In this document: piece by piece, positions 1 through 64,000 of the stretch
Layout: each line of letters starts with the position of its first letter
Numbering within the stretch: the first letter of the stretch is position 1
Virus record (IMG/VR): IMGVR_UViG_3300023270_000001
Location: 4,140 to 68,139 of that record
Length of the DNA stretch: 64,000 nt
Strand: one strand, 5' to 3'
Source: a virus
The notes under the pieces: model-generated
The model's database searches: none
What the model was told of the DNA's origin: nothing
What the model saw: the letters and a program-made list of their open reading frames with translations, nothing else
Translations under genes and position numbers: made by a program

Positions 1-178
1 CCCATCTAACATTGCCAACCCGACACCCAAGAGGTCATACCAACTGAGGAACCAGGCGAGCACGTGAAGGCGCCACATGTGGCAAACGATACTCTGATCG
101 CGCGCCGATGACATAGATCGGTAGATCTCCCCGCACACTGTACGGAGGTGCAGGTCTACCGGTAGCGTCGCTAGTCCT

Positions 179-931
179 CTAGAACACCACCACGTGGCCT
201 GGGTCGGTGATTACCCACCGCTCCACACCGTCCTGGGTCACCTGTCCCACGTTCCCCTCGTGCACGTCGCCGATGAAGATCCTCTGTTCATCGAACACCC
301 GGAGGACGCCAGCGAACAGGTCGGCGATCGGCTTGACGGCCGACGTGATGATGTCCTGCACGCTGGCGCGCCAGATCTTGATCTCCGGGGCGACCGCCGA
401 CAGGTCGCCCTTGGTACCTCGCTTGCTCATCTTCCACACCTTGACGAGCACGAAGGCTGCCGACCGGTGCTGCTCATTGATGAGATACGTCGCGACGTCT
501 CCTTTCATGTCACCGAAGGCGGCGTAAACGTCGCCCACGTAGTTTGCGCTGTCGCGCCAGAGGAGCCAGACCTTCTCTCCTTTGAAGGTCTGATCCGTCT
601 CGAGGATGTCGTAGTAGCGGACGCAGATCGGTGCTACGAGAGTGGCGGCGATCTCTCTCGCGAACTCGGCCTCAGTGTCATCGGAGGTGAGCTTCAAGAC
701 AACGGTGTCGTCGAGCGTCGGCATGACGCATCCGAAGGCACCGCAGCCGTACTCCTTCATCTCGGCCTTCATCACCACCGTCTTGGACCTTGGCGTGGCC
801 TTACCTGACGATACCCTCGTCAGTTTCGGCAGCCAGTCCGGCCGCACGCGGACCTCGAGTGACTCGTACGCATTGGCCAGCAACTGCGTTGCCCATGGCG
901 GGTTATCGACAAACGTTCGCGAGCTCACCAT
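179..931 (-). CDS. Protein-kinase-like (ePK/APH fold) protein
   Basis: Gly-loop YGCGAFGCV, VVLK lysine, catalytic GDVHEGNV, DPG in place of DFG; start placed at ATG 931, 7 nt below a TAGGAT hexamer (ORF track extends to 1024). Confidence 0.7.
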   Translation of the reverse strand: MVSSRTFVDNPPWATQLLANAYESLEVRVRPDWLPKLTRVSSGKATPRSKTVVMKAEMKEYGCGAFGCVMPTLDDTVVLKLTSDDTEAEFAREIAATLVAPICVRYYDILETDQTFKGEKVWLLWRDSANYVGDVYAAFGDMKGDVATYLINEQHRSAAFVLVKVWKMSKRGTKGDLSAVAPEIKIWRASVQDIITSAVKPIADLFAGVLRVFDEQRIFIGDVHEGNVGQVTQDGVERWVITDPGHVVVF

Positions 932-937
932 GGATGG

Positions 938-944
938 TATCCTA
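938..944. promoter_or_regulatory. Overlapping divergent -10-like hexamers (TATCCT on +, TAGGAT on -) between kinase and integrase
   Basis: Only 22 nt separate the two inferred start codons; TAnnnT hexamers on both strands. Confidence 0.35.
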
Positions 945-953
945 CCGCTGTCG

Positions 954-1838
954 ATGGAAATCACCGAGCACAACCTCGCGAAGTTCCGCTCCTGGGTCCT
1001 CGACCGCGGACGCTCCAGCGGCACGGCCGCGCTCTACGTGTCGAACCTGAAGTCATGCGCCAAGGACCGCCAACTCACCCGCCGCCTCGTGGCCGGCCGC
1101 TTGGCGCCGAACTCGCTGCGGACCAATATGGCTGCGTTGCGCGCGTGGGCGAAGTTTTCCAAGAACCCGGAGATGGCCGAGGTGCTCAAGGACATCCGGC
1201 TCCCACCGGCTCGGCGTCTGAGCACCAAGCAGCCGCTCGACCTCGAGCAGTGGCGCGAGGTCATCCGGCATATGCAGACGTGCTCGATGCGCAACGAGGC
1301 GATGCGCCAGGTATTGCTCATCATGGCCATCCGCGGACTCCGCTGTAGCGACGTCCTACGCATGCGGAGCGACGACGTCCTGAGGGCGCTTGCCACTGGC
1401 AAGCTCGTCTACGAAGGCAAGGGACGCAAGCGCATGGAGATCTCGGCCGAGCCCATCCGTAAGCAGTTGCGCGAGCTCGCCGTATTCCAGGACTGGGAGC
1501 GCGTCCGCGATCTCATCAGCGCGTCGAAGAACCCCGAGGTGGCCCGGGTGATGGTGTACCGCGCGGCGAAGCGGACCGCTGCCAAGGTCGACATCATCAA
1601 CATGTCGCCGCACCGCTACCGGCACACGTTCGCGGCGAACTATCTGAGCCAACTGGCGGGCGACCCGAATGCGATCGTGAAACTGCAGCGGTACATGGGG
1701 TGGGAGAGCATGGAGACCGCAGCGCGCTACGTGAGCGCGGTGTCGCAGGACGAGCTCGACAACATCGGCGCTGGCCTGGTGAGCGGTCTACTCAAGGCGC
1801 CAGCCGTGGCCGATCGCGCCAAGCGCAAGCGACGGTAG
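954..1838 (+). CDS. Tyrosine recombinase / integrase
   Basis: Catalytic set GLRCSDV (R), HRYRH (HxxR), MGW, ARY (Tyr); start inferred at 954 (930 alternative). Confidence 0.85.
   Translation: MEITEHNLAKFRSWVLDRGRSSGTAALYVSNLKSCAKDRQLTRRLVAGRLAPNSLRTNMAALRAWAKFSKNPEMAEVLKDIRLPPARRLSTKQPLDLEQWREVIRHMQTCSMRNEAMRQVLLIMAIRGLRCSDVLRMRSDDVLRALATGKLVYEGKGRKRMEISAEPIRKQLRELAVFQDWERVRDLISASKNPEVARVMVYRAAKRTAAKVDIINMSPHRYRHTFAANYLSQLAGDPNAIVKLQRYMGWESMETAARYVSAVSQDELDNIGAGLVSGLLKAPAVADRAKRKRR
1390..1402. repeat. Palindrome TTGCCACTGGCAA, copy 1 (inside integrase)
   Basis: Exact match read from sequence. Confidence 0.9.
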
Positions 1839-1952
1839 CCCCGATCCAGCCGTCCGACGTTGATGGAGCGCCGCAGCGTACTCTACTCCATGGAAGCCCG
1901 CTCAACCTGAGCTACTGCCGGACCGGGGCAGAGTCATGGTACACCACGGCCA

Positions 1953-2303
1953 ATGCAATTCCAAATTCATGTCGGCAAGTCTCGCAACCTCGGTCCCATT
2001 CAGTTGTTCTCGGCGTTCGACTCCATCGGATCGCCGAACAACGTGCTCGACACGACCTCGCCGATCGTCGCGAGTTGCCCGAGCGAGCGCTGTCGCGTCG
2101 GCGTCCTCGCCGATGGCCGGACGGTGTATATCGACGGGGTGACCGAATCGCCCGGCCCCATCAACGTGAACATCAACGCCCTCGGCAAGCAGGCGACCAT
2201 CCAGGTCGAGGTGGTGGCGGCCGAGCCGCCGCAGTTTCCGGCGGCGATCGTCGTCGACACGTCGATGGTCAGCCCCGAGTACACGACTCCGGCCACGCGC
2301 TGA
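1953..2303 (+). CDS. Hypothetical beta-rich (Ig-like?) protein
   Basis: Protein-like composition with alternating hydrophobic strands. Confidence 0.55.
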   Translation: MQFQIHVGKSRNLGPIQLFSAFDSIGSPNNVLDTTSPIVASCPSERCRVGVLADGRTVYIDGVTESPGPINVNINALGKQATIQVEVVAAEPPQFPAAIVVDTSMVSPEYTTPATR

Positions 2304-2322
2304 GGCGTGCTACGGTCTGGGG

Positions 2323-2472
2323 ATGAAGAACACCAGACCACGCGTCGCCCTGAAGCTCGAGACCATCCGCACGCTCCGCCCGGCCAACCTCACGCAGGTG
2401 GCGGCCGGGGTGGTGGCGACGAGCAAGCAACCATGGTGCAGTGACACCTACAGTGCCAGTTGCCCCAAATAG
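2323..2472 (+). CDS. 49-aa RiPP (lanthipeptide-type) precursor-like peptide MKNTRPRVALKLETIRTLRPANLTQVAAGVVATSKQPWCSDTYSASCPK
   Basis: Hand-translated, below the ORF-track cutoff; leader LKLETIRTL...L.QVAAG; Ser/Thr-rich core with two Cys. Confidence 0.6.
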   Translation: MKNTRPRVALKLETIRTLRPANLTQVAAGVVATSKQPWCSDTYSASCPK

Positions 2473-2532
2473 GTCAGCGCAGCGACCTCAACGCCTGCGA
2501 CTAACAGCGCCGGCGCCGAAACGATGAAAGCC

Positions 2533-2676
2533 GGGTAACGGCTCGAGTCTGTTGAATGTAGGTCCCGGATGGTGCATCCCCTTGCCATCCGACGTTACTC
2601 GGCGGACTGAGACACCGAGCCAAATACACCCTGTCCTTGGGGTCTCCCCGAGGCGCTATGGTTCGAGCCGCTACCC
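2533..2676. ncRNA. Candidate multibranch structured RNA
   Basis: Closing stem 2533-2546/2663-2676 (13 of 14 pairs) enclosing hairpins 2566-2591, 2598-2619 and 2635-2653. Confidence 0.45.
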
Positions 2677-2727
2677 GTAGTGTCTTCTTACCACGGATAC
2701 ACCAGCAGATGGTACGGTGTATCTCAC

Positions 2728-3102
2728 ATGGCGAACCACAAGGAATCTGCGACGTATTCACGGCGGAGCCGACTGGCACCGCACCTCAATCCGGAGCATC
2801 AGCCGCCGCGCTCGCAGTCGTCGGCGCCGTTCGTCGACATCGACCGACTCACGGGCGCCAACGGGATGGTCGGTATCATCAGCCAGCGTCGTCGCGACGG
2901 GATCATCACCTTCGCGATCGTCCGCGAATGGGAGACGGTGGACACCATCACCGGCGAGCCGAAGGGCATGCGCGGGTCGTTCTGCCCGTCCAGCCTCATC
3001 GGCGACTACATGAAGATGGTCGAGATGATCGGCGTCCGCATTGCCGAGCTCATCGCCAACCCGGTCGCGCTGCCGTTCCCCCTGCCAGCGGGGCGCCGGT
3101 GA
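2728..3102 (+). CDS. Hypothetical protein
   Basis: Stop overlaps the GTG of the endolysin; hairpin GATACACC/GGTGTATC just upstream. Confidence 0.55.
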   Translation: MANHKESATYSRRSRLAPHLNPEHQPPRSQSSAPFVDIDRLTGANGMVGIISQRRRDGIITFAIVREWETVDTITGEPKGMRGSFCPSSLIGDYMKMVEMIGVRIAELIANPVALPFPLPAGRR

Positions 3103-4013
3103 TCGTCGGCGTCGACTACGCGTCGGTGGACGGCAACCGCCCGCCCATTTGGATCGACGCGAAGCGGGCTTGTGCGGAGCAGGGGTCGTCGCTGGGGTTC
3201 GTCGTATTCCGGGGCGCCTGGGGCACCTTCGCGGATCCGGTCATCGGCCGTGACTGGGTCAACGCTGGGGCGGCCGGCCTCGTCCGCGGGGCGTACCTCT
3301 ACCTCCGACTCAAGCCCGACATCGTCGCAAAGATGTCGCCGGAGGACCAGGTCCACGCGTTCGCCGACAACGTCGGCGCGCTGTACGACGAGGATCTGAT
3401 CCCGACGATCGACGTCGAGGACACGGCGGCGTCGCCAGCGGTCGAGCTCGACCTGGTGAGCCGCGCATGGGAGGCGATGCGCTCGATCTACCGCGCGGCG
3501 CCGATGATCTACACCTCCGCGCGGGTGTGGAAGGAGGACCTCAAGAACCTCCCCGCCGGCGCCATGCGCGCGTCCCCGCTGTGGCTTGCGAAGCCGTGGC
3601 CGTGGCCGACGCATGCGAAGGCGCGGCTCGACCCGACCCCGTTCGCCAAGGGTGAGCTCGACCCGGCGGTCCCGCCGTCGTGGGGCGATAACGGCAACTG
3701 GTGGGTTCACCAGTACCAGGGCGACGCGTTCCCGATGTCCGGGTTCACGAACACCGTCGACCTCAACCGCTTCCACGTGATGCGGCAAGGTGAGCGAGGC
3801 GACCGCGTGAAGTGGGTGCAGCGGCGGATCTTCGGCGCGGACAGCAATCACTACTGCGCAGCCGGCAACCCCACCGACATCGATGGGGTCTTCGGCCCCT
3901 CGACCTTGGCAGCGGTCAAGACGTTCCAGACGCTCCACCTGCTCGCTGCGGACGGCGTCATCGGTCCGAAGACCTTCGCTGCGCTGTCCTGGGTCGACGC
4001 TCCGGCGGTGTGA
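3099..4013 (+). CDS. GH25 muramidase (endolysin) with C-terminal peptidoglycan-binding domain
   Basis: GVDYA, RGAYLY, IDVED, IYT, LWLA, QY, VDLN motifs; IDGVFGPST...ADGVIGPKT PG-binding pattern; GTG start at 3099. Confidence 0.85.
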   Translation: MIVGVDYASVDGNRPPIWIDAKRACAEQGSSLGFVVFRGAWGTFADPVIGRDWVNAGAAGLVRGAYLYLRLKPDIVAKMSPEDQVHAFADNVGALYDEDLIPTIDVEDTAASPAVELDLVSRAWEAMRSIYRAAPMIYTSARVWKEDLKNLPAGAMRASPLWLAKPWPWPTHAKARLDPTPFAKGELDPAVPPSWGDNGNWWVHQYQGDAFPMSGFTNTVDLNRFHVMRQGERGDRVKWVQRRIFGADSNHYCAAGNPTDIDGVFGPSTLAAVKTFQTLHLLAADGVIGPKTFAALSWVDAPAV

Positions 4014-4597
4014 TGTCCTGCATCGCGCCGCGGTGCCCAGACGGCCGGGAACCCGGCAGCCTATTCTGCCGTGCGCACGAGCAGGCGCCAGCTCCGCAGC
4101 GCGGCGGGTGGCTCTCCGCGGAGCGGCGCCGCCGCAAGCTCGCCGCTGGCGCGGAGCCGCTCGATGTCAGCAACGTCGTGCCGCGGCTCTGGGTTGGGGC
4201 CACGCCGATGGTCGACCGCGACCTGCCTGACTTCGACGTGATGGTGCTGTGCGCGGCGGAGGCGCAGCCAGAGCACGTCGCGTTTCACGGCCAATTGGTG
4301 CGCTGCCCGGTGGTGAACGACATCCTGTCTCACCAGGAACTCGCTGCGGTGATCATGGTGTCACGCATCGTGGCGCAGGCGCTGGGAGCTGGTAAGCGCG
4401 TGCTGGTCGCCTGCGCGGCAGACGCCAACCGGTCCGCCTTGGTCGCGGCACTCTCCCTGGCGCGGCTCACGCGAGCGTCAGCCGTCGAGCTTGTCGCGCT
4501 GATGCGCGCGAAGCGCGGGCCGCAGGCACTCACCACAGCGTTCTTCCAGCACGTGCTACAGAAGTTGGTGGGCGACGGGCGTAAGCCGTATCGTTGA
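4013..4597 (+). CDS. Dual-specificity/tyrosine phosphatase-like protein
   Basis: VSNVVPRLWVG N-terminal motif and VLVACAADANRS (C-x5-R) loop; N-terminal Cys/His cluster. Confidence 0.7.
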   Translation: MSCIAPRCPDGREPGSLFCRAHEQAPAPQRGGWLSAERRRRKLAAGAEPLDVSNVVPRLWVGATPMVDRDLPDFDVMVLCAAEAQPEHVAFHGQLVRCPVVNDILSHQELAAVIMVSRIVAQALGAGKRVLVACAADANRSALVAALSLARLTRASAVELVALMRAKRGPQALTTAFFQHVLQKLVGDGRKPYR

Positions 4598-4659
4598 CGT
4601 CTTATGTCTCTCCGTGTCTCGCCGCAGCGTGGGTCTCGCCCAAAGGCCGGCGAGCAAGC

Positions 4660-5013
4660 CTAGATGGTGAAGGCGGCGTTGTACTCGATAAGAATCGCCG
4701 CCGCTTGCCCGGACGTGATGAGAGACTGGTCGAGCAACTGTTGCGTGACCCAGCAGATCCGGTAGATATACTCGGCGGACAGCGTGAGGTCGCCGATCGC
4801 CACCAAGCTTCCGGGCATTTGGTTCGCCAAGTTCGAGATCAGCGCGAACCAGTTCCGGATCGGGTGAGAGTTCGCCTGCTGATCTGACCCGACACCAGAG
4901 ATGCCGTTCGCGAATTGGGTCATGCTGAACTTGAGGCTGTCCGACACCCACTTGATTTGGAGGTTGTCGAACGCGGCCCCGGCGGCCTCGGGAAGGGTTA
5001 GCGCAGGTGGCAT
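4660..5013 (-). CDS. Hypothetical helical protein
   Basis: Protein-like composition, follows 5021-5821 in the same orientation. Confidence 0.55.
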   Translation of the reverse strand: MPPALTLPEAAGAAFDNLQIKWVSDSLKFSMTQFANGISGVGSDQQANSHPIRNWFALISNLANQMPGSLVAIGDLTLSAEYIYRICWVTQQLLDQSLITSGQAAAILIEYNAAFTI

Positions 5014-5020
5014 GTGGTCC

Positions 5021-5821
5021 TCACAGCGTATCCGAGGTGACGATGCGGAGAGGGGCCGGACCAACCGCCCCCCGGATGCCGATCACGAGCGCATCAAACA
5101 TCCCGGTGGTGGTCGCGTTGACGATGGTGTTCGACGATGCCGGGAACGGGATGAGCGTCGGCGCCAGGATCTCCCGTTCCTGATGATACGGCGGCCCGGA
5201 TAGGGGTAGGATCGGGTTCGGATTGGGGGAGATAGCGAAATTCACGCCGATGATCTGGAAGAACATCCCCGACGCGGGGGTGCGATTCGTGAACTGGATG
5301 TACGCGAACTTCCGGCTATAGAACGGGACCACGATCCAGCACGTTCCGCCGAACGCGTTGTAGTTCTGATACACGAACTGCTTGTCGATGCGCGGTGGAA
5401 CCAGCGTAGGCGGCGCCTGGAAATACTGGACCACGTCGAGAACCGGTGTCTGAAAGTTGATCGTGTCGTTGGTGAAATCGAACGTCCTGGGGCGGAAGTT
5501 CGGGTCGTAGATATCGGCCGACCAGAAGAAAATCCGACCGGGGACCTTCGACGGCGAGTAGGTCTCGCTGGGGTTCGCGTCGACTCGACCCACAAACGAC
5601 CGCTGTGGGCCGATCGTCGCCTGCTGCACGAAGCCAGTGACCTGGTCATCGAAGTAATTGACGTTGATGTTCGCTAGGTCCGAGTCCGGACCGAGCGACA
5701 GGGCCAGACAGCCCTGGTCGGACTCGTAGATGTCACCAGGAGATGACAGCAGCGTGCGTAGACGGAAGAACTGGGATCCGCCGACGCAGTAGCCGTTCGC
5801 TGAGGGCTGAGGGTATGACAT
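5021..5821 (-). CDS. Beta-rich putative virion protein (vertex/spike-like)
   Basis: Aromatic/Asn/Pro-rich beta-strand composition, MSY start, next to capsid paralog module. Confidence 0.55.
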   Translation of the reverse strand: MSYPQPSANGYCVGGSQFFRLRTLLSSPGDIYESDQGCLALSLGPDSDLANINVNYFDDQVTGFVQQATIGPQRSFVGRVDANPSETYSPSKVPGRIFFWSADIYDPNFRPRTFDFTNDTINFQTPVLDVVQYFQAPPTLVPPRIDKQFVYQNYNAFGGTCWIVVPFYSRKFAYIQFTNRTPASGMFFQIIGVNFAISPNPNPILPLSGPPYHQEREILAPTLIPFPASSNTIVNATTTGMFDALVIGIRGAVGPAPLRIVTSDTL

Positions 5822-5839
5822 AGGGGTAGGGTCCTCTGG

Positions 5840-5852
5840 TTGCCAGTGGCAA
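5840..5852. repeat. Palindrome TTGCCAGTGGCAA, copy 2 (intergenic)
   Basis: Exact match. Confidence 0.9.
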
Positions 5853-5855
5853 GAT

Positions 5856-6365
5856 CTACAGCTTCGAGCGAGACCGGACGAGGTCCAGCACGCTGCCGCC
5901 CATCGACCCGAGTACCGAGGTCAGGAGCCCGGTGATGGTCTCGAGCCACGGCACCGCCTCGACGAGGACTTTGATCCTGTTCACCGTCGTGGCGGCGACG
6001 TAGAGCTTGTTGCCCTTGCCGATGTTGAACGTGGTCGCGACGCCCGTCTGCAGCAACTGCCCCTTGCCAGACAGCACCGGGGTCAACTGCTGGTTCTCGC
6101 CGACCGCGACGGGGCCGGCGGTCTCGAGCGTCAGGGTCACGCGAGCCCACAGCCGATCGCCGTTGTAGATGATTTGCGGCGGCTCGCCGGTGACCGGGAC
6201 CTTGGTGATGTAGGTGTTCGCCTGGTACCGGTACTCGGACTGGCCGCTCTGGACCGCCGGGGTCTGGACAGTGGCCACCGTCCGATTCGTGGAGATGGGG
6301 CCGATCTTGCTGCCCGCGCCGCCGGGCTGCGGTCTCGTTCGGGGCGTGAGAATCAAGGGCTTCAT
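5856..6365 (-). CDS. Putative minor virion protein (beta sandwich plus amphipathic C-terminus)
   Basis: Strand-rich core ARVTLTLETAGPVAVG...KLYVAATTVNRIKVLVE; amphipathic tail. Confidence 0.55.
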   Translation of the reverse strand: MKPLILTPRTRPQPGGAGSKIGPISTNRTVATVQTPAVQSGQSEYRYQANTYITKVPVTGEPPQIIYNGDRLWARVTLTLETAGPVAVGENQQLTPVLSGKGQLLQTGVATTFNIGKGNKLYVAATTVNRIKVLVEAVPWLETITGLLTSVLGSMGGSVLDLVRSRSKL

Positions 6366-7090
6366 GCTCGCCTCAGTAGGAGGTAGGTGAGTACAGCTCC
6401 ACCGGCTGCGAGTAGGAGGATACCTGAGATCGGCTTCACGAAATAGGGGGCAACTTCAGGCGGGATGACGTATGGACCGGCCGGCGGATCCGGGATGTAC
6501 ATCGGAGGGCCGGGGATCCCGAAGGCGACGGCCTGGCCAATGTCCCACTGGCGATCGATGCTAAGCACGCGCGCGGCGACCTTGTCCGCGCTCTGGCTGC
6601 CGAGCGGGATGCCGCCGGAGACCTGCACGTAGCGCCGGATGGCGCCGAACACGTCGCCCTGGGGGAGGCCGACGCTCGAGGCGGCGGCGTTGGCAAGTTG
6701 TCGCGAACCCGAGCGCCCGACCGCGAACGCCAGCCGGGCGAGCTTCCAGTTGTCGGCCGAGCCGAGCGAGACCTGCGGCGTCGAGAGCGCCCACAGCGCG
6801 GCCTCGAGCTCGTACTCGAGCACGCCGATCGCGATGTTCGACTCCGGGTCGTTCCGCGCCTCGGCCGCGTATCCGAACAGCGGCGGCACGTAGGCGGCGA
6901 CCTGGAGGTAGCCGACCTCGCCCAGCAGGATGTCGCCCGAGGCGTTGAAGTTGCCGCCGCTCTCGTGGGAGATGGCGGCGGCCAGGAAGCCGACCGGGAT
7001 CCCGCCGTGGTAGCGGTCGATCCACGGGCCGAGCGTCTGGTAGACGCCTCGCGCTTGGGCTACGTCGGCGTCGAAGCTGGCATCCGCCAT
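6362..7090 (-). CDS. Lytic transglycosylase (SLT-like) with C-terminal membrane anchor
   Basis: FLAAAISHESGGN catalytic Glu motif, GYLQV motif, C-terminal LLLAAGGAVLTYLLLRRA. Confidence 0.7.
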   Translation of the reverse strand: MADASFDADVAQARGVYQTLGPWIDRYHGGIPVGFLAAAISHESGGNFNASGDILLGEVGYLQVAAYVPPLFGYAAEARNDPESNIAIGVLEYELEAALWALSTPQVSLGSADNWKLARLAFAVGRSGSRQLANAAASSVGLPQGDVFGAIRRYVQVSGGIPLGSQSADKVAARVLSIDRQWDIGQAVAFGIPGPPMYIPDPPAGPYVIPPEVAPYFVKPISGILLLAAGGAVLTYLLLRRA

Positions 7091-7107
7091 GCCAGCATCA
7101 TATCAGG

Positions 7108-7821
7108 CTACTGGATGTCGCGGGTCGTCCAGCCTTCGAGATGCACCCAGACCAGCGCCGCGGGCGCGACATCGGTCGGCATCACCTCGAGCAGCGACCG
7201 TAGCGCGCTCGGATCGCTGGTCACGGTGACACCGAAGGACTGACGCGTCGGCACGTGGACGATCGTGCGGTTGGGTTCCTTGGCAGTCGCTGCCTTGAAC
7301 CATGCGTGTCGCTCTTGAGGGGCGAGAAGGCGCCATGCCGCCTCTTCCCAGGCAGCGGTTCCGTTACGATCACCGTTCGTGGCAACGCTGATTTCACTGT
7401 TGAATGCCGCCCACGCTTGCCTGGCGATGCGATCGGTCGCGGCGGCGTCGGGAGTTGACTCGAATGGCACGCGACCCATGAGCAGGCTGGCCAGTGACCG
7501 CACACCGTACGGCCTCGCTCCGACGATAAAATCGACAGTCGTTGCATTGACCCATGCGTGCCACGCGCGCTTGAACGCGTCGGTGCCGCCGATCTCGGAG
7601 ATGTTGGTGCGCGCGTGCCAACTGTAGATCGCCATGGCCATGCCATGCGGAAGTTGGCCGCCGGTCTGGATATTGGTCAACGCCAAGTTTCCGATATTGG
7701 CGTCGCCGAACAGCTTGAGGACTACGCCTCGGCCGTCGGTATTGCGGTCTAACGCGCGCGGCGACACGGCGTCGTAGAGGTCGGAGTAGAGGCGTTCTCG
7801 GATCCCTTGAAGTCTTGGCAT
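7108..7821 (-). CDS. Divergent paralog of the candidate major capsid protein at 35153
   Basis: Shares MPRLxGxRERL, KLFGxANIGNLALTNxQTxGQL, VGxxP, VPxRQxF and LxGxxTRDxQ; about 45-aa extra helical segment. Confidence 0.75.
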   Translation of the reverse strand: MPRLQGIRERLYSDLYDAVSPRALDRNTDGRGVVLKLFGDANIGNLALTNIQTGGQLPHGMAMAIYSWHARTNISEIGGTDAFKRAWHAWVNATTVDFIVGARPYGVRSLASLLMGRVPFESTPDAAATDRIARQAWAAFNSEISVATNGDRNGTAAWEEAAWRLLAPQERHAWFKAATAKEPNRTIVHVPTRQSFGVTVTSDPSALRSLLEVMPTDVAPAALVWVHLEGWTTRDIQ

Positions 7822-7830
7822 CTGCCGATG

Positions 7831-8463
7831 CTACAGCGATGCCATCAGCACGTCAGCCGCGTTGTTGATGGTCGCCATCTTTTCGACGCTGCCACCGCGA
7901 TCCGGGTGGTGCTTCTTGGCGAGCGCGCGCTTCCGCGCCGTGATCGCCTCCTCGGTCAGCGGCTCGCTGGCTGCGAACCCCATGACCTGGCGAGCGAGCG
8001 CGATGTCGCGGGCGATGCGCTCGCTGTCGTCGGCCTGGGGTGGCGGTGTTTGCCGAGCTTGGCGCTGTGCACCCCGTACGCGCTCCTGGGCGTCGCGGAA
8101 GATGTCGCCCCAGTTCACGCCTTCGGCGCGACCCGACTGAGCTCGCCGATGGGCCGAGTTCTCGCTCTCCTGTCGTCCGACCTCGGGGTGGTACCCGCCG
8201 CCCATGGCCGGCGCCCACTGCTGGGCCAGGGTCTCGGCGATGCCGCCGAAGATCGCCTCGCGGTTGATGGGCTTGCCGCCGAGGAAGTTCTCGAACTGCT
8301 CGGCGACGACCGTCGCGAACGGCGACGCCTTGGCGGCGCCGGCGATCGCAGCGCGGTGGCGGGCGCACACGGCCGGTTCTCCGTGACCATCGCGCGTGCA
8401 GCGCCGGTTGTTCTCGTACACCTGGCAGCGCGGCGCGCGGGCGGTTCGCTGGGGACTAGGCAT
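7831..8463 (-). CDS. J-domain (DnaJ-like) protein
   Basis: C-terminal KRALAKKHHPDRGGSVEKMATIN with HPD motif; TATACT 7 nt upstream of ATG. Confidence 0.75.
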   Translation of the reverse strand: MPSPQRTARAPRCQVYENNRRCTRDGHGEPAVCARHRAAIAGAAKASPFATVVAEQFENFLGGKPINREAIFGGIAETLAQQWAPAMGGGYHPEVGRQESENSAHRRAQSGRAEGVNWGDIFRDAQERVRGAQRQARQTPPPQADDSERIARDIALARQVMGFAASEPLTEEAITARKRALAKKHHPDRGGSVEKMATINNAADVLMASL

Positions 8464-8610
8464 GACTCCTAGTATACGACAGCGTCGCTTCCATTTCCCA
8501 CGGCACGCCTAGTCCCGACTCCAAGCGCGTACATGGAGGTCCCGGTTTTGGATAAGGCATCGGGCTGCCTCTACTTCACTCGGACGGCGTCCAGCGTTCA
8601 GGGTCGCTGG

Positions 8611-8898
8611 CTACCCTTGCTTGAACTTCGCGTCGATCATCGCGTCAACGATCGAGTTGTTGCTCGAGATGCCGGTGAGCAGTGAGGTCAGGGATGCCTC
8701 GACGTCCGCAGCGGTTGCCGTGGTCTCGAGGCCATGACGGACCGCATCGACGACCGCAACCAGCATCTTTGCGATGTCCGACAACTGGTCGACGGTATGG
8801 TTGCCACCGAGCACCGTCTTGGCGTGCGCCGCGACGGTGCCGACGGCCTCGAGGGCGGCGGCGGAGATATTGAGAACCTTGCTGGCGGTGGATGGCAT
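8611..8898 (-). CDS. Hypothetical amphipathic helical protein (lysis cassette?)
   Basis: Closely follows 8902-9312; Ala/Val-rich helices. Confidence 0.55.
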   Translation of the reverse strand: MPSTASKVLNISAAALEAVGTVAAHAKTVLGGNHTVDQLSDIAKMLVAVVDAVRHGLETTATAADVEASLTSLLTGISSNNSIVDAMIDAKFKQG

Positions 8899-8901
8899 TG
8901 G

Positions 8902-9312
8902 TTATTTCCCTTGGGTGAGACGTTTGACGGCGTCCACGAGCTCAGTGGCAGCGAGGAGCGCAGCCTTGAGCGACGGCTCGTCGGTCTGTGTGGCCGCGAC
9001 GGCGAGTGCGCGGTATGCGACGGTGAACCCATCGACGATGGGCTTCTGCGTGGTGGTGCGGTACTCGGTGACCGCCTTGATGGCGGCCTCGCGGTCCACG
9101 GCGGCATCGACGAGGCGCTGTTGGTGCTCGACGTCCCACACGGTGAAGCCGTCTCGGGCCGCGTTCACGGTGATGAGGCTGGCGCGGAGGGTATCCTGCC
9201 GCTGGCTCTTGTCGCAGCTCGCGCCGAGCGTGCAAGCGAACAGCAGCAGGCAGACCACGGACGTGAAATAGGCGGTGATCGGCGATCTCGGGTAGCGGCG
9301 GTAGTCGTTCAT
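8902..9312 (-). CDS. Putative lipoprotein, spanin-like position
   Basis: Hydrophobic stretch ending LGASC (lipobox-like) followed by helical Ala-rich domain. Confidence 0.55.
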   Translation of the reverse strand: MNDYRRYPRSPITAYFTSVVCLLLFACTLGASCDKSQRQDTLRASLITVNAARDGFTVWDVEHQQRLVDAAVDREAAIKAVTEYRTTTQKPIVDGFTVAYRALAVAATQTDEPSLKAALLAATELVDAVKRLTQGK

Positions 9313-9422
9313 CGGTTTCTCCGTGAGAGTGGTGGTGCAGCCCCAGCCATTGGAACGCTGGGGTATTCTAAATTAACGGCGTCGGCGCGCTCAGCGTGCC
9401 CAGCCAGGTAGAGGGTGGCGGG

Positions 9423-9641
9423 TTACCCTTGCGGCTTCTGGTCAGCGGTCGCTCCGGCGCGCGTCTCGGCCACGCTCGTGACCATCTTGGCCGCTGCGTA
9501 GGTCACGAAGATCCACTTCGTATATTCGACCCACACGTCGGCCGACACCTTGCCGGTCATGGTGAGCACGAAGCTCGCGATGATGAGCACCATGGCCATG
9601 AGGCCACGCTCGCTTTTCCACAGGTCGATGATTGCTCCCAT
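9423..9641 (-). CDS. Small two-TM protein, holin-like
   Basis: Two hydrophobic segments in 72 aa. Confidence 0.5.
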   Translation of the reverse strand: MGAIIDLWKSERGLMAMVLIIASFVLTMTGKVSADVWVEYTKWIFVTYAAAKMVTSVAETRAGATADQKPQG

Positions 9642-9804
9642 GCCGCATGGTCGCGCGGAACCGTGGGTAGGTCAACGCCTTCGATCTGCATTGCCCGTCT
9701 CGGCGAACCCGGGAACACTGCCGAATGTTCCGTCTCGGGGTCAAATCGTACCGAGCTACGCTCGAGGTCAGTTCTAGTCTCAGTCCGAGCGCACTGAGAA
9801 GCGT

Positions 9805-11112
9805 TTACTTCTTGGGCTTCTTGGCCTTGACCGGCTTCGACCTCGCGGCCTTCGGAGGCGACTCACCCATGACGAGCGCCATGTATGCTCCCCATGGCTT
9901 ACCGAAATTCTTGGGGTCGATGGCGCCACGCGCGTACCGCAGTCCGTCCATGATGCCGCGCACGTAGTCGTGGGTCGGCGGGCGCTCATCGGCCACACGG
10001 ATCAGGTCGTCGAGGATCGCACCCGGGGTCGGCCTCATGGGAGGGGGCGTATCGATCGACGTCTGCTCGCCCTTGGCCGGCTTCTTGGGCTTCTGGTCGC
10101 GCTTCGCGATGACCTTCGCCTCCTTGGCCAGAGTTCGCGCTGCGCGCGCGTCGCCAGACGACTTCGCCTCCACGACCGCCTCTAGGGCAGCCTTCTGCTT
10201 TGCCGGCTCCTTGGTGGTGGCCAGGTCCTTGAACTGCTCATCCGTCACTTCCCCTTTCTGCCACCGCAGCAACAGCGCGGGCGTGGCGGTCTTCATCGCG
10301 CCCAAGATCTTGGAGCACCACGACTCGGAGCGATCGATCGCCTTGGCGATCTTCGCCATCGTGTATTCCTTGCCGGTGTCCTCGTCCTTAGAGGAGCGGA
10401 GCCGCTGGGCGACGTCCGCGAGCTCGAAGCTCGAGAGCCCCTCGCGGGTCGAGGCCATCTCGACCACCTCGAGCAGGAGCTCGGCGGCGACCGCCGGGGT
10501 CCAGTCGATGGGTTCCGGCTTGTAGTAGAACACCGGGACGAGCGTGTCGCTCGGTAGGCCCAGGTATTCCATCGCGCGCGTCCGGCGCTGGCCGTCGATC
10601 GCCAGGAGGACGGTGCCGCCGTTTGCCTTGATGGAGACGACGTCCAACGGCTGCTTGAGGCCGGCCGTAACAATGCCCGTCTCATCGGTGGTGCTGCGGG
10701 CCGAGATGCTCTCGGCGAGCGCCTTGATCTTGGCGTCCTCGAGACCCGTGCGTTGGCGCGGGTTCTGCCAGTGCTTGTACTCGATCCGGATCGAGCTCAG
10801 ACGCTCGTACCGAACCTCGCGCTCCTCGGCCGGCGCCGCAGGCTCCTCGGTGGCAGCGGCCACCGGTGCGCTGTCCGACTTCGGCTTCGATGCCCGCTTC
10901 TTGGACTGGCCTTTGTTTTTGCTCTTGGGCACCTCCGGCTCATCGGTGGGCGCCTCGGCCTCCGGGTCTGGAACCAGGACGACCTCCGGATCCGGGGTTT
11001 CCTCGGCGTATGGGTCACCTTCGATTTCGTCGGTCAACTCGGGCTCGGTGTCGTCGAGCTCATCGGTCTCATCGATCTCGGTCGCGGGGTCAATATCGTC
11101 ATCGAAACGCAT
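9805..11112 (-). CDS. parB: ParB/KorB-family protein (CTPase domain plus HTH) with acidic N-terminal tail
   Basis: QNPR, LAESI, GLKQPLDV, IDGQRR ParB boxes; HTH TMAKIAKAIDRSESWCSKIL; no parA seen in window. Confidence 0.75.
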   Translation of the reverse strand: MRFDDDIDPATEIDETDELDDTEPELTDEIEGDPYAEETPDPEVVLVPDPEAEAPTDEPEVPKSKNKGQSKKRASKPKSDSAPVAAATEEPAAPAEEREVRYERLSSIRIEYKHWQNPRQRTGLEDAKIKALAESISARSTTDETGIVTAGLKQPLDVVSIKANGGTVLLAIDGQRRTRAMEYLGLPSDTLVPVFYYKPEPIDWTPAVAAELLLEVVEMASTREGLSSFELADVAQRLRSSKDEDTGKEYTMAKIAKAIDRSESWCSKILGAMKTATPALLLRWQKGEVTDEQFKDLATTKEPAKQKAALEAVVEAKSSGDARAARTLAKEAKVIAKRDQKPKKPAKGEQTSIDTPPPMRPTPGAILDDLIRVADERPPTHDYVRGIMDGLRYARGAIDPKNFGKPWGAYMALVMGESPPKAARSKPVKAKKPKK

Positions 11113-11273
11113 CGCAGTCTCCTTGGGGGGATAGGGAAAGGTGGCGGGCCGTCAGGACTCGCCAGTCCGAGGCTTCGCGTCAGCGGTGAGGTATGCCGCC
11201 TCGCGGGCTACCGCCATTGCCAAGACGTTCGCAGGGTCAGTCACAGAGTCGCGTCGCATCATGCTCGCCCGGC

Positions 11274-11286
11274 TTGCCACTGGCAA
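11274..11286. repeat. Palindrome TTGCCACTGGCAA, copy 3 (about 160 bp upstream of parB)
   Basis: Exact match. Confidence 0.9.
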
Positions 11287-11307
11287 GTCAGAATCAGCCG
11301 GGATCTG

Positions 11308-12429
11308 CTACGTCGTTCCTATGGCTTGGATCGCCGCATGGATGAACTGGGCGGCGACTTGCGGGACGATCGAGTTGCCGTAGCCCCGCAGAAGCCCCAC
11401 GCGGCCGGGTACCCCTGTAGCCAGCGGGAATGCTCCGGGTTCAACTGGCCGGGCGACCGGCTGGCCTCCGGCGGGGTCTCGGCAGAGGATCCAGTCGGCT
11501 GGGTTCCAGAATCCGCGAGTTGCACCTGCATCGCCAGGGACGTCAACGAGACGCCCATGCTCACGCCCCGGTCCGCAGCTCGTTCCGCGCACTTCGTCTT
11601 GCGCGCCATGAATGTCTCCGGCGTTCCGCCGGCCTCGTGTGCGGCCGGGGTTGCCCATGCTGCGAGCGGAGCCACGGTCGACAGTTGGCTGTCCATCCCG
11701 CCCGTCTTGTGGTCCCGTGCCACCGGGGTCGGCCAGAACGTGAGCGTCGCTTCGCTGTTCAGTCCGATGCCGCGCTTTCCGTCCGCCTCGCGAGCGCCGT
11801 TGGCGTTGCTGGTGATCGGCGTCGACCATGCCGCCATCTTCGCCGCTCCGGTCAACTTGAGGCATGGCTGAGTTGGGTCCCCGTTGCGGTTGCTGTACAG
11901 CGATGCCTTTGAGCCGTCGGTCGCCAGGGGCGTAGGCCACGAAGTACAGCCGCTGTCGGATGTGCGGAGCGCCAACGCCCGCAGCGCACAGATCCGCCGC
12001 CCCGACGGCGTAACCGCATCGTTCCAGGTCAGTCGAAACAGCGTCGAGCCACTCGAGGCCATCGCGGCTCGCAACCTGTTCTCCAAAGATGATTGGAGGG
12101 CGGCACTCTCGGATGAGTGAGAACCATGCTGGCCAAAGATGTCGAGGGTCGAGAACTCCGCCCCCCTTGCCCGCGTCCGAGAACGGCTGGCAGGGGCACG
12201 ACCCTGACCAGACGTCGGCGGAGTCGGGTACTCCAGCGAGTCGAAAAGCATGCGACCAACCTCCGATGCCGGCGAAGAAGTGCCGCTGGCCAGGGCCGGC
12301 GACGTCGGCTGGGGTGAGGTCGGCGATGGATCGCCGGTCGACGGTTCCTTGCGCGATGTGGCCATGGGCGATGAGGTTCTCCAGCCAGGTGGCGGCGAAG
12401 TCGTCGTTCTCGTTGTAGAGCGTGGTCAT
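11308..12429 (-). CDS. C5-cytosine DNA methyltransferase (main frame)
   Basis: Motif I FFAGIGG, IV CPCQPFS, VI FGEQV, VIII PHIRQRL, X GYGNSIVPQVA. Confidence 0.9.
   Translation of the reverse strand: MTTLYNENDDFAATWLENLIAHGHIAQGTVDRRSIADLTPADVAGPGQRHFFAGIGGWSHAFRLAGVPDSADVWSGSCPCQPFSDAGKGGGVLDPRHLWPAWFSLIRECRPPIIFGEQVASRDGLEWLDAVSTDLERCGYAVGAADLCAAGVGAPHIRQRLYFVAYAPGDRRLKGIAVQQPQRGPNSAMPQVDRSGEDGGMVDADHQQRQRRSRGGRKARHRTEQRSDAHVLADPGGTGPQDGRDGQPTVDRGSARSMGNPGRTRGRRNAGDIHGAQDEVRGTSCGPGREHGRLVDVPGDAGATRGFWNPADWILCRDPAGGQPVARPVEPGAFPLATGVPGRVGLLRGYGNSIVPQVAAQFIHAAIQAIGTT
11319..12365 (-). CDS. Nested alternative-frame polypeptide, candidate beta subunit of the C5 methyltransferase
   Basis: 348-aa ORF in a second frame with four W[PSA]TP repeats and GQLNPEHSRWLQGYP (motif IX-like). 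Confidence 0.65.
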   Translation of the reverse strand: MATSRKEPSTGDPSPTSPQPTSPALASGTSSPASEVGRMLFDSLEYPTPPTSGQGRAPASRSRTRARGAEFSTLDIFGQHGSHSSESAALQSSLENRLRAAMASSGSTLFRLTWNDAVTPSGRRICALRALALRTSDSGCTSWPTPLATDGSKASLYSNRNGDPTQPCLKLTGAAKMAAWSTPITSNANGAREADGKRGIGLNSEATLTFWPTPVARDHKTGGMDSQLSTVAPLAAWATPAAHEAGGTPETFMARKTKCAERAADRGVSMGVSLTSLAMQVQLADSGTQPTGSSAETPPEASRSPGQLNPEHSRWLQGYPAAWGFCGATATRSSRKSPPSSSMRRSKP

Positions 12430-12614
12430 CGACCCGACATGGCAGGGCGCAACTGCCCGTCCGCCCGACAGCGGCGGGCGCGCTCACGGTCCATCTCAAC
12501 CTGGAGGAGCGCACGCATCATCGGGCCATGGCTTCGCATTTCGTTCAGGTATTGCAGCTGCTCGTCGGTAAGTAGAACAACCACGCGGTGCGGGTAAGTT
12601 TTGGTGCGCGGCAT
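12426..12614 (-). CDS. Small ribbon-helix-helix-like regulator
   Basis: HRVVVLLTDEQLQYL pattern; stop overlaps the MTase start. Confidence 0.45.
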   Translation of the reverse strand: MPRTKTYPHRVVVLLTDEQLQYLNEMRSHGPMMRALLQVEMDRERARRCRADGQLRPAMSGR

Positions 12615-12618
12615 CTGG

Positions 12619-12795
12619 CTACGCCTTGACCAGCGGTCGGTACGAACCGAACAGGTCGTACTGCTCGGCCTCGGACAGGATGACGAGCGTGGAGTGACCG
12701 ATCGCGACTTCCACGGAGCGGAGCCACAAGAGGGTCATGTGGAAGTCCGGGGCCGGGGTCATCGAGCGGCTTTGCGTGGCGGTCTTGGTCGGCAT
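12619..12795 (-). CDS. Hypothetical protein
   Basis: GGAG RBS with TCTGAGATG start context. Confidence 0.5.
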   Translation of the reverse strand: MPTKTATQSRSMTPAPDFHMTLLWLRSVEVAIGHSTLVILSEAEQYDLFGSYRPLVKA

Positions 12796-12812
12796 CTCAG
12801 ATTCTCCTTTGG

Positions 12813-13235
12813 CTATCGCCAGGTCTCGACGCACTCGAGTGGCTCGGTGCGGGGTAGCGGGGTTGTGACGATCGCGGCTAGGCAGTCCGCGAGCTCGTCA
12901 GAGTACATGGTGGCATCGGGGCCGGTGGGCATGCAGCGCGTGGCGTACCACACGACGCACCCACCGCCGGGGAACCCGGCTCGAGTACACCAGAGGTCAG
13001 CCTGCTCAGCGCAGCCGAGCATCCGGTCCACCGTGCCACTGTCATCCCAGCACTGGATGTCGTTCGCGGGCGGCCAGTGGCAGGTGCAGGTTCGCCCGAT
13101 CTGGTAGTCACCACCTTCGCAGTCCACGGTGGTGCAGTGGATGTCGCCGCAGCTTGGAAGGCCCCCCGGGCCGTTGCGCGGCAGCGCGGCGCACGTCACG
13201 AGGAGGGGCAGGGTAAGGAGCAAGAGGATTCTCAT
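12813..13235 (-). CDS. Cys-rich secreted/lipoprotein, paralog of 23082-23339
   Basis: Signal-like N-terminus; LPxCxxxHCTTVxC...CxCHWPP motif. Confidence 0.6.
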   Translation of the reverse strand: MRILLLLTLPLLVTCAALPRNGPGGLPSCGDIHCTTVDCEGGDYQIGRTCTCHWPPANDIQCWDDSGTVDRMLGCAEQADLWCTRAGFPGGGCVVWYATRCMPTGPDATMYSDELADCLAAIVTTPLPRTEPLECVETWR

Positions 13236-13423
13236 GGGGTCACTTTGATGCTGAGGGTTCCAGTGACCAGGATGGTGACTCGGGCTTCCATGATCGCTCG
13301 CCATGTCTCGACGTCGACTGAGAGGTCTCCTGCGAACAATAGGCGGTGGCCGGTCGGAATCGGCGCCCGGTCACGGAGCCATGTATAGCCGTCCGCGGCC
13401 GGCGCATCTGGGGAAATGTTCAT
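13232..13423 (-). CDS. Hypothetical protein
   Basis: ATGA-type overlaps on both sides. Confidence 0.5.
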   Translation of the reverse strand: MNISPDAPAADGYTWLRDRAPIPTGHRLLFAGDLSVDVETWRAIMEARVTILVTGTLSIKVTP

Positions 13424-13911
13424 GATGGGATCACCGTCTTGTCGTCATCCGGGTCATCGAGCTCAGTGAGGTCGAGCCCCGAGAATACGCGGATCATCCG
13501 CGGCGTGGGTGGAAGAGTGGGGGCGAGATCGGACACGTCGACATCGAGTTCAAGCTCTACATCGGCATCGTCACAGGTTGCAGTCGCGTCGTTCGGCGCC
13601 ATCTCTGCGGGGTCGCGTCCGTCAAGGTCGACGCGATGACCTATCTTCGTTTCTAGTCGTTCGATGGCCTTGTCCTGGGTGAGCAAAGCGATCTCAGTGT
13701 ACTTCTCGGGCACCATCGGGTTGTCGGCCCGGACGCCTGCGAGCCTGAGCTCGAGGGTCTGGACGACCACGCACGCTTGCGGGCTGAGGCGCTTCATGGT
13801 GGCGACCGAGATAATCCCGGTCAGCGCCCGCTCGCACACCGCGACCGTCTCCCAGTCCTGCAGGGCGACGGCCTCGGCGAGTAGCGTCTCGATGGTGCGT
13901 GGGTCAAGCAT
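13420..13911 (-). CDS. Hypothetical protein with acidic C-terminus
   Basis: Operon-like overlap, protein-like composition. Confidence 0.55.
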   Translation of the reverse strand: MLDPRTIETLLAEAVALQDWETVAVCERALTGIISVATMKRLSPQACVVVQTLELRLAGVRADNPMVPEKYTEIALLTQDKAIERLETKIGHRVDLDGRDPAEMAPNDATATCDDADVELELDVDVSDLAPTLPPTPRMIRVFSGLDLTELDDPDDDKTVIPS

Positions 13912-13918
13912 GGTGTGA

Positions 13919-14326
13919 CTACTTGCTCTCCTTGGGCCGCGACCACTCCAGGCCGATGGCCTTGGCGCAGTCCGGTCCGACCGGAACCCAGTCGAGCGTG
14001 CCGCCCTGTAGAAGTTCTGCCTTCCTGCCCACGTCGTCCGGGTGCAGGATGAGCGTGCCGTCGATGTAGAACACCTCGCGATACTTCGTGCGGGGGTTGA
14101 TGTCGCGCTGGCAGTTCAGGCAATAGAGTTCGGTGCGCGAATTATGTCGAAAGTCAGCGTCGATATGCTTCGTGCGGAGCGGTTTCGAGCACGTCGTGCA
14201 GTCCTGCGCGGCCTTCGGTCGCCGCTTGCTTGATATCCACATGGTATGTCCGCACGCGAGGTCGACCGACCAGCGCGTCGGGTTCATGGGCGACTGGGTC
14301 GCGTCCTTGATGTCGCGCTTAACCAC
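13919..14326 (-). CDS. Hypothetical Cys-rich (Zn-binding?) protein
   Basis: LACGH, CTTC, CLNC, GPDC motifs. Confidence 0.55.
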   Translation of the reverse strand: MVKRDIKDATQSPMNPTRWSVDLACGHTMWISSKRRPKAAQDCTTCSKPLRTKHIDADFRHNSRTELYCLNCQRDINPRTKYREVFYIDGTLILHPDDVGRKAELLQGGTLDWVPVGPDCAKAIGLEWSRPKESK

Positions 14327-14573
14327 GTCCGCCTCCTAGCCCAACGTTTGCCTGGCGCTTCTGCCATCGCTCCAGGGCGAGGTCACCGACCAGGCCGACC
14401 GCAATCACGACTGCGAGCGTCACGCTGGCCCAGGGGACCGGGATGAGGAAGTACGCGCACGTTATCGAGATGACGTTGGTGACGCGCAACGCCTTCCGCT
14501 GGAGACGCAGGCGGCGCTCGTGCCGCTCGCGCGCCACCTTGACCATGGGGAGGTTCATGTCTGTGTCGCTCAT
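14319..14573 (-). CDS. Small membrane protein
   Basis: Two hydrophobic segments; overlapping neighbours. Confidence 0.5.
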   Translation of the reverse strand: MSDTDMNLPMVKVARERHERRLRLQRKALRVTNVISITCAYFLIPVPWASVTLAVVIAVGLVGDLALERWQKRQANVGLGGGRG

Positions 14574-14812
14574 GGTGCCTTCCTGCGTCGGCTTGGAGCA
14601 CCGACCTTGTGATGCGCGTACCGCCCGCTAGCAGTGACGGACACGCGCGCTCGACACGTGCAGCAGGGCGCCTTGTAGTCGAGGCCGACGTCACCCGGCG
14701 CCGGGGCTCCGTCGTACGGACCAGTGCAGTAGCCACGCATCCGCGTGCGATCGCGCTTGTCTCGGCTCGACTCGAGCGCCTTGAGGAACGCCTTGCTGGC
14801 TGGACGGCTCAT
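14570..14812 (-). CDS. Small basic Cys/His protein
   Basis: CCTC and HH motifs; overlaps neighbours. Confidence 0.5.
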   Translation of the reverse strand: MSRPASKAFLKALESSRDKRDRTRMRGYCTGPYDGAPAPGDVGLDYKAPCCTCRARVSVTASGRYAHHKVGAPSRRRKAP

Positions 14813-15003
14813 AGCTCATGCCTCTCTGCGATGGCGGACCTCGACGCGTGCACGCACTCCGCGCACATGTAGTGCCCGTCTGTTTCGCACTGGCCGGACG
14901 GCTCGCCGGGCAAGAACGCCCGCGACGGACACGGCGCATCCGGGTCGCGCTCCAGCCGGTCGATGCCGATGTTGAACCTGACCAGTTCGCGCGCTGTTCT
15001 CAT
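14809..15003 (-). CDS. Small Cys-rich protein
   Basis: CETDGHYMCAEC; overlaps neighbours. Confidence 0.5.
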   Translation of the reverse strand: MRTARELVRFNIGIDRLERDPDAPCPSRAFLPGEPSGQCETDGHYMCAECVHASRSAIAERHEL

Positions 15004-15773
15004 GGTGCCTTCCTGTGGGCGATGAGCTTGTCCATGAGCGCCGAGAACTCACCGCTGTACTGGATGCTCTTGCGCATCCGGCGCAGCACGTCGATGTCGT
15101 CATCGCTCAGCACCAGGCCGCGCACGGCGTCGTCGTGTCCGGTCGGCTGATCGAAACTGAGGTAGTTATCAGCCGCGTTTTCGCCGATCAGGCGGACCAA
15201 CTCCTCACGAGTTCGCTTGGGTCTTACGGGGGGCGCGGTCTCGCTGGGCGGCTGGGCCGTACACCGAGACGAGAACTCTGGCCCGCGATGGATGATGTCG
15301 CCGGAGACGACGCACTTGCGGGTAGGCCATCCGTCCTTGCAGTGTTCGCACTCCGAACCAGCCAGCCGCTCCGCGGCGCGATCGGCGATGGAGTCCCAAA
15401 TCCGAGCGTCCCTGGCGTCTGGCTTCCACGGCATGCCGATCTCTATCGCCTCGCGCACCACGCTCCGCACCCGCTCGGCGGTCAGCGCAGGCACCGGGGA
15501 GGCGAGAGCGTCGGCGACGCGGGTGGCGATTGCATCAACAAGTGCGTCGGTTGACTGCTGAAACGGAAACTGGCTCTTGCGGTACTCCTCTGCTGCCTCG
15601 CGCACCGCCGCCCGCACGCGCTCCCTGTTCGCCCGGACGGCGGCGCGGTGACGCTTGACCTCGATAGCCGCGCGCTGCAGTCGATGGTCGCTCGCCGTGC
15701 AGGCAATCTCGATCTCGTCGTCGGTCAGGTCGCTCAATTTCATCTCCTTGGGGGCGGGGCGGTGGCGGCTCAC
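15000..15773 (-). CDS. Hypothetical protein with internal duplicated helix motif
   Basis: RVRAAVREA...AIATRVADALA and RVRSVVREA...SIADRAAERLA. Confidence 0.55.
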   Translation of the reverse strand: MSRHRPAPKEMKLSDLTDDEIEIACTASDHRLQRAAIEVKRHRAAVRANRERVRAAVREAAEEYRKSQFPFQQSTDALVDAIATRVADALASPVPALTAERVRSVVREAIEIGMPWKPDARDARIWDSIADRAAERLAGSECEHCKDGWPTRKCVVSGDIIHRGPEFSSRCTAQPPSETAPPVRPKRTREELVRLIGENAADNYLSFDQPTGHDDAVRGLVLSDDDIDVLRRMRKSIQYSGEFSALMDKLIAHRKAP

Positions 15774-16624
15774 GCGAGCGCTAGAAGGTCGGCGATAGAT
15801 CCTGGCCTACGGACCCCCATGATGAGGTACCACCCGCTGGAATCGTGATGCATATGCGTCGGAGTAACATATAGTCCCCACTGCCGGAGCAGTACCGGGA
15901 ACCACTCGGCTTGTTTTGCTGCGAAGTCTGCGCCACGGGGACCGTAGTCCAACCGAAGCCACTGGATGAACGGGTCATTCTCGACGGAGACCATATGGTT
16001 GGCCAGCCGCGTGGCGCGCGCGTGACCGCACGCTTGGTCGATGGCCAAGGCAGCTACTTCCGCCGGGGTCGGCAGGGCAACCTCGTAGTCCAGATTCGTC
16101 AACTCGATATCCGAAGTATCGAGCCCGGAGTAAACGTGTAGAATCGTGGTGCTTACGATGCCACCGTCCTCGTCCTCCACCTCCTTGTCCGCCACGCTGA
16201 CGATCAGTCCAACTCGCCTCTCGGCACGATACTCGTCGCGCTCGAGGTCCTGATCCGAGCGCAGCCACGTGCGCTCGGCCCGGCGGATCAGCCATCCCGC
16301 ATTCGGATGCGGGACTTGCCCAAGTTCGTGCCATGCTGGCACGCCAATCGGGTCCAAGGCGTCAAGCTTTGAATCCCACGCAGTTGCGACCGCCAGGTTG
16401 CCGCTGCGGATCTCGCACCGACCGTCCTCCCTGTGGAGGACTTCATATGGGCCATCGTCGCGTTCAGCGCGCATGGCGCGCACCAATAGCACAGCCTCTT
16501 TGATAGAAAAGAGTTGGACTCTGATCGGTGATGCCAACTTCGATACAGTGGCAAGTTCGCACGTGAACATAGTCATCGCTCCCCGTAGTCGTTCTCGGCC
16601 GGCTGAGTATCGATCCATCCCCAC
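15770..16624 (-). CDS. Hypothetical protein
   Basis: Long ORF with protein-like composition; start uncertain. Confidence 0.55.
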   Translation of the reverse strand: MGMDRYSAGRERLRGAMTMFTCELATVSKLASPIRVQLFSIKEAVLLVRAMRAERDDGPYEVLHREDGRCEIRSGNLAVATAWDSKLDALDPIGVPAWHELGQVPHPNAGWLIRRAERTWLRSDQDLERDEYRAERRVGLIVSVADKEVEDEDGGIVSTTILHVYSGLDTSDIELTNLDYEVALPTPAEVAALAIDQACGHARATRLANHMVSVENDPFIQWLRLDYGPRGADFAAKQAEWFPVLLRQWGLYVTPTHMHHDSSGWYLIMGVRRPGSIADLLALA

Positions 16625-16688
16625 ACACCAGCCACGGTGAGGACGGAAAGGCCGAGGGCGCCCCAGAGCAGGACGTCGAGCATGTGGC

Positions 16689-17225
16689 CTACTGAGCCTG
16701 CGCTCTCGCCCAGTGGATGTGCTCCACCAGCTTGGCCCTGGCGTCGGCCGCGTTCATCTTGGGCGCCGGGCCGGGGAGGTCTAGCGCGCAGTTGACGAGA
16801 TAGACCGTGTCGAAATCGTGAGCGGCCTCGGCCTCCTGCTGCAGCTTGCGTAGGTCGTCATCGGTGACCGAGCCGGCCGAGTCGGCCGCCTTGACCACGA
16901 TGACGGTCGCACTGCTCTCGCGGCATCCGGGATAGGTCAGGTCGGCGTAATGCCGACCCGGCCTGGTCCCGCGGTGCCGGTCCGCAAGTTCGTCGAGGTA
17001 GCGCTCGGCATCCTCGACGGTCGGCCGCACGACCAGGTAGCCGTCGCCGCTCGCCCAGATGACATCGACGATTGCGGCGCCCAGGGGCAACGCCTCGAGC
17101 TCGCGCTGCGCATCCTTGCGCGCGGTCGCCCAGTCGTCGTACGGGGAACCGATGTTGTACGAATAGCGATGCCACTTGCGACCGTCCGTGAGGCGGGGAT
17201 ATTCGGTGTTGGTGTGCTCGGTCAT
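16689..17225 (-). CDS. Hypothetical protein
   Basis: CGGAG RBS; leader shared with the gene starting at 17684. Confidence 0.6.
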   Translation of the reverse strand: MTEHTNTEYPRLTDGRKWHRYSYNIGSPYDDWATARKDAQRELEALPLGAAIVDVIWASGDGYLVVRPTVEDAERYLDELADRHRGTRPGRHYADLTYPGCRESSATVIVVKAADSAGSVTDDDLRKLQQEAEAAHDFDTVYLVNCALDLPGPAPKMNAADARAKLVEHIHWARAQAQ

Positions 17226-17270
17226 ATAAGAATCTCCGTGGGGTCCTGAAAGAGGTGAAGGTATTCGTGG

Positions 17271-17684
17271 TTACTCGAAGATGCGGATCTCCGAGTGGCC
17301 ATCCCACTCAGAGCTCAGCCATACCCGACCGGGGTCCGTGGGTGAGGAGTAGAACCTCCGCCGGCCCCTCCGGTGCTCGATAGACCCGATGGGGCCTCCC
17401 TCCGAGTGGAGGGTCACGGATACGCCATCGCGGTGAATCGCCAACTCGCCGATGTACGCCCGCGGGGTGCCGCCGCTGATCTGCGCCCTGGCATCCGCCA
17501 TCCTGCGCTCGTAGAACTCGCGGCCGGCCTCACTGAACGCCCAGCGTATCGCCTCGGTGATTGCCTCCTCGGCATCGTCGCGCGCGGTGTCCAAAACGGG
17601 CTGTGGGTAAACGAGACCCGGGGCGTCCGAACGGCGCCGGGGCGGGTGGCAACGTAATTCGCTGGAATTGGAATTGGTCGACAT
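17271..17684 (-). CDS. Hypothetical protein
   Basis: CCACGGAGATTCT leader before ATG. Confidence 0.55.
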   Translation of the reverse strand: MSTNSNSSELRCHPPRRRSDAPGLVYPQPVLDTARDDAEEAITEAIRWAFSEAGREFYERRMADARAQISGGTPRAYIGELAIHRDGVSVTLHSEGGPIGSIEHRRGRRRFYSSPTDPGRVWLSSEWDGHSEIRIFE

Positions 17685-17736
17685 AGAATCTCCGTGGCCC
17701 TGGCTCATCAGTGCAGGTAGGGCAGGTCCTGCAGAC

Positions 17737-17821
17737 CCCCGGCGCTGGGGGATTCGCGCCCGGGGTTATCGCCTCTCCACAGCCCCGGCGCTGGGGTGTT
17801 CGCGCCGAAGCTATCGCCTCT
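17737..17821. repeat. Two imperfect ~40-bp direct repeats, each containing CCCCGGCGCTGGGG
   Basis: 17737-17776 and 17783-17821 read directly; intergenic. Confidence 0.75.
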
Positions 17822-17834
17822 GGCTGGAGGAGGG

Positions 17835-18092
17835 CTACCAGAGAACGACGTTGCCGTCGCCGGGATGGACGGCGAACCCATCATGCATCCCGTGGTGCTC
17901 GATGTTCATCAGGCAGGGGTACCGGACACCGTCCAGCGTGATGCTCTGCTTGCAGCGATGTGTGGGACGAATCTCCGGTACGTGACCGGACTGATATACG
18001 GTTTTTTGGGAGCGGAGGGCGCTGAGCGTCATGGAATCCTTTCTGGGGCAGGAGAACAGGCAAAGGTCAGAACAGGAGGCAGAAGGCGTCAC
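17835..18092 (-). CDS. Hypothetical protein
   Basis: Protein-like composition in the small-gene array. Confidence 0.45.
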   Translation of the reverse strand: MTPSASCSDLCLFSCPRKDSMTLSALRSQKTVYQSGHVPEIRPTHRCKQSITLDGVRYPCLMNIEHHGMHDGFAVHPGDGNVVLW

Positions 18093-18429
18093 GCTCGGTT
18101 AGGCGCAGGATCAGCGCCTCGAGCTCGTCGATGTGGTCGACGCTTCCGCTCATGGCATCGTGCGCCGCAACGAACCCAAGCGTGACGCGAAGAACCGTCA
18201 TGACAGCGTCCTGCACCGCCCACGGCGGCAGCGCTGGACGCTGAGACTCCATGACCGGAATTCCGGTAATAGAGTGGTGGCCGTGGTCGGTCTGGTCCCC
18301 GAAGTCGTCGAGCGATGATGGAATGTGACGCGGCGCTGGCGCCGGGATCTCGGTGGTAGCCCGGAGAGATGGGACAACAACGACGCGCGAGGCGGGGCGA
18401 ACCGCATAGGAGCGGGTGTGGCGACTCAT
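18067..18429 (-). CDS. Hypothetical protein
   Basis: ATGA overlap with upstream gene. Confidence 0.45.
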   Translation of the reverse strand: MSRHTRSYAVRPASRVVVVPSLRATTEIPAPAPRHIPSSLDDFGDQTDHGHHSITGIPVMESQRPALPPWAVQDAVMTVLRVTLGFVAAHDAMSGSVDHIDELEALILRLTERDAFCLLF

Positions 18430-18920
18430 AGGGCATACTCCCGGGAAAGGGTACGTCCGGCCCAGGGGACCGAGACGAGGGCGGATGCTTCAGCGGCGTA
18501 CTGCAGGCATGCCGTGCAGTACCCCCGGTGAAGCCGTGGTTGAATCGTGGCGTAAACACGCGCACGGATCAACCATTCATTGAGGTTCATGCTCGCGACT
18601 GCGATCTCCACCGCGGCGAGAGATGCCAACTCCGTGTTCGTAAGCTCAGACGTCACCAGCGTTGACCACCGAACCGGCAAACGTTGGCCGGCCGGTGCGC
18701 AGGTCCACATGCCGGTGGCCGCGTTCACGGGGTGACGGATGACGGTGGGTGACATCTGGCGCCTAGGACGCAGGACAGAGAGCGGAGCGAACAGCGCATT
18801 ACGGGCGAGCGAGGTGAGGTCGACCTCGCGAAGTTGGCCGGAGGCATACAGCAACTGCTGGTCTGTGCTGCCGAGACGCACCGCCTCCAACTCTTGCCAC
18901 TGGCAAATGTCGGCTGTCAT
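18426..18920 (-). CDS. Hypothetical protein
   Basis: Start placed at ATG 18920, giving an overlap with the upstream stop; C-terminal CxxC. Confidence 0.5.
   Translation of the reverse strand: MTADICQWQELEAVRLGSTDQQLLYASGQLREVDLTSLARNALFAPLSVLRPRRQMSPTVIRHPVNAATGMWTCAPAGQRLPVRWSTLVTSELTNTELASLAAVEIAVASMNLNEWLIRARVYATIQPRLHRGYCTACLQYAAEASALVSVPWAGRTLSREYAL
18894..18906. repeat. Palindrome TTGCCACTGGCAA, copy 4 (coding)
   Basis: Exact match. Confidence 0.9.
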
Positions 18921-19150
18921 GGTGCGGTTGACTCCAGTTCCCTGAGCTCGAACCAGAATTTCGTCGCCGGTGTCTGGTGTGACCACCATGTAGGCGCCGG
19001 ACTGTCGAACTTAACCAGGACAGCGTCTGGTCCGGTGGAGTTGCCGATGCGCTCCACTGTTCCGACCATGCCGGAGAGCGCTTCTGCCGCGCCAACCGCG
19101 TAGGTCTGCGGATCCAGCGTGCTCACCTTGACGCGATCGCCGACCTTCAC
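18917..19150 (-). CDS. KOW/SH3-like small protein
   Basis: VKVGDRVKV...GMVGTVERI...VLVKF pattern; GTGA overlap. Confidence 0.55.
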   Translation of the reverse strand: MKVGDRVKVSTLDPQTYAVGAAEALSGMVGTVERIGNSTGPDAVLVKFDSPAPTWWSHQTPATKFWFELRELESTAP

Positions 19151-19422
19151 GACTTCCCTTTGGAGAGTTGCTCCAGCACGAACACGCGAGCGCCATCCGG
19201 CAGCGTGCCACCAACGAGTTTGCTGTGACGCGGGTGCACCCCAAGCCACCCGCGATCCAGTGCAAACGTCGTTGCGGCGCGCTCGAAGTTGGCATCTTGG
19301 TCGGCGGCGTCGTCCCATGGGAGGCGGACCCCGCGGGGATGGCACTGCGTTTTGACGCGGATGTAGGCGTCACGCACATTGGTCGGCGGGATAAACTCAC
19401 AAACGATGGCTTGGCGCGGCAT
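19147..19422 (-). CDS. Hypothetical protein
   Basis: AAGGAG RBS downstream of repeat element C. Confidence 0.6.
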   Translation of the reverse strand: MPRQAIVCEFIPPTNVRDAYIRVKTQCHPRGVRLPWDDAADQDANFERAATTFALDRGWLGVHPRHSKLVGGTLPDGARVFVLEQLSKGKS

Positions 19423-19430
19423 GGCAAGTG

Positions 19431-19532
19431 GCTCCTTGCCCTCCAGGAGGGCGGTGCGGTTGTTGTCGCTCTCGGTGGCAGTATCGGCTCACCAGGATGG
19501 GTCGACCATCCGTGGTGAACCTGTACCCCCTA
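19431..19532 (-). repeat. Repeated intergenic hairpin element, copy C
   Basis: CTCGGTGGCAGTATCGGCTC-hairpin-CTGTACCCCCTA plus GCCCTCC-A-GGAGGGC palindrome. Confidence 0.75.
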
Positions 19533-19703
19533 CCGACCGGCGGCAGCGAGAATGCGTTGCTCGGCGATCCACGCACCGGCGCGCGGCCCGGTCTGGTACG
19601 GCTGTGCGGCAACCTTGCGGGACTGCGCGCAGTTGTACGCCGAGAGTTGCTCGGGATGCGGGGCGGCGAACTTGACAGAGTGCGGCATGAATCGATCGGA
19701 CAT
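19530..19703 (-). CDS. 57-aa hypothetical protein missing from the ORF track
   Basis: GGAGA RBS, ATG at 19703, stop TAG forms the edge of element C. Confidence 0.5.
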   Translation of the reverse strand: MSDRFMPHSVKFAAPHPEQLSAYNCAQSRKVAAQPYQTGPRAGAWIAEQRILAAAGR

Positions 19704-19789
19704 GGTCTATCTCCTGTGTGTGACGGTATGGACTGCTACAGCATCGCACCACCGAGCGACTCGGTGGAACTGTGCCATGTCAGGTTACG

Positions 19790-20485
19790 TCAGTCCGGCG
19801 GCCCGGAGCGCGGCGTGGTCGGCTGGCCCCAGTCGTCAAACTCTGGCACAGCGTCAGACAGCGGCACGCGGATCCGGGCGGTAGGCGCTTCCGTCGGGTC
19901 GACGCAGTGCGTGGGAAATGCGCTGTCTGGCATCTCCATGCGGACGGTAACGTCGGGATGCTCCTCGCATGCCTCGCCTTGCGCGGCTACCTCGGCTGCG
20001 AGCGCCGCGATCTCGCCCTGGGGCAGACCGGTGACGTTGAACCTCGCAACCAACTCCGCCTTCGGTGGGAGGATGGCTCTGCCTCGCGCAATGCGGGATT
20101 CTCTCAGCGCGATGCGAGCTTCCCGCGCGGCCACGTGAGAACGGAGATCGGCGATGTCGCACTCGACCTTGTGTCTCACCGCCGCGACAGCATCGGCCAG
20201 CGTTTCCGCACTGAGCCGGATGACCCGCTGCCGACCGACTGGACAGTGATCTCCCCAACCTTGGGTGATGAGAATTCCCGCAACATGCGTGTTGCATCCT
20301 AGGAGATCATCGTGAATCCATCCTGTAACATCGGTCGGCAGGATCACCGTCGCGGCGACGCGAACGTAGTCGATCTCTGCCTCCCAGTCGGCGCCGACTG
20401 GCATCGGCAGCGGCGCTTCCTCGTCGACGACGAGAATAGCGGTGTGTCCAAGCCCAAGCTTGTACGTGTTGCGGTAGATCGTCAT
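19790..20485 (-). CDS. Hypothetical protein
   Basis: GGGAG RBS with TGAGATG start. Confidence 0.55.
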   Translation of the reverse strand: MTIYRNTYKLGLGHTAILVVDEEAPLPMPVGADWEAEIDYVRVAATVILPTDVTGWIHDDLLGCNTHVAGILITQGWGDHCPVGRQRVIRLSAETLADAVAAVRHKVECDIADLRSHVAAREARIALRESRIARGRAILPPKAELVARFNVTGLPQGEIAALAAEVAAQGEACEEHPDVTVRMEMPDSAFPTHCVDPTEAPTARIRVPLSDAVPEFDDWGQPTTPRSGPPD

Positions 20486-20564
20486 CTCAAGTCTCCCCTT
20501 GGTCGTGGCGTCAGTCAGCGCACCGAGACAAGCCCCGGTGCCACCGGTGGGCGCCATGCCCCTG

Positions 20565-20804
20565 CTACTCGTCGTCGAAGTCTGCTTCGAGGCACCACGC
20601 CTCGACCGTTTCCGTCGAGAGAGTCAGACGCTCGCCGATGCTTTGGGCGTTCTGCAGCATAGACCGGATAGCCGTGAGCGGCTGGCATCCGGTTTCCTCT
20701 GAGATTGCACACGCGACCGCGTGAAGCCGTGCGTCAACGTCGGCATCGTGCTCCGACTGGAGATCGGCTAGCGCGCCTTCGAGCGACTGCTCAGTCATCG
20801 TCAC
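20565..20804 (-). CDS. Hypothetical protein
   Basis: Overlap with upstream stop. Confidence 0.55.
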   Translation of the reverse strand: MTMTEQSLEGALADLQSEHDADVDARLHAVACAISEETGCQPLTAIRSMLQNAQSIGERLTLSTETVEAWCLEADFDDE

Positions 20805-20971
20805 TTCGCCTCCGAGAATGGGATCACCGTGCCACCTACCGAGTCGGCAAGCCTACGTGCTGCAGCAAGCTCGCACTCACGGAACGTCGCAGCGAGATTC
20901 CGGTTATTGGTAGTGGTTGACGTGGGCGAACCAACGTAGCCGGTTTGGATCCTGATGACGTAGCACGTCAT
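20801..20971 (-). CDS. Hypothetical protein, weakly similar to 22897-23085
   Basis: ARRLADSVGGT versus ARARADAIGGT. Confidence 0.5.
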   Translation of the reverse strand: MTCYVIRIQTGYVGSPTSTTTNNRNLAATFRECELAAARRLADSVGGTVIPFSEAK

Positions 20972-21267
20972 CGCTCGATGGCTCCGTCGCGCGCGACCTT
21001 GAGCAGCGCATTCCTGAAATCGCCTAGGTCCGGCGCGACGGCGTAGTCGCCGTTGTCGAATTTCCACTGCACAATCTTGGCCTTCGGCATCGGCCAGTCT
21101 TCCTCACCCTGGACAGTGACCCGAGCAAAGCGCCAACCACAGAGGAGCGCTTCGGTCATCTCGACGATCGCACAGCGACGATCTGTGATCACGAAGTACT
21201 GGCGCCAGCGTGCTGCCCCCATGGTCCCCTCGGCAACGAGAATGGCCGGGTCTTGCTCGGTCGACAT
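20968..21267 (-). CDS. Hypothetical protein
   Basis: Overlaps on both sides. Confidence 0.55.
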   Translation of the reverse strand: MSTEQDPAILVAEGTMGAARWRQYFVITDRRCAIVEMTEALLCGWRFARVTVQGEEDWPMPKAKIVQWKFDNGDYAVAPDLGDFRNALLKVARDGAIER

Positions 21268-21527
21268 TAGGTCACCTCGACAGCTGCGGAAATGTCGTAG
21301 CGCTCGTCATCGGTGAGCGACGGGACAATCCAGTGAATGGACTCGCCAGTCCAGCGGTTGTAGCCAGCCACGATGGCAAAGTCACGCACGTTGCACACGT
21401 TGCGCTTGTACGCGAGTACGACCCACGGCTTAACAGCGTCCTGGGTGTGCTGCTCACGTGCCAACTTGCTCAACCATCCGGCGCCGAACTCACGTGTCCG
21501 TGCTTCGTGGTATTCGTTCGATGTCAT
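21267..21527 (-). CDS. Hypothetical protein
   Basis: Start placed at ATG 21527 after AGGA. Confidence 0.5.
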   Translation of the reverse strand: MTSNEYHEARTREFGAGWLSKLAREQHTQDAVKPWVVLAYKRNVCNVRDFAIVAGYNRWTGESIHWIVPSLTDDERYDISAAVEVT

Positions 21528-21691
21528 GAGTGGTGTCCTGTGGGTTGTTCGGTTTGAACTGTAGTAACAGACTGCTAGGTCTAACTCGGGGGTCCGACGC
21601 CCCATGTCGGACGGCAGAATTGGGAGGGTGGGTTCATGTGCCTTGCGACTTCTCATGCTCTCTGGTTCGGCCAGAGAGCGTCGCCGTAGAG

Positions 21692-21958
21692 TTACCTGTG
21701 GGGTAGCTCAACAAACCCGACGCATGCGCAAAGCACCGTCAGAAGAACCAGGGTGGCCACGGTAGACCAGTGCGAGAACCTCGGAGGGTCCACGCGAGAG
21801 TCGTAGACGGCCGGCCCTACATCCACGCTGGGGCGAGGCAGGGTAAGGCGACGAAGGTTCGGGCGGTGCGAGTTGGTGATCCGGTGCCTCCGAACCCCCA
21901 CGGTGGGCAGCACGCGCACTTCCTCGACGAGTTGCAGGATGACTGCGGGGCGCATCAC
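21692..21958 (-). CDS. Small protein with C-terminal TM segment
   Basis: GTGA overlap; hydrophobic tail. Confidence 0.45.
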   Translation of the reverse strand: MMRPAVILQLVEEVRVLPTVGVRRHRITNSHRPNLRRLTLPRPSVDVGPAVYDSRVDPPRFSHWSTVATLVLLTVLCACVGFVELPHR

Positions 21959-22224
21959 GCACCTCCGAGAATTACGTAGCGATGACGCGACCCACCTAAG
22001 CCAGATCCGCAGCAGTCGCACTTACACCGAGAATGCTCCCACACGCCAGCGCCCGACTCGCTGTCGTGGTCCGGGGCGAGGTGGCCGATCTCGCCGAGCC
22101 TCGTGAGGCCATCTTCTACGGCTTTGGCCTGGTTCTGGTCAACGATCGTCGAGTCAACCCCGGCTGCAGCAAGGTGGCAGTCCTCGCAGAGACGCAGGTC
22201 GTCTCGCAGGATTTTCTGGCTCAT
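21955..22224 (-). CDS. Small Zn-binding-like protein
   Basis: CEDC and CDCC motifs. Confidence 0.55.
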   Translation of the reverse strand: MSQKILRDDLRLCEDCHLAAAGVDSTIVDQNQAKAVEDGLTRLGEIGHLAPDHDSESGAGVWEHSRCKCDCCGSGLGGSRHRYVILGGA

Positions 22225-22436
22225 CGAACAGCCTGCAGGTTGCCGACGTTGATGTGACGCTGTCCGTAGTCGCTAGACTCGTCGGTGGCTACGAAGTCTC
22301 CAGTGCTGCACAGGCTGCAGTCGCACGTCTGGACTACCCACCGGTCAAGCCCAGCACTGCCAGTGTACGACCCGGTGTTTTGAAGGAATTTCTTAGTAAA
22401 ACTAACCCTCGTTCCCGGTGCGAATTTCTTGCTCAT
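22221..22436 (-). CDS. Hypothetical protein
   Basis: AAGGAG RBS downstream of element A. Confidence 0.55.
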   Translation of the reverse strand: MSKKFAPGTRVSFTKKFLQNTGSYTGSAGLDRWVVQTCDCSLCSTGDFVATDESSDYGQRHINVGNLQAVR

Positions 22437-22443
22437 CTCATAA

Positions 22444-22534
22444 CTCCTTCCCCCAGGGGGCGGTGTTTTGGCTCGGTAGCAGTATCGGCTCGTCAGAGTG
22501 GGTCGGCCGACCCTGACGAATCTGTACCCCCCTA
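22444..22534 (-). repeat. Repeated intergenic hairpin element, copy A
   Basis: CTCGGTAGCAGTATCGGCTCGTCAG...CTGACGAATCTGTACCCCCCTA. Confidence 0.8.
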
Positions 22535-22900
22535 CAGAGTCGGAAATCCGGTGTCCGTGACGCGTTGTAGGGTGGAGGACAGTTGCCGCTGTCCAGTCAC
22601 GCCTAGGCCGGCCTGATCCGCGCACAGGACTGCGAGAATCGCCCACTCTCTGGCGCTCAAGTCGGTGATGGATTCTACGATCTGCTCGACCTTGAGCAGC
22701 GTTGCGGCGCCGCTCTCGCTCTGCGCGTCGACGAGGCACTCCATGGGGTTCGGGGCGCGTTGCGCAGGCTGCACAGCGTCGGTCTTGCGCTTCGCGTCGC
22801 ACACCTTACACGTGTGCGCGCATGTCGTGAGGACGTTTTTGCAGAGAAACTCGCATGTCGGGTCGTGCAGCCCGCTTGGTGGAATGAACCCGTTGCTCAT
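22532..22900 (-). CDS. Hypothetical Cys-rich protein
   Basis: CEFLC...CAHTCKVC; stop TAG abuts element A. Confidence 0.55.
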   Translation of the reverse strand: MSNGFIPPSGLHDPTCEFLCKNVLTTCAHTCKVCDAKRKTDAVQPAQRAPNPMECLVDAQSESGAATLLKVEQIVESITDLSAREWAILAVLCADQAGLGVTGQRQLSSTLQRVTDTGFPTL

Positions 22901-23085
22901 GGTGTGCCTTTCTCGTACGTTCCGCCGATCGCGTCCGCCCTGGCACGCGCCTCCCCCTCGGATGCGTAGCGACCGAAGAATCGGCCGTCCAGTTTGACCG
23001 TCCATGGCCGTGCAGCAAGCGCCGCCCGAGTCTTGAGCGTGGTGCTGAGTAGTTGCGCGGCGTACCGTGCCTGCTTTGCGTTCAC
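22897..23085 (-). CDS. Hypothetical protein
   Basis: Overlaps on both sides. Confidence 0.55.
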   Translation of the reverse strand: MNAKQARYAAQLLSTTLKTRAALAARPWTVKLDGRFFGRYASEGEARARADAIGGTYEKGTP

Positions 23086-23339
23086 GGCGCACCGTGAGTG
23101 TGGTCGTGGCCATCGCCCATTGCGTCGCTCTCAACGCCCCTGCAGAGAACATCACGCACCGGTGGCCAGTGGCAGATGCACACGCCGATCTCGCCGCTGT
23201 CGTCAGGGCACTCCACCGTGGTGCAGTGCGTCACCTTGCACAGCGGAAGCGGGAACGGTATGGGTTCCGGCGCCGGTGCGGGTTCCGGAGCCTCTACTAC
23301 GCACGACGACAGGAGAACGCCTAGGAGGATGGCGCGCAT
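23082..23339 (-). CDS. Cys-rich lipoprotein, paralog of 12813-13235
   Basis: LLSSC lipobox-like; HCTTVEC...CICHWPP. Confidence 0.6.
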   Translation of the reverse strand: MRAILLGVLLSSCVVEAPEPAPAPEPIPFPLPLCKVTHCTTVECPDDSGEIGVCICHWPPVRDVLCRGVESDAMGDGHDHTHGAP

Positions 23340-23639
23340 CTACCTCGCCTCCAGTTTGACATGCGGTCCATGGGCGGCGTCGCGCTCTGAGCCACATCCG
23401 AGACAGGCGTATGGCATCGGGTAACTGAACCCCTCGCGGCTACACGTCTTGCACTTCCATGATGTGGGCTTCACGCCATCGGCGTGAGCACGGATGTCGT
23501 CAGGAAGCCGGCCAGCGTCAACCCATCCGCTCTCTTCGGTCCAAGTGGCGACTGGCGCGCCGGTGACGGCACTGATGACGACGCAACGGCGCGCCGTCCA
23601 GGTAACTCGGTAGATACGGTGAGTTGTGACGGACTTCAT
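23340..23639 (-). CDS. Hypothetical protein with C-terminal Zn ribbon
   Basis: CKTC...CLGC; AAGGAG RBS. Confidence 0.6.
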   Translation of the reverse strand: MKSVTTHRIYRVTWTARRCVVISAVTGAPVATWTEESGWVDAGRLPDDIRAHADGVKPTSWKCKTCSREGFSYPMPYACLGCGSERDAAHGPHVKLEAR

Positions 23640-23645
23640 CTCAGA

Positions 23646-23737
23646 CTCCTTCCCGCCCCCAAGGGGCGGCGTTTGGCTCGGTAGCAGTATCGACTCGTCA
23701 GGGTTGGTCGGCCGACCCTGACGAGTCTGTACCCCTA
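23646..23737 (-). repeat. Repeated intergenic hairpin element, copy B
   Basis: CTCGGTAGCAGTATCGACTCGTCAGGG...CCCTGACGAGTCTGTACCCCTA. Confidence 0.8.
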
Positions 23738-23992
23738 CAGAGGAGAAATTTCAGGGTCGTAGCTACCGAGAAAAAGGCGACCGTGCTTTGTCAGCACGTA
23801 GGCGGAGCCTGAATTGCTGTAGCAAATCACGTAGACACGATGCCATCTCGCGCCATCCAACTGTAGCATCCAAGTAGTCGGGATTTTACTGCCGTACCCT
23901 GTGCGACTGCGGTTCCGGGGCGCCTCGGTCTGGCGCCGCGCAGAGACGCGCGTTGGGTCGAGGTACGAAACCGGAGTGCGCTCGCTGTCCAT
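23735..23992 (-). CDS. Hypothetical protein, first gene of the leftward array
   Basis: AAGGAGTCTGAGATG start; stop TAG abuts element B. Confidence 0.65.
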   Translation of the reverse strand: MDSERTPVSYLDPTRVSARRQTEAPRNRSRTGYGSKIPTTWMLQLDGARWHRVYVICYSNSGSAYVLTKHGRLFLGSYDPEISPL

Positions 23993-24340
23993 CTCAGACT
24001 CCTTCCCCTCCAGGAGGGGGTGTCAGGGCCAGGCGACAACCGCCCGACTCCCAGAAGTAATGCGAACGCCTTGCCACTGGCAAGATCGACGGGTCGACTG
24101 GGGTTGACGCGCCGCGCGGCCACTCCGGAGTGGTGAACTGTCGACTTTTGGTCACACCAGACCGGGCGGATTTCACCACTCAGAGGGTTTCCTAGGCGGT
24201 TTTCAGGGCTTGGGTGAGGCGTCCCTACGCTCCGGAGTGGGGTAGGAGATCTCCCTGGGGTACCCGGTACCCAGATCTGGGGCTAGGAAAACCCACGAAA
24301 AACCCACAACCGCCCCACGAAAACCCCGCGTGAGATGGGC
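23993..24340. promoter_or_regulatory. Divergent control region rich in palindromes
   Basis: Strand switch point; CCCCTCC-A-GGAGGGG, palindrome copy 5, CACTCCGGAGTG, GGGTTTCCTAG/CTAGGAAAACCC, repeated CCCACGAAAA. Confidence 0.55.
24071..24083. repeat. Palindrome TTGCCACTGGCAA, copy 5 (divergent intergenic region)
   Basis: Exact match. Confidence 0.9.
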
Positions 24341-24350
24341 ATGATGCGGC

Positions 24351-25043
24351 ATGCGCACAATTACCGCCCCTACGGACCCATCCCACGGGGTCGACCTCGA
24401 GTCGCCGACGTCGCTCTCGCCCCAGCGTCCGCCCCCGGACCCTCGCCCGAGCCTGTGCGAGGCCGGACCCTGCCGCCACTACCACCGGTTCGCGATCCAA
24501 CTCGACGCAGAACCGCCAAAAGTGAGGCGCCTACCTGTGGTGGTTCCGGGGGTTGCAGGGGACACCTACCAGCCCCCAGCGCCGTTCCACACCGAGACGC
24601 ACCGCTACTGCTACCCGGACACTGGCATCGAGATGCCGCTGGGGGTGATGCCGGTGACGGAGTGCAACCGGTGGGAACCGGTGGCGCCGGACGAGGGGCG
24701 CAGGAAGCGCGAGCGCGCCTACTGGCAGTCGCGCGATGGGAATATCCACGCGTGCAACGTAGCGGATTGGGATGAGCGGCAGCGCGAAGCGCAGCGTGAA
24801 GGAGAGGAAGCAGAGCGGCTGATTCTCGACGCACAGGTCGAGGCGGAATTGGGCCTCTGCACGTTCGCATACGCGCCCGCTGCCGGTGGAGTCGAGGCCA
24901 CGTGTCTCGAATTCCCCCAGTACAGCCGAATCGCCGAGACATCCGAAGCCGCGCTCGAGCTCGTCTATGGGCACGTCCGCGGCCGGATACGTCACCTGAT
25001 CCTAAACAACCAACCGCTACCCGAGCACCAAGGAGACAGATGA
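24351..25043 (+). CDS. Hypothetical protein
   Basis: First gene of the rightward operon; Cys/His motifs; stop overlaps next start. Confidence 0.55.
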   Translation: MRTITAPTDPSHGVDLESPTSLSPQRPPPDPRPSLCEAGPCRHYHRFAIQLDAEPPKVRRLPVVVPGVAGDTYQPPAPFHTETHRYCYPDTGIEMPLGVMPVTECNRWEPVAPDEGRRKRERAYWQSRDGNIHACNVADWDERQREAQREGEEAERLILDAQVEAELGLCTFAYAPAAGGVEATCLEFPQYSRIAETSEAALELVYGHVRGRIRHLILNNQPLPEHQGDR

Positions 25044-25459
25044 GCACCGTGCAACTGAAGAGTGATCTGAAAGAGATCGTCGGCAAGGCCAAGAGCTTCG
25101 CCGGAAAGCTGACCACGGCAAACGACGTCGTGTCGTTCGTCGCGAGCGATCTGCTGCCGTGGCTCGAGTCGCTCGTCGAGGAGTTCGGCGAGGTGGATGA
25201 AGCCGTAGCCGACCTCATGGATGGCGCGCCGGACACGCTCCACGAGGACACAGCTGACACGTTCGCGAGCATCATCACCACTGGCCTCGTGCTGGCGACC
25301 GAGCTCGAGAAGCGCGCCGCTGGCGAACCCAAGGTGCTCGAGGCGATCTCAAAATTCCGCGAGTTGTGCGAGGACGGCAGCAGCGTGCTCGGCGAGATCA
25401 CCGTTCCCGACGATGATGATGCAGACGAGGAACCCGAGGACGAGAAGGAGTCGAAGTGA
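25040..25459 (+). CDS. Acidic helical hypothetical protein
   Basis: AAGGAG RBS, ATGA overlap. Confidence 0.65.
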   Translation: MSTVQLKSDLKEIVGKAKSFAGKLTTANDVVSFVASDLLPWLESLVEEFGEVDEAVADLMDGAPDTLHEDTADTFASIITTGLVLATELEKRAAGEPKVLEAISKFRELCEDGSSVLGEITVPDDDDADEEPEDEKESK

Positions 25460-27120
25460 TGAAGGAAGTCGCCGCGCTCGACATGACCGAGGACGACCTC
25501 AAGGGCGACGACGCGCCTCCGGAGGCGAAGCGCGCCAAGGGGAAGGCCGTGGCGGCGCCAGCGGCGGTCGCGCCCGAGCGGCTATCCCCGGTCATGCAGG
25601 CCATCAAGACCGAGGACGAGAAGTCACTCCATGACTGGCTCGGCGAGATCGGCAAGGGCGGCGCCATGCGCATCGTCGTTCGCCGAGAGAGTCCCCGGGA
25701 AGCCCGTGACCCGGTGACCGGACAGATGGTGTCCATCGAGGGATATCTCCATACGTACGAGGAGCGTTTCGACGAGGAATTTCTCCGCAACGAGCACGGC
25801 GGTGGCAAGTACAACCTCCGCATCATGCTGCCCAACGCCAAGGGGTCGTTCGAGTACAAGGCCCACCGGACGATGAAGATCGCCGGTGAGCCACGGATCC
25901 CCGGCAAGACGGGCATCGCAGTTCCAGGGGCCGCCTCGCACAGCGAATCGCCGCAGATGGCGAAGATCGCGATGGATACGATGAAGGAGTTGCTCGACCG
26001 CAAGGACGGCAAGGACGACCACGAGCCCCGCGGCATCGATCCGAGCGTTCAGATGATGTTCGAGCAGATGCAGGAGACCGTGCGCGCGCGCGAGCGCGAG
26101 GTCGCCGACATGCGCCGCGAGTTGTCGGAGATGCGCCACACGAAGCCACCGGAGAACCCGGTGCTGGACCGCATCCTCACCAACGCCATCGACGGCAACA
26201 ACGGCCAGGTGCTCGCGCTGCGCACGCAGCACGAATCCGAGGTTCGCCAACTCAAGGAGGCGGCGCACGCGGACATGGCGCGCGCCGAGGATCGCCACGA
26301 TCGCGCGAGGGAGGCAGCGGAGCGCGCGCACGAGCGCGAGATGATGAACACCAAGCAGAGTTACGAGCGCGAGATCACCGCGCTGCGCCAGTCGCACGAG
26401 GTGGCGATCGCCTCGATGAAGGCGACCAACGACGTTCAGGTCAGCGTGCTCAACGCGGACGTGCGGCGCCTCGAGCGCGACAACGCCGAGCTCCGCATCG
26501 AGGTGAAGGAACTCCGCGAGAAGAAGGAGAAGCCGCTCCTCGAGCAGATCAAGGACATCAAGAACCTCAAGGACGTCATCGCGGGCGACGAGGAGCAGGA
26601 GGACGCCTCGACGATCGGCAAGATCTTCGGTGCGCTCACGCCGGAGAACATCGGGGCGGTCACCTCGGTGTTCAAGGGTGCGGCGCCCGCTCCGGCCGCT
26701 CCGCAGCAAGCGCAGGCACAAGCGCCCGCGCGCCCGCGCATCGTGGTCGACGCCCAGGGGCAGCGGTACAAGTCGGACGGCACAACGCTCCGGCCGGTCA
26801 CCCGGAAGCCCAAGCTCGTGCCGGGCGCGAACGGCGAGGCCATCGAGATCCCCGTGGTCGACCCAGCCGATCTCAAGCGGCTCATCTCGTACCTGGAGAG
26901 TTCGTTCGGCGCTGGCGCGGACCCGGAGATCGTGGCGCAGAGCGGGCGCTCGGCCATCCCGGCCGACATTCTGGCATGGCTGCGCAAGCATCACTCGCCC
27001 GAGATGGCCGGTATTGACCTCTTCATGCAGAAGGTGGCACAGTTGCCGGGTGAATCGCCCCTCTCATCGCAGTCAGGCAAGAACTGGCTGCGCAAGGTCG
27101 GGGCCGCCCTCATCGAGTAA
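25456..27120 (+). CDS. Large coiled-coil protein (scaffold-like?)
   Basis: Long heptad-rich E/R/K segment; strong codon bias. Confidence 0.7.
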   Translation: MMKEVAALDMTEDDLKGDDAPPEAKRAKGKAVAAPAAVAPERLSPVMQAIKTEDEKSLHDWLGEIGKGGAMRIVVRRESPREARDPVTGQMVSIEGYLHTYEERFDEEFLRNEHGGGKYNLRIMLPNAKGSFEYKAHRTMKIAGEPRIPGKTGIAVPGAASHSESPQMAKIAMDTMKELLDRKDGKDDHEPRGIDPSVQMMFEQMQETVRAREREVADMRRELSEMRHTKPPENPVLDRILTNAIDGNNGQVLALRTQHESEVRQLKEAAHADMARAEDRHDRAREAAERAHEREMMNTKQSYEREITALRQSHEVAIASMKATNDVQVSVLNADVRRLERDNAELRIEVKELREKKEKPLLEQIKDIKNLKDVIAGDEEQEDASTIGKIFGALTPENIGAVTSVFKGAAPAPAAPQQAQAQAPARPRIVVDAQGQRYKSDGTTLRPVTRKPKLVPGANGEAIEIPVVDPADLKRLISYLESSFGAGADPEIVAQSGRSAIPADILAWLRKHHSPEMAGIDLFMQKVAQLPGESPLSSQSGKNWLRKVGAALIE

Positions 27121-27212
27121 CCTGAGCCCAGCCAGCTTCCGTTGGAACACGCTACGTGTGCCACTGGGACCGATCAACTGCCAGCCCTCATCTTCCCGGG
27201 TGAACGCTGTGC

Positions 27213-27830
27213 TTGCCCACCAACCCGAATAGCGCCCGCCTCGCCCCGCTCGTCCCCCAGTCGGGGATGGGCTATGGGGGGGCGCGTCTATTCTGGCTCC
27301 CGGACCAGGCGCCGACGTCGCGCATCGGGTACGCGGGCGCGCCGCAGACCATCGACGTCATGCGGCGCGCCGTGCTGGGCGACGCGGACCACTTCGAGAC
27401 GCGGCAACTCGCCGAGATCGTCTGCGAGTGGCTCGACAGCAAGGACTACACGTCCGAGTACCTGGCGCTGTACCAGTTCCTGCTGCAGCGCACGCGGTAC
27501 ATGCGCGACCCGCGTCGCACCGAGCTCGTGCGCGCCCCACACCTGATCAGCAAGCAGATCATGGCCGGTCACCGGCCGTCGCTCGATTGCGACGACATGG
27601 CGTGCTGGCTGGCAGCTGCGGTAATCGCGGTCGGTGGTCGCGCCGACTTCGCGACCGTCGCGTTTCAGCGGATGTTCTTCCAGGGGCAGCCGCAGTATTC
27701 CCACGTGTTCACGCGCGCCCTCGAGCCGCGAACCGGCACGCACATCGTGCTCGACCCCGTGGCGGCAGAGAAGACCCCGCAGATGCTCTCTCGCGTCAAG
27801 GCCGGGGCGACCTGGCCGGTGGCGGCCTAA
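27213..27830 (+). CDS. Transglutaminase-fold Cys-His-Asp enzyme, candidate maturation protease
   Basis: LDCDDMA (Cys), YSHVF (His), VLDP (Asp); alternative start ATG 27267. Confidence 0.75.
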   Translation: MPTNPNSARLAPLVPQSGMGYGGARLFWLPDQAPTSRIGYAGAPQTIDVMRRAVLGDADHFETRQLAEIVCEWLDSKDYTSEYLALYQFLLQRTRYMRDPRRTELVRAPHLISKQIMAGHRPSLDCDDMACWLAAAVIAVGGRADFATVAFQRMFFQGQPQYSHVFTRALEPRTGTHIVLDPVAAEKTPQMLSRVKAGATWPVAA

Positions 27831-27841
27831 AGGACAACGAA

Positions 27842-29557
27842 ATGGCATACAACCTACCACCACCATGGTCCTCGGGGTACGCGATCCCGGACAACGTCGA
27901 CGACGAGGGCCTCGAGCGTCGAGCCTTTATCACCAAGCAGATGCCGCGCGGCACCTACGATGACCCGCGCGTCGGAAACGGCGGTTTCGCCGTGCCGCAG
28001 TACATCGACGATGAAGGGTACGGGCAGGGCACGTTCACCACGAAGTGGCAGCCGTCCGGATCGTACTCCGGTCCCAAGGTCCCGGTGTGGCTGAACCAGC
28101 GCCCGAAGCTCGTCGCGGCTCGCCCGCTGCCGGGCGGCGGCCGTCAGGTCACGGTGCAGCCGCTGAGCGGCGACGAGCCGCTGCCGCCCGCGGTGGAGAG
28201 TTACGGTGCCAAGGCGGCCCAGGCAATCCTGGCGCAGGTCTCTACGCTGCCGCGCGCGCAGCAGGAGACCGCGCTCCGCGGGATCATGGGCCGCATCGAC
28301 AAGTCGCTGTACGACCGGACGCAGGACATCTTCCGACGCTACCTCGCGCAGGGCGTATCCCCCGCGGACGCCTTGCCACTGGCAATCGCGCGCGCGATGG
28401 CCGCTGGCGTGACGGCAGAGATCGTCACCAAGGGCGCTCGGCGCGTCGCACCCCAGGCTAACTCGTCCCTGGGCCTGGGGTGCTACATGCGTTCACCAGG
28501 GGCGATGGGCGACACGGCAGCACCGGCCAAGCCGGCCCTCAACTGCCTGCCGCCCGCGGGGTACAACTGGGTCGATGACGGGAAGGGCGGCTATCTCGTA
28601 CGTGTGCGCGCGGGCGTGGCCCCGAATCCGATGCCATGCAAGGCCGATGGGACACCGTGGACCGTCACCAGCAGTACCGGCGCGCCGGGCGGCATCTCGA
28701 CGGGGGCGTTGCCGCCGGGCACGTTCTCGATCGGTGGAATCAACTTCCAGAGCCCGACCGAGAGCGCAGGATCCGCGCAGCCACTGCGAACCAGGAAGCC
28801 CGATTTCATGGCCCGTGACCTTCGCACGCTCACGGCGGAGCAGGTGAAGTTCATCGGGGACATCCTGTTGGACAAGCCGGATTCTCCGCTGAAGGACCTC
28901 GAGTATCGACATACGTTCCGTCCTGAGGAGTTGGCCGTGCTTGCGAGAGCGGGGATATTCCCCGATACCAAGGTGAATTCCCTCGCGAGGAGGAACCTCT
29001 TCGCCCCTGGAACTGCCGTCGCGTACCTCCAGGACCCAAACAATGGGAGCAACCTGCAGTTGCACATGTTGTTCTGGCCTCTCGATCCCGACAAGGACTG
29101 GGCCGCGGACAACCCGCAAACGCTACGCGTGTGGCTGTCCAAGGTCCCCGACGTCAGCACGTGGGGTTCGATCGTCAAGACAGCATTCAAGATTCCAGGG
29201 GTGCTCATCAAGATCGCTGACCCGCTCGGCATTGGGCAGGCAATCTCCCAGAAGGTTGGAAGCGCCATTGCGGACGGCGTTCGCAAGGTCGGCGAGCTCA
29301 CGTGCGATCTCGTGTCGACGCCAGGCGTTGGGGCCGCAGCCGGGGCTGTCGCTGGTGCATATGTGGGAAATCCGGCTGCAGGCGCGGCGGCTGGCAATGC
29401 TGGTGCTGGCGCGGCTGCGCGGGCGTGCAACGGCGCTCCGCCGCCACCGCCGCCGCCCCCAGTCGTAGCTCATAAATCAGTGCTACCGCTGGTGCTGATT
29501 GCTGGCGGCGGCGTGCTAGCAGTGGCCCTCCTGACCAAGAAAAAGAAGAAGTCATGA
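27842..29557 (+). CDS. Large tail-anchored virion membrane protein
   Basis: MAY start; internal AMGD; C-terminal TM plus KKKKKS. Confidence 0.7.
   Translation: MAYNLPPPWSSGYAIPDNVDDEGLERRAFITKQMPRGTYDDPRVGNGGFAVPQYIDDEGYGQGTFTTKWQPSGSYSGPKVPVWLNQRPKLVAARPLPGGGRQVTVQPLSGDEPLPPAVESYGAKAAQAILAQVSTLPRAQQETALRGIMGRIDKSLYDRTQDIFRRYLAQGVSPADALPLAIARAMAAGVTAEIVTKGARRVAPQANSSLGLGCYMRSPGAMGDTAAPAKPALNCLPPAGYNWVDDGKGGYLVRVRAGVAPNPMPCKADGTPWTVTSSTGAPGGISTGALPPGTFSIGGINFQSPTESAGSAQPLRTRKPDFMARDLRTLTAEQVKFIGDILLDKPDSPLKDLEYRHTFRPEELAVLARAGIFPDTKVNSLARRNLFAPGTAVAYLQDPNNGSNLQLHMLFWPLDPDKDWAADNPQTLRVWLSKVPDVSTWGSIVKTAFKIPGVLIKIADPLGIGQAISQKVGSAIADGVRKVGELTCDLVSTPGVGAAAGAVAGAYVGNPAAGAAAGNAGAGAAARACNGAPPPPPPPPVVAHKSVLPLVLIAGGGVLAVALLTKKKKKS
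28373..28385. repeat. Palindrome TTGCCACTGGCAA, copy 6 (coding)
   Basis: Exact match. Confidence 0.9.
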
Positions 29558-30027
29558 GCGAGACATCAATGGAATCGCGCGAGCTCCTGACCGCCATCGG
29601 CGTCGGGAACTTCAACGCCACGGGCATCATCCCGTACATGATGGTCGCTCCGGCCACCACGGACCCCAAGGCCAGCCAGATCATCATCCTCGTCCAGCAG
29701 ATCCAGCGCGCTCTCTGGAAACTGGGGGCGACGGACGTGCTCGTGAGCGGGCGGCTCGACGAGGCGACGGAGCGTGCTCTCGAGCAGGTCGCTGGGCCGA
29801 ACTGGGAGCGGATGTCCTGGGGTGCCAACGTGAAGGCGCTGATCGATGCGGAGCGTAAGGGCTTCCGCATCCAGCCGACCGTGGAGATGGCCTACCAGCC
29901 GATGACGTTCCCGGTTGCGGTCGAGGGGCCGCTCGACTTCCTGCCCGAAGTCCCGGGCGGCATCGTCACCTACGGGATCGGAGCCTACATCCTCTACCGC
30001 ATGCTCTCGAAGCGGAGGTCTCGATGA
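29554..30027 (+). CDS. Tail-anchored protein with PG-binding-like domain
   Basis: IQRALWKLG...VSGRLDEATERAL; TM plus KRRSR. Confidence 0.65.
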   Translation: MSETSMESRELLTAIGVGNFNATGIIPYMMVAPATTDPKASQIIILVQQIQRALWKLGATDVLVSGRLDEATERALEQVAGPNWERMSWGANVKALIDAERKGFRIQPTVEMAYQPMTFPVAVEGPLDFLPEVPGGIVTYGIGAYILYRMLSKRRSR

Positions 30028-30656
30028 CGTACCTCGCACATCGCTCCGCGGTCGGCGACGACAACGGCGGCCTCGCGGACCTGCTCAAGGCCCTAGGGCC
30101 GTTCTCGGCCGTCGAACCGGACCCGTCGGATAACGTGAACCAGACCGCCAACGGCGGCTCGACCACGTCGGCCGCGGACTTCGTGACGGTGAACGGCGTG
30201 TGCAAGCCGATGAACTTCCCCGCCCTCAAGGTGGTTCAGGAGTTCCAGCGGCAACTCAACCGTGTTGCCCAGGCCAAGGGGTTCGGCAAGATCGTCGTGG
30301 ACGGTTCGGTCGGCCCGGCGACGCTGGCGCTGTTTCGCCGCGTGCAGGCTGCGTCCGCCGGCTCGGTGATGGGTGACCCGTCGACCTGCATGGGCGTCGC
30401 GCCCGACGTCGATGTTCTGGCGGCCCAGGTGCGGGCGATGGCCGACGCGCTGAGCGTGCCGGCGACGGTCTCGGGGCCGCTCGCGGTCTCGGTGCCCACC
30501 ATCCAGACCAAGAGCGGCAAGACGATCGTGGCGCCGGACGCGGGCGTCATGGCGTCGCTGGCCGCGCTCTCCGGTATCGAAAAGCTCGCGCTGCTCGGTG
30601 TGGCCGGTGGCATCGGCTACCTGCTCATGAACAAGCGCAAGCGAGGGAGGAAGTAA
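30024..30656 (+). CDS. Tail-anchored protein with PG-binding-like domain
   Basis: MTY...AVGD leader; FQRQLN...VVDGSVGPAT; TM plus KRKRGRK. Confidence 0.7.
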   Translation: MTYLAHRSAVGDDNGGLADLLKALGPFSAVEPDPSDNVNQTANGGSTTSAADFVTVNGVCKPMNFPALKVVQEFQRQLNRVAQAKGFGKIVVDGSVGPATLALFRRVQAASAGSVMGDPSTCMGVAPDVDVLAAQVRAMADALSVPATVSGPLAVSVPTIQTKSGKTIVAPDAGVMASLAALSGIEKLALLGVAGGIGYLLMNKRKRGRK

Positions 30657-30944
30657 ATGCGGTACCGACGATACAAGACGCGCGGGGGCGGCATCGTGGT
30701 CGCGCCGGTCGGGATCAACGGCCTCGGCGCCGACGCGGCACCCGAGCCATTTAGCTTGCGCCGCGCCGTGACCAGCGAGCCGGTCAAGACGGCCTCCGCG
30801 ATCGCGCTCACCTACCACGGGTACCGCCGGACGGGTTCGATCATCTGGGCGCTCATCTACGGGCTCGCTGGGCGCCTCGTGCCAGTGGCCGCAGTGCCGA
30901 TCTCCATCGCGCAGGGCTTCGGCCAGAAGAAGGGTTGCCCATGA
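30657..30944 (+). CDS. Small membrane protein
   Basis: MRY...GLGA leader; hydrophobic segments. Confidence 0.65.
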   Translation: MRYRRYKTRGGGIVVAPVGINGLGADAAPEPFSLRRAVTSEPVKTASAIALTYHGYRRTGSIIWALIYGLAGRLVPVAAVPISIAQGFGQKKGCP

Positions 30945-31288
30945 AGTTCGCGTATCAACGTGGTGGTGGCTCCATCATCAACTGGAAAACCGGCATCCCG
31001 CGCCAGACCCGCGCGGCCGATGCGACCGCGCTCGGATGCTGTGGTCTCGGATCGCTCGAGGGGACGTCGCTCGACGGGTCGACGATCTTGCCGGCGCCCG
31101 GTGCTCCAGAGCCGATCGGCGTGACGCGACAGGCGCCAATGGGCGACTGCAGTTGTCACGGGTCGTGTGGATGCAGCGGCGGTGCGCTGTCCGGCATCGT
31201 CGAGTCGGTGCCGGGTGGCATGGCCACGCTGGCCGTGGTCGGTCTTTTCGTCGCCTGGAAGATGTTCGGAAAGAAGCGGCGCCGGTAG
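30941..31288 (+). CDS. Tail-anchored Cys/Gly-rich protein
   Basis: GLGS and PMGD motifs; TM plus KKRRR. Confidence 0.65.
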   Translation: MKFAYQRGGGSIINWKTGIPRQTRAADATALGCCGLGSLEGTSLDGSTILPAPGAPEPIGVTRQAPMGDCSCHGSCGCSGGALSGIVESVPGGMATLAVVGLFVAWKMFGKKRRR

Positions 31289-31292
31289 AACC

Positions 31293-31604
31293 ATGCGGTA
31301 CTCGGTTTACGACTACACGCGGCGCGCCTACGACTACTACGAGGCGCCAGGCCCCGGCGGAACCCACGCCGGGTCGCCATCGAAGGTGGCACCCGAGCCT
31401 GTGGGGCCTGGACTCGATGGCGACTTTGGGGTGTCGCCGTCGCGTGCGTCGTGGAAACTCCCCGTGGGAGCGACGAAGGTGGGCAGCGGAGAACTACCGC
31501 AGGGGCGCGTCGCGAGCCTCGACGGTTCTGACGAAGCCCTGTCGACGAGTTCATTGCTGTTGTACGCGGCGCTCGGATATCTTGCATGGAAGGTCCTGCG
31601 ATGA
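31293..31604 (+). CDS. Tail-anchored small protein
   Basis: MRYSVYDY start; C-terminal TM. Confidence 0.65.
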   Translation: MRYSVYDYTRRAYDYYEAPGPGGTHAGSPSKVAPEPVGPGLDGDFGVSPSRASWKLPVGATKVGSGELPQGRVASLDGSDEALSTSSLLLYAALGYLAWKVLR

Positions 31605-32326
31605 CGTACACCCGACGAGCGCGCTCGCGCCCACGCAAGGCCGCCGGTCTCGGCGACTGGTGGGACGACTTCATGAACAACCTCAACGCCGATCTCGGCT
31701 TGCCGACGACACGGCCCAGCGACGAGGCGCAATGCATCGCGCTTGCGAATGCCACCTTCGCTCCGATGGATGCCAAAGTGAGCGATCTGTCGGCGAACTG
31801 GAATCCGACTGGGTTCTATACGCCCAACGAGATTCGGACGCAGGTCGCCAACGTCATGGATACGGTGAGGACCGTGCAAGTGGCGATCGACCAAGCGCGA
31901 GCGGAGCCAAATGCATCACAGGACAGCATCATGCGCGCGGTCAACGACCTGGCGCGCGTGGGCGAGCGGTCGCTCGGCTATCTGGCTGCGGCCAACGACG
32001 CCGACAGTAATGGCGTCCGCCTCGTTAACGCGCAGGGCCTCAAGCGCTGGGTGGTTGACTCGCTCGCGACGTGCTCGTCTAGCATGGTGACCGCTGCAGT
32101 CGTCGGTTGCATCGCACCATGGTGGACTGGCAGCCTGGCCACCTTCCAGCGCGCGTTCGACAAAGCATGGTCGACGGCGAAGTTGCTGATCGGCGCGGTG
32201 CTGGCGATCGGTGAGACCGCGGTGCTGGTGGCCAACGACCTCCCCGACCTGTACCGAGTCCTGAAGTACACCGCGCTTGTCGTGGGCGGGTACGTGCTGT
32301 GGGAGCGGTATCTCGCCAAGGACTGA
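31601..32326 (+). CDS. Tail-anchored helical protein
   Basis: MTY...GLGD leader; C-terminal TM. Confidence 0.7.
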   Translation: MTYTRRARSRPRKAAGLGDWWDDFMNNLNADLGLPTTRPSDEAQCIALANATFAPMDAKVSDLSANWNPTGFYTPNEIRTQVANVMDTVRTVQVAIDQARAEPNASQDSIMRAVNDLARVGERSLGYLAAANDADSNGVRLVNAQGLKRWVVDSLATCSSSMVTAAVVGCIAPWWTGSLATFQRAFDKAWSTAKLLIGAVLAIGETAVLVANDLPDLYRVLKYTALVVGGYVLWERYLAKD

Positions 32327-32328
32327 CC

Positions 32329-32853
32329 ATGCACGACGACGATGACAACGAAGACCTCGACGCGGCGATCCTCAAGTACGAGGAGTTCCACCGCTACGGT
32401 CACAAGCGCATCATCGTCGGTCGCGGCTTCGAGATGCCGGGGACCATGTACCGAGCTGGCAAAGCGCTGTGGGTGACCTACCGCTCGCCCAAGGTCGACC
32501 CGGAGACGTTGCGCAAGCCCAGGTCCCCGGTCAACTACATCCACGAGCACGACGCGGGCGTGAGCACGTACCTGCCCACGTCGGCGGATGCCGATGGCGG
32601 TCCGGCGGTGGATGTGCCCGCGAAGTTCCGCGACGCCACGGCGCTCACCCGTCTGGGCATCAACCTCGGCTTCTCGTACGAGATGCCGGACGGGTTCAAG
32701 CAGGAGATGCGCGCCACCCGCAAAGGCGGATACCCCGAGCTCTACGCCACGCCGGATGGCAACTGCCTGATCGTGATCGAGGCGCGCACGAAGGTGATCG
32801 CGATGATGTGGGGCGGCGGCCTTGGCGTCTACCCGAGAGGAATCGACGGATGA
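32329..32853 (+). CDS. Hypothetical virion-cluster protein
   Basis: Protein-like composition (YEEFH...YIHEH...GIDG). Confidence 0.65.
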   Translation: MHDDDDNEDLDAAILKYEEFHRYGHKRIIVGRGFEMPGTMYRAGKALWVTYRSPKVDPETLRKPRSPVNYIHEHDAGVSTYLPTSADADGGPAVDVPAKFRDATALTRLGINLGFSYEMPDGFKQEMRATRKGGYPELYATPDGNCLIVIEARTKVIAMMWGGGLGVYPRGIDG

Positions 32854-33368
32854 CCCCGCTGACACCGAACATCGACCCGGCCACCCTGTCCACGCTCGAC
32901 TCCGCGCTGATCGTTGCCGTCACCGCGCTAGCGCTGACAGTCGGCTTCCTGTTCAAGCACTACGCGGGCCGCATGGCGAAGTCGGAGGAGTCGCGCGAGA
33001 AACTCGACGCCGAGCACGCCAAGCAACTCGAGACGCTCTCCACCGCCCACAGTAAGCGGATCTCTGAAGTCGAGGGAGCGCGCCACCAGGCCATCATCGA
33101 TCACGCCAAGGAGCGCGAGGTGTGGGCCGCGGAGCGCGTTCGGCTCGACGGCATCCATGACCGGCTCCGCGCCGAGTATGCCCACCGCGAGGCGGAGAAC
33201 CTCCGCAAACTCTACGAGGACGCCCGCGAGGCGGAGAATATTCAGCGCCGCGAGTACATCCAGAACATGGAGACCGTTGCGAAAACCGCCGCAGATGCCG
33301 ACGAGAAGCTCGGCAACGCACTTCGCAAGATCAGCGATCGCCTAACCGGGCGACGGAAGGATATCTAG
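32850..33368 (+). CDS. N-terminal TM plus coiled-coil protein (holin-like architecture)
   Basis: Hydrophobic N-terminus, charged coiled coil; ATGA overlap. Confidence 0.6.
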   Translation: MTPLTPNIDPATLSTLDSALIVAVTALALTVGFLFKHYAGRMAKSEESREKLDAEHAKQLETLSTAHSKRISEVEGARHQAIIDHAKEREVWAAERVRLDGIHDRLRAEYAHREAENLRKLYEDAREAENIQRREYIQNMETVAKTAADADEKLGNALRKISDRLTGRRKDI

Positions 33369-33623
33369 ATGTCGTTCGTCAGATTTGCTGAGGGCAGCGG
33401 CGGCCAAGAGCTCAGCGCATCCCCCGCGTGCGTTCGCGCCATCGACGCGTACCTGAGCATCGGCCGCGCCGCCGACCAACTATCCAAGGCGCTGGACGGC
33501 CTAACCCAGCCTGGTAGCTATCAAAAGCTGGACGATGAGGACAGCCTCGTGATCGTCTTGCGCGATTTCTTGCCGACCGATGACGGTCACGACAGTGGCA
33601 AGAAAGACGAAATAGGGGGTTGA
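33369..33623 (+). CDS. Hypothetical protein
   Basis: Abuts upstream stop. Confidence 0.55.
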   Translation: MSFVRFAEGSGGQELSASPACVRAIDAYLSIGRAADQLSKALDGLTQPGSYQKLDDEDSLVIVLRDFLPTDDGHDSGKKDEIGG

Positions 33624-33643
33624 CTTAAGTATGCCCACCCTCG

Positions 33644-35026
33644 ATGTCCGATCAGGTGGGCATCCTCTTCGTCAACGGTAAGCGTCGCGGGCTTCGAGTC
33701 CGCGGCAGAGCGGTGATCAAGAACCCAGCTCGCCGGAAGCGCCGGGCGTCCCCGCGGAAATTGTATCGCATGGGGAGGACCTTGTCTCGGTCGGAGCGAA
33801 GGGCGCATGACGCCGGCGTGACAGCGTACGCCAAGTATCAAAAGGCGCGCCGCGCCAAGAAGGTCAAGGGCCGCCGCAGGCGCCAGCCGTCCGCGCTCGC
33901 GCGGTACCGGAAAGCGCGTCGCGCCGGGAAGAGTTCGTCCAGCACGAAGCGTGGCCGTCGAGCCCGCAGGAGCAAAGCTACTATGGCGAAGCGAAAGAAG
34001 TCATCGAAGCGGTCTCGCGCCATGAAGCGGCGCTGGGCGGCTCGCAAGAAGGCCGGCAAGTCCGGCGCGATCGGTCGCACGCGTCGTCGTCGGCGTTCGC
34101 GCAAGGCGAGCGCCCCGAAGCGCCGTCGTCGTCGGCGTTCGCGCAAGGCGAGCGCCCCGAAGCGCCGTCGTCGTCGGCGTTCGCGCAAGGCGAGCGCCCC
34201 GAAGCGCCGTCGTCGTCGGCGCAAGAGCTCGCGCACGCGTCGCAGTTCGCGCATGCACTCGGTGCACTCCGCGCGCACCGTGCGCATGACCTCGAACCCG
34301 GGGCGCCGCCGTCGTCGGCGGCGTCGGCGTGGGTCCGTGCGGCGCCGCCGCCGTGGCGCGCGGCGCATGCGCCGTGGTGGCCACCGCCGCTACCGCCGCA
34401 ACCCGGGCATGTTCGGGGGGCTGATCGACATCGCCAAGAGCGCCATCCCGGTGTTCGCCGCGCTGTACGGCAGCAAGTTCGTCGTGAGCTCGGTCGCGGC
34501 GCGCGCGACGTTCCTCGGCACGGCCGCCGGCCCGGTGCTGTCTGTCGGCGCGATGGCGCTCGCGAACTGGGGCGCCGGTAAGGTCGCGTTCCTGGCGAAG
34601 CACAAGAACGCCATCCTGCTGGGCACCGGCCTGGGCGCGCTCGAGTCGATCATCCGCACGTTCGCTCCGGCGAGCGTCAAGGGCATGATCGGCCTGTCCG
34701 ACTACGTCCAGATGGGCGACTACATCGCGGTCGGCGCGACGCCCATCAATGACAGCATGACGCTGTCCGACTACATCGCGGTCGGCGATGGCGTCGAGGA
34801 GGAACTCGGCCTCGAGGAGGAACTCGGCGTCGAGGAGGAGCTCGGCGGAACGATGGGCGGCCTCATGGGGGGCGGCGGCAACCTGCTCGCGCCGGTTCCG
34901 ACGCAGTCGTTCCTGGCGCCCGTGCCGGCGAGGTCGTTCACCAAGCAGATCCCGGCCGCCGGTACGAGCTACGACAACCCGGGCCAACTCTACAACGGCA
35001 TCTTCGCCGGCAAGTTCGGCGGCTGA
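33644..35026 (+). CDS. Protamine-like Arg-rich core protein with membrane segment and acidic tail
   Basis: About 250 aa of R/K/S with three NP motifs, hydrophobic middle, EEELG repeats; directly upstream of the capsid genes. Confidence 0.7.
   Translation: MSDQVGILFVNGKRRGLRVRGRAVIKNPARRKRRASPRKLYRMGRTLSRSERRAHDAGVTAYAKYQKARRAKKVKGRRRRQPSALARYRKARRAGKSSSSTKRGRRARRSKATMAKRKKSSKRSRAMKRRWAARKKAGKSGAIGRTRRRRRSRKASAPKRRRRRRSRKASAPKRRRRRRSRKASAPKRRRRRRKSSRTRRSSRMHSVHSARTVRMTSNPGRRRRRRRRRGSVRRRRRGARRMRRGGHRRYRRNPGMFGGLIDIAKSAIPVFAALYGSKFVVSSVAARATFLGTAAGPVLSVGAMALANWGAGKVAFLAKHKNAILLGTGLGALESIIRTFAPASVKGMIGLSDYVQMGDYIAVGATPINDSMTLSDYIAVGDGVEEELGLEEELGVEEELGGTMGGLMGGGGNLLAPVPTQSFLAPVPARSFTKQIPAAGTSYDNPGQLYNGIFAGKFGG
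34082..34221 (+). repeat. Perfect 42-bp tandem repeat, about 3.3 copies (encodes RRRRRSRKASAPKR)
   Basis: Units start at 34082, 34124, 34166, partial at 34208. Confidence 0.9.
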
Positions 35027-35152
35027 TCGCCTGACCCGCGGTTCATCCGCGGACACGACATCTGAGATGCGGCGGGCGACCCCCGCCTGGTGATCGCCGG
35101 AGATTCTTCCGGCCCATCACCGAACCAAACGTACATCAGCAAGGACAAACAG

Positions 35153-35728
35153 ATGCCTCGTCTCCATGGATACCGCGAGCGGCTCCACCAGCCCCTCTGG
35201 GACACCCTCATCCGCACCACGGGTGACCCCACCACGCCGATCGTCAACAGCACGAAGCTGTTCGGCAACGCGAACATCGGCAACCTCGCGCTGACCAACC
35301 TCCAGACCGCCGGCCAGTTGGCGTCGGATCAGACGTACGTGATCCTGGCGATCCGGTGCTTCGAGTATTTCGACGGCACCAACCGCCGCGACAACTACCT
35401 GAACGTCACCAGCCAGTTGTTCTGGACCCTGACCGTCGGCACCAAGCCGATGTTCCAGGCGCCGTGCTGGTACTTCCCGGCCGGTGGTGGCGTGTGGGGC
35501 TTCGACTCTTCGCAGTCGGTGTTCTCGAACGGCACGCCCGAGCAGGCGTCGATCCTGAAGCTGGCCCGCCCGATCATCGTGCCCGTTCGCCAGAACTTCG
35601 CCGCCCAGGCGGACTTCTTCGCGATCGGCACGACCTCGGCGCTCGACCAGCTCAACAGCGGCGCGACCGACGACGTGAAGAACATCATGTTCATGCTCGA
35701 CGGTCTCCAGACCCGCGACGTCCAGTAG
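35153..35728 (+). CDS. Candidate single jelly-roll major capsid protein 1
   Basis: 191 aa beta-rich, very strong codon bias, TNLQTAGQL...FWTLTVGTKP...YFPAGGG...NGTP...IIVPVRQNF pattern; paralog at 7108. Confidence 0.65.
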   Translation: MPRLHGYRERLHQPLWDTLIRTTGDPTTPIVNSTKLFGNANIGNLALTNLQTAGQLASDQTYVILAIRCFEYFDGTNRRDNYLNVTSQLFWTLTVGTKPMFQAPCWYFPAGGGVWGFDSSQSVFSNGTPEQASILKLARPIIVPVRQNFAAQADFFAIGTTSALDQLNSGATDDVKNIMFMLDGLQTRDVQ

Positions 35729-35864
35729 GACGCGCCGCCCGACGGCTCCTGAACAGGTCGCCGGGCACCACAACTGAAGATGCCATCTGAGACGCCTGTC
35801 CTACCGCCGATCTCGCTCGGCGAGCCCGGAATATCCGGGAACCCCACATAAAGGGAGTCCTGAC

Positions 35865-36488
35865 ATGGCACTGTCGCAAGCCGAAGCCGCGATCCTCCGC
35901 AGCCACAAGACCGCGCTGACCACTCTGCAGGCGCAGATCGGTCAGTTGGCCCAGGCGTTCAACCAACTCAACGAGCGCCCGGCCTCGGTCCAGGAAGAGA
36001 TCGATCGGATCCCCGGGCGCCGCATCGAGAGCGTGCTCGCCGGCGAGGTCACCTTCACCGCCTCCGACGAGGGCCAGGCCGGCGCGCCGATCATCATCAC
36101 GGTGTCGCAAGATGGTCCGTTCATCATGACGCACTATCCGATGGCGCTGTGGCGGCCGAGCGCACCGAGTGGCGCCACGAACCTCGGCCGGTGGCGCCCG
36201 GTGTCCACCTTCCCGCTGCCGACGCAGCAGGTCGGCACCGACATCATCGATCTCATGTACGAGATGCAGGACGGCGGCGCGCAGCGCAACATGCAGAACG
36301 CGCCGCGCGGACCGCTGTTCTCGCGGCCAGACAATATCGTGCCGTGTCCGGTCCCGACCATGTGGTCGCCGAACGCGACGATCGTGTTCCGGCCGAACTA
36401 CCTCGCCTTCACCTGGGACAGCACCGTCCCTCCAACCGAGGGCACGTTGCACGTCGATCTCATCGGCTACCGCATCACGAACCTCTAA
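35865..36488 (+). CDS. Candidate single jelly-roll major capsid protein 2 with N-terminal coiled coil
   Basis: ITVSQDGPF...DGGAQRNMQNAP...PVPTMWSPNATIVF...LIGYRI; adjacent to MCP1; AAGGGAG RBS. Confidence 0.6.
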   Translation: MALSQAEAAILRSHKTALTTLQAQIGQLAQAFNQLNERPASVQEEIDRIPGRRIESVLAGEVTFTASDEGQAGAPIIITVSQDGPFIMTHYPMALWRPSAPSGATNLGRWRPVSTFPLPTQQVGTDIIDLMYEMQDGGAQRNMQNAPRGPLFSRPDNIVPCPVPTMWSPNATIVFRPNYLAFTWDSTVPPTEGTLHVDLIGYRITNL

Positions 36489-36492
36489 GCCC

Positions 36493-36945
36493 ATGACGTA
36501 CCTGCGCCCCATGGGAGATGACAGTGTCCAGGCCACCGGGCCGGCCGCTGTTTTGGCGCGTCAGGTCAATCGGTTCATGGCCGCAAAGGTGCCGTACCAG
36601 TTCATCACCGCGCCGCTGCCGATCGGCAACCAGGTTACGCCCGAGCTCGCGTTGGCCGCGGTCCTGATCTATCAGCGGAAGGCGACCGACTCGTTCACGC
36701 AGTTCCATGACGAAGGCTCGCGGCTGGCCATCGAAGCGGCGAACATGGCGTTCGCCAACCCGGTCTCGTTCGTGTCGTCTCGCATGGCCGAGATGACGAA
36801 CGCCGTTTCTGGCATGGCCGACTCGCTTGGGCTACCCGCAGCAGCGAGTGACGACCAGATTGTGGGGATGTCGAAGTCGACGCTCCTTTTGATTGCTGGC
36901 GTCGTGGGTGTCGTGTTCCTCATGCGCAAGAGAGGAGGCCGGTGA
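36493..36945 (+). CDS. Tail-anchored protein
   Basis: MTYLRPMGD leader; TM plus RKRGGR. Confidence 0.7.
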   Translation: MTYLRPMGDDSVQATGPAAVLARQVNRFMAAKVPYQFITAPLPIGNQVTPELALAAVLIYQRKATDSFTQFHDEGSRLAIEAANMAFANPVSFVSSRMAEMTNAVSGMADSLGLPAAASDDQIVGMSKSTLLLIAGVVGVVFLMRKRGGR

Positions 36946-36946
36946 T

Positions 36947-37069
36947 TGAAGTCGGCTGAGGTCGCTCGCCGGTGCGAGCGCAATGAGGGCGACGTTTCTG
37001 TCTTCGCGTCGTCACCAAAAATCCCGGGAAGGATGCGATAGCGCGGGCGGGCGACCTCAGCCGACTTCA
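36947..37069. repeat. 123-bp element bounded by perfect 19-bp inverted repeats
   Basis: TGAAGTCGGCTGAGGTCGC at 36947-36965 and its reverse complement at 37051-37069. Confidence 0.85.
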
Positions 37070-37081
37070 CACCAGCACCAA

Positions 37082-37402
37082 ATGACGTATCAACGCAGGA
37101 CATCTCTAGGCGGCATCGGCGACACCATCTCGGCGGCAGCGAACGTCGTCAACGATCCGTACTTCAATGAGGCAGTCTGCCTCGCGGGACAGCTTCGGAG
37201 CGTCGAGCGAGGTGAGCCGGTAATCGCGTGCGCGAAGACCCCGCCAAACCTAGCCGGCGGCGCCGGGCTGCGAAGCCTGATGCCGGCGCTTCGCGGCTAC
37301 GCGTTCGCGCAGCAGAACAAATGGGTGTACCCACTCGCGCTCGCCGCGTTGTTCGGCGTGCCAGCGCTGATCGGGTACGAGCTCGGAAAGAAGCACCGAT
37401 GA
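37082..37402 (+). CDS. Tail-anchored protein
   Basis: MTYQRR...GIGD leader; TM plus KKHR. Confidence 0.7.
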   Translation: MTYQRRTSLGGIGDTISAAANVVNDPYFNEAVCLAGQLRSVERGEPVIACAKTPPNLAGGAGLRSLMPALRGYAFAQQNKWVYPLALAALFGVPALIGYELGKKHR

Positions 37403-37692
37403 AGACCTCCACCGTGCTCATCCTGGGTGGCGCCGCCGTGGCGATCTACTACCTGTCCAAGAAGTCGGCAGCCACCGAGGCCGCCACCTCTGCGCTCACG
37501 GCCGGTGGCACGCAGTCGCCGCCGTTTGCCCCGCAGGTCGTAGTGAACGTGGAGGCGTCGGACATGGACTACGATCCGCCCGCTGGGTGGGGCATGCCGT
37601 GGGGGCCGTCGTGGGGCTCCTATCGCGCTGGTAGGGGGCGGGGCGGTGGCCATGGGGGCGGCCATGGCCACCACGGCCGAGGGAGACGGTAA
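37399..37692 (+). CDS. Small N-terminally anchored membrane protein with Gly/His/Arg tail
   Basis: MKTSTVLILGGAAVAIYYLSKK. Confidence 0.65.
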   Translation: MKTSTVLILGGAAVAIYYLSKKSAATEAATSALTAGGTQSPPFAPQVVVNVEASDMDYDPPAGWGMPWGPSWGSYRAGRGRGGGHGGGHGHHGRGRR

Positions 37693-38456
37693 TGGGGTAC
37701 ACGCGAGATAGCGACCGCGCGACGCGCGGCGTGGGGGCGATCGCCGCTTCCGACATGGTATCGCCGTCGACCCGCTATCGCCGGGTTCAGGTCGGACGCG
37801 CAACCCGCGCGCGAGATCGCCTTATGGCGGCCGTCGCATCGGGAGCACTCGGCGCCATCAATCAGGACACTCCGGATCGTCGTTCGCCGGGCGGCAACCG
37901 CGCACCGGATCGGCGCGCACCGGATCGCGCACCGGATCGTCGTCCAACGCCGGTACCAACCAAACCAGCAACCCCGGTCCCGCTCCCTGGCATGCGAGGC
38001 GTGCGAACACTGCAGCCCGGTGCGTACCACAGTCCGAATTCTCCCCTGCCGCCGCCGGCGGCGATCCCGCCCGGATTCGTTCCGGGCACTAGCGCCCCGC
38101 TCCCACCGGGAGCGATCGTGCGTGACCATCGCGGTACGACGTCTCCCACGACGCCGCCGACGACACCGACAGCCCCAACGGCCCCAACGACACCCACGAC
38201 CCCGGTGCCAACCGGCCCTGGCATCGTGCAGCCTCCGGTGACTGGTGGCGGCGGTGGTGGCGGCGCGGTAACGACTCCCGATGGCGGACGAATCGTCATG
38301 GGTCCCAATGGGCCAATCGTCATTCCGCCCAGCCCGGAGATCCCAGACGCGGACGGCGCCATGATCGCAGGATACCCGATGACCACGGTGCTCCTGGTCG
38401 GCGGCGCCGCCGTCCTGGGGGCCTACCTCCTACTCAAGGATCGGAAGAGCTCATGA
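37692..38456 (+). CDS. Pro/Thr-rich tail-anchored protein
   Basis: MGY...GVGA leader; TM plus KDRKSS. Confidence 0.7.
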   Translation: MGYTRDSDRATRGVGAIAASDMVSPSTRYRRVQVGRATRARDRLMAAVASGALGAINQDTPDRRSPGGNRAPDRRAPDRAPDRRPTPVPTKPATPVPLPGMRGVRTLQPGAYHSPNSPLPPPAAIPPGFVPGTSAPLPPGAIVRDHRGTTSPTTPPTTPTAPTAPTTPTTPVPTGPGIVQPPVTGGGGGGGAVTTPDGGRIVMGPNGPIVIPPSPEIPDADGAMIAGYPMTTVLLVGGAAVLGAYLLLKDRKSS

Positions 38457-38794
38457 GTTATCACCGACGCGGCATGGGCGATCCGGTCACCGCTCCTCAC
38501 GAGGTCGATCCGACGATCTTCGACCCGAACTCGAGCAACCCGCCCATCGACATCACCGGCCCCAAGCGGATCCCGTGCGATCAGTTCCCGGCGGATCACC
38601 CGTTCAAGCGCATCGGCGCTGCTTGCGGCCCGAGCATGCTCGACTGGCTCAAGGATGCGCTCTCGAGCGCAGTGAGCGGCGGGGCGCAAGGCGCGCAGCC
38701 CGAGCCAAAGACCAACTACGTGCCCTACGTCGTCCTCGCGGCCGGCGGCGGCCTCGCTTACTATCTCCTGTCGAAGAAGAAGGGGAAGATCTGA
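38453..38794 (+). CDS. Tail-anchored protein
   Basis: MSYHRRGMGD leader; TM plus KKKGKI. Confidence 0.7.
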   Translation: MSYHRRGMGDPVTAPHEVDPTIFDPNSSNPPIDITGPKRIPCDQFPADHPFKRIGAACGPSMLDWLKDALSSAVSGGAQGAQPEPKTNYVPYVVLAAGGGLAYYLLSKKKGKI

Positions 38795-39198
38795 TGTACA
38801 CCAAGCGCGTCATCCGCAGTAAGAACAAGCGCTCCCTACTCGGGGGCGTCCTCGGGGCGTTCGGCGGGTTCTCGTCGGATGACCAGTGCTCGACGATCCC
38901 CATCGGGGATGGCTACCGGAAGCCGGGGAACTACTGCGCGACCCCGGACGGCGGCATGACGACGTTCAATTCCGACGGGTCGACGTATCGCGCGCCGGGC
39001 GCCGTGGATCCCGATCCGGCGCACCCAGCGGGGATGAGCGCAGGCGGCGGAATCCTGGACGCCATCCTCCGCTTCCTCCCCGGCCAGCAGCCGACCGTGA
39101 TCGCCCCGCAACCTAGCACCGGCCTGTCTACTACTACCGCGATCGCCATCGGTGGCGGTATCATCATGCTCGCGCTCATCCTCAAGAAGCGCGGCTAA
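38794..39198 (+). CDS. Tail-anchored protein
   Basis: MY...basic...VLGA leader; TM plus KKRG. Confidence 0.7.
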   Translation: MYTKRVIRSKNKRSLLGGVLGAFGGFSSDDQCSTIPIGDGYRKPGNYCATPDGGMTTFNSDGSTYRAPGAVDPDPAHPAGMSAGGGILDAILRFLPGQQPTVIAPQPSTGLSTTTAIAIGGGIIMLALILKKRG

Positions 39199-39211
39199 GG
39201 AGACACCACCA

Positions 39212-39475
39212 ATGGCGTACGCGCGAAACAACCTCATCAGCCGATCCGGGTACGCCGGGGTGGGCGACTTCTGGGATGACATCGGGGGCGGGGCAAAGGC
39301 GGTCCTCGACTTCTACAACCGCAGCCAGCAGTCGGCGGGCGCGGCTGCTGCGGCAGCCCAGACCAACCGCGACCTCGCGGCAGCGCTGGCTGCCCAGCAG
39401 GGCGGGATCTCCACCACGACGCTTCTCCTGCTCGGCGTGGCCGGGCTCGGCGCCGTTTTGCTCCTGAAGAAGTAG
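39212..39475 (+). CDS. Tail-anchored protein
   Basis: MAY...GVGD leader; TM plus KK; AAGGAG RBS. Confidence 0.7.
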   Translation: MAYARNNLISRSGYAGVGDFWDDIGGGAKAVLDFYNRSQQSAGAAAAAAQTNRDLAAALAAQQGGISTTTLLLLGVAGLGAVLLLKK

Positions 39476-39485
39476 ACTCGGTTCC

Positions 39486-40010
39486 ATGACCAAGAACTCG
39501 CTCTCCATCGACCTCCGCGACCCCCGTGTTCAAGACATGATGGGCGTGAAGCCGGGCTCGCTTGCCAGTGGCAAGGAACGCGAGGTCGTGCGCATTGCCG
39601 GAGACATGGAGACCGGGATCTCGATGACGACCAGCCTCACGGCAGGCAAGCAGGAGGTGGTGGTGGTGTACGGCGACCAGTTCTTGACGGTCGATGTCTA
39701 CGCCATCCCCGGTGAGCCGCTGGTCGCGCACATCATCTGCCCGCGCTGTCGCAAGCAGTCGCGGATCCCTGGTGATCGCAAGGCGATCGACTTCGACCCG
39801 TCGGCGGTTAATCCGATGCGCACGACGATCCTGGCGACGCAGTCGCCGGACCTGATGGCGGCCGGCAGCATCGGGCGTCTCTCGATCGAGCCGTTCGAGT
39901 GCGCGTGGGAGATGGGCGACGACAGGCACGTGGCGGGCGCGCTGCACAGTGGCGTGTCGCTGTGCCGGCTGCGCATCGGAATCACTAACAACCGGGCGAT
40001 GGACGCCTAG
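39486..40010 (+). CDS. Hypothetical protein with CxxC
   Basis: HIICPRC; strong codon bias. Confidence 0.6.
   Translation: MTKNSLSIDLRDPRVQDMMGVKPGSLASGKEREVVRIAGDMETGISMTTSLTAGKQEVVVVYGDQFLTVDVYAIPGEPLVAHIICPRCRKQSRIPGDRKAIDFDPSAVNPMRTTILATQSPDLMAAGSIGRLSIEPFECAWEMGDDRHVAGALHSGVSLCRLRIGITNNRAMDA
39562..39574. repeat. Palindrome TTGCCAGTGGCAA, copy 7 (coding)
   Basis: Exact match. Confidence 0.9.
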
Positions 40011-40021
40011 AGGCGAAAACG

Positions 40022-41683
40022 ATGACGTGGTCTCGGGGCGGCCTGATCAATGAGATGAGCGAGGCGCTCTGGGAGAGCGTATCGCAGACCCGCGGCAAGG
40101 CGCCTGCGCCAGCGCGCAAGGCCGCCGAGGCTCTCGCGCGCCTCTACGAGGAGGTGAACCGCACCGGCCTCGTGGGCATCGCCGATCAACTTCACCGATC
40201 CGCATCGGACCTCCGTCCGTCGGACGTCGGCGAAATCCTGGTGTCCTACGCGATGGGCGCTGGTGGCGAGTGGGACTCGGTGGTGTACGGCGCCGGACTC
40301 CGCGTGCCGACGTTCACGGCCGAGCTCGAGTCCCGCGATGGGGTTCTCGAGTTGACCTGGGACGGCGGCACCGAGGTGCAGAACCCGGCCAAGCGAGACG
40401 TCCCAGCCGCGAACAGCCAGGATCGCATCATCCTGCTCGAGGACGATCCGGTCCTGCAGGCCGGTACCACGAAGATGCTCGGGCGGATCTTCAAGGGCAC
40501 GCCGGTCATCGTCTCCGACAACGTGGACGCGGCGATCGCGAATATCAAGGTCCACATGGTCGGCCTCATCGTGAGCGACGTGGACGTGCTCGGGGACAAG
40601 AGCGGCATCGACCTGTTTCATTGGGTGGAGGAGAACCGACCGGACCTCGTCGACCGGTTTGTGTTCTTCACCGGCAACCCCGCGGCGGAGTTCGAGCACT
40701 ATCGATACCTCGCCAAGGGCGGCGCGCTGGCCAAGGACCTCAAGGAGGTGATCTTCGCCAAGCGGCCCGCGCGCGACACGGATCGGATGTCGAAGCCGAA
40801 GTCGCCTCGCTCGCCCGCGCGTGCGCCGTCGCCCGTGGCCTCGCGGACGGTCAAGCTGTCGCGACCGCCCGACGCAGTGCTGAGCCCGCCGCCTCGCCCC
40901 CGGCCGACCAAGACCGGCGCAACGCGCGCGGATTTGCGAGACATGAGGCGCCACGAGCGCGAAGCAGCCGAGTACGACCGGCTACTCGCCGCGCCAGGGC
41001 CGCATGCGAAGCCCGCCCCGTTGCCGGATCCCGGCGCATTCGCGGCGGACTTCGCCCGCGACTTCGAGGCGGCGTTTCGCCGGATCGACAAGGGCCACAA
41101 CTACGTGCTGCTCTACGACCTGCGCAAGGCGATGCCGCAGTACTCGCACGAGGAGTTCAACGCAGGGGTGAACGACATGCGCCGGCAGAAGGTGTTGAGC
41201 CTCGACAGCGCGGACGGGCGGCACGTGAAGCTGACCGATGAGCAACTCGCCGGTGGCATCTTCGAGGGCGACTCGCGGCTGCAGTACGCGGCATATCGCC
41301 AGCGACTCGGGCATGCGCCGGCTGCGGTTCCAGCGCGGTCGGCGCGACGCGAGATGCCCATCGAGGAGTTCGCCCAGGCGGTCAACGCGGCGGCCGATGG
41401 GATCGGGGACGAGAGCGAGGTCGAGGGCAAGGCGCGCGGCCGGTTCGGGGGCAAGGTGTTCATCGCGGCGATCTGGCGAGACCTCCAGAACGACCCTCGG
41501 TTTGCCTCGATGTCCGTGGAGGAGTTCAAGCGGCGTCTGCTCGAGGCGCATCGCCAGCGTCTGCTCACGATGGCGCGCGCGGATCTCGTCGCCGCGATGG
41601 ACCACAACGAGGTGATCGGGTCGGAGATTCATGATCGCGGTGCCACATTCCACTTCGTGCTCAACGAAAGGGACAGGTGGTGA
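40022..41683 (+). CDS. Multidomain protein with a response-regulator receiver domain and two C-terminal helical domains
   Basis: IILLEDD...LIVSDVDV...SGIDL...FVFFTG receiver pattern. Confidence 0.7.
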   Translation: MTWSRGGLINEMSEALWESVSQTRGKAPAPARKAAEALARLYEEVNRTGLVGIADQLHRSASDLRPSDVGEILVSYAMGAGGEWDSVVYGAGLRVPTFTAELESRDGVLELTWDGGTEVQNPAKRDVPAANSQDRIILLEDDPVLQAGTTKMLGRIFKGTPVIVSDNVDAAIANIKVHMVGLIVSDVDVLGDKSGIDLFHWVEENRPDLVDRFVFFTGNPAAEFEHYRYLAKGGALAKDLKEVIFAKRPARDTDRMSKPKSPRSPARAPSPVASRTVKLSRPPDAVLSPPPRPRPTKTGATRADLRDMRRHEREAAEYDRLLAAPGPHAKPAPLPDPGAFAADFARDFEAAFRRIDKGHNYVLLYDLRKAMPQYSHEEFNAGVNDMRRQKVLSLDSADGRHVKLTDEQLAGGIFEGDSRLQYAAYRQRLGHAPAAVPARSARREMPIEEFAQAVNAAADGIGDESEVEGKARGRFGGKVFIAAIWRDLQNDPRFASMSVEEFKRRLLEAHRQRLLTMARADLVAAMDHNEVIGSEIHDRGATFHFVLNERDRW

Positions 41684-41686
41684 TAC

Positions 41687-42301
41687 GTGACCTACGCCCG
41701 CGCCGTGCAGGCGCTGGGGGCGACCCCCGTCGAGACCGCCGCGCCTGCGCCAGGTAGGCCGCAGCCGCCGATCTACCCGCTCCAGGTCGGCGCGCATGGC
41801 GGATACCTCGAGGTCCGGGCGACGCCTGCGGACGGGTCGTGCGGCGTCGGGCTGTACCCATGCCGTCATCCGGGCGTGGACGTCGCGGGCTTCGCAGGGA
41901 CGACCGTGGTGGCGCCGGAATCCGGGACCGTGGTCGCGACAGCGGACGGCAACAGCGCGCCGTTCGTGGGCTATGGCCCCTGGCTCATCATCATCCAGGG
42001 AGACAGCGGCAAGTTCCACCTCCTGGCGCACCTCGAGCCGCTGACCGCCGCCTATGCGCCCGCGGGCGCTCGAGTCGCCGCCGGCCAGCAGGTCGGCGTG
42101 ACGAGCTCGGCGAACCACACGCACTGGGAGGTGCGTCAGAAGATGGTGCCGGACTTCGCGGCCGGCGAGAGCAACTTCACGAACAACGATGACCCGCTCG
42201 GCTGGCTGGCGCTGGCTGGGATCGGCGTCGGGGCGGTGCTGGTCGTCGGCGGGGCCGCGGTGTTCCTGTGGCTCCTCTATCAGCGGAGGCGACACGTATG
42301 A
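41687..42301 (+). CDS. M23-family peptidase with C-terminal membrane anchor
   Basis: HPGVD (HxxxD), LAHL, NHTHWEV (HxH); MTY...ALGA leader; TM plus RRRHV. Confidence 0.8.
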   Translation: MTYARAVQALGATPVETAAPAPGRPQPPIYPLQVGAHGGYLEVRATPADGSCGVGLYPCRHPGVDVAGFAGTTVVAPESGTVVATADGNSAPFVGYGPWLIIIQGDSGKFHLLAHLEPLTAAYAPAGARVAAGQQVGVTSSANHTHWEVRQKMVPDFAAGESNFTNNDDPLGWLALAGIGVGAVLVVGGAAVFLWLLYQRRRHV

Positions 42302-43179
42302 GCAATGTCTTCACCGAGCTTCCGGTTCCGCTCGGCAACGGCAACGGAACCGCGGTCGACGTGTCGACGTTCGGCGGCACGAAAACCGTCGTCGTGGTCG
42401 GAACCGCGCGCTCGGCGATCAACATCGAGTTCAACAACAGCGACGATCCGGCGCTCGGGTCGTGGCAGTCGCTGACCACCATCCACAACAGCGGATCGAT
42501 CACGGTCTCCGTGGCCGCGCGGTGGATGCGCGCGAGCGTGTCCGCGTACAACACCCGGGTCGGTGGCACGAGCTCGGTGCACGTCGGCGCGACCGATGCC
42601 GGGGCGACGTTCGTCGAGCTTCCGGTGCCAGCCGGCAACGGCGTTGGTGACTCGGTCGATGTGAGCTCGGCGCTGCTGGGCCTGTTCAAGACGGTGCAGG
42701 TCGGCGGCCCGTTCCGCGGGTCGCTGATCGTCGAGGTGTCGGTTGACGGCGACGAGTGGGCGCAGCCCTTCGCGTTCTACCGGCCGAACGCCGAATCGAC
42801 GGTGGTCGTGGCGCGCCTCATGCGCGTCAAGCGCGCGGGCGTGCCGCCCATCAACCCCGGGCTGCCCGTCGTCAACGTCGGCGCGACCACACTCGGCGAG
42901 GGTGGCGGGGGCGGCGGGACCTCGACGCTGGTCGTGTTCGACTACATCGTCACCGGCGAGGAGCCGGACCTGTCCGAGCTCACGATCCCGCTGCCGACCG
43001 CGCAGACCGCGGTCTACGGCGTGACGTGCACCTGCCAGAGTGTCGTGGCGATTGTCGCCTTCGACATCCCGCGAGACCAGCAGACCACGACGGAGTTCGT
43101 GTGCATCGCGACCGCCGAGCTCCAGGCCGGCGACCGCATCACGTTCTTCGTCTCCCCCCTCACCTCGAGCCCAACCTGA
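42298..43179 (+). CDS. Virion beta-protein sharing its N-terminal ~190 aa with the fibre at 43949
   Basis: VPLGNGxGxAxDVSTFGxTKT, GLFKTVQVGG, WAQPF shared. Confidence 0.7.
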   Translation: MSNVFTELPVPLGNGNGTAVDVSTFGGTKTVVVVGTARSAINIEFNNSDDPALGSWQSLTTIHNSGSITVSVAARWMRASVSAYNTRVGGTSSVHVGATDAGATFVELPVPAGNGVGDSVDVSSALLGLFKTVQVGGPFRGSLIVEVSVDGDEWAQPFAFYRPNAESTVVVARLMRVKRAGVPPINPGLPVVNVGATTLGEGGGGGGTSTLVVFDYIVTGEEPDLSELTIPLPTAQTAVYGVTCTCQSVVAIVAFDIPRDQQTTTEFVCIATAELQAGDRITFFVSPLTSSPT

Positions 43180-43186
43180 GGATCCC

Positions 43187-43933
43187 ATGGCGAAGCCGTT
43201 TGCATGTCGTGTAGTGGCCGGCGAGTCCGTGACGGTGCGCGTGCTCGATTCGACCGCGCGCATGATCCTCAGCAAGGACGGTCCGGACGAGGTTCCGACA
43301 GCGCTCCTGCAGGCGTCGAGCACCACGCTGGTCGCGTCCGGCGCCGGGAATACGATGGCGCTGACCTGCGACGACGGAGCTGGGATGCACCTCGTCACCG
43401 ATGGCGCCGACCTGCTGCTCGAGAATTCCGGCACGCAGATCACCTCGAACCTCGCATCGACGGGCAATCTGCTCGTCACCAACACCAACGGCAACGTGGT
43501 GACCACGGCCGGGCAGATCGTCGAGACCGCGCAGATCGCGGTCATCAACGGCACGGCCACGGTGCTGCAGACGATGCTCACCCTGGGCAATAGCGCCACG
43601 CTCAACCCGTCGAACGCCAACTACGCCGAGCTCGGCCCGAGTCAGGCTACCGGGCTGAATCTCGCATCCCGGCTCGACGTCTTTCCGAACGTGGCCGGGA
43701 CGACCATCGACTCCATCATCATCGCGGCGCCCAACCCCGATGGGCGGCAGATCGCCATCCAGAACATCGGCACGGCGGGCGGCCAGACGCTCACCCTCCG
43801 CAATCAGAACGGCGCCGGCACCGTCGGCGGCCAGTTCTTCGGGCCTGGTGATTACGTCATCCCCGCGGGCGGCGGCGTGATCATCACCTTCGACTCGACA
43901 GCGCCCGGGTTTTGGTTCGTTCGAGGCGTCTAA
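43187..43933 (+). CDS. Thr/Gly/Asn-rich spike or fibre-associated protein
   Basis: Beta-rich composition, located between two fibre-type genes. Confidence 0.6.
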   Translation: MAKPFACRVVAGESVTVRVLDSTARMILSKDGPDEVPTALLQASSTTLVASGAGNTMALTCDDGAGMHLVTDGADLLLENSGTQITSNLASTGNLLVTNTNGNVVTTAGQIVETAQIAVINGTATVLQTMLTLGNSATLNPSNANYAELGPSQATGLNLASRLDVFPNVAGTTIDSIIIAAPNPDGRQIAIQNIGTAGGQTLTLRNQNGAGTVGGQFFGPGDYVIPAGGGVIITFDSTAPGFWFVRGV

Positions 43934-43948
43934 ACAGGGAGTTCATCT

Positions 43949-46777
43949 ATGGCGAATCAATTCGTTTCTCTCGCAGTACCGCTCGGCAATGGCGTCGGCG
44001 CCGCCACGGATGTCTCGACGTTCGGGGCCACCAAGACGATCACGGTCGTCGGCACCGCGCTGTGCACCATCACCATCGAACTCAACAACGACGCCGCCCA
44101 GGGCGGTGGCTGGCAGGCGGTGGCCAGCATTCAGAACAGCGGCTCGACGACCATCAACGTCGCGGCGCGGTTCCTGCGCGTGCGCGTCTCCGGCTACAAC
44201 GTGAACGTCGGTGGCACGAGCACGGTGAACGTCGGCGGCACGACCTCCGGCACCACGTTCGCGTCGCTGACCGTCCCGGCGGGGAACGGCGTGGGCGCGT
44301 CCGTAGACGTCAGCGCGGACATCGGGCTGTTCAAGACGGTGCAGGTCGGCGGCGCCTTCGGCGGCGTGCTGATCGTCGAGATCTCGGTCGACGGCACCAC
44401 CGATTGGGCGCAGCCGTTCCAATTCCAGGGGTCGAACCGCCTCGCGAGCGGCGTCATCGTCGCGAAGTTCATGCGCGTGCGGCGCTCGGGCGTCCCCGTG
44501 AACAACCCGGGCACCCCGCTGGTCAACGTCGGCTTCACGACGACGTCCGAGGACGCTGGCACCTCGGGTGCGGTCGCGATCTCCGCGGGGTCGCAACTGG
44601 CGACGACCGGCACCGTCGTGTTCTCGAACTCGAACGGCGTCACGTTCGGGATGTCGGGCTCGTCCATCGTCACCGCGAGCCACGATGGCCCGTCGGGGAT
44701 CGCGGCGGCCGGCTCGACCGGCACATCGGGCACCATCGTGTTCTCGAACGCGAACAACGTCTCGTTCGGCATGAACGGGTCGGTGATCACCGCGACCGCG
44801 CAGACCGCTGGCGGCACCGCGTCGGGCATCGGTATCAGCGCGAGCGCATCGCTGGTCACCACCGGGGTGATCACGATCTCGAACAGCAACGACATCACGT
44901 TCGGGCTGTCGAACGGCGTGCTCACCGCATCGCGGCTCGGTCCCACCGCGATCGCCGCCGGCACGCAGACCGCCTCTTCCGGCACGGTGGTGTTCTCGAA
45001 CTCGAACGGCGTCTCGTTCGGCCTGTCCGGCTCGTCGGTGGTTACCGCGAGCTACACGCAGTCGACCGGGCCGGCGGCGATCAGCGCCGGTACCGCCTCG
45101 GTTGGCGCCGGTACGGTCGTGTTTTCGAACTCGAACGGCGTCTCGTTCGGCCTCAGCGGATCGACGGTGACCGCCTCCAAGCTCGGCCTCGACGCTGTCA
45201 TTGCCGGGACGGCCACGCAGTCCGCCGGCACCGTGTCGTACGCCAACTCGAACGGCGTCACCTGGGGCCTCAGCAACTCCACCTTCACCGCCTCGGTGCG
45301 GCCGTCGATCGGCGTGCAAGCGGGCGCATCGACGCTCACCAGCGGCACGGTGGTGTTCTCGAACTCGAACAACGTCTCGTTCGGCTTGAACGGGTCGATC
45401 GTCACAGCCAGCGCGGCGGGCGCCAGCGCCGCGGCGATCGCGGCCGGCACGCAGACCGCGACGGCGGGAACCGTCGTGTTCTCGAACAGCAACGGCGTCA
45501 CGTTCGGGATGAGCAACTCGTCCATCGTCACCGCGAGCTACAGCCAGTCGACCGCGCCCGCCGCGATCAGCGCCGGTGCGTCGTCGGTCGGCGCTGGCAC
45601 GGTAGTGTTTTCGAACAGCAACGGCGTCTCGTTCGGCCTGTCGGGGTCGACTATCACTGCGTCGGCGCTGGGCGTGGGGCCGAATGCGATCTCCGCCGGT
45701 TCGACAATGGCGACGGCCGGCACGGTGGTGTTCTCGAACTCGAACAACATCACGTTCGGGATGAGCAACAACATCGTGACCGCGTCGTTTTCGGCCACGG
45801 GAGGTGGCGGCGGCGTAGCACTCAGCGCCTCCGGGACGAGCCAGTCCGCCGGCACGGTGGTGTTCTCGAACGCCAACGGCGTCTCGTTCGGCATGAGCGG
45901 ATCGACGATCACCGCGTCCGTGCCGGCAACACCGACCCTCGTGGGCGGGTACTTCGGCGACGGCTCCGACGGCAATGTCAGCATCACGGCCGGATCCACG
46001 CTCACGCGCGACATGTTCTATGACACGCTCACCGGTTCCTCGAGCGTGACGCTCGATTCGGCGGGGTTCCGGATCTTCTGTCGGACCGCGCTCGTTGGCC
46101 CTGGAAGCGGCACCTTCACGATCTCGCGCAAGGGCAACGACGCAGCCGGCAGCACCGGCGGCGTCGGGTTTCTGGGCACCGAGGGCTCGCTGAACAGCTT
46201 CAGCGGTGGCGGTTCCGACGGCCTCCAGAACAACGGCCAGAACGGCGGCGACACCAACAACGCTCCCACGGCGTTCCGCCCTGGCACCGGCGGCAACTCG
46301 GGCGCCTCGAGCAGCGGCAACACCGGCGCGACGGGCGGCGGCATCACCAACCTGATCCCGGTCTCGGTCGGTGGCATCAATAACCTCCCCGCAGCCCAGG
46401 TCGCGCGCCTCGGCACAACCAATACCGCCTCGATCTCCGGCGGCGCCGGCGGCGCGTCGGGCGCTGGCGTGACCGGCGTATCCAACGGCGGCGGCGGCGG
46501 CGGCGGCGGCGGGTATCTCGTGGTCATGGCCCGCACGGTCACCAACCCGGCCAACGTGCTCCTGACCGCCGCGGGCGGCGCCGGGGGCAACGCCGGTGCT
46601 GGCGCGGGTGGCGGTGGCGGTGGTGGCGGCGGATACATCTGCCACGCGGTGGGCGGTGGTACCGCGGCGACGACCGACGTGGCAGGTGGCGCGGCCGGCG
46701 CCGGTAACGGCGGAGGATCAAACGGGGTCGCCGGTGGCGACGGCAAGGCGATGGTGTTCAACTTCGGCGTGGCGTGA
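43949..46777 (+). CDS. Large repeat fibre/adhesin (receptor-binding candidate)
   Basis: 11 repeats of about 40 aa with core GTVVFSNSNGVSFG, then a Gly-rich C-terminal domain. Confidence 0.8.
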   Translation: MANQFVSLAVPLGNGVGAATDVSTFGATKTITVVGTALCTITIELNNDAAQGGGWQAVASIQNSGSTTINVAARFLRVRVSGYNVNVGGTSTVNVGGTTSGTTFASLTVPAGNGVGASVDVSADIGLFKTVQVGGAFGGVLIVEISVDGTTDWAQPFQFQGSNRLASGVIVAKFMRVRRSGVPVNNPGTPLVNVGFTTTSEDAGTSGAVAISAGSQLATTGTVVFSNSNGVTFGMSGSSIVTASHDGPSGIAAAGSTGTSGTIVFSNANNVSFGMNGSVITATAQTAGGTASGIGISASASLVTTGVITISNSNDITFGLSNGVLTASRLGPTAIAAGTQTASSGTVVFSNSNGVSFGLSGSSVVTASYTQSTGPAAISAGTASVGAGTVVFSNSNGVSFGLSGSTVTASKLGLDAVIAGTATQSAGTVSYANSNGVTWGLSNSTFTASVRPSIGVQAGASTLTSGTVVFSNSNNVSFGLNGSIVTASAAGASAAAIAAGTQTATAGTVVFSNSNGVTFGMSNSSIVTASYSQSTAPAAISAGASSVGAGTVVFSNSNGVSFGLSGSTITASALGVGPNAISAGSTMATAGTVVFSNSNNITFGMSNNIVTASFSATGGGGGVALSASGTSQSAGTVVFSNANGVSFGMSGSTITASVPATPTLVGGYFGDGSDGNVSITAGSTLTRDMFYDTLTGSSSVTLDSAGFRIFCRTALVGPGSGTFTISRKGNDAAGSTGGVGFLGTEGSLNSFSGGGSDGLQNNGQNGGDTNNAPTAFRPGTGGNSGASSSGNTGATGGGITNLIPVSVGGINNLPAAQVARLGTTNTASISGGAGGASGAGVTGVSNGGGGGGGGGYLVVMARTVTNPANVLLTAAGGAGGNAGAGAGGGGGGGGGYICHAVGGGTAATTDVAGGAAGAGNGGGSNGVAGGDGKAMVFNFGVA

Positions 46778-46845
46778 CTCTGGCAAGGTGGTGAGCAGAT
46801 CCCCGATGTGCCGTTGGCGCTCGCCGGGATCGCTCCTTCTGTGGC

Positions 46846-47649
46846 ATGGTGGCGTCCGTGCCGGGATCTGACGACAAGCCCACCCATGTGAACGTCATGT
46901 TGGAGCTCGCCCAACTCCAACACGCCATGGCTCCGGACGCCGAGGCGCCGGGCTTGGGCTTCGAGCGGGTGTCGACCATCGCGGGCAACACCTACCGGGA
47001 CCAGTCGACCATCGTCATCATGCCCACGCGCGAGCCGCTGATCCACTTCCGGGTCGCGGCGGCGCTGTGGGGGATGATCGCGCCGATGAACCAGAAGCGG
47101 CACCTGATGATCTGCCACGGCGACGAGGTGGGGATCGCCTACGACAAGATGGTGCGGTCGATCCTGGACCATCCGGACCTCGGGAAGTGGAAGTACATCA
47201 TGACCGTCGAGTCGGACAACCTCGTCCCGCCCGACGCGCAGAAGCGGCTCCTCGAGACCATCGAGGCCGGCGCCTACGACGCCGTGTCGGGGCTGTACTT
47301 CACCAAGGGCGACTTCAACATGCCCATGGCGTACGGAGACCCGCAGCGGTTCGAGACCACCGGCGAGCTCGAGTTCACCCCGCGCAACGTCACCGAGGCG
47401 CTCCGGTGCGGCCAGGTGATGCCGGTGAACGGGATCGCGATGGGCTGCGCGCTGTGGCGCATGGACCTCTTCCGCGAGATGCCGCAGCCGTGGTTCGTGA
47501 CGGTCGACGACATCCTCGATAACAAGCCCATGGGGTTCACGCAGGATCTGTGGTTCTGTAAGGAGGCGCGGCGGAAGGGGCGGCGGTTCGCGGTGGACTG
47601 TAGGGTGAAGGTCGGGCACATGGACCTGAACACCGGCGAGGTGTACTGA
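46846..47649 (+). CDS. GT-A/GT2-like glycosyltransferase
   Basis: YIMTVESDNL (DxD-like), GLYFTK, GMGCAL-like IAMGCALW, TQDLWFC...VKVGH; start uncertain. Confidence 0.65.
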   Translation: MVASVPGSDDKPTHVNVMLELAQLQHAMAPDAEAPGLGFERVSTIAGNTYRDQSTIVIMPTREPLIHFRVAAALWGMIAPMNQKRHLMICHGDEVGIAYDKMVRSILDHPDLGKWKYIMTVESDNLVPPDAQKRLLETIEAGAYDAVSGLYFTKGDFNMPMAYGDPQRFETTGELEFTPRNVTEALRCGQVMPVNGIAMGCALWRMDLFREMPQPWFVTVDDILDNKPMGFTQDLWFCKEARRKGRRFAVDCRVKVGHMDLNTGEVY

Positions 47650-47846
47650 TGGCAATCATCATCTGGTCCATCGTGGCGCTCTGCTCGTTCGCGGGCAGCG
47701 ACGCCGCGCGCAAGAAAGCCGTGGAGCGCGTGGGGCAGTGGGCAGAACTCGCCTGGGTGGCGGTCCTCGTGCTCGCGTTCTTCGGCGGCGCGGTCGCCAT
47801 CTCGCGGGCGGTAGTGGCGGCCATCATCGCGCAGTCGGGCCAATGA
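47649..47846 (+). CDS. Small membrane protein
   Basis: Two hydrophobic segments; overlaps. Confidence 0.5.
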   Translation: MAIIIWSIVALCSFAGSDAARKKAVERVGQWAELAWVAVLVLAFFGGAVAISRAVVAAIIAQSGQ

Positions 47847-48049
47847 CCTGGGCGATCGTCCTCTTCGCGGTAGCGGCCGTATGCGCGCTCATCGTGGGCG
47901 TGTGCTACTGGACGATCGAGGTCGGCTTCGATGCGGAGTGGCCCGGAGAACCGCACCCGCACGAATGGGAACTGCTCGTCACCATGTCGCTGTGCGTGGT
48001 CGCGTGCCCGGCGTCGCTCATCGGAGGCATCCTGCTATGCGTTTTCTGA
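47843..48049 (+). CDS. Small two-TM protein
   Basis: ATGA overlap; hydrophobic. Confidence 0.5.
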   Translation: MTWAIVLFAVAAVCALIVGVCYWTIEVGFDAEWPGEPHPHEWELLVTMSLCVVACPASLIGGILLCVF

Positions 48050-48291
48050 CTCCAGATCTCGTGAGAATGGTCGAAATTATAGCATCGATGAACTCGTGCA
48101 CAGTCGAGACACTCGACGTCGGGACTGATGCCGAGATGGTCTCCATCAAGGCCCCTAACGGTGGACTAGTGCTGATGCACAATCAGCTTCCGATTGTCGA
48201 TGGCGACGGCTACGTCGTCGTTGTGAAGGTCGTCCATCCACCTAAGGTCATCCCGAAGAAACGACCCCGGCGCAAGAAGGCCAACCGATGA
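48037..48291 (+). CDS. Hypothetical protein
   Basis: GGAGG RBS; basic tail. Confidence 0.5.
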   Translation: MRFLTPDLVRMVEIIASMNSCTVETLDVGTDAEMVSIKAPNGGLVLMHNQLPIVDGDGYVVVVKVVHPPKVIPKKRPRRKKANR

Positions 48292-48662
48292 CCACCGGCA
48301 AGGTCATAGACATCGGTCCGCGCATCCGCCGCAAGAAGCTCGAGACCTGCAATCACGACTCGGTGTCCGTCTCGATGACGAGACAAGAACTGACGTGCGA
48401 TGAATGCGAAAAGGATATAGACCCGTGGGTCTGGATCCGGAGTATCTGCTTGCAGGGTGAGCAGTGGGCCGAGCACTACGAGAAGATGCACGCCGCCGCA
48501 CAGGCGGACTTCGAGCAAAAGCTCGCCTCGTTGAACGCTCGACTGAAGCACCACGCCGACGAGGTCAATCGCCTCATCGACACCCAGAACCGGCTGAACA
48601 ACGAAGAAGTCAACGGCGTCAAGCTACGCCACGCCAAGCGATACACGAGAAAGCGAAAGTAA
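48288..48662 (+). CDS. Zn-ribbon plus coiled-coil protein
   Basis: CNH...LTCDECEKDIDP. Confidence 0.6.
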   Translation: MTTGKVIDIGPRIRRKKLETCNHDSVSVSMTRQELTCDECEKDIDPWVWIRSICLQGEQWAEHYEKMHAAAQADFEQKLASLNARLKHHADEVNRLIDTQNRLNNEEVNGVKLRHAKRYTRKRK

Positions 48663-49919
48663 ATGCGCATCCTGATCACCGGCGGCTGCGGGTTCCTCGG
48701 CAGCCACCTCGTCGAACACTTCCTGAAGACCACCACGGCAGAGATCGTCGTGCTCGACAAGCTGTCGTACGCCTCCATGGGGTTCGACCGGCTCCGCCTC
48801 GTGCGTGATGGCATGGACGAGGCAGAGTTCACCCGCCGCGTGCGGATGCTCAACCCGGACCTGGCCTTGCCACTGGCAGATGGGGTGGTACGCGAGATCG
48901 GCGAGGTCGATTACATCATCCACGCCGCGGCGGAGAGCCACGTCGACAACAGCATCAGCGACCCACTGCCGTTCCTGCAGAGCAACGTGATCGGCACCCA
49001 CAACCTCCTGTGGGCGGTCAGGCAGATGCCCAGCGTGCGGCGGGTATTCGTGGTGTCGACGGATGAGGTGTACGGTCCGGCGCCGATGCAGGGGTACGGC
49101 AACTTCGCGTCTCCGGCGATGGACAGGCTCGTGACGCTTGCGATGGACCTGATCGACATCCTATCCAAGTTCGGTGGTGCCGATGCTCAACTTGAGCGAA
49201 TCGGTCTCGACAAGGAAACCTATCAGCGCATCTACAAGGACTTCTGGAATACGAGACACGCAGCCATGCACAGCGGTTTCGACGAGGCGGCCTCGTTCCG
49301 CCCGGCGAACCCCTACGCAGCTGCGAAAGCCGGCGGCGAGATGGTGGCCATGGCGTACGCCAACACGTACCGCCTGCCCATCACCATCGTGAACACCATG
49401 AACCTCATCGGGGAGCGCCAGCACCCCGAGAAGTTCGTGCCGCTCGTGATCCGCAAGATTCTCACCGGCGAGACCATCCACATCCACGCCGACCCGACGC
49501 GGACGCGCGCGGGGACGCGGTTCTACCTGCACTGCCGGACGTTCGCGAACGCGCTGGCGTGGCTGGTGGAGCAGGATGCTCGCAACCACGGACACCTCGA
49601 GGACGCGAACCTCGGCGCGATCGACCCGCTTCCGCTCAAACTTCACGTGTGCGGCGAGCGCGAGATCTCCAACCTCGAGCTCGCGCAGATCATCCACGGG
49701 GTCGTCGAGCGGCACGCACGCACGCGCGCATGTCAGGACTACGAGCTCAAGTACGAACTCGTCGACTTCCACTCGTCGCGCCCAGGGCACGACCTGCGCT
49801 ATGCGATGGACGACAGCGCCATCCGCCGCATGGGGTGGCAACGCCCGATGGGCCTCGAGCAGTCGCTCGAGAAGACCGTGCGGTGGTACCTATCCAATCC
49901 CCAGTGGCTGGGGCTGTAG
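48663..49919 (+). CDS. rfbB: dTDP-glucose 4,6-dehydratase-like extended SDR with an in-frame insertion
   Basis: ILITGGCGFLG, DKLSYA, HAAAESHVDNSI, STDEVYG, NPYAAAKA, RPGHDLRYA. Confidence 0.85.
   Translation: MRILITGGCGFLGSHLVEHFLKTTTAEIVVLDKLSYASMGFDRLRLVRDGMDEAEFTRRVRMLNPDLALPLADGVVREIGEVDYIIHAAAESHVDNSISDPLPFLQSNVIGTHNLLWAVRQMPSVRRVFVVSTDEVYGPAPMQGYGNFASPAMDRLVTLAMDLIDILSKFGGADAQLERIGLDKETYQRIYKDFWNTRHAAMHSGFDEAASFRPANPYAAAKAGGEMVAMAYANTYRLPITIVNTMNLIGERQHPEKFVPLVIRKILTGETIHIHADPTRTRAGTRFYLHCRTFANALAWLVEQDARNHGHLEDANLGAIDPLPLKLHVCGEREISNLELAQIIHGVVERHARTRACQDYELKYELVDFHSSRPGHDLRYAMDDSAIRRMGWQRPMGLEQSLEKTVRWYLSNPQWLGL
48867..48879. repeat. Palindrome variant TTGCCACTGGCAG (one mismatch)
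   Basis: Read directly. Confidence 0.65.
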
Positions 49920-49963
49920 CAGCCGACTCGAATCGAACTTCCCGATAACCCGCAGGAGTAGTC

Positions 49964-50770
49964 ATGCCGAGCGACCGCGAGAACGTGCTGTCCGCGCCCT
50001 GTACGTGCGGCAGCGGCAAGCCCTACAAGGACTGCCACCAGGCCGTGCCGATCGCCACCAGCGGCAACGGAACGCCACTGCCAGGGCGATACACGGCTCC
50101 ATACCCAACCCATTTCCAGGGGGAGACCCAGAGCATCCCGGCGCTCCAAGAGCCGGGGCAAGGAGAAGGGGCTCTCGCCAAGCCACCGGTCACCCGCAAG
50201 CTGGATCTTGCCAGTGGCCAGTCGCCCAAGGACGGCCACGAGGGCGTCGACATCTGGCCCGGCGCCCAGCACGTCGTCAACCTCCAGGAGTACCCCTGGC
50301 CGTTCGAGGACGAGTCGGTCCTCGAGATCCACTGCTCGCACTACATCGAGCACATCCCGATGGAGTACGTCAACCACTGGCCGATGAAGGTGCTCTACGA
50401 GACTCCGGTTCGCAAGGACGCGCTGTTCGCGTTCTTCGACGAGTGCTATCGCATCCTCGTGCCCGGCGGCTGGATGCACGTCACCTGGCCCTCGCATCGC
50501 TCGGATCGCGCGTTTCAGGATCCGACGCACCGGCGGTTCATCCCCGCGCAGACCATGATCTACATGGCCGAGCAGTGGCGGCGCGACGCCAAGCTCGACC
50601 ACTACGCGGTGGACTGCAACTTCGCGGTGTCGTGCAACCCGACGATCTCCGAAGAACTATCCCTCCGGAACCCGGAGGTCGCGAACAAGCAGATCAACAA
50701 CTACTGGAACACCACCGTCGACTGGGTGGCGAAGCTCCAGAAGTTGCCGCGGTTGCCGCCAAAGACCTGA
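49964..50770 (+). CDS. SEC-C motif plus SAM-dependent methyltransferase-like protein
   Basis: CTCGSGKPYKDCH; KLDLASG, SHYIEH, ECYRILVPGG, DPTH. Confidence 0.75.
   Translation: MPSDRENVLSAPCTCGSGKPYKDCHQAVPIATSGNGTPLPGRYTAPYPTHFQGETQSIPALQEPGQGEGALAKPPVTRKLDLASGQSPKDGHEGVDIWPGAQHVVNLQEYPWPFEDESVLEIHCSHYIEHIPMEYVNHWPMKVLYETPVRKDALFAFFDECYRILVPGGWMHVTWPSHRSDRAFQDPTHRRFIPAQTMIYMAEQWRRDAKLDHYAVDCNFAVSCNPTISEELSLRNPEVANKQINNYWNTTVDWVAKLQKLPRLPPKT
50208..50220. repeat. Palindrome variant TTGCCAGTGGCCA (one mismatch)
   Basis: Read directly. Confidence 0.6.
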
Positions 50771-50850
50771 TTTCAGGCGACACGGCAAGGATAGCCTGGC
50801 ATCCTCGAGTTCAGGCCGAGCAGTACGGACCACGCCAGGACTGAGCGACA

Positions 50851-51027
50851 ATGAAAATCGTCCACCACAAGCCATATGCTCGCGGCGTTTCGCAACTGAT
50901 GTACGTCGGCGACAGCGAGGCTGTCGATAAGGCGCTCATCGAGAAGAAGGTGATCGGTCTCGGGTTGGCCGCGTTCGTATTGTGGATCCTCGTCACCGAG
51001 AAGCCGAGGATCTACAGGTCATGGTAG
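50851..51027 (+). CDS. 58-aa tail-anchored protein with YVGD motif, missing from the ORF track
   Basis: Hand translation MKIVHHKPYARGVSQLMYVGDSEAVDKALIEKKVIGLGLAAFVLWILVTEKPRIYRSW. Confidence 0.55.
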   Translation: MKIVHHKPYARGVSQLMYVGDSEAVDKALIEKKVIGLGLAAFVLWILVTEKPRIYRSW

Positions 51028-51254
51028 CCGGCGGCCTTCACGAGCGCCGGACCTCGCGGGATGGAGCGACCGACTTCCAACTATGGAAGCGGCCCGACGG
51101 CAGCAGGTTCTACGCGCTCCCGTGGTGGATGCACGCGCAGCCGGTGGCCGATATCGCGCCGGACCAGAAAGCGCTGGGTTCATGGATCTCGTGGGACGGT
51201 GAGCGCTGGCGCCGCTATCAACCCGTCCAGGACGACGCCTACACCGACTGGTAG
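51021..51254 (+). CDS. Hypothetical Trp-rich protein
   Basis: Overlaps upstream gene. Confidence 0.5.
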   Translation: MVAGGLHERRTSRDGATDFQLWKRPDGSRFYALPWWMHAQPVADIAPDQKALGSWISWDGERWRRYQPVQDDAYTDW

Positions 51255-51257
51255 CCC

Positions 51258-51764
51258 ATGCGCCTGCTCATCCGATACTTCGCCACCACGGACGACTCGC
51301 CCACCGGCAAGGTCGCCCTCGAGTACCTGAAATCGCTCCTGAGCATCGCACCGGTGCGCGTTGGGTCGATGACCGGCATGCTGTCGGGTTCCTGGGAACC
51401 CTACGCTCAGCTGCTCGCCACGCCGCTCCACGCGCGCTACGTCAACATCGTGTGCTGCGCCTCGAGCCGGTGGTCCTGGGTGCAGAACGTGCCCATGACG
51501 AACGCCAAGGGCCAGCGGGACGGCGTCGCCAGCGGGCGCCAGGAACTCTACACGGCCGGGGTTCACAACGTTCTCCTGGCACCTTCGTTTCCGGTGGACC
51601 CCTACGCGATCACCACCGCTGCGCGCTACGAAGCCGTGGTGACGCCGACCGACCAGTACATGGCCATGTGGCACAAGCACGCGATCGACACGACCGTGAT
51701 CCCGATCCCGATCTCGAACGACATCGACCACGCCCGCTTGCGGAGCGCGGTCACGCCTGCCTGA
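51258..51764 (+). CDS. Hypothetical protein resembling a GT-B N-terminal half
   Basis: Start RLLIRYFA...TGKVA parallels KVRYYG...TGYG of the 52673 gene. Confidence 0.5.
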   Translation: MRLLIRYFATTDDSPTGKVALEYLKSLLSIAPVRVGSMTGMLSGSWEPYAQLLATPLHARYVNIVCCASSRWSWVQNVPMTNAKGQRDGVASGRQELYTAGVHNVLLAPSFPVDPYAITTAARYEAVVTPTDQYMAMWHKHAIDTTVIPIPISNDIDHARLRSAVTPA

Positions 51765-51787
51765 ACAACTTCCAAGGAGACTCTGAG

Positions 51788-52081
51788 ATGAAGATTCCGA
51801 CACCGGGACAGATCGTGCTGTTCCACTTCCACGATCGCGAACGCAAGGCGCTCGTCACTCGTCCTGCGGTCGTCGTCATCCCGCCTGATGACAACAGCGG
51901 CAGGCTGTTCTGCGGCCTGTATGTGATGTGGTGGCCGGACGACAAGCCGAAGCAGCCACAGATGCTGATTCTGAGCGGGTATGCCGCCAGCAGCATGCAT
52001 GTCCCGACGACGGTCGCGCCCATGGCGTCGGACGGCGCCCCGGCTGACAACACGTGGACGCACCGCCCGGAGGATCTGTGA
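51788..52081 (+). CDS. Small protein, tandem paralog 1
   Basis: MKIPTPGQIVLFHF...TRPAVV...WTHRPEDL. Confidence 0.65.
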   Translation: MKIPTPGQIVLFHFHDRERKALVTRPAVVVIPPDDNSGRLFCGLYVMWWPDDKPKQPQMLILSGYAASSMHVPTTVAPMASDGAPADNTWTHRPEDL

Positions 52082-52335
52082 AGATTCCGACGATTGGGCA
52101 GATCGTGCTATTCCACTTCCGCCTAGGCAGATCGCAGCGCCTGTTCACGAGGCCGGCATGCGTCATCGCCGCCGAAAAAACCGGCCACTGTGACCTGAAC
52201 GTCTTCTGGGGCGCGGAGGAATATATCTACGCGCGCACGGACCGCGCGATCAAGCCATTGGTTCTCGACGTTATCATCGCGCCGGATGGCATCCCGGACA
52301 ATCACACGTGGACGTTCCGCCAGGAGGATCTGTGA
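52078..52335 (+). CDS. Small protein, tandem paralog 2
   Basis: MKIPTIGQIVLFHF...TRPACV...WTFRQEDL. Confidence 0.65.
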   Translation: MKIPTIGQIVLFHFRLGRSQRLFTRPACVIAAEKTGHCDLNVFWGAEEYIYARTDRAIKPLVLDVIIAPDGIPDNHTWTFRQEDL

Positions 52336-52676
52336 TCGACATCAAGGCGGAGCCTCGCGTGGTCACCTGGACGCGTCGAGGCGAAGTTTGCATTGGCGTC
52401 AAGAGTTGCGAATGGTGCGCAACTCTCACGCCGGATCCTACCGATGAACAGGTCATCGAGTTCATCAAGAAGAATCCCCACACCACGACGATGTGGCCGT
52501 TCGGCGGCGAGAACTACGGCGAGTTCATCCCGTCCGGATGGCGACACGTCACTATCGACGCGGATGGAAGCCCAGAATCGGGCCGCGGTGAGCGCGGAAT
52601 GCTGTGCCCGGATTGCGTCGGTCGACTCCGACAGGCGCTCGCGGATCTGAAGTCCGGCAAGGATGGCCGGCGGTGA
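52332..52676 (+). CDS. Zn-binding hypothetical protein
   Basis: CEWC and LCPDC. Confidence 0.6.
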   Translation: MIDIKAEPRVVTWTRRGEVCIGVKSCEWCATLTPDPTDEQVIEFIKKNPHTTTMWPFGGENYGEFIPSGWRHVTIDADGSPESGRGERGMLCPDCVGRLRQALADLKSGKDGRR

Positions 52677-53833
52677 AGGTCCGCTACTACGGCCACCTCG
52701 GCAAGCCCACCGGCTACGGCGATGCCGCCGGCGAGTTCTGCATGAGCATGCTCGAGGCCGGGATCGACCTCGAGATCTCCACCGACGCCAAGCAATGCCC
52801 GAACCGCTTCTTGCCACTGGCACCTTTCATCCGGGACGTGAACGAGGACAGCGCGGACGTCGACGCGGTCATCATCCACACGCTGCCGGTGAGTTGCGGC
52901 GACGTCCTAGGCGCCGTCGGTCACCTGTGCAAGGGTGTGCCGCGGATCGCGTACACGACTTGGGAGGGGTTCTCTCCGATCTCGCAGGCGGTTGCTAAGG
53001 CGCTCACCCCGTTCGACGCGATCTGGGTTCCGAGCAAGCAGACCTGCCATGCGGTGAAACACGGGCCGGGCGACTTTGACCTCGCCAAGCGCGTCGAGAT
53101 TATCCCGCACGCCTACGACCCGGCGACCAGCGCGCGCCATCGCGGGTGGCGACCAGCGACCAGCGCGTACAACTTCTACTACATCGGCGCCTGGAACCGC
53201 CGCAAGAACGTCGAGGGCCTCATCCAGGCGTACATCCGCGCGTTCGACGGGCATCACGACGTCCACCTGCACGTCCATTCGGCGGGGGCGCCGCAGACAG
53301 CGGGGCGGTTCGCGGCAATCGCGACTGGCGTACCGCAGGAGCAATGGCCGCCTATGTCGTTCTCCACTCAGCACCTCGCGGACGACGAACTCGACGCGCT
53401 CCATCAGGGCGGCCACTGCTTCGTCACCGCGACCCGGGGCGAGGCGTGGAACCTCCCCGCCTTCGAGGCGATGCTCGCACGGCGGCACATCATTGCGCCC
53501 AAGGGGCAGGGGAGCGACGACTTCCTCGCGAACACCTCGGCCGACCGCTACCGGTGCGAGGTTCGGCCGGCCGGCGGCGAGATCCGCACGGTGTCGATGG
53601 ACCCCGCCACCGGCACCGGCCGGATGCAGTACATCGGCGCGCAAGGGATGTCCGTGCACGACGACTGGCACGACCCGGATCCATCGCAACTTGCGATCGC
53701 GATGCGCCGAGCGTATCTCGAGCGCATCACCAGCCTCAGACTTGACTACGACCCCGCCGACCGGTTCTCGCGCAAGGTCGTCGGGGCGAGCATCTATAAC
53801 GCGATCGCGAGCATGAAACGGAAGACCTCATGA
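52673..53833 (+). CDS. GT-B (GT4-like) glycosyltransferase
   Basis: YTTWE, FDAIWVPSKQ, IIPH, RRKNVEGLI, TRGEAWNLPAFEAM. Confidence 0.8.
   Translation: MKVRYYGHLGKPTGYGDAAGEFCMSMLEAGIDLEISTDAKQCPNRFLPLAPFIRDVNEDSADVDAVIIHTLPVSCGDVLGAVGHLCKGVPRIAYTTWEGFSPISQAVAKALTPFDAIWVPSKQTCHAVKHGPGDFDLAKRVEIIPHAYDPATSARHRGWRPATSAYNFYYIGAWNRRKNVEGLIQAYIRAFDGHHDVHLHVHSAGAPQTAGRFAAIATGVPQEQWPPMSFSTQHLADDELDALHQGGHCFVTATRGEAWNLPAFEAMLARRHIIAPKGQGSDDFLANTSADRYRCEVRPAGGEIRTVSMDPATGTGRMQYIGAQGMSVHDDWHDPDPSQLAIAMRRAYLERITSLRLDYDPADRFSRKVVGASIYNAIASMKRKTS
52811..52823. repeat. Palindrome variant TTGCCACTGGCAC (one mismatch)
   Basis: Read directly. Confidence 0.65.
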
Positions 53834-54156
53834 GCAATCACCCATCGATGCACAACACCATCACCAAGCTGTTCGAGACCAACGGTACACCCGACGCGGA
53901 GGGGCGCCGCTTGCTCGAGTGCGTCGTGCTGATACGAGGCAGTTCTCAGGCCATGCAGGGCGTCTTGTCGGTGGAACCCGAAGGCACCCTGAAACTGCTT
54001 AGCAAACTCGGAGAGACCAAGAAGGGCATCGACCGCGTCGACCACTTCATCGAGCAGTTCTTCGAGTGGGATGATGTCGTGCTGGTCGGTGTCGTGCGTG
54101 ACGTCACGGTGAAGAACGACCTTCCAGTCCTTCGCTCATCGATCCTGGCGGGTTAG
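53830..54156 (+). CDS. Hypothetical protein (Sm-like beta pattern?)
   Basis: Overlap with upstream stop. Confidence 0.55.
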   Translation: MSNHPSMHNTITKLFETNGTPDAEGRRLLECVVLIRGSSQAMQGVLSVEPEGTLKLLSKLGETKKGIDRVDHFIEQFFEWDDVVLVGVVRDVTVKNDLPVLRSSILAG

Positions 54157-54548
54157 TCCTCGTCCTCGTCCTCGTCTTCATCATCGTCCTCATCGTCGTC
54201 GCCATCATCGGGCGACATGGCATCGAGGAGCTTGCGCTCGATCACCAGCGCGAGTTCTTCGACCCGACCGCAGCACCACGCGGTGTATGCGGCCGTCTCG
54301 TCTCCGCCGGCGGCCTTGATGTCGTCGGCGACTCCATCGTCCGCTGCCCACTTCCGCTGCTCACGCGCGGTCCGCAATGGCGCGCACACCTGCTCACACT
54401 CGGTCAAGATGACCTGATGCATGGAAGCGTCGGACGCCTTGACCTGACGCTCCAACGCGTCGAGGTCGATGTCCCGCTTGTATTTGACGACGCGCTCCTC
54501 GCGCCCCATCAGGTAGAAGTCCCAGTACCCGTCTTTGATTCGTGGCAT
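54153..54548 (-). CDS. Hypothetical protein with acidic tail
   Basis: TATGAT 6 nt upstream of ATG. Confidence 0.6.
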   Translation of the reverse strand: MPRIKDGYWDFYLMGREERVVKYKRDIDLDALERQVKASDASMHQVILTECEQVCAPLRTAREQRKWAADDGVADDIKAAGGDETAAYTAWCCGRVEELALVIERKLLDAMSPDDGDDDEDDDEDEDEDED

Positions 54549-54600
54549 GCGGCGATCATACTTGACTCGACGCCATCACGTCAGTATAGGTTTGTAACAC

Positions 54601-54789
54601 ATGGCCGACGCGAACGATGACAGCCTGGACCTGGAGGACCTACTCCAGGTGCGCGTCAGCAAGGCCGCGAAGGATGTCATTCGCGAGCTCGGCAAGAAAG
54701 CCGGGCTGAAGCCGAGCTCGATGGCCCGCGTGCTGCTGTACAAGGCGATCGGCTTCTCCCCGGGGCCGGCCAAGGGGAGGAAGTCATGA
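54601..54789 (+). CDS. Small RHH/CopG-like regulator
   Basis: LQVRVSKAAKDVIRELGKKAGLKPSSMARVLL; TTGACT promoter-like element upstream. Confidence 0.6.
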   Translation: MADANDDSLDLEDLLQVRVSKAAKDVIRELGKKAGLKPSSMARVLLYKAIGFSPGPAKGRKS

Positions 54790-55112
54790 TCCGGAAGCTA
54801 CTCGGTGGTCCACGCCAGCCTCCGCCGCCACAGCAGCGCCCGTGGGTTCGCGGCACGGTAGGCGAGGTGCCGTGCCCGCACTGTGGCCACAAGAACAACT
54901 TCACCGAGCTCGACTCCCAGCAGTTGCTGGACACCGGGCACAAGGTCGCCTGCGACAAGTGCCACCGCATGATGGAGGTCTGCCAGATTGCCATCGTGAA
55001 GGTGATCGGCGTCCGCGCGGCCGACGGCGTCGAGAGCCAGAACCCGCACAACCAGCCTGCGAGGCAGGCGTTCACGTTGTCCCCAGCGCAGGCGCGACGC
55101 CTGCTGAGGTGA
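54786..55112 (+). CDS. Double CxxC Zn-finger protein
   Basis: CPHCG and CDKC. Confidence 0.6.
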   Translation: MIRKLLGGPRQPPPPQQRPWVRGTVGEVPCPHCGHKNNFTELDSQQLLDTGHKVACDKCHRMMEVCQIAIVKVIGVRAADGVESQNPHNQPARQAFTLSPAQARRLLR

Positions 55113-55119
55113 ATCACTG

Positions 55120-55560
55120 ATGTCTGATACTCCGAGTCGTGACTACGTCGAATCGGCGCGGACAATCATGTCCGGTTGGTATATCCACCATCCACCAAAC
55201 ACAACCATTGCCGGAGAGGCTCGCGCCATCGCCAAGAGTTTACTCGAGTACATCGACGCTCTCGAGGGGAGGCACCGCGGCGAGGTCGAGCGCATCAAGG
55301 CGGACCGCGACGCGCTCCGTGATGAGCTCGATGGTCATAAGGCGACGCTGGCGCTCTTGGACGCGGACTGCGAGCACTACAAGGCGGGCTGCGAGCGCTA
55401 CAAGGCGCTACTCGCCGACCGACGAACAGGTCCGTGCAGCCTTCAAGAGGTACCCCGGACGTACCTGTCGGAGGAATACTTCCGCGACCGTCTAGTCGAG
55501 CTCACGAAGGCCGTCGACGAACTTCGCCATCGCCTCGATTCTCGAGGCAATAACCACTAG
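55120..55560 (+). CDS. Coiled-coil hypothetical protein
   Basis: Heptad pattern. Confidence 0.55.
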   Translation: MSDTPSRDYVESARTIMSGWYIHHPPNTTIAGEARAIAKSLLEYIDALEGRHRGEVERIKADRDALRDELDGHKATLALLDADCEHYKAGCERYKALLADRRTGPCSLQEVPRTYLSEEYFRDRLVELTKAVDELRHRLDSRGNNH

Positions 55561-55645
55561 GTCATCGCGGCGACCTGATAGCCCCGACTGCCACGTTCGT
55601 GGCCGCGACGTCACGATTGCGAACCATACTACCTTGAGGTCTGAG

Positions 55646-55957
55646 ATGCCCCCGAGACGCCGACCGGCACGCCAGCCGGTCATCCAGCAACCGCCCAACG
55701 AGGATGCCACTGTACGCGACTACGTGATGGCACGTGTCGCGGCGGCGCAGACGCTCGCCAAGGACGCCGAGGCAGCGCTTCACGACCTCATGGGGTTGTT
55801 CCTGTCGCCGGACGATGACCGGGACGGGGAGAAGCGCGCAGAACTCCTCCAGGAGGCGCTCGAGTCGTTCGGCGGCGCTACGCGGGCGCTCGAGGACGCG
55901 GAAAAGAGCATCGTCGACATCGACCCGGCCGAGGGCGAGCCGTGGGAGGATGAGTAG
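55646..55957 (+). CDS. Acidic helical hypothetical protein
   Basis: CATACT upstream, GAGGTCTGAGATG start. Confidence 0.6.
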   Translation: MPPRRRPARQPVIQQPPNEDATVRDYVMARVAAAQTLAKDAEAALHDLMGLFLSPDDDRDGEKRAELLQEALESFGGATRALEDAEKSIVDIDPAEGEPWEDE

Positions 55958-56258
55958 CGTGGCGGCGAACACCGGGCGGTCCGTCGAGGCCGAGATTCGC
56001 TACACGGTCGGCTTGCAGGGCGGCCCCATCGACATCCGCATCCGCGGAGTGGAGTTCAAGGTGAAGATCGACGAAGACATTCTCGTGATCAGGCGCCAGA
56101 TCCTGTCGCACGGCCGCATCGTCGATACGAAGATCGTCGGCGTTCTCGGAGGTTTGGGGTCTGGATCTTACGACGACATCGACGAGAAACTTCGCATTCG
56201 AGACTTCATGAATAACGGCGGCGTGATCGGCATCAGCAAGGAGTTGCTGGGGTCATGA
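55950..56258 (+). CDS. Hypothetical protein
   Basis: GGAGG RBS. Confidence 0.55.
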   Translation: MSSVAANTGRSVEAEIRYTVGLQGGPIDIRIRGVEFKVKIDEDILVIRRQILSHGRIVDTKIVGVLGGLGSGSYDDIDEKLRIRDFMNNGGVIGISKELLGS

Positions 56259-56317
56259 CCGAGGACAAGACGCAGTACCACGGGCGCATCGCCCAGGCGT
56301 TCACGGTGGGCAAATGA
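56255..56317 (+). CDS. 20-aa coupling mini-ORF MTEDKTQYHGRIAQAFTVGK
   Basis: ATGA overlaps with both neighbours, fills the gap exactly. Confidence 0.35.
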   Translation: MTEDKTQYHGRIAQAFTVGK

Positions 56318-57075
56318 TCAACGTTGTCATCCTCGCCCAGGGCACGCAGAAGCGACTCGGGAACGCGTGCGGCCCCAAGCAACTGCTGTCGCTGGCCGCG
56401 TGCGCCGGCGCCCCCATCATCGTACGCACGCTGCGGCAACTCGGCGACCTGGCCAGACTGCGCCCTAGTCACTTCGACATCACCGTGGTCACCTGGAAGG
56501 ATGTCTGGGCGCAGTTGGTGATGCGACACCCAGACGCGCAGAACATCGCGAAGCATGTCGAGCTCGCCGATCCCGGCAACTCCTCCCTGAAGGGGATCGC
56601 CCGCTATCTTGCCCAGCGGGACAGCACTGAACCTCAGGAGGATCGGACCATCGTGCTCCTTGGGGACGTCTGCTACTCCTGGGCGGCCCTGAACGCGCTC
56701 CTGCTGGCCTCCAGAGAGCACGGGTTCGTGGGGACCTCCAACCTATCCGAGAGCGGCGGCGAACTCTGGGGCGTGGCCTGGGCGCGCAAATTCGAGGACC
56801 AGATGACCCGCGACCTGAGCGACGCGCTCCTGCGTCACCCGCCGTTCGAGGATGAGTACCAGCCGGGGCAGATGCGCCGGTGGATACTCGGCTGGCGCAA
56901 GGGGTCGCTGGCCGAGCGCGTGGATCGGCTGCGCCGGTCCGGTCTCTACTTCGACGTCGACGACTACACGATGGACGTGGACCTTGCCATCCACATCCCT
57001 AAACTCGCAGAGGCCAGCGTCCTGGCCAGGGAGGACGACAGCATGAACGGCATGACCTGGGACTCGCCGCGTTAG
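56314..57075 (+). CDS. Sugar/choline nucleotidyltransferase-like protein
   Basis: VVILAQGTQKRLG...PKQLL N-terminal motif; IVLLGD; DVDD. Confidence 0.7.
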   Translation: MINVVILAQGTQKRLGNACGPKQLLSLAACAGAPIIVRTLRQLGDLARLRPSHFDITVVTWKDVWAQLVMRHPDAQNIAKHVELADPGNSSLKGIARYLAQRDSTEPQEDRTIVLLGDVCYSWAALNALLLASREHGFVGTSNLSESGGELWGVAWARKFEDQMTRDLSDALLRHPPFEDEYQPGQMRRWILGWRKGSLAERVDRLRRSGLYFDVDDYTMDVDLAIHIPKLAEASVLAREDDSMNGMTWDSPR

Positions 57076-57157
57076 AACAACGGAAGCTCGCCGGGGAACC
57101 ATCGTCTGACAGGAGCGATGGGACTCGGAGGAGGTGGTTCGATTCCACCACGCGACA
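57066..57157 (+). ncRNA. tRNA-like RNA with a 28-nt structured anticodon region (pseudo-tRNA or tRNA mimic)
   Basis: Acceptor 6 of 7 pairs, U8A9, D-arm with GG, 5-bp stem, 4-nt variable loop, perfect T-arm GGTGG-TTCGATT-CCACC, discriminator A. Confidence 0.55.
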
Positions 57158-57412
57158 CAGGGCTGGGAGGCTGGGTCCCTCAGCGGCCCCTAAATGCGTT
57201 GGGACCTCGTGAGTTTGCAAACGCCACGTAGAGCGTGCTGACAGCCGGGAAAGACCGGCGACTCAAGGGGTGGCTCGGAACCCTGCAATCCGACGACGAG
57301 GCTCCGCTTGGTATCCGAGACGGGATTAGTTCGTTTGCCGAGACGTGGGTGATACATGATAGGCGCCCGACCCAGAGACGGGACAAGGCGGGTATTTCGA
57401 AAGGAGTCTGTG

Positions 57413-57748
57413 ATGTTGACGATACGAGCCTGGTTGCTCGGCGCTGTGGCGCTGAAAGTTCTATCTGATGTCGTCGATGCGATCGGCCGATCGGTCGACG
57501 TCGCGATCCGGGCCACAGATAAGAGGCCGGTGCTCGATTCGGTCGACAACATCAAGCACAACCGCATTCTGCTCTGCGGCGAGGAGCGCCAGTGGGTGAG
57601 CGGAACGGAGGCTGAGATCGACGACGCGGCCACCCGCATGGCTCGCCGCACCAAGCAGTGCGTCACCGTCGCGGTGGCGATCGCTCACTATCACCGGCGC
57701 GGATGCAAGGACCTCCCGGCCGGCGGCCTCGACGTCGTGGGGAATTGA
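57413..57748 (+). CDS. Hypothetical protein
   Basis: AAAGGAG RBS. Confidence 0.55.
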   Translation: MLTIRAWLLGAVALKVLSDVVDAIGRSVDVAIRATDKRPVLDSVDNIKHNRILLCGEERQWVSGTEAEIDDAATRMARRTKQCVTVAVAIAHYHRRGCKDLPAGGLDVVGN

Positions 57749-57751
57749 TCC

Positions 57752-57937
57752 ATGGCCAACTACACGATCACCTTCACGACCGTCGACGACGTGCGGTTCC
57801 CCGGCCGATACATCCTCATCGGTGAGGTCGACGGGGTGCGCTTCTACGCCGCGTTCCATAAGCGTGGACAGCACGCCGAGGACGCCATTCGTAAGGCGTT
57901 CGCCAAGGCATTCGCGACGTCCAGATCCGGCAACTGA
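57752..57937 (+). CDS. Hypothetical protein
   Basis: Protein-like, operonic. Confidence 0.55.
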   Translation: MANYTITFTTVDDVRFPGRYILIGEVDGVRFYAAFHKRGQHAEDAIRKAFAKAFATSRSGN

Positions 57938-57951
57938 ACCACGGAGCGCCT

Positions 57952-58185
57952 GTGCCCAGCCCACCCAATCCTCCCATGACGCGCGCAGAGCGAGCCGTCT
58001 GGACTGCCGTCTACGCTGCCGTAGTCGCCGACCGCGGGGCCAACGATGCCGCAACCGCCGCCTATCGAGCTCGGCAAGCGGTCGACGCGCTGCGGCGGCT
58101 CGCTGTGCTTCCAGCCGTCCAGGATGGCGATCAGATCAAGCGCGACGCTGCGGAGATCATCTTCGGACGGAAGGGACCAACGTGA
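57952..58185 (+). CDS. Hypothetical protein
   Basis: GTGA overlap downstream. Confidence 0.5.
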   Translation: MPSPPNPPMTRAERAVWTAVYAAVVADRGANDAATAAYRARQAVDALRRLAVLPAVQDGDQIKRDAAEIIFGRKGPT

Positions 58186-58763
58186 TCGACGAGTTCAACG
58201 GCCGCCTCACCGGATGGGCGCGCTTTAGCGACTGCCGCACCATGCGGTTCCGCTTGGCTCGCTCTCTGACGTCGTCGAGCCTGCTTGTGGTGGACGGATC
58301 GGTGGTCTTGATCGACCACGCGCTTGGCGGTCCACATGAGAACGTGCCGGTCAGAAGCACTGTGTTCTGCATGCTCAACCCGAGCAAGGCGGACGCGTTC
58401 AGGCCGGACAACACCGTCACGCGTGGCATGGGGTTCGCCAGCCGGTGGGGGTGTCAACTATACGAGGCTGTCAACATCGAGCCATTCCGCTCCACCGACC
58501 CGAAGGGGCTGTACACATGGACCGACAGCGATCGGAACCACGAAGAGAACCTCCAGCACATCCTGTCGGCGTGCCGCCATGCCACGATCGTCATCGCCAG
58601 TTGGGGTGTCCACGGCGAACACCGCGGTCGCGGGCGTCAGGTCCGCACGTTCCTGGCCGACCACGGAATCAGGCTCCATCACCTAGGGCTGACCAAGGAC
58701 GGCCACCCCAAGCACCCGCTATACCTGAAGGCGGACACCGAACCAACCGAATGGAGGCCGTGA
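58182..58763 (+). CDS. DUF1643-like protein
   Basis: MLNPSKAD...DNTV, VNIEPFRSTDP, IASWG, TKDGHPKHPLY. Confidence 0.8.
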   Translation: MIDEFNGRLTGWARFSDCRTMRFRLARSLTSSSLLVVDGSVVLIDHALGGPHENVPVRSTVFCMLNPSKADAFRPDNTVTRGMGFASRWGCQLYEAVNIEPFRSTDPKGLYTWTDSDRNHEENLQHILSACRHATIVIASWGVHGEHRGRGRQVRTFLADHGIRLHHLGLTKDGHPKHPLYLKADTEPTEWRP

Positions 58764-59257
58764 TGCGCGACGTTCTCGGAGAGCGCCTTGAGAGATGGGA
58801 TGCATACCTCGACGGCAAGATCACGCTGGAGGAGGCGCGCTGCGATGACTTGCCACTGGCAAGGTACCGCCTCGCGGAGGGCGACGACGGGAAGGAGTTC
58901 GACTGGAACGACGAATCGCAGGCGACGGTCGCATGCTCGCCGCTCGTCACCGCGACGCGCGCGATCTCCGCGTACAAGGTGAATGACACCTCGGAGCACG
59001 CCGAGCTCAGCCGGTACGTGAGCGTCGGCTTGAACGCCGGGATGGCGATGGAGCAAGCCTCGAGTTGGGCGCTCGAGGTGTTCTGGGCCAGCGACAACCG
59101 CCGGCCTGCTCTCACCTGCTCGGTCATTCCGCCGGAGAGCCAGCGGTTTCGCGTCGCCTGCAACACGGTGGTCGCTGCCGTGGCGGCGGGGTCGTTCGTC
59201 GCGTCCGGCGGCCTCGAGTGGCTGGCGTGGATCCTCCTGCCCTGGAGGATGTGGTGA
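58763..59257 (+). CDS. Hypothetical protein
   Basis: GGAGG RBS; overlaps. Confidence 0.55.
   Translation: MRDVLGERLERWDAYLDGKITLEEARCDDLPLARYRLAEGDDGKEFDWNDESQATVACSPLVTATRAISAYKVNDTSEHAELSRYVSVGLNAGMAMEQASSWALEVFWASDNRRPALTCSVIPPESQRFRVACNTVVAAVAAGSFVASGGLEWLAWILLPWRMW
58850..58862. repeat. Palindrome TTGCCACTGGCAA, copy 8 (coding)
   Basis: Exact match. Confidence 0.9.
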
Positions 59258-59667
59258 GCGTCACCACAGACCTGATCGGCAAGCGCGTCACGGTCCGCAA
59301 GTACACCCCGGGCACGGTGCCGCTCGACGGATCCTGGGAGGACTACAGCGGCATCGTGCGCGCAGTCTCCACGGCGAAGCACGACGAAAACGGGCTGTCG
59401 TTCCACCTGCTCATCGAGACGACCTCGAGCGACCGCAAGGGTAGTCGCAGCGGCCCGACGCGGCTGTTCGTCGCCGACGTGACGCACGACGAGGTGCACG
59501 TGGTGCCCGGCGCATGCGGAGCCACAAATATCGGCAGCGTCTGCTCGCTACCTGCTGGCCACGATGGTTTGCACGCTTCCTGCTGGACTTGCCCAGCGGC
59601 ATCCCGCGAGTGCCTCATTCGTCAGCAGTGCACCAACAAGTGCGGGAAGAACGACCCGAAGCCATGA
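59254..59667 (+). CDS. Hypothetical protein with C-terminal Cys cluster
   Basis: GTGA overlap; CSLPAGHDGLH. Confidence 0.55.
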   Translation: MSVTTDLIGKRVTVRKYTPGTVPLDGSWEDYSGIVRAVSTAKHDENGLSFHLLIETTSSDRKGSRSGPTRLFVADVTHDEVHVVPGACGATNIGSVCSLPAGHDGLHASCWTCPAASRECLIRQQCTNKCGKNDPKP

Positions 59668-60053
59668 GCCGCAAGATGGCGCGCAAACTGCGCAAGCAGA
59701 AACCGCCGCGTGTGGACGAACAAGAACTGGCAAGCTGGCTGAAGGCCAACGCTGAACTCACTCGCCATCGCCATTGCGACTCGTACATCGAAGACCCGGC
59801 GGCGCCGGAGGCTCTCCGCGTGTTCCTGGCGTGGGCGCGATCACCTGCGCACGGGCTACTACTGCCGCCGCCGCACCCGAAGTTGTTCGCCACCGTCGCC
59901 TCCGATGGCAATAGCCTGACCGGTAAGCGGGTGAGAGTGGTCATGGCGTCGCGCTTTGGATACGTCGGGATTCACGCAGACCACAACGCGGATCACGGGT
60001 ACCAGAGCACCGCCCACGTCGCGGACTTAACCGACTTCGGCACGGAGCCATGA
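59664..60053 (+). CDS. Hypothetical protein
   Basis: ATGA overlaps; VVMASRFGYVGI. Confidence 0.55.
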   Translation: MSRKMARKLRKQKPPRVDEQELASWLKANAELTRHRHCDSYIEDPAAPEALRVFLAWARSPAHGLLLPPPHPKLFATVASDGNSLTGKRVRVVMASRFGYVGIHADHNADHGYQSTAHVADLTDFGTEP

Positions 60054-60319
60054 CCAAACACCGCAAGGTCAGCGCACGCAAGCGCCGCGGGATGCTCATC
60101 ACGAAGTTGATGGCCCGCGACGGCTGCGATTGCAGGATCTGCGGTCAACCACTCGAGCGCTCGGTCTCCGATCCGGAGAGTTGGCAGTACATCACGTTCG
60201 ACCACGTCATCCCGTCGAGCATGGGAGGTTCCTCCAAGGAGGACAACCTGCGCTTGACCCATCTGCTCTGCAACCAGCTTCGAGGGACAAACCCCGTCGA
60301 ATGGGAGGCTATCCAATGA
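60050..60319 (+). CDS. HNH endonuclease
   Basis: RDGCDCRICG, DHVIP, NL...LCN. Confidence 0.85.
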   Translation: MTKHRKVSARKRRGMLITKLMARDGCDCRICGQPLERSVSDPESWQYITFDHVIPSSMGGSSKEDNLRLTHLLCNQLRGTNPVEWEAIQ

Positions 60320-60921
60320 CGAAGAGATCCGTTTCCACCGATGCACTCGACACCCTGGGCACGCTGATCGACGACAAGCAGAAGCGCGACGCCATCCACC
60401 TTGCCGTCGAGCCTGTCGTCGCAGGAGAGGATGGACTCCTCGGCGGCAATCACATCACCGTGCGCGATGGAGCGGCATTCTATTGCGCGCCTGGCGATCC
60501 GGCGGCGCTCGGCATCGTCGACCCGTTCCTCACGGTGCAGATCAAGAAAGGTGATCGGTTCTGGTTCGTGATGTACCCAAGGATGGTGCACAGCCTCCGT
60601 CACGTGTGGACGCACCCAGCGTTTCCCGATGAGGTTCAGGTCGCACTCGACAAGGTGGCCGACGAACGCAAGGCGGAGTCCGAGAGGTGGCTTCGTGAGC
60701 ACATCGAGGCCGCTGGGTTCGACTACGACCACATCATGGAAGAGATCAAGCAGGCGCTCGGCGTGATCGGTGTGACCGGCGAGCATAACTTTGGCTGCTG
60801 GGGTCTATCGTCGGGCTCAAGCGACAGCTTTTACCCGCCGGATGATTTCTGGATGCATGCGGAGATCGTCCTCGGCATCAAACTCTCGAATCATCCATCG
60901 TACTTCGCGTGTTCATGCTGA
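60316..60921 (+). CDS. Hypothetical phage protein
   Basis: RDAIHLAVEP...GIVDPFL...LRHVWTHP-type pattern. Confidence 0.65.
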   Translation: MTKRSVSTDALDTLGTLIDDKQKRDAIHLAVEPVVAGEDGLLGGNHITVRDGAAFYCAPGDPAALGIVDPFLTVQIKKGDRFWFVMYPRMVHSLRHVWTHPAFPDEVQVALDKVADERKAESERWLREHIEAAGFDYDHIMEEIKQALGVIGVTGEHNFGCWGLSSGSSDSFYPPDDFWMHAEIVLGIKLSNHPSYFACSC

Positions 60922-60925
60922 CCTC

Positions 60926-61546
60926 GTGATCGTGATGGTATCCAACCAGACCGGCATCGAGGTCGGGCTTCTCGCCATGAAGCACCCGGGCCGGATCGGC
61001 CACATGTTCTCGCCCGGCGGCGAGCGCGGGCCATGGCGGGAACTGCCCTACGCGCTCGACAACGACGCGTGGCCGGCGCACAAGAACAAGCGTCCGCGCG
61101 ACGTCGACGCGCACCGGCGCTTGCTGCAGTGGTCGCTCATGTCCGGCATCGCGCCGCTGTTCGCGCTCGTCCCCGACGTCGTTGCTGATCGGGATGCCAC
61201 ACTGCGCGAATGGGACATCTACGCCCCCCCGATGGCGGCGATGGGGTTCCGGCTCGGGTTCGCTGCACAGGACGGCATGACGGCGGCCGACGTTCCCGAC
61301 AGCGGTTGCATGGTGTTCCTCGGCGGCTCGACCGCGTGGAAGGATGCGGCGATCGCGCCGTGGTGCGCGGCATTCCCGGGCCGCGTGCATGTTGGTCGCG
61401 TCAACGGCTGGCCGAGGCTGCTCGCATCATGGCGCGCTGGCGCGGTGAGCGTCGACGGCACCGGGTGGTTTCACAAGGGCAACGGCGGCGTCTCGCAGGC
61501 GGCCGATTTGCGCAAATTCCTGCGGGAGACACAGGACACGCCGTGA
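60926..61546 (+). CDS. TGT/DpdA-like TIM-barrel protein
   Basis: ALDND, VPDVVAD, AQDG, FLGGST.WK, HVGRVN, SVDGT motifs; coupled to queD. Confidence 0.5.
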   Translation: MIVMVSNQTGIEVGLLAMKHPGRIGHMFSPGGERGPWRELPYALDNDAWPAHKNKRPRDVDAHRRLLQWSLMSGIAPLFALVPDVVADRDATLREWDIYAPPMAAMGFRLGFAAQDGMTAADVPDSGCMVFLGGSTAWKDAAIAPWCAAFPGRVHVGRVNGWPRLLASWRAGAVSVDGTGWFHKGNGGVSQAADLRKFLRETQDTP

Positions 61547-61953
61547 TCGCGACGATATCCAAGACGTTCACATTCGACGCAGCCCACCGACTCGACCGGC
61601 TGCCGCCGGAGCACAAGTGCCATCGCATGCACGGGCACACCTACCGTGTCGAGCTCATCCTGAGCGGCCACGTCGCCGATAACGGGTTCCTGCTCGACTA
61701 CGCCGACATCGCCGAGATGTGGGCGCCGCTCCACGAACTGCTTGACCACCGCATCCTCAACGAGGTTCCAGGGCTCGATGTGCCCACCACCGAGAACCTC
61801 GCCGGGTGGATCCTGTCCCGCATCGGCTGGGATGGGCATCTGTCGTTCACCGTCCGCGTATTCGAATCGTCGACGACGTGGTGCGAGATGAAGTACTGCG
61901 ACATCACCCTCGCCGAGGCGCGCTACTTCCGCACCGGCGAGCTTGCTCGATAG
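61543..61953 (+). CDS. queD: 6-carboxytetrahydropterin synthase
   Basis: FDAAH, KCHRMHGHTY, LDH, PTTEN, VFES. Confidence 0.9.
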   Translation: MIATISKTFTFDAAHRLDRLPPEHKCHRMHGHTYRVELILSGHVADNGFLLDYADIAEMWAPLHELLDHRILNEVPGLDVPTTENLAGWILSRIGWDGHLSFTVRVFESSTTWCEMKYCDITLAEARYFRTGELAR

Positions 61954-61983
61954 CTTCGGCATCGAGACATGACGGCCATGCAT

Positions 61984-62313
61984 TCAATGCTGGATCAGAT
62001 CCGCCGTCGTCCCATCAGGGCGAACGAACAGCTTCGCCTGCCCGGGGTACTTCGGATCTGGCTCAGCGACCTCACGAAACGTGTGGATGGTGCCGCACGT
62101 CGAGCACCCGATGGTTTCGCCGATGGTGGCGCGCTCGGGATGATAGGCGCCGATCAACTGCAAGCGACCGACGCCACAGCACAGCACCGGAAGGAACCCG
62201 TGATCGAACAGGCCGTCGTCGTGCAGTTGGCCGGGTTGGCCACGGATGCAGGCGATCTCGTCGTACTTGACCGTTCGGACCTTCCAGGGCTGGCGGAGCT
62301 TGATGCGTCCCAT
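61984..62313 (-). CDS. Small Zn-ribbon protein
   Basis: CCG...CSTCG; start placed at 62313. Confidence 0.5.
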   Translation of the reverse strand: MGRIKLRQPWKVRTVKYDEIACIRGQPGQLHDDGLFDHGFLPVLCCGVGRLQLIGAYHPERATIGETIGCSTCGTIHTFREVAEPDPKYPGQAKLFVRPDGTTADLIQH

Positions 62314-62342
62314 GCCGGCTTGTATAGCACCGCGCCGCGCGT

Positions 62343-62380
62343 ATACTAAATAGTTATTTAGTATCCCCGTTCTATAGAAC
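62343..62380. promoter_or_regulatory. AT-rich double palindrome between divergent genes
   Basis: ATACTAAATA-GT-TATTTAGTAT and GTTCTATAGAAC. Confidence 0.6.
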
Positions 62381-62405
62381 CCATGTGATTTCAAGGAGTT
62401 ACGAG

Positions 62406-62753
62406 ATGAGCACCAAGGTCTGTTTCGAGTACCAACTGCACTGGCCGACGACGGCGCGGCCGGATACGGAGCGAACCGAGCGCTATCGACTAGTGGTCGC
62501 GGCGGACTCCGACGATGGCGATGGGCCGAGCGCCACGATGACGCTGCTCCTTGAGGTCCCCGGGCCGACCGGGGATCCGCAGTGGGTCGATATCTCGGGC
62601 GGCAGCAGCGCCCATCGGCTCATGGCGCCGGTGCTCCTGCGGATGTTCGCCTGGGGCTCCGGAGTCGGGACCTCTAAGCCTCAGATCCGCGAGAACGCAC
62701 ACGGCGTCCGCTTCATCAACCTCGGCCTGCTGAACTACGAGGAGGCGAAGTAG
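62406..62753 (+). CDS. Hypothetical protein
   Basis: AAGGAG RBS. Confidence 0.6.
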   Translation: MSTKVCFEYQLHWPTTARPDTERTERYRLVVAADSDDGDGPSATMTLLLEVPGPTGDPQWVDISGGSSAHRLMAPVLLRMFAWGSGVGTSKPQIRENAHGVRFINLGLLNYEEAK

Positions 62754-62755
62754 TC

Positions 62756-63781
62756 ATGTCTCGCCCGATCCGCATCTATCTCGCGTCCTCGTGGCGCAAC
62801 GCCTATCAGGCCACCGTGCTCTCCGAGCTTCGAGCCGCTGGCTTCGAGGTCTACGACTTCAAGAACCCCGCCCCGGGCAACCAGGGGTTCGGCTGGCGCC
62901 AGACCATCGACCGGCCGATCGCCACCGCGGCCGATCTTCTCGAGGCGCTGGCGCACCCGCGCGCCGTCGCGGGCTTCAAGTTCGACTTCGACGCGATGAA
63001 GTGGGCCGACGTCTGCGTGCTCCTCTTGCCCAGCGGGAATAGCGCACACCTCGAAGCCGGCTGGATGGCCGGCCAGGGGAAGAACGTCGTGGTGCTCGCG
63101 CCCGAATTGAGGGAGCCAGAGTGCCTCGACGACCCCGACGGGCGCACGCCGCTGTTCATGACCACCGCAGAGGTGATCGATCACCTCTGGCGAACGGAGA
63201 TCCTGAAGGCGCCGGCGGCCGGTCTCCGAGCGCCGGCGGAACCACCAAGCCTGTCCACCATCTTCATGGGGCTGCCAAATCCCAACTCAAGCCTGATCAC
63301 CGACGACAAACGCGACGCGATCGCCGCCTTCGCGCGTGATGCCAAGACGCTCCACAACCTCGGGTTCCAGATTCGCTCCGACCGCGGCAAGGTGTTGATG
63401 GCGGTCGACTGGCAGCCTGGCGAGTTCTATGCGCTGACACCTGACGAGGCGCGCACGCTTGCGGTGATGGTCGAGGCGATGGCCGACCTCGCACCGCGGA
63501 CGATTTCGCCGGCCGTGTCGACCAACCCCCTGATCCGCGCGGCTACCGCTACGCCAGCCGTGTTCGCTCATCCGGAATCCGAGCTCGCGCAATTGCGTGA
63601 GTCGGGTCGACTCAGCATGCTCGAAGTCGAGCGCATGCGTCCGGTCTACGAGGCAGCGAAGCGCATGATCCCCGACTGGCATGACACGTCGGGGTCATGG
63701 ACACGCGTCGACGCCATGAACGACCACTGCAACGCGATCACGAAGGCCGTCGAAGCGGCGGAAGCGGCGGTGAAGCGATGA
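62756..63781 (+). CDS. Nucleoside 2-deoxyribosyltransferase-like N-terminal domain plus unknown C-terminal region
   Basis: IYLASSWRN, ADVCVLLLPSGNSAHLEAGW. Confidence 0.7.
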   Translation: MSRPIRIYLASSWRNAYQATVLSELRAAGFEVYDFKNPAPGNQGFGWRQTIDRPIATAADLLEALAHPRAVAGFKFDFDAMKWADVCVLLLPSGNSAHLEAGWMAGQGKNVVVLAPELREPECLDDPDGRTPLFMTTAEVIDHLWRTEILKAPAAGLRAPAEPPSLSTIFMGLPNPNSSLITDDKRDAIAAFARDAKTLHNLGFQIRSDRGKVLMAVDWQPGEFYALTPDEARTLAVMVEAMADLAPRTISPAVSTNPLIRAATATPAVFAHPESELAQLRESGRLSMLEVERMRPVYEAAKRMIPDWHDTSGSWTRVDAMNDHCNAITKAVEAAEAAVKR

Positions 63782-64000
63782 CCCGAGACGACAAGATCGC
63801 CAGCGCACGCGGGGAGGTCATCGACATCCTCAAGCACAAGCGCGCTCGAGAGCATGAGCGTGCGCTTGAACGCGCGCGGAGGCACAGCGAGCGCGCTCGG
63901 CGTCGAGCCGGCTGGGTCAACGCGTTCTCCATGCGCATCACGATCACTCGGCCGCGGGGGTTTCGCGCGTGGCTGATCATGCTGCCCTGGTACATCATGC
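63778..64000 (+). CDS. Hypothetical protein, runs off the window edge
   Basis: ATGA overlap; open to the end. Confidence 0.5.
   Translation, partial: MTRDDKIASARGEVIDILKHKRAREHERALERARRHSERARRRAGWVNAFSMRITITRPRGFRAWLIMLPWYIM

Follow-up and report, generated by a model that had tools for sequence, protein, structure and literature searches.

KorB of the IncP-1 plasmid RK2 belongs to the ParB family and is built from an N-terminal domain, a helix-turn-helix and a C-terminal domain for dimerisation. It acts at 12 OB operators, TTTAGCSGCTAAA, dispersed over 60 kb (PMC11790492). Some of these 13-bp palindromes with a central S lie at promoters, including that of its own operon, and others lie far off or within genes. 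On the Bacillus subtilis chromosome, the orphan ParB paralogue Noc lacks a ParA and has many dispersed palindromes (NBS). ParB-type proteins also occur on prophage replicons, where N15 SopB, on a linear plasmid-prophage, has several dispersed centromere sites and P1 ParB has a single clustered parS, both being coupled to a ParA/SopA motor. The stoperators of L5 and Bxb1 and the conserved inverted repeats of phiC31 are 13-17-bp words found at tens of sites over a temperate phage genome and read by one phage silencing protein. Readers of this type are immunity repressors and not ParB-fold proteins, and those of L5 lie in short intergenic gaps, as asymmetric sites that follow the direction of transcription. 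BisD of ICEclc is a ParB-like CTP clamp (PMC12409273), an orphan on a mobile element which activates transcription over a long distance from few sites. Phages and other mobile elements often encode orphan ParB-fold proteins, but a DNA site or a role is known for hardly any of them (PMC12704722).

The window analysed here, 64,000 nucleotides in length, comprises bases 4140-68139 of a complete 86,414-bp IMG/VR record (G000) with a 32-bp terminal repeat, from an uncultured soil virus. It contains 8 exact and 3 one-mismatch copies of the palindrome TTGCCASTGGCAA, and all 11 coordinates and sequences given in the initial annotation were confirmed. These sites and the genes around parB are as follows.

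1390-1402, exact site, within the gene of a tyrosine recombinase (integrase), 642-1838(+)
5840-5852, exact site, in a 34-bp gap between the minus-strand core genes 5021-5821 and 5856-6365
9805-11112, minus strand, orphan ParB-family gene (predicted product P0001, 435 aa)
11113-11273, minus strand, conserved leader between the candidate operator and the parB start codon
11274-11286, exact site, past the C5-methyltransferase stop codon and 161 bp ahead of the ParB start
11308-12429, minus strand, C5 cytosine DNA methyltransferase
18894-18906, exact site, in a weakly coding or intergenic part of a leftward small-gene array
24071-24083, exact site, in the divergent control region
28373-28385, exact site, inside core gene 27428/27842-29557(+), read L-P-L-A
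39562-39574, exact site, inside core gene 39486-40010(+)
48867-48879, one-mismatch site, in the nucleotide-sugar epimerase gene 48663-49919(+)
50208-50220, one-mismatch site, in gene 49964-50770(+)
52811-52823, one-mismatch site, in the glycosyltransferase gene 52604-53833(+)
58850-58862, exact site, inside gene 58763-59257(+), read L-P-L-A

With up to one mismatch allowed, 0.04 copies are expected in the window, and shuffled sequences never gave more than one. The expectation for exact copies, recomputed at 65% GC, is about 0.001 per 64 kb, in agreement with an earlier hand estimate. When the count was extended to the rest of the record, as had been proposed, the complete genome was found to hold 10 exact and 4 one-mismatch copies, together with none of the reversed control word. 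A de novo search of five genomes (G000 and four relatives) returned TTGCCASTGGCAA as the top 12/13-mer, and G000 yielded no further dispersed word of a non-coding kind. The flanking C and G noted previously are real, position -1 being C in 88% and position +13 being G in 70% of 66 sites from five related genomes. With both flanks conserved, the full word is thus a 15-bp palindrome, CTTGCCASTGGCAAG, outside which these 66 sites carry no conserved information. The density of 14 sites per 86 kb is comparable with that of the OB operators of RK2.

The sites recur about every 6 kb and, in keeping with the initial remark that most are coding, 7 of the 11 window copies and 42 of the 66 sites over five genomes lie inside genes. 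Their spacing is even, with a coefficient of variation of 0.29-0.52 against approximately 0.9 for random placement (p<0.01 in each genome; pooled p<5e-5, for genomes that share sites by descent and hence are not independent). In five proteomes, 9 of 12 LA[TS]GK peptides and 15 of 22 LP[LV]A peptides are spelt by the word, far above the fraction of 2-4e-4 predicted from codon usage. The site at 1390 reads L-A-T-G-K, two of its codons (CTT and ACT) being rare, and a homologue encoding FLATGK with GC-rich codons has no site. Many positions are syntenic: the site at 24071 is retained in all five genomes, that at 52811 occupies an identical column across the five, the 1390 column is shared with G001, G002 and G004, the gap at 5840 also holds a site in G001, G002 (with one mismatch) and G005, and the places at 18894, 48867 and 50208 are shared with G001. 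Others have moved within their genes. The integrase site of G005 is shifted 39 codons upstream relative to the 1390 column, the homologues of gene 27842 in G004 and G005 carry their site at another column, and some sites fall in small in-frame insertions, as at 39562, where the short insertion is absent from distant homologues. Even spacing, synteny, turnover within genes and the use of rare codons together indicate that selection acts on the DNA, coding copies included.

Two of the sites were confirmed to lie in control regions, as first described. At 24071, the TTGCCA arm on the minus strand stands 16 nt ahead of ATTACT, a conserved -10-like element that precedes a leftward gene starting near 23993. 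In each of the 9 relatives examined (among them G001, G002, G004, G005, L007, L030, L031 and L032), a copy of the palindrome precedes parB or its operon, and from its position the copy at 11274 is a candidate autoregulatory operator of parB. The leader which follows it is conserved in G000, G001, G002 and L007 and may be structured, as four predicted pairs show compensatory changes in an alignment of only four sequences. This mixture of promoter sites with distant or intragenic ones, and the presence of a site at the putative reader's own operon, is shared with KorB; in contrast to RK2, two thirds of the viral sites are intragenic, and they are evenly spaced and subject to evolutionary turnover.

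The product of 9805-11112 had been called a ParB from sequence, and this assignment is upheld by structure prediction alone, since P0001 has no match in Pfam or PHROGs and falls below the KorB (PF08535) and ParB_N models even at E=10, a point of difference from KorB itself. The AF2 model has pLDDT >85 over residues 100-340, and Foldseek matched it to Noc, ParB, KorB and sulfiredoxin, all at probability 1.00. The best fold matches were Noc (7nfu, the top match), ParB (7bnk, 6sdk and 6t1f) and KorB (8qa9), with target TM-scores of up to 0.68, the value for KorB, and the structural alignment to ParB, Noc and KorB covers the DNA-binding domain. The model thus identifies P0001 as a ParB-fold protein. 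A ParB/Srx N-domain carries NPR at 117-119, which corresponds to the N-terminal (N/Q)PR box, and DGQRRTRA at 173-180, which fits the arginine patch GxxRxxA of box II; a helix-turn-helix (RSESWCSKIL) lies at about 261-270, and a C-terminal helical dimer domain spans 358-414. DGQRRTRA and NPR show little or no variation, in an alignment of 20 homologues as well as over 180 family proteins. Weak matches to KorB (4/20), ParB_N (3/20) and also RepB occur among 20 family members, of which 10 match HTH_ParB, again weakly, and 14 match HTH_31. A homodimer is predicted through residues 358-414 with an ipSAE of 0.50, against 0.01 for the best control, a mark that 21 of 30 known homodimers and none of 23 monomers attained; at least 37% of contacts agreed between runs, with partner pLDDT of at least 73. 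The disordered N-terminus (residues 1-95, acidic then basic, pLDDT <50) is missing from many homologues and, in contrast to Noc, provides no amphipathic membrane-targeting helix; the replicon is viral, and nucleoid occlusion is an unlikely function.

Box III (ENxxRxxL) of the nucleotide pocket, in which the catalytic E and the N serve CTP hydrolysis and clamp closure, is degenerate in P0001, unlike that of KorB. R, L and E are kept as TRxGLSSFE and the E and N of ENxxR are replaced by S/G-T (STR or GTR), which may have changed or abolished the binding or the hydrolysis of CTP. KorB N146A still binds CTP (PMC11790492).

The remark that no ParA was in view holds for the complete genome, in which no ParA-type ATPase (PF13614, PF01656) was detected by searches that were positive in 14 of 14 reference genomes. 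The ParA-binding motif [LFI]G[KR]G[LFI], as defined in PMC12704722, is likewise lacking in P0001, as in 199 of 203 family proteins, and thus both the cognate ParA and the N-terminal ParA-binding motif of type Ia ParABS systems are missing. This separates the viral system from RK2, where KorB has IncC as its ParA partner, and also from N15 and P1, which have a motor and far fewer sites. The virus resembles Noc in being without ParA, and differs from BisD in carrying an even array over the whole genome.

Every relative carrying a ParB homologue, down to an identity of 34-36%, has TTGCCASTGGCAA dispersed over its genome; in the four relatives in which it is the top repeated 12/13-mer, ParB identity is 35-83%. 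The recognition helix RSESWVSK is almost invariant in the subfamily which shares this word. A distant ParB subfamily, with the helix KSAAWVSRQL or KSQSWVSRHL and with GN(L/I)QR retained at box III, carries TTGCGASTCGCAA instead, counted 11 times in 18.5 kb and 11 times in 20.9 kb, where 0.65 and 0.84 matches would be expected. Neither word occurs in the ParB group that has the other. Thus the word tracks the ParB family and the variant word tracks the variant subfamily, a co-variation between two lineages which could also reflect different hosts. No obvious dispersed palindrome was seen in the 14-kb locus of an intermediate family member, P0137. The proposed comparison with host DNA showed the word to be specific to the virus, as three MAGs carrying relatives have no exact copy of TTGCCASTGGCAA in their other 3-8 Mb, although the binning may be wrong.

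A search of 2.9 million contigs for TTGCCASTGGCAA also yielded G006, an unrelated 69-kb virus with five exact copies between the -35 and -10 elements of leaderless promoters, in a cluster which holds an XRE helix-turn-helix gene. As G006 has neither ParB_N nor a homologue of the P0001 family, the 13-mer is evidently a non-ParB operator there. Some non-ParB reader of TTGCCASTGGCAA must thus exist, and one is possible in principle in G000 as well. It could accordingly be envisaged that an unrecognised repressor among the roughly 20 of 33 core genes without known function reads the word in G000, with parB merely one of the genes regulated, in a network resembling the dispersed operators of mycobacteriophage L5 or phiC31; most core genes match neither Pfam nor PHROGs. 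We regard this as unlikely. No XRE-type helix-turn-helix was found in G000, and the small neighbours and core proteins scanned contain no recognisable DNA binder; among the same scanned proteins, which take in only some of the small ORFs, no helix-turn-helix was detected for a KorA/TrbA-like co-repressor, and no KorA-like clamp-locker was identified, a possible further difference from RK2. The G000-type viruses and G006 have no proteins in common other than a 47-aa enzyme domain, and a change in the recognition helix of ParB goes with a change of word. Moreover, the viral sites are perfect palindromes, evenly spaced and mostly intragenic, unlike the oriented, intergenic stoperators of L5.

The occurrence of one 13-mer in two unrelated viruses could alternatively mean that a DNA-binding protein of the host reads it, and that the G000 family and G006, from the same host clade, each recruited that protein, the former for genome-wide coverage and the latter for promoter control. 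This too is an unlikely account, given the clean non-viral sequence of the three MAGs (with the same reservation over binning), the site upstream of parB in every relative and the variant word that accompanies the variant ParB. In addition, the copies in G006 are without the C/G flanks of the 15-mer and, given the number of contigs searched, chance identity of one 6-bp half-site is plausible. It is highly improbable that the word is a modification or restriction target of the neighbouring C5-methyltransferase, or a protein-free packaging or recombination signal. That enzyme is a frequent neighbour, directly upstream of parB in G000, G001, G004, L030 and L031; in phages, links or fusions between ParB-fold proteins and methyltransferases are frequent (PMC12704722), and certain ParB-fold proteins activate DNA dioxygenases (PMC13229309). 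However, the full network persists in G002 and G005, which have no homologous methyltransferase, no Tet/JBP gene was found, such a target needs neither even spacing nor a copy upstream of parB, and the 5mYOX-associated ParBs, unlike P0001, have no DNA-binding domain (PMC13229309).

We therefore favour the explanation that the 15-bp palindromes are loading or operator sites for the virus's own orphan ParB, encoded at 9805-11112(-), which is probably correct. A dimer joined at its C-termini would set one helix-turn-helix on each TTGCCA arm, and its N-terminal domains would then close round the DNA, probably under nucleotide gating by analogy with KorB, Noc and ParB. The closed clamp could depart from its site and slide, and with sites some 6 kb apart the entire genome would be in reach, with no part played by a ParA motor. 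Where a site overlaps or abuts promoter elements (upstream of parB, at 24071 and upstream of the gene at 72571, outside the window), bound or stalled protein may repress transcription, including that of its own gene; the remaining sites would give genome-wide coverage which silences or organises a non-lytic, probably episomal state. The system is most likely a KorB/Noc-like orphan ParB network, with a likeness to the RK2 circuit, spread over a virus family. The KorB/OB-like network proposed initially is thus partly supported, by the solo ParB fold and by a virus-specific word that tracks ParB, and partition, global repression and compaction are all candidate roles.

A more far-reaching version of this ParB network, which we put forward tentatively and hold to be rather doubtful, is that a nucleotide-gated clamp loaded at sites one sliding range (about 6 kb) apart coats the viral chromosome in a ParA-independent, chromatin-like manner. 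Selection would keep sites even within genes, despite the rare codons and small insertions that this entails, and the coat would silence or organise the genome in a non-lytic episomal state, by a system common to hundreds of uncultured soil virus lineages. Variants with TTGCCA or TTGCGA arms would form specificity groups, which may act as incompatibility or immunity groups.

The family comprises at least 413 clusters at 50% identity, and this locus offers a protein-and-site pair with unusually strong comparative support, along with a natural specificity switch in which a single base per half-site and the recognition helix change together. Both make direct tests of binding, nucleotide gating and sliding range feasible. 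Even spacing maintained through turnover within genes suggests that selection maintains coverage of the entire genome and not the regulation of individual promoters; if coverage is indeed selected, the KorB model of long-range silencing would be extended beyond a plasmid, to a large virus family without ParA.

Pattern counting in the window recovered eight exact and three one-mismatch copies of the dispersed palindrome TTGCCASTGGCAA against a shuffle expectation of 0.04, and the copy number and coordinates of this 13-bp word were all exactly as the initial annotation had reported. The source record (86,414 bp, CheckV 100% complete, 32-bp terminal repeat, 65% GC, with the window at bases 4140-68139) carried 10 exact and 4 one-mismatch copies as a whole genome, G000, and no copy of the reversed control word, and the word ranked first among all 12- and 13-mers in a de novo k-mer count. 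Alignment of 66 sites from five related genomes (G000, G001, G002, G004 and G005) defined the conserved block as a 15-bp palindrome, CTTGCCASTGGCAAG, which incorporates the C...G flanks noticed at the outset, and revealed no conserved information beyond it. The central base was C in 70% of these 66 sites when oriented with local transcription, a bias which seems to be present at intergenic sites too, in a count inflated by shared descent. The remaining over-represented 12/13-mers of G000 (GTGTTCTCGAAC and CGTCTCGTTCGGC) were rejected as regulatory words because they are coding repeats within a 942-aa protein (window 43949-46777(+)), which contains at least eight repeats of a GTVVFSNSNGVSFG-type unit and had no Pfam or PHROG match.

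Relatives encoding a homologue of P0001, the orphan ParB-family protein of the window, were analysed for the word.

ParB identity and copies of the word in relatives
G001, 81 kb: ParB identity 83%; 11 exact and 3 one-mismatch copies
G002, 75.6 kb: ParB identity 42%; 7 exact and 7 one-mismatch copies
G004 (contig C411), 72.8 kb: ParB identity 39%; 4 exact and 6 one-mismatch copies
G005 (contig C2), 88.7 kb: ParB identity 36%; 8 exact and 6 one-mismatch copies
L030, 21 kb: ParB identity 37%; 4 exact and 1 one-mismatch copies

A copy of the word also adjoined parB in each of three short contigs, L007 (1 exact and 1 one-mismatch copy in 8.5 kb), L031 and L032, and every relative examined had a site upstream of parB or of its small operon. 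Exact copies numbered zero in the rest (3-8 Mb, non-viral) of three MAGs holding relatives, on which a host word was rejected as far as these MAGs, which may not include the true host, are concerned. The word goes with the ParB protein and not with cellular DNA. The G005 bin (Peribacteria, 3 Mb) had eight one-mismatch copies on other contigs (C10, C15, C20, C22, C47, C75, C147 and C208) versus 2 for the reversed control, and may contain further viral fragments.

Site positions were syntenic across genomes with only 30-50% protein identity, as follows.

Upstream of parB
Within the integrase gene
Glycosyltransferase gene
Between the 5021 and 5856 genes
Divergent control region
Upstream of the 72571 gene (genome position)

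Where a position had been lost, a replacement site was found nearby: the integrase site of G005 lay 39 codons upstream, and the core gene 27842 (window 27428/27842-29557(+)) had its site at column 181 in G000 and G001 versus column 645 in G004 and G005. Two sites were held by short in-frame insertions, and one homologue encoded the same FLATGK peptide in GC-rich codons, with no site. Across five proteomes the word spelt LA[TS]GK in 9 of 12 cases and LP[LV]A in 15 of 22, where codon usage predicts a fraction of 2-4e-4, and the codons used within coding sites each have a usage of only 4-8%. Selection acts on the DNA at the sites, and the synteny, turnover and rare codons seen in this homologue comparison place the coding copies under DNA-level constraint. 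Two thirds of sites were within genes, in keeping with the initial annotation, which had placed most copies in coding sequence. Spacing, with a mean of 5-7 kb in the five genomes, was more even than random (coefficient of variation 0.29-0.52 versus ~0.9; p<0.01 per genome and pooled p<5e-5, in tests that are not independent, the sites being shared by descent), and was also even in the most diverged genome pair.

The parB gene (window 9805-11112(-)) showed a strong coding signal (GC3 0.86), and its 435-aa product P0001 had no Pfam or PHROG match even at E=10. Its 46 close homologues reside on 60-92-kb contigs, and the wider family forms at least 413 clusters at 50% identity. The homologue alignment displayed an invariant NPR and DGQRRxxA, a TRxGLSSFE motif, a helix-turn-helix containing RSESWVSKIL and, towards the C-terminus, a conserved PPTHDYV block. 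Box III of the P0001 subfamily was without E and N, with a possible change in nucleotide gating. Among 20 family members, Pfam matches were to HTH_ParB (10/20), KorB (4/20), ParB_N (3/20) and RepB (3/20). The AF2 model (pLDDT >85 over residues 100-340) matched Noc, chromosomal ParBs and KorB with a Foldseek probability of 1.00 over ~240 columns, the best target reaching a TM-score of up to 0.68 (KorB, 8qa9). In a complex test, a homodimer was predicted via residues 358-414 with a score of 0.50 versus 0.01 for the best control (at least 37% contact agreement between runs, partner pLDDT of at least 73); 21 of 30 known homodimers attained this mark, as against none of 23 monomers. The alignment motifs, the Pfam matches of family members, the fold and the dimer prediction together mark P0001 as a divergent member of the ParB family, built of the three canonical parts. 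Searches of GenBank phages by tblastn gave no match to this ParB, and PDB sequence searches with the protein or its profile returned only noise.

A distant ParB subfamily, represented by P0157 and P0198, offered an opportunity to compare word and recognition helix. These proteins carry KSAAWVSRQL or KSQSWVSRHL as recognition helix and are encoded on 60-80-kb contigs where parB has a methyltransferase or an integrase gene nearby (L156 has both). Their loci contained no copy of the window's word and had TTGCGASTCGCAA in its place, with 11 matches at up to two mismatches in each of two ~20-kb loci versus 0.65 and 0.84 expected; this variant was absent from the window. Word (CTTGCCASTGGCAAG) and variant (CTTGCGASTCGCAAG) differ by one base per half-site, a change that goes together with that of the recognition helix. 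No clear palindrome was found in the 14 kb around the gene for an intermediate family member, P0137, and loci L155 and L159 were short and uninformative. Among the indirect evidence for ParB as the putative reader of the word, this co-variation of word and recognition helix is the strongest.

Two rivals to ParB as reader are that a host factor, or another reader, binds the word. An IMG/VR scan for the 15-mer, in which single chance occurrences predominated among the matches listed, identified G006 (IMGVR_UViG_3300025918_000011), an unrelated 69-kb virus of 67% GC with five exact copies of TTGCCASTGGCAA within 3.8 kb (bases 41194-45039; L129:3490-7335). Four of these copies lay in leaderless promoters, between a TTGAC -35 and a TATATT -10, and the remaining copy lay upstream of the -35. 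A second palindrome, GTGATTGSCAATCAC, was located upstream at the four promoters with TTGCCASTGGCAA in the -35/-10 spacer, and at the fifth promoter (rightward, in a divergent pair) the positions of the two were exchanged, so that the cluster looks like a putative two-operator genetic switch. G006 encodes neither ParB_N nor a P0001-family homologue, shares with the ParB-bearing viruses only a 47-aa enzyme domain, and has an XRE helix-turn-helix gene in the cluster (L129:2853-3329(-)). Since ParB is missing from G006, the word could be read by something other than a P0001-type ParB, and this use of the word keeps both rivals standing. On the other hand, G000 showed no XRE-type helix-turn-helix, and among the core proteins and small neighbours that were scanned none was a recognisable DNA binder. 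The G006 word is probably a case of convergence on a single 6-bp half-site, because its copies are without the C/G flanks of the 15-mer and G006 came to light in a search of 2.9 million contigs for exactly this word. A methyltransferase-dependent explanation was rejected: while a C5-methyltransferase frequently adjoins parB, it is absent from G002 and G005, which both keep the site network, and a Tet/JBP enzyme was looked for and not found. Copy excess, site turnover and codon evidence told against both chance and a by-product of protein motifs, and these two readings were dismissed.

The idea that the word is itself a full sigma-70 promoter was likewise rejected, since across the sites as a whole no -10 was conserved at a constant distance and TATAAT-like hexamers were not enriched. 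A -10-like ATTACT (or AATACC, ATTACC, ATCATC) was found 16 nt past the TTGCCA arm in five of five genomes, conserved only at the syntenic divergent-region site, and TTGAC immediately followed the site before the 72571 gene. Some sites, as these two elements show, overlap promoters or lie directly against them, in the manner of KorB operators of classes I and II. The ~160-nt leader from operator to parB start (window 11113-11273(-)), conserved in G001, G002 and L007, displayed a GGCGG...CCGCC closing helix, inner hairpins and a few compensatory pairs; it had no Rfam match and is a possible cis-regulatory RNA. Nothing was found in the window by Rfam or tRNA scans, and the locus was not found in any RNA run searched.

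The lineage of this virus, which comes from leaf-litter and soil metagenomes, has little annotation, and G000 encodes a tyrosine recombinase, an endolysin-like protein, sugar-modifying enzymes, a TnpB-like protein and DUF5131. The largest ORFs included no recognisable terminase or portal, and the large core ORFs scanned (window 25456-43179(+)) had no terminase, portal or capsid family match in Pfam or PHROGs. A 653-aa protein with a TnpB/Cas12f-like C-terminal domain (PF07282; phrog_506, transposase) is encoded outside the window, just before the convergent-region site (genome 74498-76459(+); L011:6499-8460). Genes for a nucleotide-sugar epimerase, a glycosyltransferase and a nucleoside 2-deoxyribosyltransferase-like protein (window 48663-53833 and 62756-63781) may serve sugar or DNA-base modification. 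Homologue-bearing contigs were all at most 92 kb, and because no integrated copy was seen, there is a slight indication of an episomal or lytic state.

The closest working likeness is KorB-OB of RK2, in which 12 sites carry a 13-bp palindrome with a central S and distant promoters are silenced by a sliding CTP clamp (PMC11790492). Of the KorB/OB-like network proposed in the initial annotation, the dispersed central-S palindrome stands, while P0001 falls outside the Pfam KorB family. Noc-NBS is a further likeness, although the virus ParB is without the membrane helix of Noc. Membership of ParABS failed: the description of a solo ParB with no ParA in view extended to the complete genome G000, where no ParA-type ATPase was found, and the ParA-binding motif, as defined in PMC12704722, was absent from P0001 and from 199 of 203 family proteins. 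The ParB-site arrangement is a variation on the known KorB-OB and Noc-NBS arrangements, not described for this word in the searchable literature, where its only published occurrences were in two unrelated plant CRISPR papers. ParB probably reads the sites, and the function downstream of this would be silencing, organisation or maintenance.

Follow-up and report, generated by a model that had tools for sequence, protein, structure and literature searches.

A class I lanthipeptide precursor-like gene without modification enzymes beside the integrase of a soil bacterial virus

Within the window, as the whole stretch of 64,000 nucleotides of viral DNA analysed here is called, a tyrosine integrase gene, ORF116, a 49-codon peptide gene, a non-coding stretch of 255 nt, ORF124, the gene of a GH25 endolysin with a PG_binding_1 domain, and a DSP-like phosphatase gene follow one another on the plus strand. 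The integrase (930 to 1838, plus strand) was recognised by PF00589 (E 9e-14) and by PHROG integrase families; its frame is open from position 642 and its start is uncertain. ORF116 (1953 to 2303, plus strand) encodes 116 amino acids; 19 nt separate its end from the peptide gene, which occupies positions 2323 to 2472 of the plus strand. Neither ORF116 nor ORF124 (2728 to 3102, plus strand) matched a family in Pfam or PHROG, and for ORF116 an all-beta structure was predicted at low confidence (AF2, pLDDT 47). A kinase-like core gene with a product of 250 amino acids lies on the minus strand at 179 to 931. Its motifs GxGxxG, VxLK, DxHxGN, and DPG are invariant in four viruses, a pattern which fits a protein-kinase-like or APH-like fold, and the product is possibly a protein-kinase-like enzyme which has diverged strongly. 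At E<=0.01 it matched nothing in Pfam or PHROG, one homologue gave a weak match to APH_6_hur (E 0.059), a sequence profile search of the PDB returned nothing relevant, and the AF2 model (pLDDT 46) was too poor for a fold search. Between positions 726 and 934 the protein matches to a distantly related virus (G003, see below) of the integrase on the plus strand and of the kinase-like gene on the minus strand have about 200 nt in common at their 5' ends, both starts being uncertain.

The window corresponds to bases 4140-68139 of the 86,414-bp viral contig IMGVR_UViG_3300023270_000001 (G000), which carries direct terminal repeats, has a completeness rating of 100% and a GC content of about 65%, and comes from a soil bacterial virus. 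No tRNA genes were found in it. Its sister virus G001 measures 81 kb and is syntenic at about 90% nucleotide identity. Two distant relatives, G002 and G003, were retrieved via the capsid gene (about 45% capsid identity), and each represents a complete genome with terminal repeats. With a degenerate pattern for DNA which encodes the leader motif of the peptide, one more viral record, G004, was obtained; it is a 30-kb tailed-phage fragment with a portal protein and is unrelated to the G000 clade. A DNA search of the INPHARED phage collection with G000 gave no match, and a viral collection baited with the genes flanking the peptide returned the sister virus alone. Two scans of 185,579 bacterial species-representative genomes, the second with a very strict pattern, found neither the peptide nor a prophage copy, and a search of JGI metagenomes with the peptide alignment found nothing.

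The peptide gene starts with ATG at 2323 and ends with the stop codon TAG at 2470-2472, giving a product of 49 amino acids. This agrees with the original prediction, which had proposed here an open reading frame of that length with six Ser/Thr and two Cys in its core. Several independent features speak for a coding function. The GC content at codon positions 1, 2, and 3 is 0.53, 0.57, and 0.84, the third-position value of the confident genes of the virus being 0.84-0.90. The codon-usage log-odds of 0.21 corresponds to the 14th percentile of in-frame windows of 49 codons and to the top 5% of off-frame ones. In the sister virus the frame is intact, with 14 substitutions in 147 nt which are distributed 3:3:8 over the codon positions; it is free of indels, whereas the flanks have one of 1 nt (8 nt upstream) and two of 5 nt (just downstream). 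The Nei-Gojobori dN/dS is 0.21 (8 synonymous and 6 non-synonymous changes), as compared to 0.20 for ORF116 and 0.08-0.12 for core genes. The alternative frames yield values of 0.8-1.5, except for the antisense frame with the same wobble position, which is interrupted by a stop. A chance or non-coding open reading frame was ruled out by GC at the third position, dN/dS, the indel pattern, and the distant homologues described below, and the gene has already been called in public gene catalogues. Because an endolysin is encoded two genes downstream, a holin or lysis peptide was also considered, and was rejected since the peptide has no hydrophobic span. A point against the reading favoured below is the lack of a canonical Shine-Dalgarno sequence, a run of G being all that precedes the ATG in the window copy; a clear Shine-Dalgarno sequence is, however, missing from about half of the genes of this virus too, and the corresponding gene in G003 has AAGGAG at the right distance from its start. 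Judged by these sequence comparisons, 2323-2472 is a real gene which is kept under purifying selection on the virus.

Searches covering about 15 billion proteins yielded four protein variants of the peptide. Three near-identical ones (P0001-P0003) came from a word-indexed search among 5.8 billion proteins. The fourth, P0004, is a distant homologue which was detected when 1.84 billion representatives were searched exhaustively with phmmer; it has 47 amino acids, is 67% identical, and is encoded on a 78,182-bp ENA/Logan contig. A further hit (P0005, 1,459 amino acids) is a repeat protein in which 12 weak repeat matches had been added up, and was discarded as an artefact. The peptide can be divided into a leader region of residues 1-29 (2323 to 2409, plus strand), with motif order and spacing common to class I LanA leaders, and a core region of residues 30-49 (2410 to 2469, plus strand). 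In the window the leader consists of the motif Phi-x-L-x-L, the motif ETIRxL, and then 17 residues to an end V-A-A-G. The core contains six Ser/Thr and two Cys in the spacing C-x7-C, both cysteines being invariant in the family, and would thus in composition be able to form (methyl)lanthionine. Between P0001 and P0004 17 of 20 residues are identical in the core and 15 of 29 in the leader, so the would-be mature part is under selection at least as strong as the leader.

The same leader was also found on peptides with unrelated cores in two other viruses. The peptide-family profile matched a peptide of G003 through its leader only (E 3e-4 per genome). This reading frame of 53 amino acids contains F-x-L-x-R, ETIRxV, and 17 residues to A-G-G, followed by a core unrelated to that of the window. 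When all six frames were scanned with a regular expression and a leader HMM, G000, G001, and G003 each proved to have a single peptide of this kind, and G002 had none. In G004 the leader is joined to a third core with three cysteines, with genes for an esterase-like protein and a WD40 protein next to it. The leaders end in A-A-G in the window, G001, and P0003, and in A-G-G in P0004, G003, and G004; the V-A-A-G end of the window is also seen in L084 and L098, two peptides from metagenomes which have this leader. That the window copy has A-A-G here in place of G-G counts against its being a LanA.

The original prediction had assigned the leader to a class known from lanthipeptide precursors of Bacteroidota and myxobacteria, and this agrees with published leaders. 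Walker et al. (2020, PMC7268733) describe a LxLxKx5L leader, often ended by GG, in class I LanAs of Bacteroidota, and LanAs of Corallococcus, Myxococcus fulvus, Archangium, Hymenobacter, and Chitinophaga from its supplementary precursor table share the motif order. The distance of exactly 17 residues from (D/E)T(L/I)R to GG, which is present in every virus peptide, occurs in two of seven published examples taken from there, one Corallococcus LanA and that of Hymenobacter; it is 3 residues longer in M. fulvus, Archangium, and a second Corallococcus LanA (PMC7268733). The window keeps the LxLxKx5L spacing as V-x-L-x-L, ETIRT, and L, with V in place of the first L and L in place of K, and this K is also missing from LanC-linked relatives such as L058. 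A profile built from four published leaders ranked the G003 peptide first (E 0.13) and the G001 peptide second (E 10) among 7,227 six-frame segments of four viruses, ranks which are supportive with E-values that are weak alone; the window peptide came only about 21st (E about 50), which counts against the LanA reading. In a protein-language-model (Atlas) search the window and G003 peptides lay nearest the same two clusters annotated as class I lanthipeptide / PF28317 (scores 0.91/0.90 and 0.88/0.87, to be taken as a lead), and a third neighbour was mostly from Myxococcota.

An HMM search for a known leader family had been suggested as a check, the absence of a hit counting against the idea, and no curated model matched. 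NCBIfam and a Pfam library which predates PF28317 gave nothing at E<=10 for the peptide and all four variants, and neither NF038153 (lant_leader_L1a) nor TIGR04149, the model for Bacteroidota GG-motif radical-SAM target peptides, matched G000 or G001 at E<=10; the Pfam scan of the virus proteome contained no radical-SAM family either. This outcome is outweighed by the direct comparisons, according to which the leader is of the type of Gram-negative class I lanthipeptide precursors and the predicted product of 2323-2472 is homologous to LanA. The known distribution of this leader and the high GC content hint at Myxococcota as candidate hosts.

In metagenomes, the leader-derived DNA pattern which had led to G004 matched at least 120 contigs, the majority of them from soil, and 80 loci were listed. 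As the pattern was built from the virus peptide, leader similarity among the matches is partly built in, which does not apply to their association with enzymes. From the 84 matches listed, 61 passed a filter for a complete small open reading frame with the leader and a short, highly variable core rich in Cys, Ser, and Thr, and a few more did so by eye; tandem arrays were seen among the metagenomic leader peptides listed. This leader type is highly abundant in soil metagenomes and comes in many forms there. A 34-residue peptide with the same leader and a core of seven residues with one cysteine occurs on two soil contigs, L035 (4164-4268) and L049. Several leader peptides, including a three-gene tandem array, have the core motif S-N-(A/G)-W-(T/S) in common (L091 151-627, L046 1557-1606, L084 6989-7038) and may represent a separate product family.

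The genes around these peptides were characterised by a Pfam scan of 107 large flanking open reading frames from 29 non-redundant loci among the matches listed. The commonest families were LANC_like (10 reading frames, best E 7e-41) and Lant_dehydr_N (8 reading frames, best E 2e-162), followed by Lant_dehydr_C, ABC_tran, nSTAND/WD40, peptidase M13, and Pkinase with 3-4 reading frames each; C39 was not among the recurrent flanking families of the 29 loci. Genes for WD40 beta-propeller or nSTAND NTPase proteins recur beside leader peptides at 3-4 of the 29 loci (e.g., L027 2905-3375) and also in G004. By clustering, LanC and/or LanB could be assigned to 11 of the 29 loci, with most contigs being only 2-10 kb long, and the usual order at enzyme-bearing loci was the peptide gene (lanA), lanC, and lanB. 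At the other 18 loci, most of them on short contigs, no Lan enzyme was found, which counts against the reading favoured below, and the same leader may also serve other pathways.

Among the loci listed, the three best matches of the window peptide were L085, L058, and L083, all of which are LanBC-linked, and these closest cellular relatives are located directly upstream of lanC. The alignments extend from residue 2-4 to residue 47 and therefore comprise the leader and both cysteines. A single pairwise BLASTP comparison of the window peptide with that of L058 gave 34% identity over 44 residues (E 5e-8). In the multiple alignment both cysteines are invariant, and K-x-P-x-C-x-(D/N)-T-x-x-(A/N)-S-C, with the same C-x7-C spacing, is common to the window, L058, and L085. 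The cellular relatives have an extra tail containing cysteine which the virus peptide lacks. Leader class, relatives adjacent to lanC and lanB, and core alignment together bear out the proposal of a lanthipeptide-type precursor on a virus.

The enzymes which accompany these relatives were not found in the viruses. It had been noticed that the window lacks Lan enzymes and a transporter, and Pfam, six-frame, and profile searches extended this to the whole 86-kb genome. A Pfam scan of 106 open reading frames over all of G000 gave 26 families at E<=0.001, and the 25 of these which were listed include no RiPP enzyme, ABC transporter, or radical-SAM protein; a PHROG scan of this genome agreed in finding no such enzymes. 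Six-frame searches revealed no LANC_like, Lant_dehydr_N, or Peptidase_C39 (PF03412) in G000 and G001 and no LANC_like or C39 (PF03412) in G004. Profiles for LanC and LanB constructed from the metagenomic enzymes yielded only noise (E>0.07) in the six frames of G000-G004, while the LanC profile found the family from which it was built at E<1e-70. LanM, LanKC, and LanL each contain a LanC-like domain, and the lack of such a domain in the viruses therefore excludes the enzymes of classes II-IV as well. A position beside LanB and LanC is thus a feature of the nearest cellular relatives which is found in none of G000-G004.

The neighbourhood of the peptide gene was compared between related viruses. 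ORF124 has homologues in G001, G002, and G003, and the integrase is conserved in G002 and G003. In the latter two viruses integrase, ORF124, and phosphatase occur in the same order, ORF116 is absent, and the peptide is lacking at this site; integrase and ORF124 thus form the boundaries of a variable cargo slot. The slot (window 1838-2728, G003:C1:22190-22864, and G002:C1:61722-62545) is occupied by different, unrelated small genes in each virus and constitutes a cargo hot spot. The leader peptide of G003 is encoded about 5 kb away from it, between a parB homologue and a conserved gene. A homologue of ORF116 which is 64% identical (P0008) is encoded on a 78,182-bp ENA/Logan contig with the same length and sources as that of P0004, so ORF116 and the peptide very probably travel together. 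Going by this comparison of gene order, the peptide and ORF116 are exchangeable cargo beside the integrase.

Two further observations concern the downstream boundary. A non-coding stretch of 184 nt (2537 to 2720, no strand assigned) is identical in G000 and G001. It is the second-longest perfect run in 13.5 kb averaging 90% identity, and similar perfect runs occur elsewhere. Its fold z-score is -2.6, it has no match in Rfam, and only about 15 nt of it, directly upstream of the ORF124 homologue, could be recovered in G002/G003. It may be the 5' leader or regulatory RNA of an operon of ORF124 and the endolysin, or part of attP; for a tRNA-derived attP, ARAGORN and Rfam found nothing in it. In G003 (G003:C1:21233-22252) the ORF124 homologue abuts the phosphatase with no GH25 endolysin gene between them, such a gene being present in G000, G001, and G002.

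The homology to peptides encoded next to lanC and lanB, the leader-core architecture, the behaviour as cargo, and the absence of the enzymes from complete virus genomes are best accounted for by a virus-borne LanA homologue which is matured by LanB, LanC, and an exporter of the host and serves the lysogen as cargo, an explanation which we favour as moderately probable. The LanA homologue has left its operon and is carried, together with its 116-residue partner, by a temperate virus of 86 kb. In an infected or lysogenic cell LanB and LanC of the host would recognise the familiar leader, serines and threonines of the core would be dehydrated, and thioether rings would be closed onto the two cysteines. 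A host protease/exporter for GG leaders would then release a peptide specified by the virus, from which the lysogen might benefit, for example as a bacteriocin-like weapon or as a signal. This presupposes a host which possesses LanBC, enzymes which accept the virus peptide, and export of the product, all of which we infer, as we do the role of the mature peptide as a weapon or signal for the lysogen; maturation by host machinery would be the simplest mechanism. A broader reading, which is held tentatively and which we would put a little short of even, starts from the leader common to the peptide of this virus and those of G003 and G004, whose cores are unrelated. Viruses of soil bacteria would carry stand-alone LanA genes as swappable cargo, with one leader and different cores chosen by the virus, and would reprogram LanB and LanC of the host without any viral enzyme.

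The GG-type leader and the two cysteines, which could form a disulfide, would also suit an ordinary double-glycine-leader peptide free of Lan modification. Such a peptide would be cut and exported by a C39-peptidase ABC transporter of the host and act as a disulfide (C-x7-C) bacteriocin or a signal between cells, possibly in deciding between lysis and lysogeny. The adjoining integrase gene is in line with this, as are the 18 of 29 same-leader metagenomic loci with no Lan gene in reach and the ABC-transporter genes which recur nearby. It is unlikely, however, considering that the closest cellular relatives among the loci listed are directly upstream of lanC and that a C39 domain was found neither in G000, G001, and G004 nor among the recurrent flanking families. 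In addition, the leader peptide of G003 is encoded beside parB and not beside an integrase, and no receptor-like gene co-varies. A virus which brings the substrate only, without enzymes, might instead use the leader as a decoy which occupies LanB and LanC or the exporter and blocks a lanthipeptide of the host, for example an anti-phage one, the core being functionless. Anti-phage lanthipeptides are on record (bioRxiv 10.1101/2024.06.26.600839, PMC12360287). A pure leader decoy would be expected to have a leader better conserved than its core, and the reverse is seen here; cysteine positions are retained across the family and the cellular relatives, and the gene is located in a lysogeny-associated cargo slot and not among early genes, all of which makes a decoy distinctly unlikely.

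A dN/dS about twice that of core genes, the restriction to a very small virus clade, and the lack of the peptide in G002 might point to a relic, taken from a lanthipeptide operon of the host and no longer processed, with no role or with an unrelated one as a small intracellular protein. The low dN/dS in absolute terms, the intact length, and the 67% identity kept where the partner gene retains 64% nevertheless speak for a maintained function, and the same leader type occurs independently in two other viruses (G003 and G004), so that a relic is quite improbable. Finally, the original prediction had proposed that the kinase encoded at 179-931 acts on serines and threonines of the peptide, and the analysis lends no support to this. 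Kinase-type motifs are kept in four viruses and one homologue has the weak APH-type match, and the protein might accordingly be imagined to phosphorylate the core, as in the chemistry of class II-V lanthipeptides, or to make a phosphopeptide. It is encoded by a core gene, however, which is also present in G002 with no peptide at all and is not adjacent to the peptide in G003, and it has no significant family or structure match. The relatives of the peptide belong to class I operons, class I lanthipeptide chemistry relies on glutamylation by LanB and not on phosphorylation, and the virus has no lyase or cyclase partner. A role of this protein in maturation is therefore extremely improbable.

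Complete RiPP and bacteriocin clusters on prophages are already known. A literature search, which was not exhaustive, turned up no description of a virus with the precursor gene of a lanthipeptide alone. If maturation by host LanB and LanC is true, a precursor-only gene would make for lysogenic conversion at very little cost, with about 150 bases redirecting an enzyme system of the host to a new product. Genome mining which starts from the enzymes would overlook such products, the peptide repertoire of a lysogen could shift with its viruses, and the LanBC enzymes involved would have to tolerate foreign cores. The virus peptide together with lanA-lanC-lanB operons of the L058/L085 type offers a testable pair.

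Several known systems resemble this arrangement in part. Prochlorosins have many scattered precursor genes, the products of which are processed in trans by one synthetase. The virus peptide is like them in that the precursor gene is apart from the modifying enzyme and that one leader is combined with diverse cores. Prochlorosins belong to class II (ProcM), have Nif11-type leaders, and their precursors are encoded in the same cellular genome as the enzyme, in contrast to the precursor described here, which is encoded on a virus. The sublancin locus of the Bacillus prophage SPbeta likewise represents a gene for a GG-leader ribosomal peptide which a temperate phage carries as cargo for lysogenic conversion, and phages reportedly carry interbacterial weapons encoded by biosynthetic gene clusters, as the title of one study puts it. 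SPbeta contains a complete pathway with modifying enzyme, exporter, and immunity, whereas this virus carries the precursor and one gene for 116 amino acids only. The arbitrium peptide AimP of Bacillus phages (PMC12360287) is also a small secreted-peptide precursor of temperate phages encoded near lysogeny genes. AimP has a Sec signal and an adjacent receptor gene, AimR (PMC12360287), whereas the virus peptide has a LanA-like leader of the GG type, is not accompanied by a co-varying receptor gene, and differs in position between related viruses. The likeness to the class I LanAs of Gram-negative bacteria with the leader LxLxKx5L...GG (Walker et al. 2020, PMC7268733; pinensin group, RODEO family I 17, and related ones) comprises the order and spacing of leader motifs and a short Ser/Thr/Cys core. 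In contrast to these the virus gene is unaccompanied by LanB, LanC, and a protease/exporter, its leader ends in A-A-G in the window, and NF038153 does not match it. Its nearest relatives among the loci listed are situated directly upstream of lanC-lanB and differ from it in their longer cores with three or more cysteines, the core on the virus being shorter and having two.

What the first reader, a model, noticed from the sequence alone, without database searches (positions are those of the whole stretch)
33644..36488. Unusually large tailless virus with a two-gene single jelly-roll capsid
Seen: two adjacent ~200-aa beta-rich genes with very strong codon bias, preceded by a protamine-like protein and flanked by many membrane proteins; no terminase, portal or tail genes in 64 kb. 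Known: paired single jelly-roll capsid proteins define the Thermus phage P23-77 / haloarchaeal SH1-type viruses, whose characterised genomes are a few tens of kb or smaller. Inference: this is a much larger, gene-rich, integrase-encoding relative in a GC-rich bacterium. The receiver domain and RiPP leader style hint at Myxococcota, but the host is unverified.
Basis: partly seen in the sequence, partly recalled or inferred. Interest (0 to 1): 0.8.

Follow-up and report, generated by a model that had tools for sequence, protein, structure and literature searches.

The report
Large tailless virus, jelly-roll capsid genes
A complete, circular 86-kb virus-like genome carries a conserved trio of genes (a protamine-like DNA binder and two jelly-roll proteins) inside a block of membrane proteins, yet has no DNA-packaging motor of any known kind, so it probably represents an undescribed, widespread group of large tailless bacterial viruses.

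Summary
Window 33644-36488 encodes a 460-aa Arg/Lys-rich protein followed by two conserved genes of 191 and 207 aa. AlphaFold models of both are beta-sandwiches of the jelly-roll type. The best solved matches of the 207-aa protein are the single jelly-roll capsid proteins of SPV1, P23-77, SH1, HHIV-2 and HCIV-1 (Z 5.8-7.7). Those of the 191-aa protein are picorna- and noda-like capsid jelly rolls (Z 6-7). These scores are modest.

The window lies in a complete 86.4-kb circular virus record. Four relatives are also complete circles of 75.6-86.3 kb and share the same structural block. No terminase, portal, HK97 capsid or FtsK-type ATPase was found. There is no canonical Walker A motif in any frame of four of the five genomes.

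The link to the P23-77/SH1 group is not supported as membership. The defining ATPase-capsid gene block is absent, profile comparisons with VP16 and VP17 find nothing, and the genome is 3-5 times larger. The closest working analogue is SPV1: circular DNA, nucleoprotein core, inner membrane, jelly-roll shell and no packaging ATPase.

Host unknown; cell-wall hydrolases point to bacteria. I found no published description. First-stage readers of this scan noted look-alike capsid genes in three other genomes.

The parts
33644..35026 (+). 460-aa basic protein. The N-terminal half is 46% Arg/Lys with three perfect 14-residue repeats, followed by a ~100-aa Gly/Ala-rich hydrophobic region, acidic EEELG repeats and a conserved C-terminal motif. 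Candidate DNA-condensing, membrane-tethered core protein.
   Evidence: An orthologue of 460-522 aa lies directly upstream of the first jelly-roll gene in all five complete genomes. No Pfam or PHROG hit. The function is inferred.
35027..35152 (+). 126-nt gap upstream of the first jelly-roll gene, with three stable hairpins on the sense strand.
   Evidence: Fold z-score -3.4, with 0 of 200 shuffles folding as well. The downstream gap 35729-35864 is not significant (z -1.2).
35153..35728 (+). SJR-1, 191 aa. The most conserved protein of the family and the candidate major capsid protein.
   Evidence: 668 homologues at E<=0.001. 401 clusters at 50% identity. 64-100% identical across relatives. AF2 model pLDDT 66.6, jelly-roll strands. 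VIA Z 6-7 to picorna-, noda- and seco-like capsid jelly rolls with 120-139 residues aligned. Foldseek hits are mostly virus capsids, with E 3e-3 and weaker.
35865..36488 (+). SJR-2, 207 aa. An N-terminal helix (residues 5-36) plus a jelly-roll beta-sandwich (52-205). Candidate second capsid protein.
   Evidence: 528 homologues. AF2 pLDDT 76. VIA scores: SPV1 6oj0 Z 7.4-7.7, P23-77 VP17 5.7-6.3, SH1 6.3, HHIV-2 5.8-6.2, HCIV-1 5.9, PBCV-1 6.4, PRD1 P3 5.0-5.7.
7108..7821 (-). 237-aa paralogue of SJR-1 with shared N- and C-terminal motifs and an internal insertion. Candidate vertex (penton) or third shell protein.
   Evidence: BLASTP 56% identity over the first 57 residues, E 1e-12. 31% identity over the full length in A3. 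Present in all five genomes but only 29-38% identical.
27213..27830 (+). 205-aa transglutaminase-like (papain-fold) cysteine peptidase. The second most conserved gene and a candidate maturation protease.
   Evidence: ESM Atlas features 0.97 with 201-203 shared features, to clusters carrying PF01841 Transglut_core. 43-78% identity in relatives, 100% in the near-identical L010. Pfam itself gave no hit.
25456..27120 (+). 554-aa protein present in all five genomes. Only weak, sub-threshold coiled-coil-type Pfam hits. Scaffold or size-determining role suggested.
   Evidence: Only weak coiled-coil-type Pfam hits. The role is inferred.
27842..32326 (+). Run of structural-block genes, most of them tail-anchored: a 571-aa protein with a C-terminal TM helix, then proteins of 157, 210, 95, 115, 103 and 241 aa.
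   Evidence: C-terminal hydrophobic helix plus basic tail. Conserved order in relatives.
36493..39475 (+). Second run of small tail-anchored membrane proteins directly after SJR-2.
   Evidence: Partly conserved in relatives.
39486..41683 (+). 174-aa core protein, and a 553-aa protein with a sub-threshold receiver-like domain.
   Evidence: No P-loop motif.
41687..42301 (+). M23 peptidase with a C-terminal membrane anchor. Candidate virion-associated cell-wall hydrolase.
   Evidence: PF01551, E 1.4e-12. TM 169-199.
42298..46777 (+). Two proteins (293 aa and 942 aa, flanking a 239-aa gene) that share a ~200-aa N-terminal domain and differ downstream. The 942-aa protein is Gly-rich. Candidate vertex spikes with a common anchor.
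   Evidence: 62% identity over 200 residues. The N-terminal domain is found in most relatives, and in L007 and L009 it lies between SJR-1 and SJR-2. The role is inferred.
4660..11112 (-). Second conserved module on the opposite strand. It contains the SJR-1 paralogue, a tail-anchored transglycosylase-like protein (6362-7090), a 169-aa core protein and a 435-aa core protein.
642..1838 (+). Tyrosine integrase. Accessory: absent from one of the five genomes.
   Evidence: PF00589, E 1.9e-13..

Best explanation
The three genes are the centre of the virion module of a tailless, inner-membrane-containing virus of bacteria with a 75-104-kb circular dsDNA genome.

Shown:
- The genome is complete and circular.
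- The trio (basic protein, SJR-1, SJR-2) and about a dozen neighbouring genes are the conserved core of the family, while the rest of the genome varies.
- Both small proteins are predicted jelly-roll beta-sandwiches.
- The block is full of tail-anchored membrane proteins and membrane-anchored cell-wall hydrolases.
- No packaging NTPase, terminase, portal or HK97 capsid gene exists.

Inferred:
- SJR-1 and SJR-2, with the SJR-1 paralogue at the vertices, build an icosahedral shell on a lipid vesicle.
- The Arg-rich protein condenses the circular DNA with its N-terminal half and ties it to the membrane with its hydrophobic half.
- The genome is therefore enclosed by co-assembly rather than pumped into a preformed capsid. 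This is how the archaeal virus SPV1 is thought to work.
- The transglutaminase-like cysteine peptidase would mature virion proteins.
- The two proteins with a shared N-terminal domain would be vertex spikes.
For: Genome:
- 32-bp terminal overlap; IMG/VR class 'direct terminal repeats'; CheckV 100%.
- Four relatives are complete DTR genomes of 75.6-86.3 kb.

Conservation:
- SJR-1 is the most conserved gene (64-100% identity), followed by the peptidase and SJR-2.
- Fifteen core genes, all in the two structural modules.
- The basic protein lies directly upstream of SJR-1 in all five genomes.

Folds:
- for the models.
- Model 1 matches capsid jelly rolls at Z 6-7.
- The top solved matches of model 2 are SPV1 (Z 7.4-7.7), then P23-77 VP17, SH1, HHIV-2, HCIV-1, PBCV-1 and PRD1.
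- ESM features place SJR-1 nearest, among named clusters, to PM2 P2 and PRD1 P3 capsid domains. The score is 0.76-0.77, so this is a lead only.

Membrane proteins and anchored hydrolases.

No packaging motor:
-.
- The motif search does find the P23-77 and PM2 ATPases as positive controls.

SPV1 properties: PMC8459092.
Against: - All structural matches are below Z 8, the range that the tool itself says can reflect a common arrangement only.
- Model 1 has pLDDT of only 66.6.
- The jelly-roll sandwich also occurs in tail-fibre knobs, cement proteins, lectins and glycosidases. Such proteins appear in the same hit lists.
- There is no direct evidence of particles, of lipids, or that these proteins are in a virion.
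- No sequence-level link to any known capsid protein.
- The orientation of the barrels and the oligomeric state could not be tested.
Confidence: 0.6

Rival explanations
1. It is a true but highly derived member of the P23-77/SH1 lineage (Helvetiavirae, now Singelaviria). It would have grown about four-fold and lost or replaced the packaging ATPase.
For: Two adjacent small capsid-like genes. The solved matches of SJR-2 include all structurally known members of that lineage: P23-77 VP17 at Z 5.7-6.3, SH1 6.3, HHIV-2 5.8-6.2, HCIV-1 5.9. The structural block is rich in membrane proteins and has virion-type lytic enzymes, as P23-77 does.
Against: No Walker A ATPase anywhere in four of five complete genomes, and none near the capsid genes in 13 further loci. 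hhalign probabilities are under 1.2% against VP16 and VP17. SJR-1 does not list these proteins among its top 50 structural matches. SPV1, which is not in that lineage, scores higher.
Confidence: 0.12
2. Only SJR-1, with its paralogue, forms the shell. SJR-2 is not a lattice protein but a trimeric spike, cement or membrane-linker protein that oligomerises through its N-terminal helix.
For: SJR-2 has a 32-residue N-terminal helix before the sandwich. Its ESM-Atlas shape matches are small proteins of auto-classified tailed phages (TM 0.51/0.61). Cement proteins (Pam1, KHP40) and a tail-fibre domain are in its hit lists. In L007 and L009 another gene separates SJR-1 and SJR-2. SJR-1 has its own paralogue that could supply a second shell protein.
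Against: SJR-2 is among the most conserved genes and is adjacent to SJR-1 in most genomes. Its best solved matches are shell proteins that cover nearly the whole chain: SH1 residues 2-164 of 173, and 129 of 178 residues of SPV1.
Confidence: 0.18
3. The element is not a virus. It is a plasmid-like replicon that spreads in membrane vesicles or stays in the cell, and the beta-sandwich proteins are envelope or surface proteins.
For: No hallmark virus gene is recognisable by sequence. Contigs are repeatedly binned with cellular MAGs. There are many membrane proteins.
Against: No conjugation, partition or replication ATPase at all. The conserved core is a structural-looking block while the rest varies, which is the pattern of virus families. 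Genome size is tightly held at 75-86 kb in five complete circles. Endolysin-type and anchored wall hydrolases are present. IMG/VR holds nine relatives as viral genomes.
Confidence: 0.08
4. A tailed phage whose capsid, portal and terminase are too divergent to recognise.
For: Automatic taxonomy labels relatives as Uroviricota. A few phage-type accessory genes are present: GP88, DUF5131 and a beta-helix protein.
Against: Terminase large subunits are ATPases, and no P-loop motif exists in any frame of four complete genomes. Six-frame searches with TerL_ATPase, Terminase_6N, Phage_capsid and Phage_portal are empty. PHROGs finds nothing for any large ORF.
Confidence: 0.02

Closest known systems
Portogloboviridae (Sulfolobus polyhedral virus 1)
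   Same: Circular dsDNA. A shell of single jelly-roll proteins over an inner membrane. DNA coated by a virus protein into a nucleoprotein core. No packaging ATPase and no polymerases (PMC8459092). It is the best solved structural match of SJR-2, at Z 7.4-7.7 with 129 of 178 residues aligned.
   Different: SPV1 is 20 kb and infects hyperthermophilic archaea. This group is 75-104 kb and carries peptidoglycan hydrolases, which implies bacterial hosts. The core-protein candidate here is a 460-aa Arg-rich protein with a hydrophobic half, which has no counterpart that I know of in SPV1. Sequence homology could not be tested, because the SPV1 record was not in the collection.
Thermus phage P23-77 and haloarchaeal SH1, HHIV-2 and HCIV-1 (Helvetiavirae/Singelaviria)
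   Same: Two adjacent small capsid-type genes. Inner-membrane-type small proteins downstream. Virion-type lytic enzymes. SJR-2 matches VP17, SH1 and HHIV-2 shell proteins at Z 5.7-6.3.
   Different: Those viruses have 16-31-kb genomes and a conserved block of packaging ATPase, small capsid gene and large capsid gene (P23-77 ORF13-VP16-VP17). Here the ATPase is absent, a basic protein takes the upstream place, and no profile similarity is detectable.
Double jelly-roll membrane phages (PRD1, PM2)
   Same: Tailless, with an inner membrane, many small membrane proteins and anchored lytic enzymes. PM2 also has a circular genome. ESM features put SJR-1 nearest to P2 and P3 capsid-domain clusters at 0.76-0.77.
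   Different: Those have one capsid protein with two fused barrels and a packaging ATPase (PM2 P9 was found by the control). hhalign of A3 against PM2 P2 gives 8% probability.

Membership tests
Helvetiavirae / Singelaviria (P23-77, SH1 type) | Two major capsid proteins, each a single jelly roll, encoded side by side | tested here: inconclusive
   Both proteins are predicted to be jelly-roll-like and the genes are adjacent. However, all Z scores are below 8, model 1 has pLDDT 66.6, and a capsid role has not been shown.
Helvetiavirae / Singelaviria (P23-77, SH1 type) | FtsK/HerA-type packaging ATPase in the conserved block with the two capsid genes | tested here: not met
   No GxxxxGK[ST] motif in any frame of G000-G003, and none near the capsid genes in 13 further loci. 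Six-frame FtsK_SpoIIIE search was empty. The control finds P23-77 ORF13.
Helvetiavirae / Singelaviria (P23-77, SH1 type) | Detectable homology of the capsid proteins to VP16/VP17 or VP4/VP7 | tested here: inconclusive
   hhalign probabilities are 0.05-1.1% against P23-77 VP16 and VP17. No PDB profile hit. Structural Z is 5.7-6.3 for SJR-2 only. Only single target sequences were compared, so remote homology is not excluded.
Helvetiavirae / Singelaviria (P23-77, SH1 type) | Barrels stand vertically and form pseudo-hexameric capsomers | not testable with these tools
Portogloboviridae (SPV1) | Circular dsDNA genome without packaging ATPase or polymerases | tested here: met
   No polymerase family hit among 79 proteins scanned in Pfam.
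Portogloboviridae (SPV1) | Shell proteins homologous to VP4 and VP10 | tested here: inconclusive
   Best structural match of SJR-2 is Z 7.4-7.7, rmsd 4.5-4.8, 129 residues, 8-9% identity. Sequence comparison was not possible.
Portogloboviridae (SPV1) | Hosts are hyperthermophilic archaea (Sulfolobales) | tested here: not met
   GH25 muramidase with peptidoglycan-binding domains, an M23 peptidase and a transglycosylase-like protein imply bacterial hosts.
Caudoviricetes (tailed phages) | HK97-fold capsid, portal and large terminase | tested here: not met
   Six-frame Pfam searches were empty. No PHROG hit for any large ORF. No P-loop motif.
Double jelly-roll phages (Tectiviridae, Corticoviridae) | A single capsid protein with two fused jelly rolls, plus a packaging ATPase | tested here: not met
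   The capsid candidates have one barrel each. The ATPase is absent. hhalign of A3 and A2 against PM2 P2 gives 8% and 1%.

The most novel reading that the evidence does not exclude
These genomes represent a new high-rank lineage of bacterial viruses. Features of the proposed lineage:
- 75-104-kb circular dsDNA.
- An icosahedral shell of separate single jelly-roll proteins over a lipid membrane.
- A protamine-like, membrane-tethered core protein.
- No packaging motor, so the genome is enclosed by co-assembly.

This would be the bacterial counterpart of SPV1. It would be a third, independent-looking branch beside the P23-77/SH1 group and the double jelly-roll viruses. It would therefore bear on how jelly-roll capsids of dsDNA viruses arose.
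Probability: 0.35. Interest if true: 0.88.

Novelty: new variant of a known kind. Interest (0 to 1): 0.75.

Why it matters
All characterised dsDNA viruses of bacteria with icosahedral capsids use an ATP-driven packaging motor. The known tailless, membrane-containing ones have genomes of about 10-20 kb in bacteria and up to about 31 kb in archaea.

This group is common in metagenomes: 668 and 528 protein clusters at 90% identity for the two proteins, and 401 clusters at 50% identity for SJR-1 and its paralogues. It has complete circular genomes of 75-86 kb in which almost nothing is recognisable. It has no P-loop ATPase and carries a jelly-roll gene pair next to a protamine-like protein.

If particles are confirmed, three things follow:
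- The size range of tailless phages grows several-fold.
- Motor-less encapsidation, known from the archaeal virus SPV1, is shown to exist in bacteria.
- A new data point is added on the origin of vertical jelly-roll capsids.

It also shows that automatic pipelines label these genomes as tailed phages (Uroviricota), and that MAG binning assigns them to unrelated phyla.

Tried and rejected
Family and sequence searches that found nothing:
- Pfam and PHROGs on the three genes gave no hits.
- PDB sequence-profile searches with A1, A2 and the deeper A3 gave no meaningful hit.
- hhalign of A1, A2, A3 and A4 against P23-77 VP16 and VP17, against PM2 P2, and of A1/A3 against A2: all under 9% probability.
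- DUF7592, seen below threshold on one homologue, is absent from the genome and from the literature. Dead end.

Structure searches:
- Foldseek against PDB, BFVD and AFDB gave only weak rows. The exception is one uncharacterised 290-aa AFDB protein at E 1e-8 and 27% identity, which is a distant family member.

Tools and records not available:
- The SPV1 genome is not in the phage collection.
- The 104-kb relative contig could not be opened to look for flanking host DNA.

Other negatives:
- No tRNA genes in the window.
- The promoter/terminator scan around the genes was uninformative.
- Five literature searches for a described group of this kind found none.
- I first looked at 5021-5821 as the capsid paralogue and rejected it. 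The paralogue is at 7108-7821.
Full report
**1. The observation**

ORFs lie at 33644-35026 (460 aa), 35153-35728 (191 aa) and 35865-36488 (207 aa) on the + strand. The longer ORF that begins at 35090 is not the real gene. All homologues start MPRLHGY at 35153, behind an AAGGA site, and the second gene follows a GGGAG site.

GC3 is 0.91 and 0.89. This is high, but other structural genes share it.

The 460-aa protein is 28% Arg+Lys overall and 46% in its first half. It carries three perfect 42-bp repeats and a second 18-bp repeat that encodes an acidic motif.

Between 27.8 and 42.3 kb, at least 13 small proteins end in a single hydrophobic helix followed by Lys/Arg residues. An M23 peptidase and a transglycosylase-like protein carry the same anchor.

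**2. The replicon**

The window is bases 4140-68139 of a single 86,414-bp contig. The contig has a 32-bp terminal overlap. It is a virus record classed as having direct terminal repeats and as 100% complete.

I called 143 genes, covering 85% of the sequence. Of 79 proteins scanned in Pfam, nine pass a curated cut-off:
- tyrosine integrase
- GH25 muramidase with peptidoglycan-binding domains
- M23 peptidase
- NAD-dependent epimerase
- a SEC-C motif protein
- DUF1643
- a QueD-like PTPS
- GP88
- DUF5131

A few more are sub-threshold: a dual-specificity phosphatase, a glycosyltransferase, a beta-helix protein, a TnpB-like protein and a receiver-like domain.

**3. Relatives**

SJR-1 has 668 homologues and SJR-2 has 528 homologues in the 90%-identity collection. 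Many lie on contigs of 75-104 kb. A profile search of the 50%-identity library found 401 clusters, 118 of them below 1e-10.

Seven contigs in species genomes are all stand-alone pieces. Six are 69-89 kb and one is a 5.6-kb fragment. They were binned into Peribacteria, Actinomycetota, Myxococcota, Gemmatimonadota (twice), Chloroflexota and Alphaproteobacteria MAGs. That spread argues for mis-binning rather than for a host range.

Nine IMG/VR genomes were found. Four that I fetched whole are complete circles of 86.3, 75.6, 78.8 and 83.5 kb, with GC of 63-68%.

Fifteen genes are shared by all five genomes, and all lie in two modules: 4.6-11.1 kb on the - strand and 25-43 kb on the + strand. The rest of the genome varies. 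SJR-1 is the most conserved gene, followed by a 205-aa protein and SJR-2. An Arg/Lys-rich protein of 460-522 aa sits directly upstream of SJR-1 in all five genomes.

**4. Folds**

*SJR-1.* The AF2 model of SJR-1 (pLDDT 66.6) has about eight strands.
- Foldseek lists almost only single jelly-roll virus capsids, but at E 3e-3 and weaker.
- VIA-align gives Z 7.0 to apple latent spherical virus.
- It gives Z 6-6.9 to hepatitis A virus, enteroviruses, dicistroviruses, nodaviruses and nepoviruses, with 120-139 residues aligned.
- The same lists also contain PNGase F, carbohydrate-binding modules and lambda tail-tip domains.

*SJR-2.* The model of SJR-2 (pLDDT 76) has a helix at residues 5-36 and a sandwich at 52-205. 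Its VIA matches are listed below.

| Solved structure | Z | Aligned |
|---|---|---|
| SPV1 shell protein | 7.4 and 7.7 | 129 of 178 residues |
| Orf virus D13 | 7.3 | |
| PBCV-1 capsid protein | 6.4 | |
| P23-77 VP17 | 5.7-6.3 | |
| SH1 | 6.3 | residues 2-164 of 173 |
| HHIV-2 | 5.8-6.2 | |
| HCIV-1 | 5.9 | |
| PRD1 P3 | 5.0-5.7 | |

Unrelated sandwiches such as peptidylglycine monooxygenase and nucleoplasmin score the same.

So both proteins are jelly-roll-type sandwiches. The list for SJR-2 is enriched for shell proteins of membrane-containing prokaryotic dsDNA viruses. No single match exceeds the level that the tool warns can be a common arrangement.

ESM-Atlas features place SJR-1 nearest, among named clusters, to PM2 P2 and PRD1 P3 capsid domains. 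The score is only 0.76-0.77.

**5. No sequence link to known capsids**

Profile searches of the PDB are empty. hhalign against P23-77 VP16 and VP17 and against PM2 P2 stays below 9% probability, even with the deeper alignments A3 and A4. SJR-1 and SJR-2 are not detectably similar to each other.

SJR-1 does have a paralogue at 7108-7821 (237 aa). It shares the end motifs and has an internal insertion. It is present in all five genomes but is much more variable.

**6. No packaging motor**

A six-frame scan for GxxxxGK[ST] finds nothing credible in G000, G001, G002 or G003. A looser GK[ST] scan of G000 also finds nothing credible.

The fifth genome has helicase-, primase- and kinase-like P-loop genes, but these lie 33-42 kb from its capsid genes.

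Thirteen further 5-20-kb capsid neighbourhoods contain none. The same scan finds the P23-77 ORF13 and PM2 P9 ATPases.

Six-frame Pfam searches with TerL_ATPase, Terminase_6N, Phage_capsid, Phage_portal and FtsK_SpoIIIE are empty. PHROGs finds nothing for the large ORFs.

This excludes a tailed phage. It also removes the ATPase that defines the morphogenesis block of both the P23-77/SH1 group and the double jelly-roll phages.

**7. Other parts of the module**

The 205-aa protein at 27213-27830 matches transglutaminase-like cysteine-peptidase clusters at 0.97, with about 200 shared features. It is therefore a candidate maturation protease.

Two proteins, at 42298-43179 and 43949-46777, share a 200-aa N-terminal domain at 62% identity and diverge afterwards. 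In two distant relatives a gene with this domain lies between SJR-1 and SJR-2. I read these proteins as vertex spikes with a common anchor. This is inference only.

**8. Reading**

The best-supported picture is a tailless, inner-membrane virus of bacteria. The bacterial host follows from the peptidoglycan hydrolases. In this picture the shell is made of separate jelly-roll proteins. The circular genome is condensed by the basic protein and enclosed by co-assembly.

The nearest working analogue is SPV1, which has circular DNA, a nucleoprotein core, an inner membrane, jelly-roll shell proteins and no packaging ATPase or polymerase (PMC8459092).

Membership in the P23-77/SH1 lineage fails on the ATPase and is undetectable by sequence. 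It remains possible only as a very remote relationship.

Three rivals remain:
- SJR-2 is a spike or cement protein rather than a lattice protein.
- The element is a vesicle-borne plasmid.
- It is an unrecognisable tailed phage. This last reading is very unlikely.

**9. Novelty and limits**

Five literature searches found no description of such a group. First-stage readers of this scan noted look-alike capsid genes flanked by hairpins in three other genomes. Here the upstream gap folds significantly, at z -3.4.

The capsid assignment therefore rests on moderate-confidence models, conservation and gene context.

Noticed in passing
window 27213-27830 (+): The second most conserved gene of the family looks like a transglutaminase-like (papain-fold) cysteine peptidase by ESM-Atlas features (0.97). 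Pfam itself finds nothing. It is a possible virion maturation protease.
   Followed up: partly
window 42298-43179 and 43949-46777 (+): Two proteins share a ~200-aa N-terminal domain (62% identity) and then diverge. The 942-aa one is Gly-rich. In relatives L007 and L009 a gene with this domain is inserted between the two jelly-roll genes.
   Followed up: partly
window 34082-34221 and 34790-34847: Perfect 42-bp x3.3 tandem repeat encoding an Arg-rich 14-residue unit, and an 18-bp x3.2 repeat encoding an acidic unit. Both lie inside the basic protein gene. The 100% identity suggests recent expansion.
   Followed up: no
window 35027-35152: The 126-nt gap before SJR-1 folds into three hairpins (z -3.4). 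First readers noted similar hairpin-rich gaps around the capsid gene in three other genomes of the scan.
   Followed up: partly
whole genomes G000-G003 (86.4, 86.3, 75.6, 78.8 kb): None of these four complete genomes has a credible Walker A motif in any frame, which is unusual for replicons of this size. The more distant G004 carries helicase-, primase- and kinase-like P-loop genes at 50-57 kb.
   Followed up: yes
L003-L009 (species-genome contigs): Relatives sit in MAGs assigned to Peribacteria, Galbitalea, Myxococcales, Gemmatimonadota, Thermomicrobiales and Kiloniellales. Six are whole 69-89-kb contigs and one is a 5.6-kb fragment. This is likely mis-binning of a free viral genome.
   Followed up: partly
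L001:6499-8460 (genome 74498-76459, outside the window): 653-aa protein with a sub-threshold Cas12f1-like TNB domain (TnpB-like). It is conserved in three of four relatives at 33-38% identity.
   Followed up: no
window 61543-61953 and 60926-61546: A QueD-like PTPS gene (E 6e-29) lies next to an unannotated 206-aa gene. The pair is shared with only one relative.
   Followed up: no
AFDB cluster A0A661MVV1: An uncharacterised 290-aa protein matches the SJR-1 model at E 1e-8 and 27% identity. It is a distant, longer member of the family that might help to root it.
   Followed up: no
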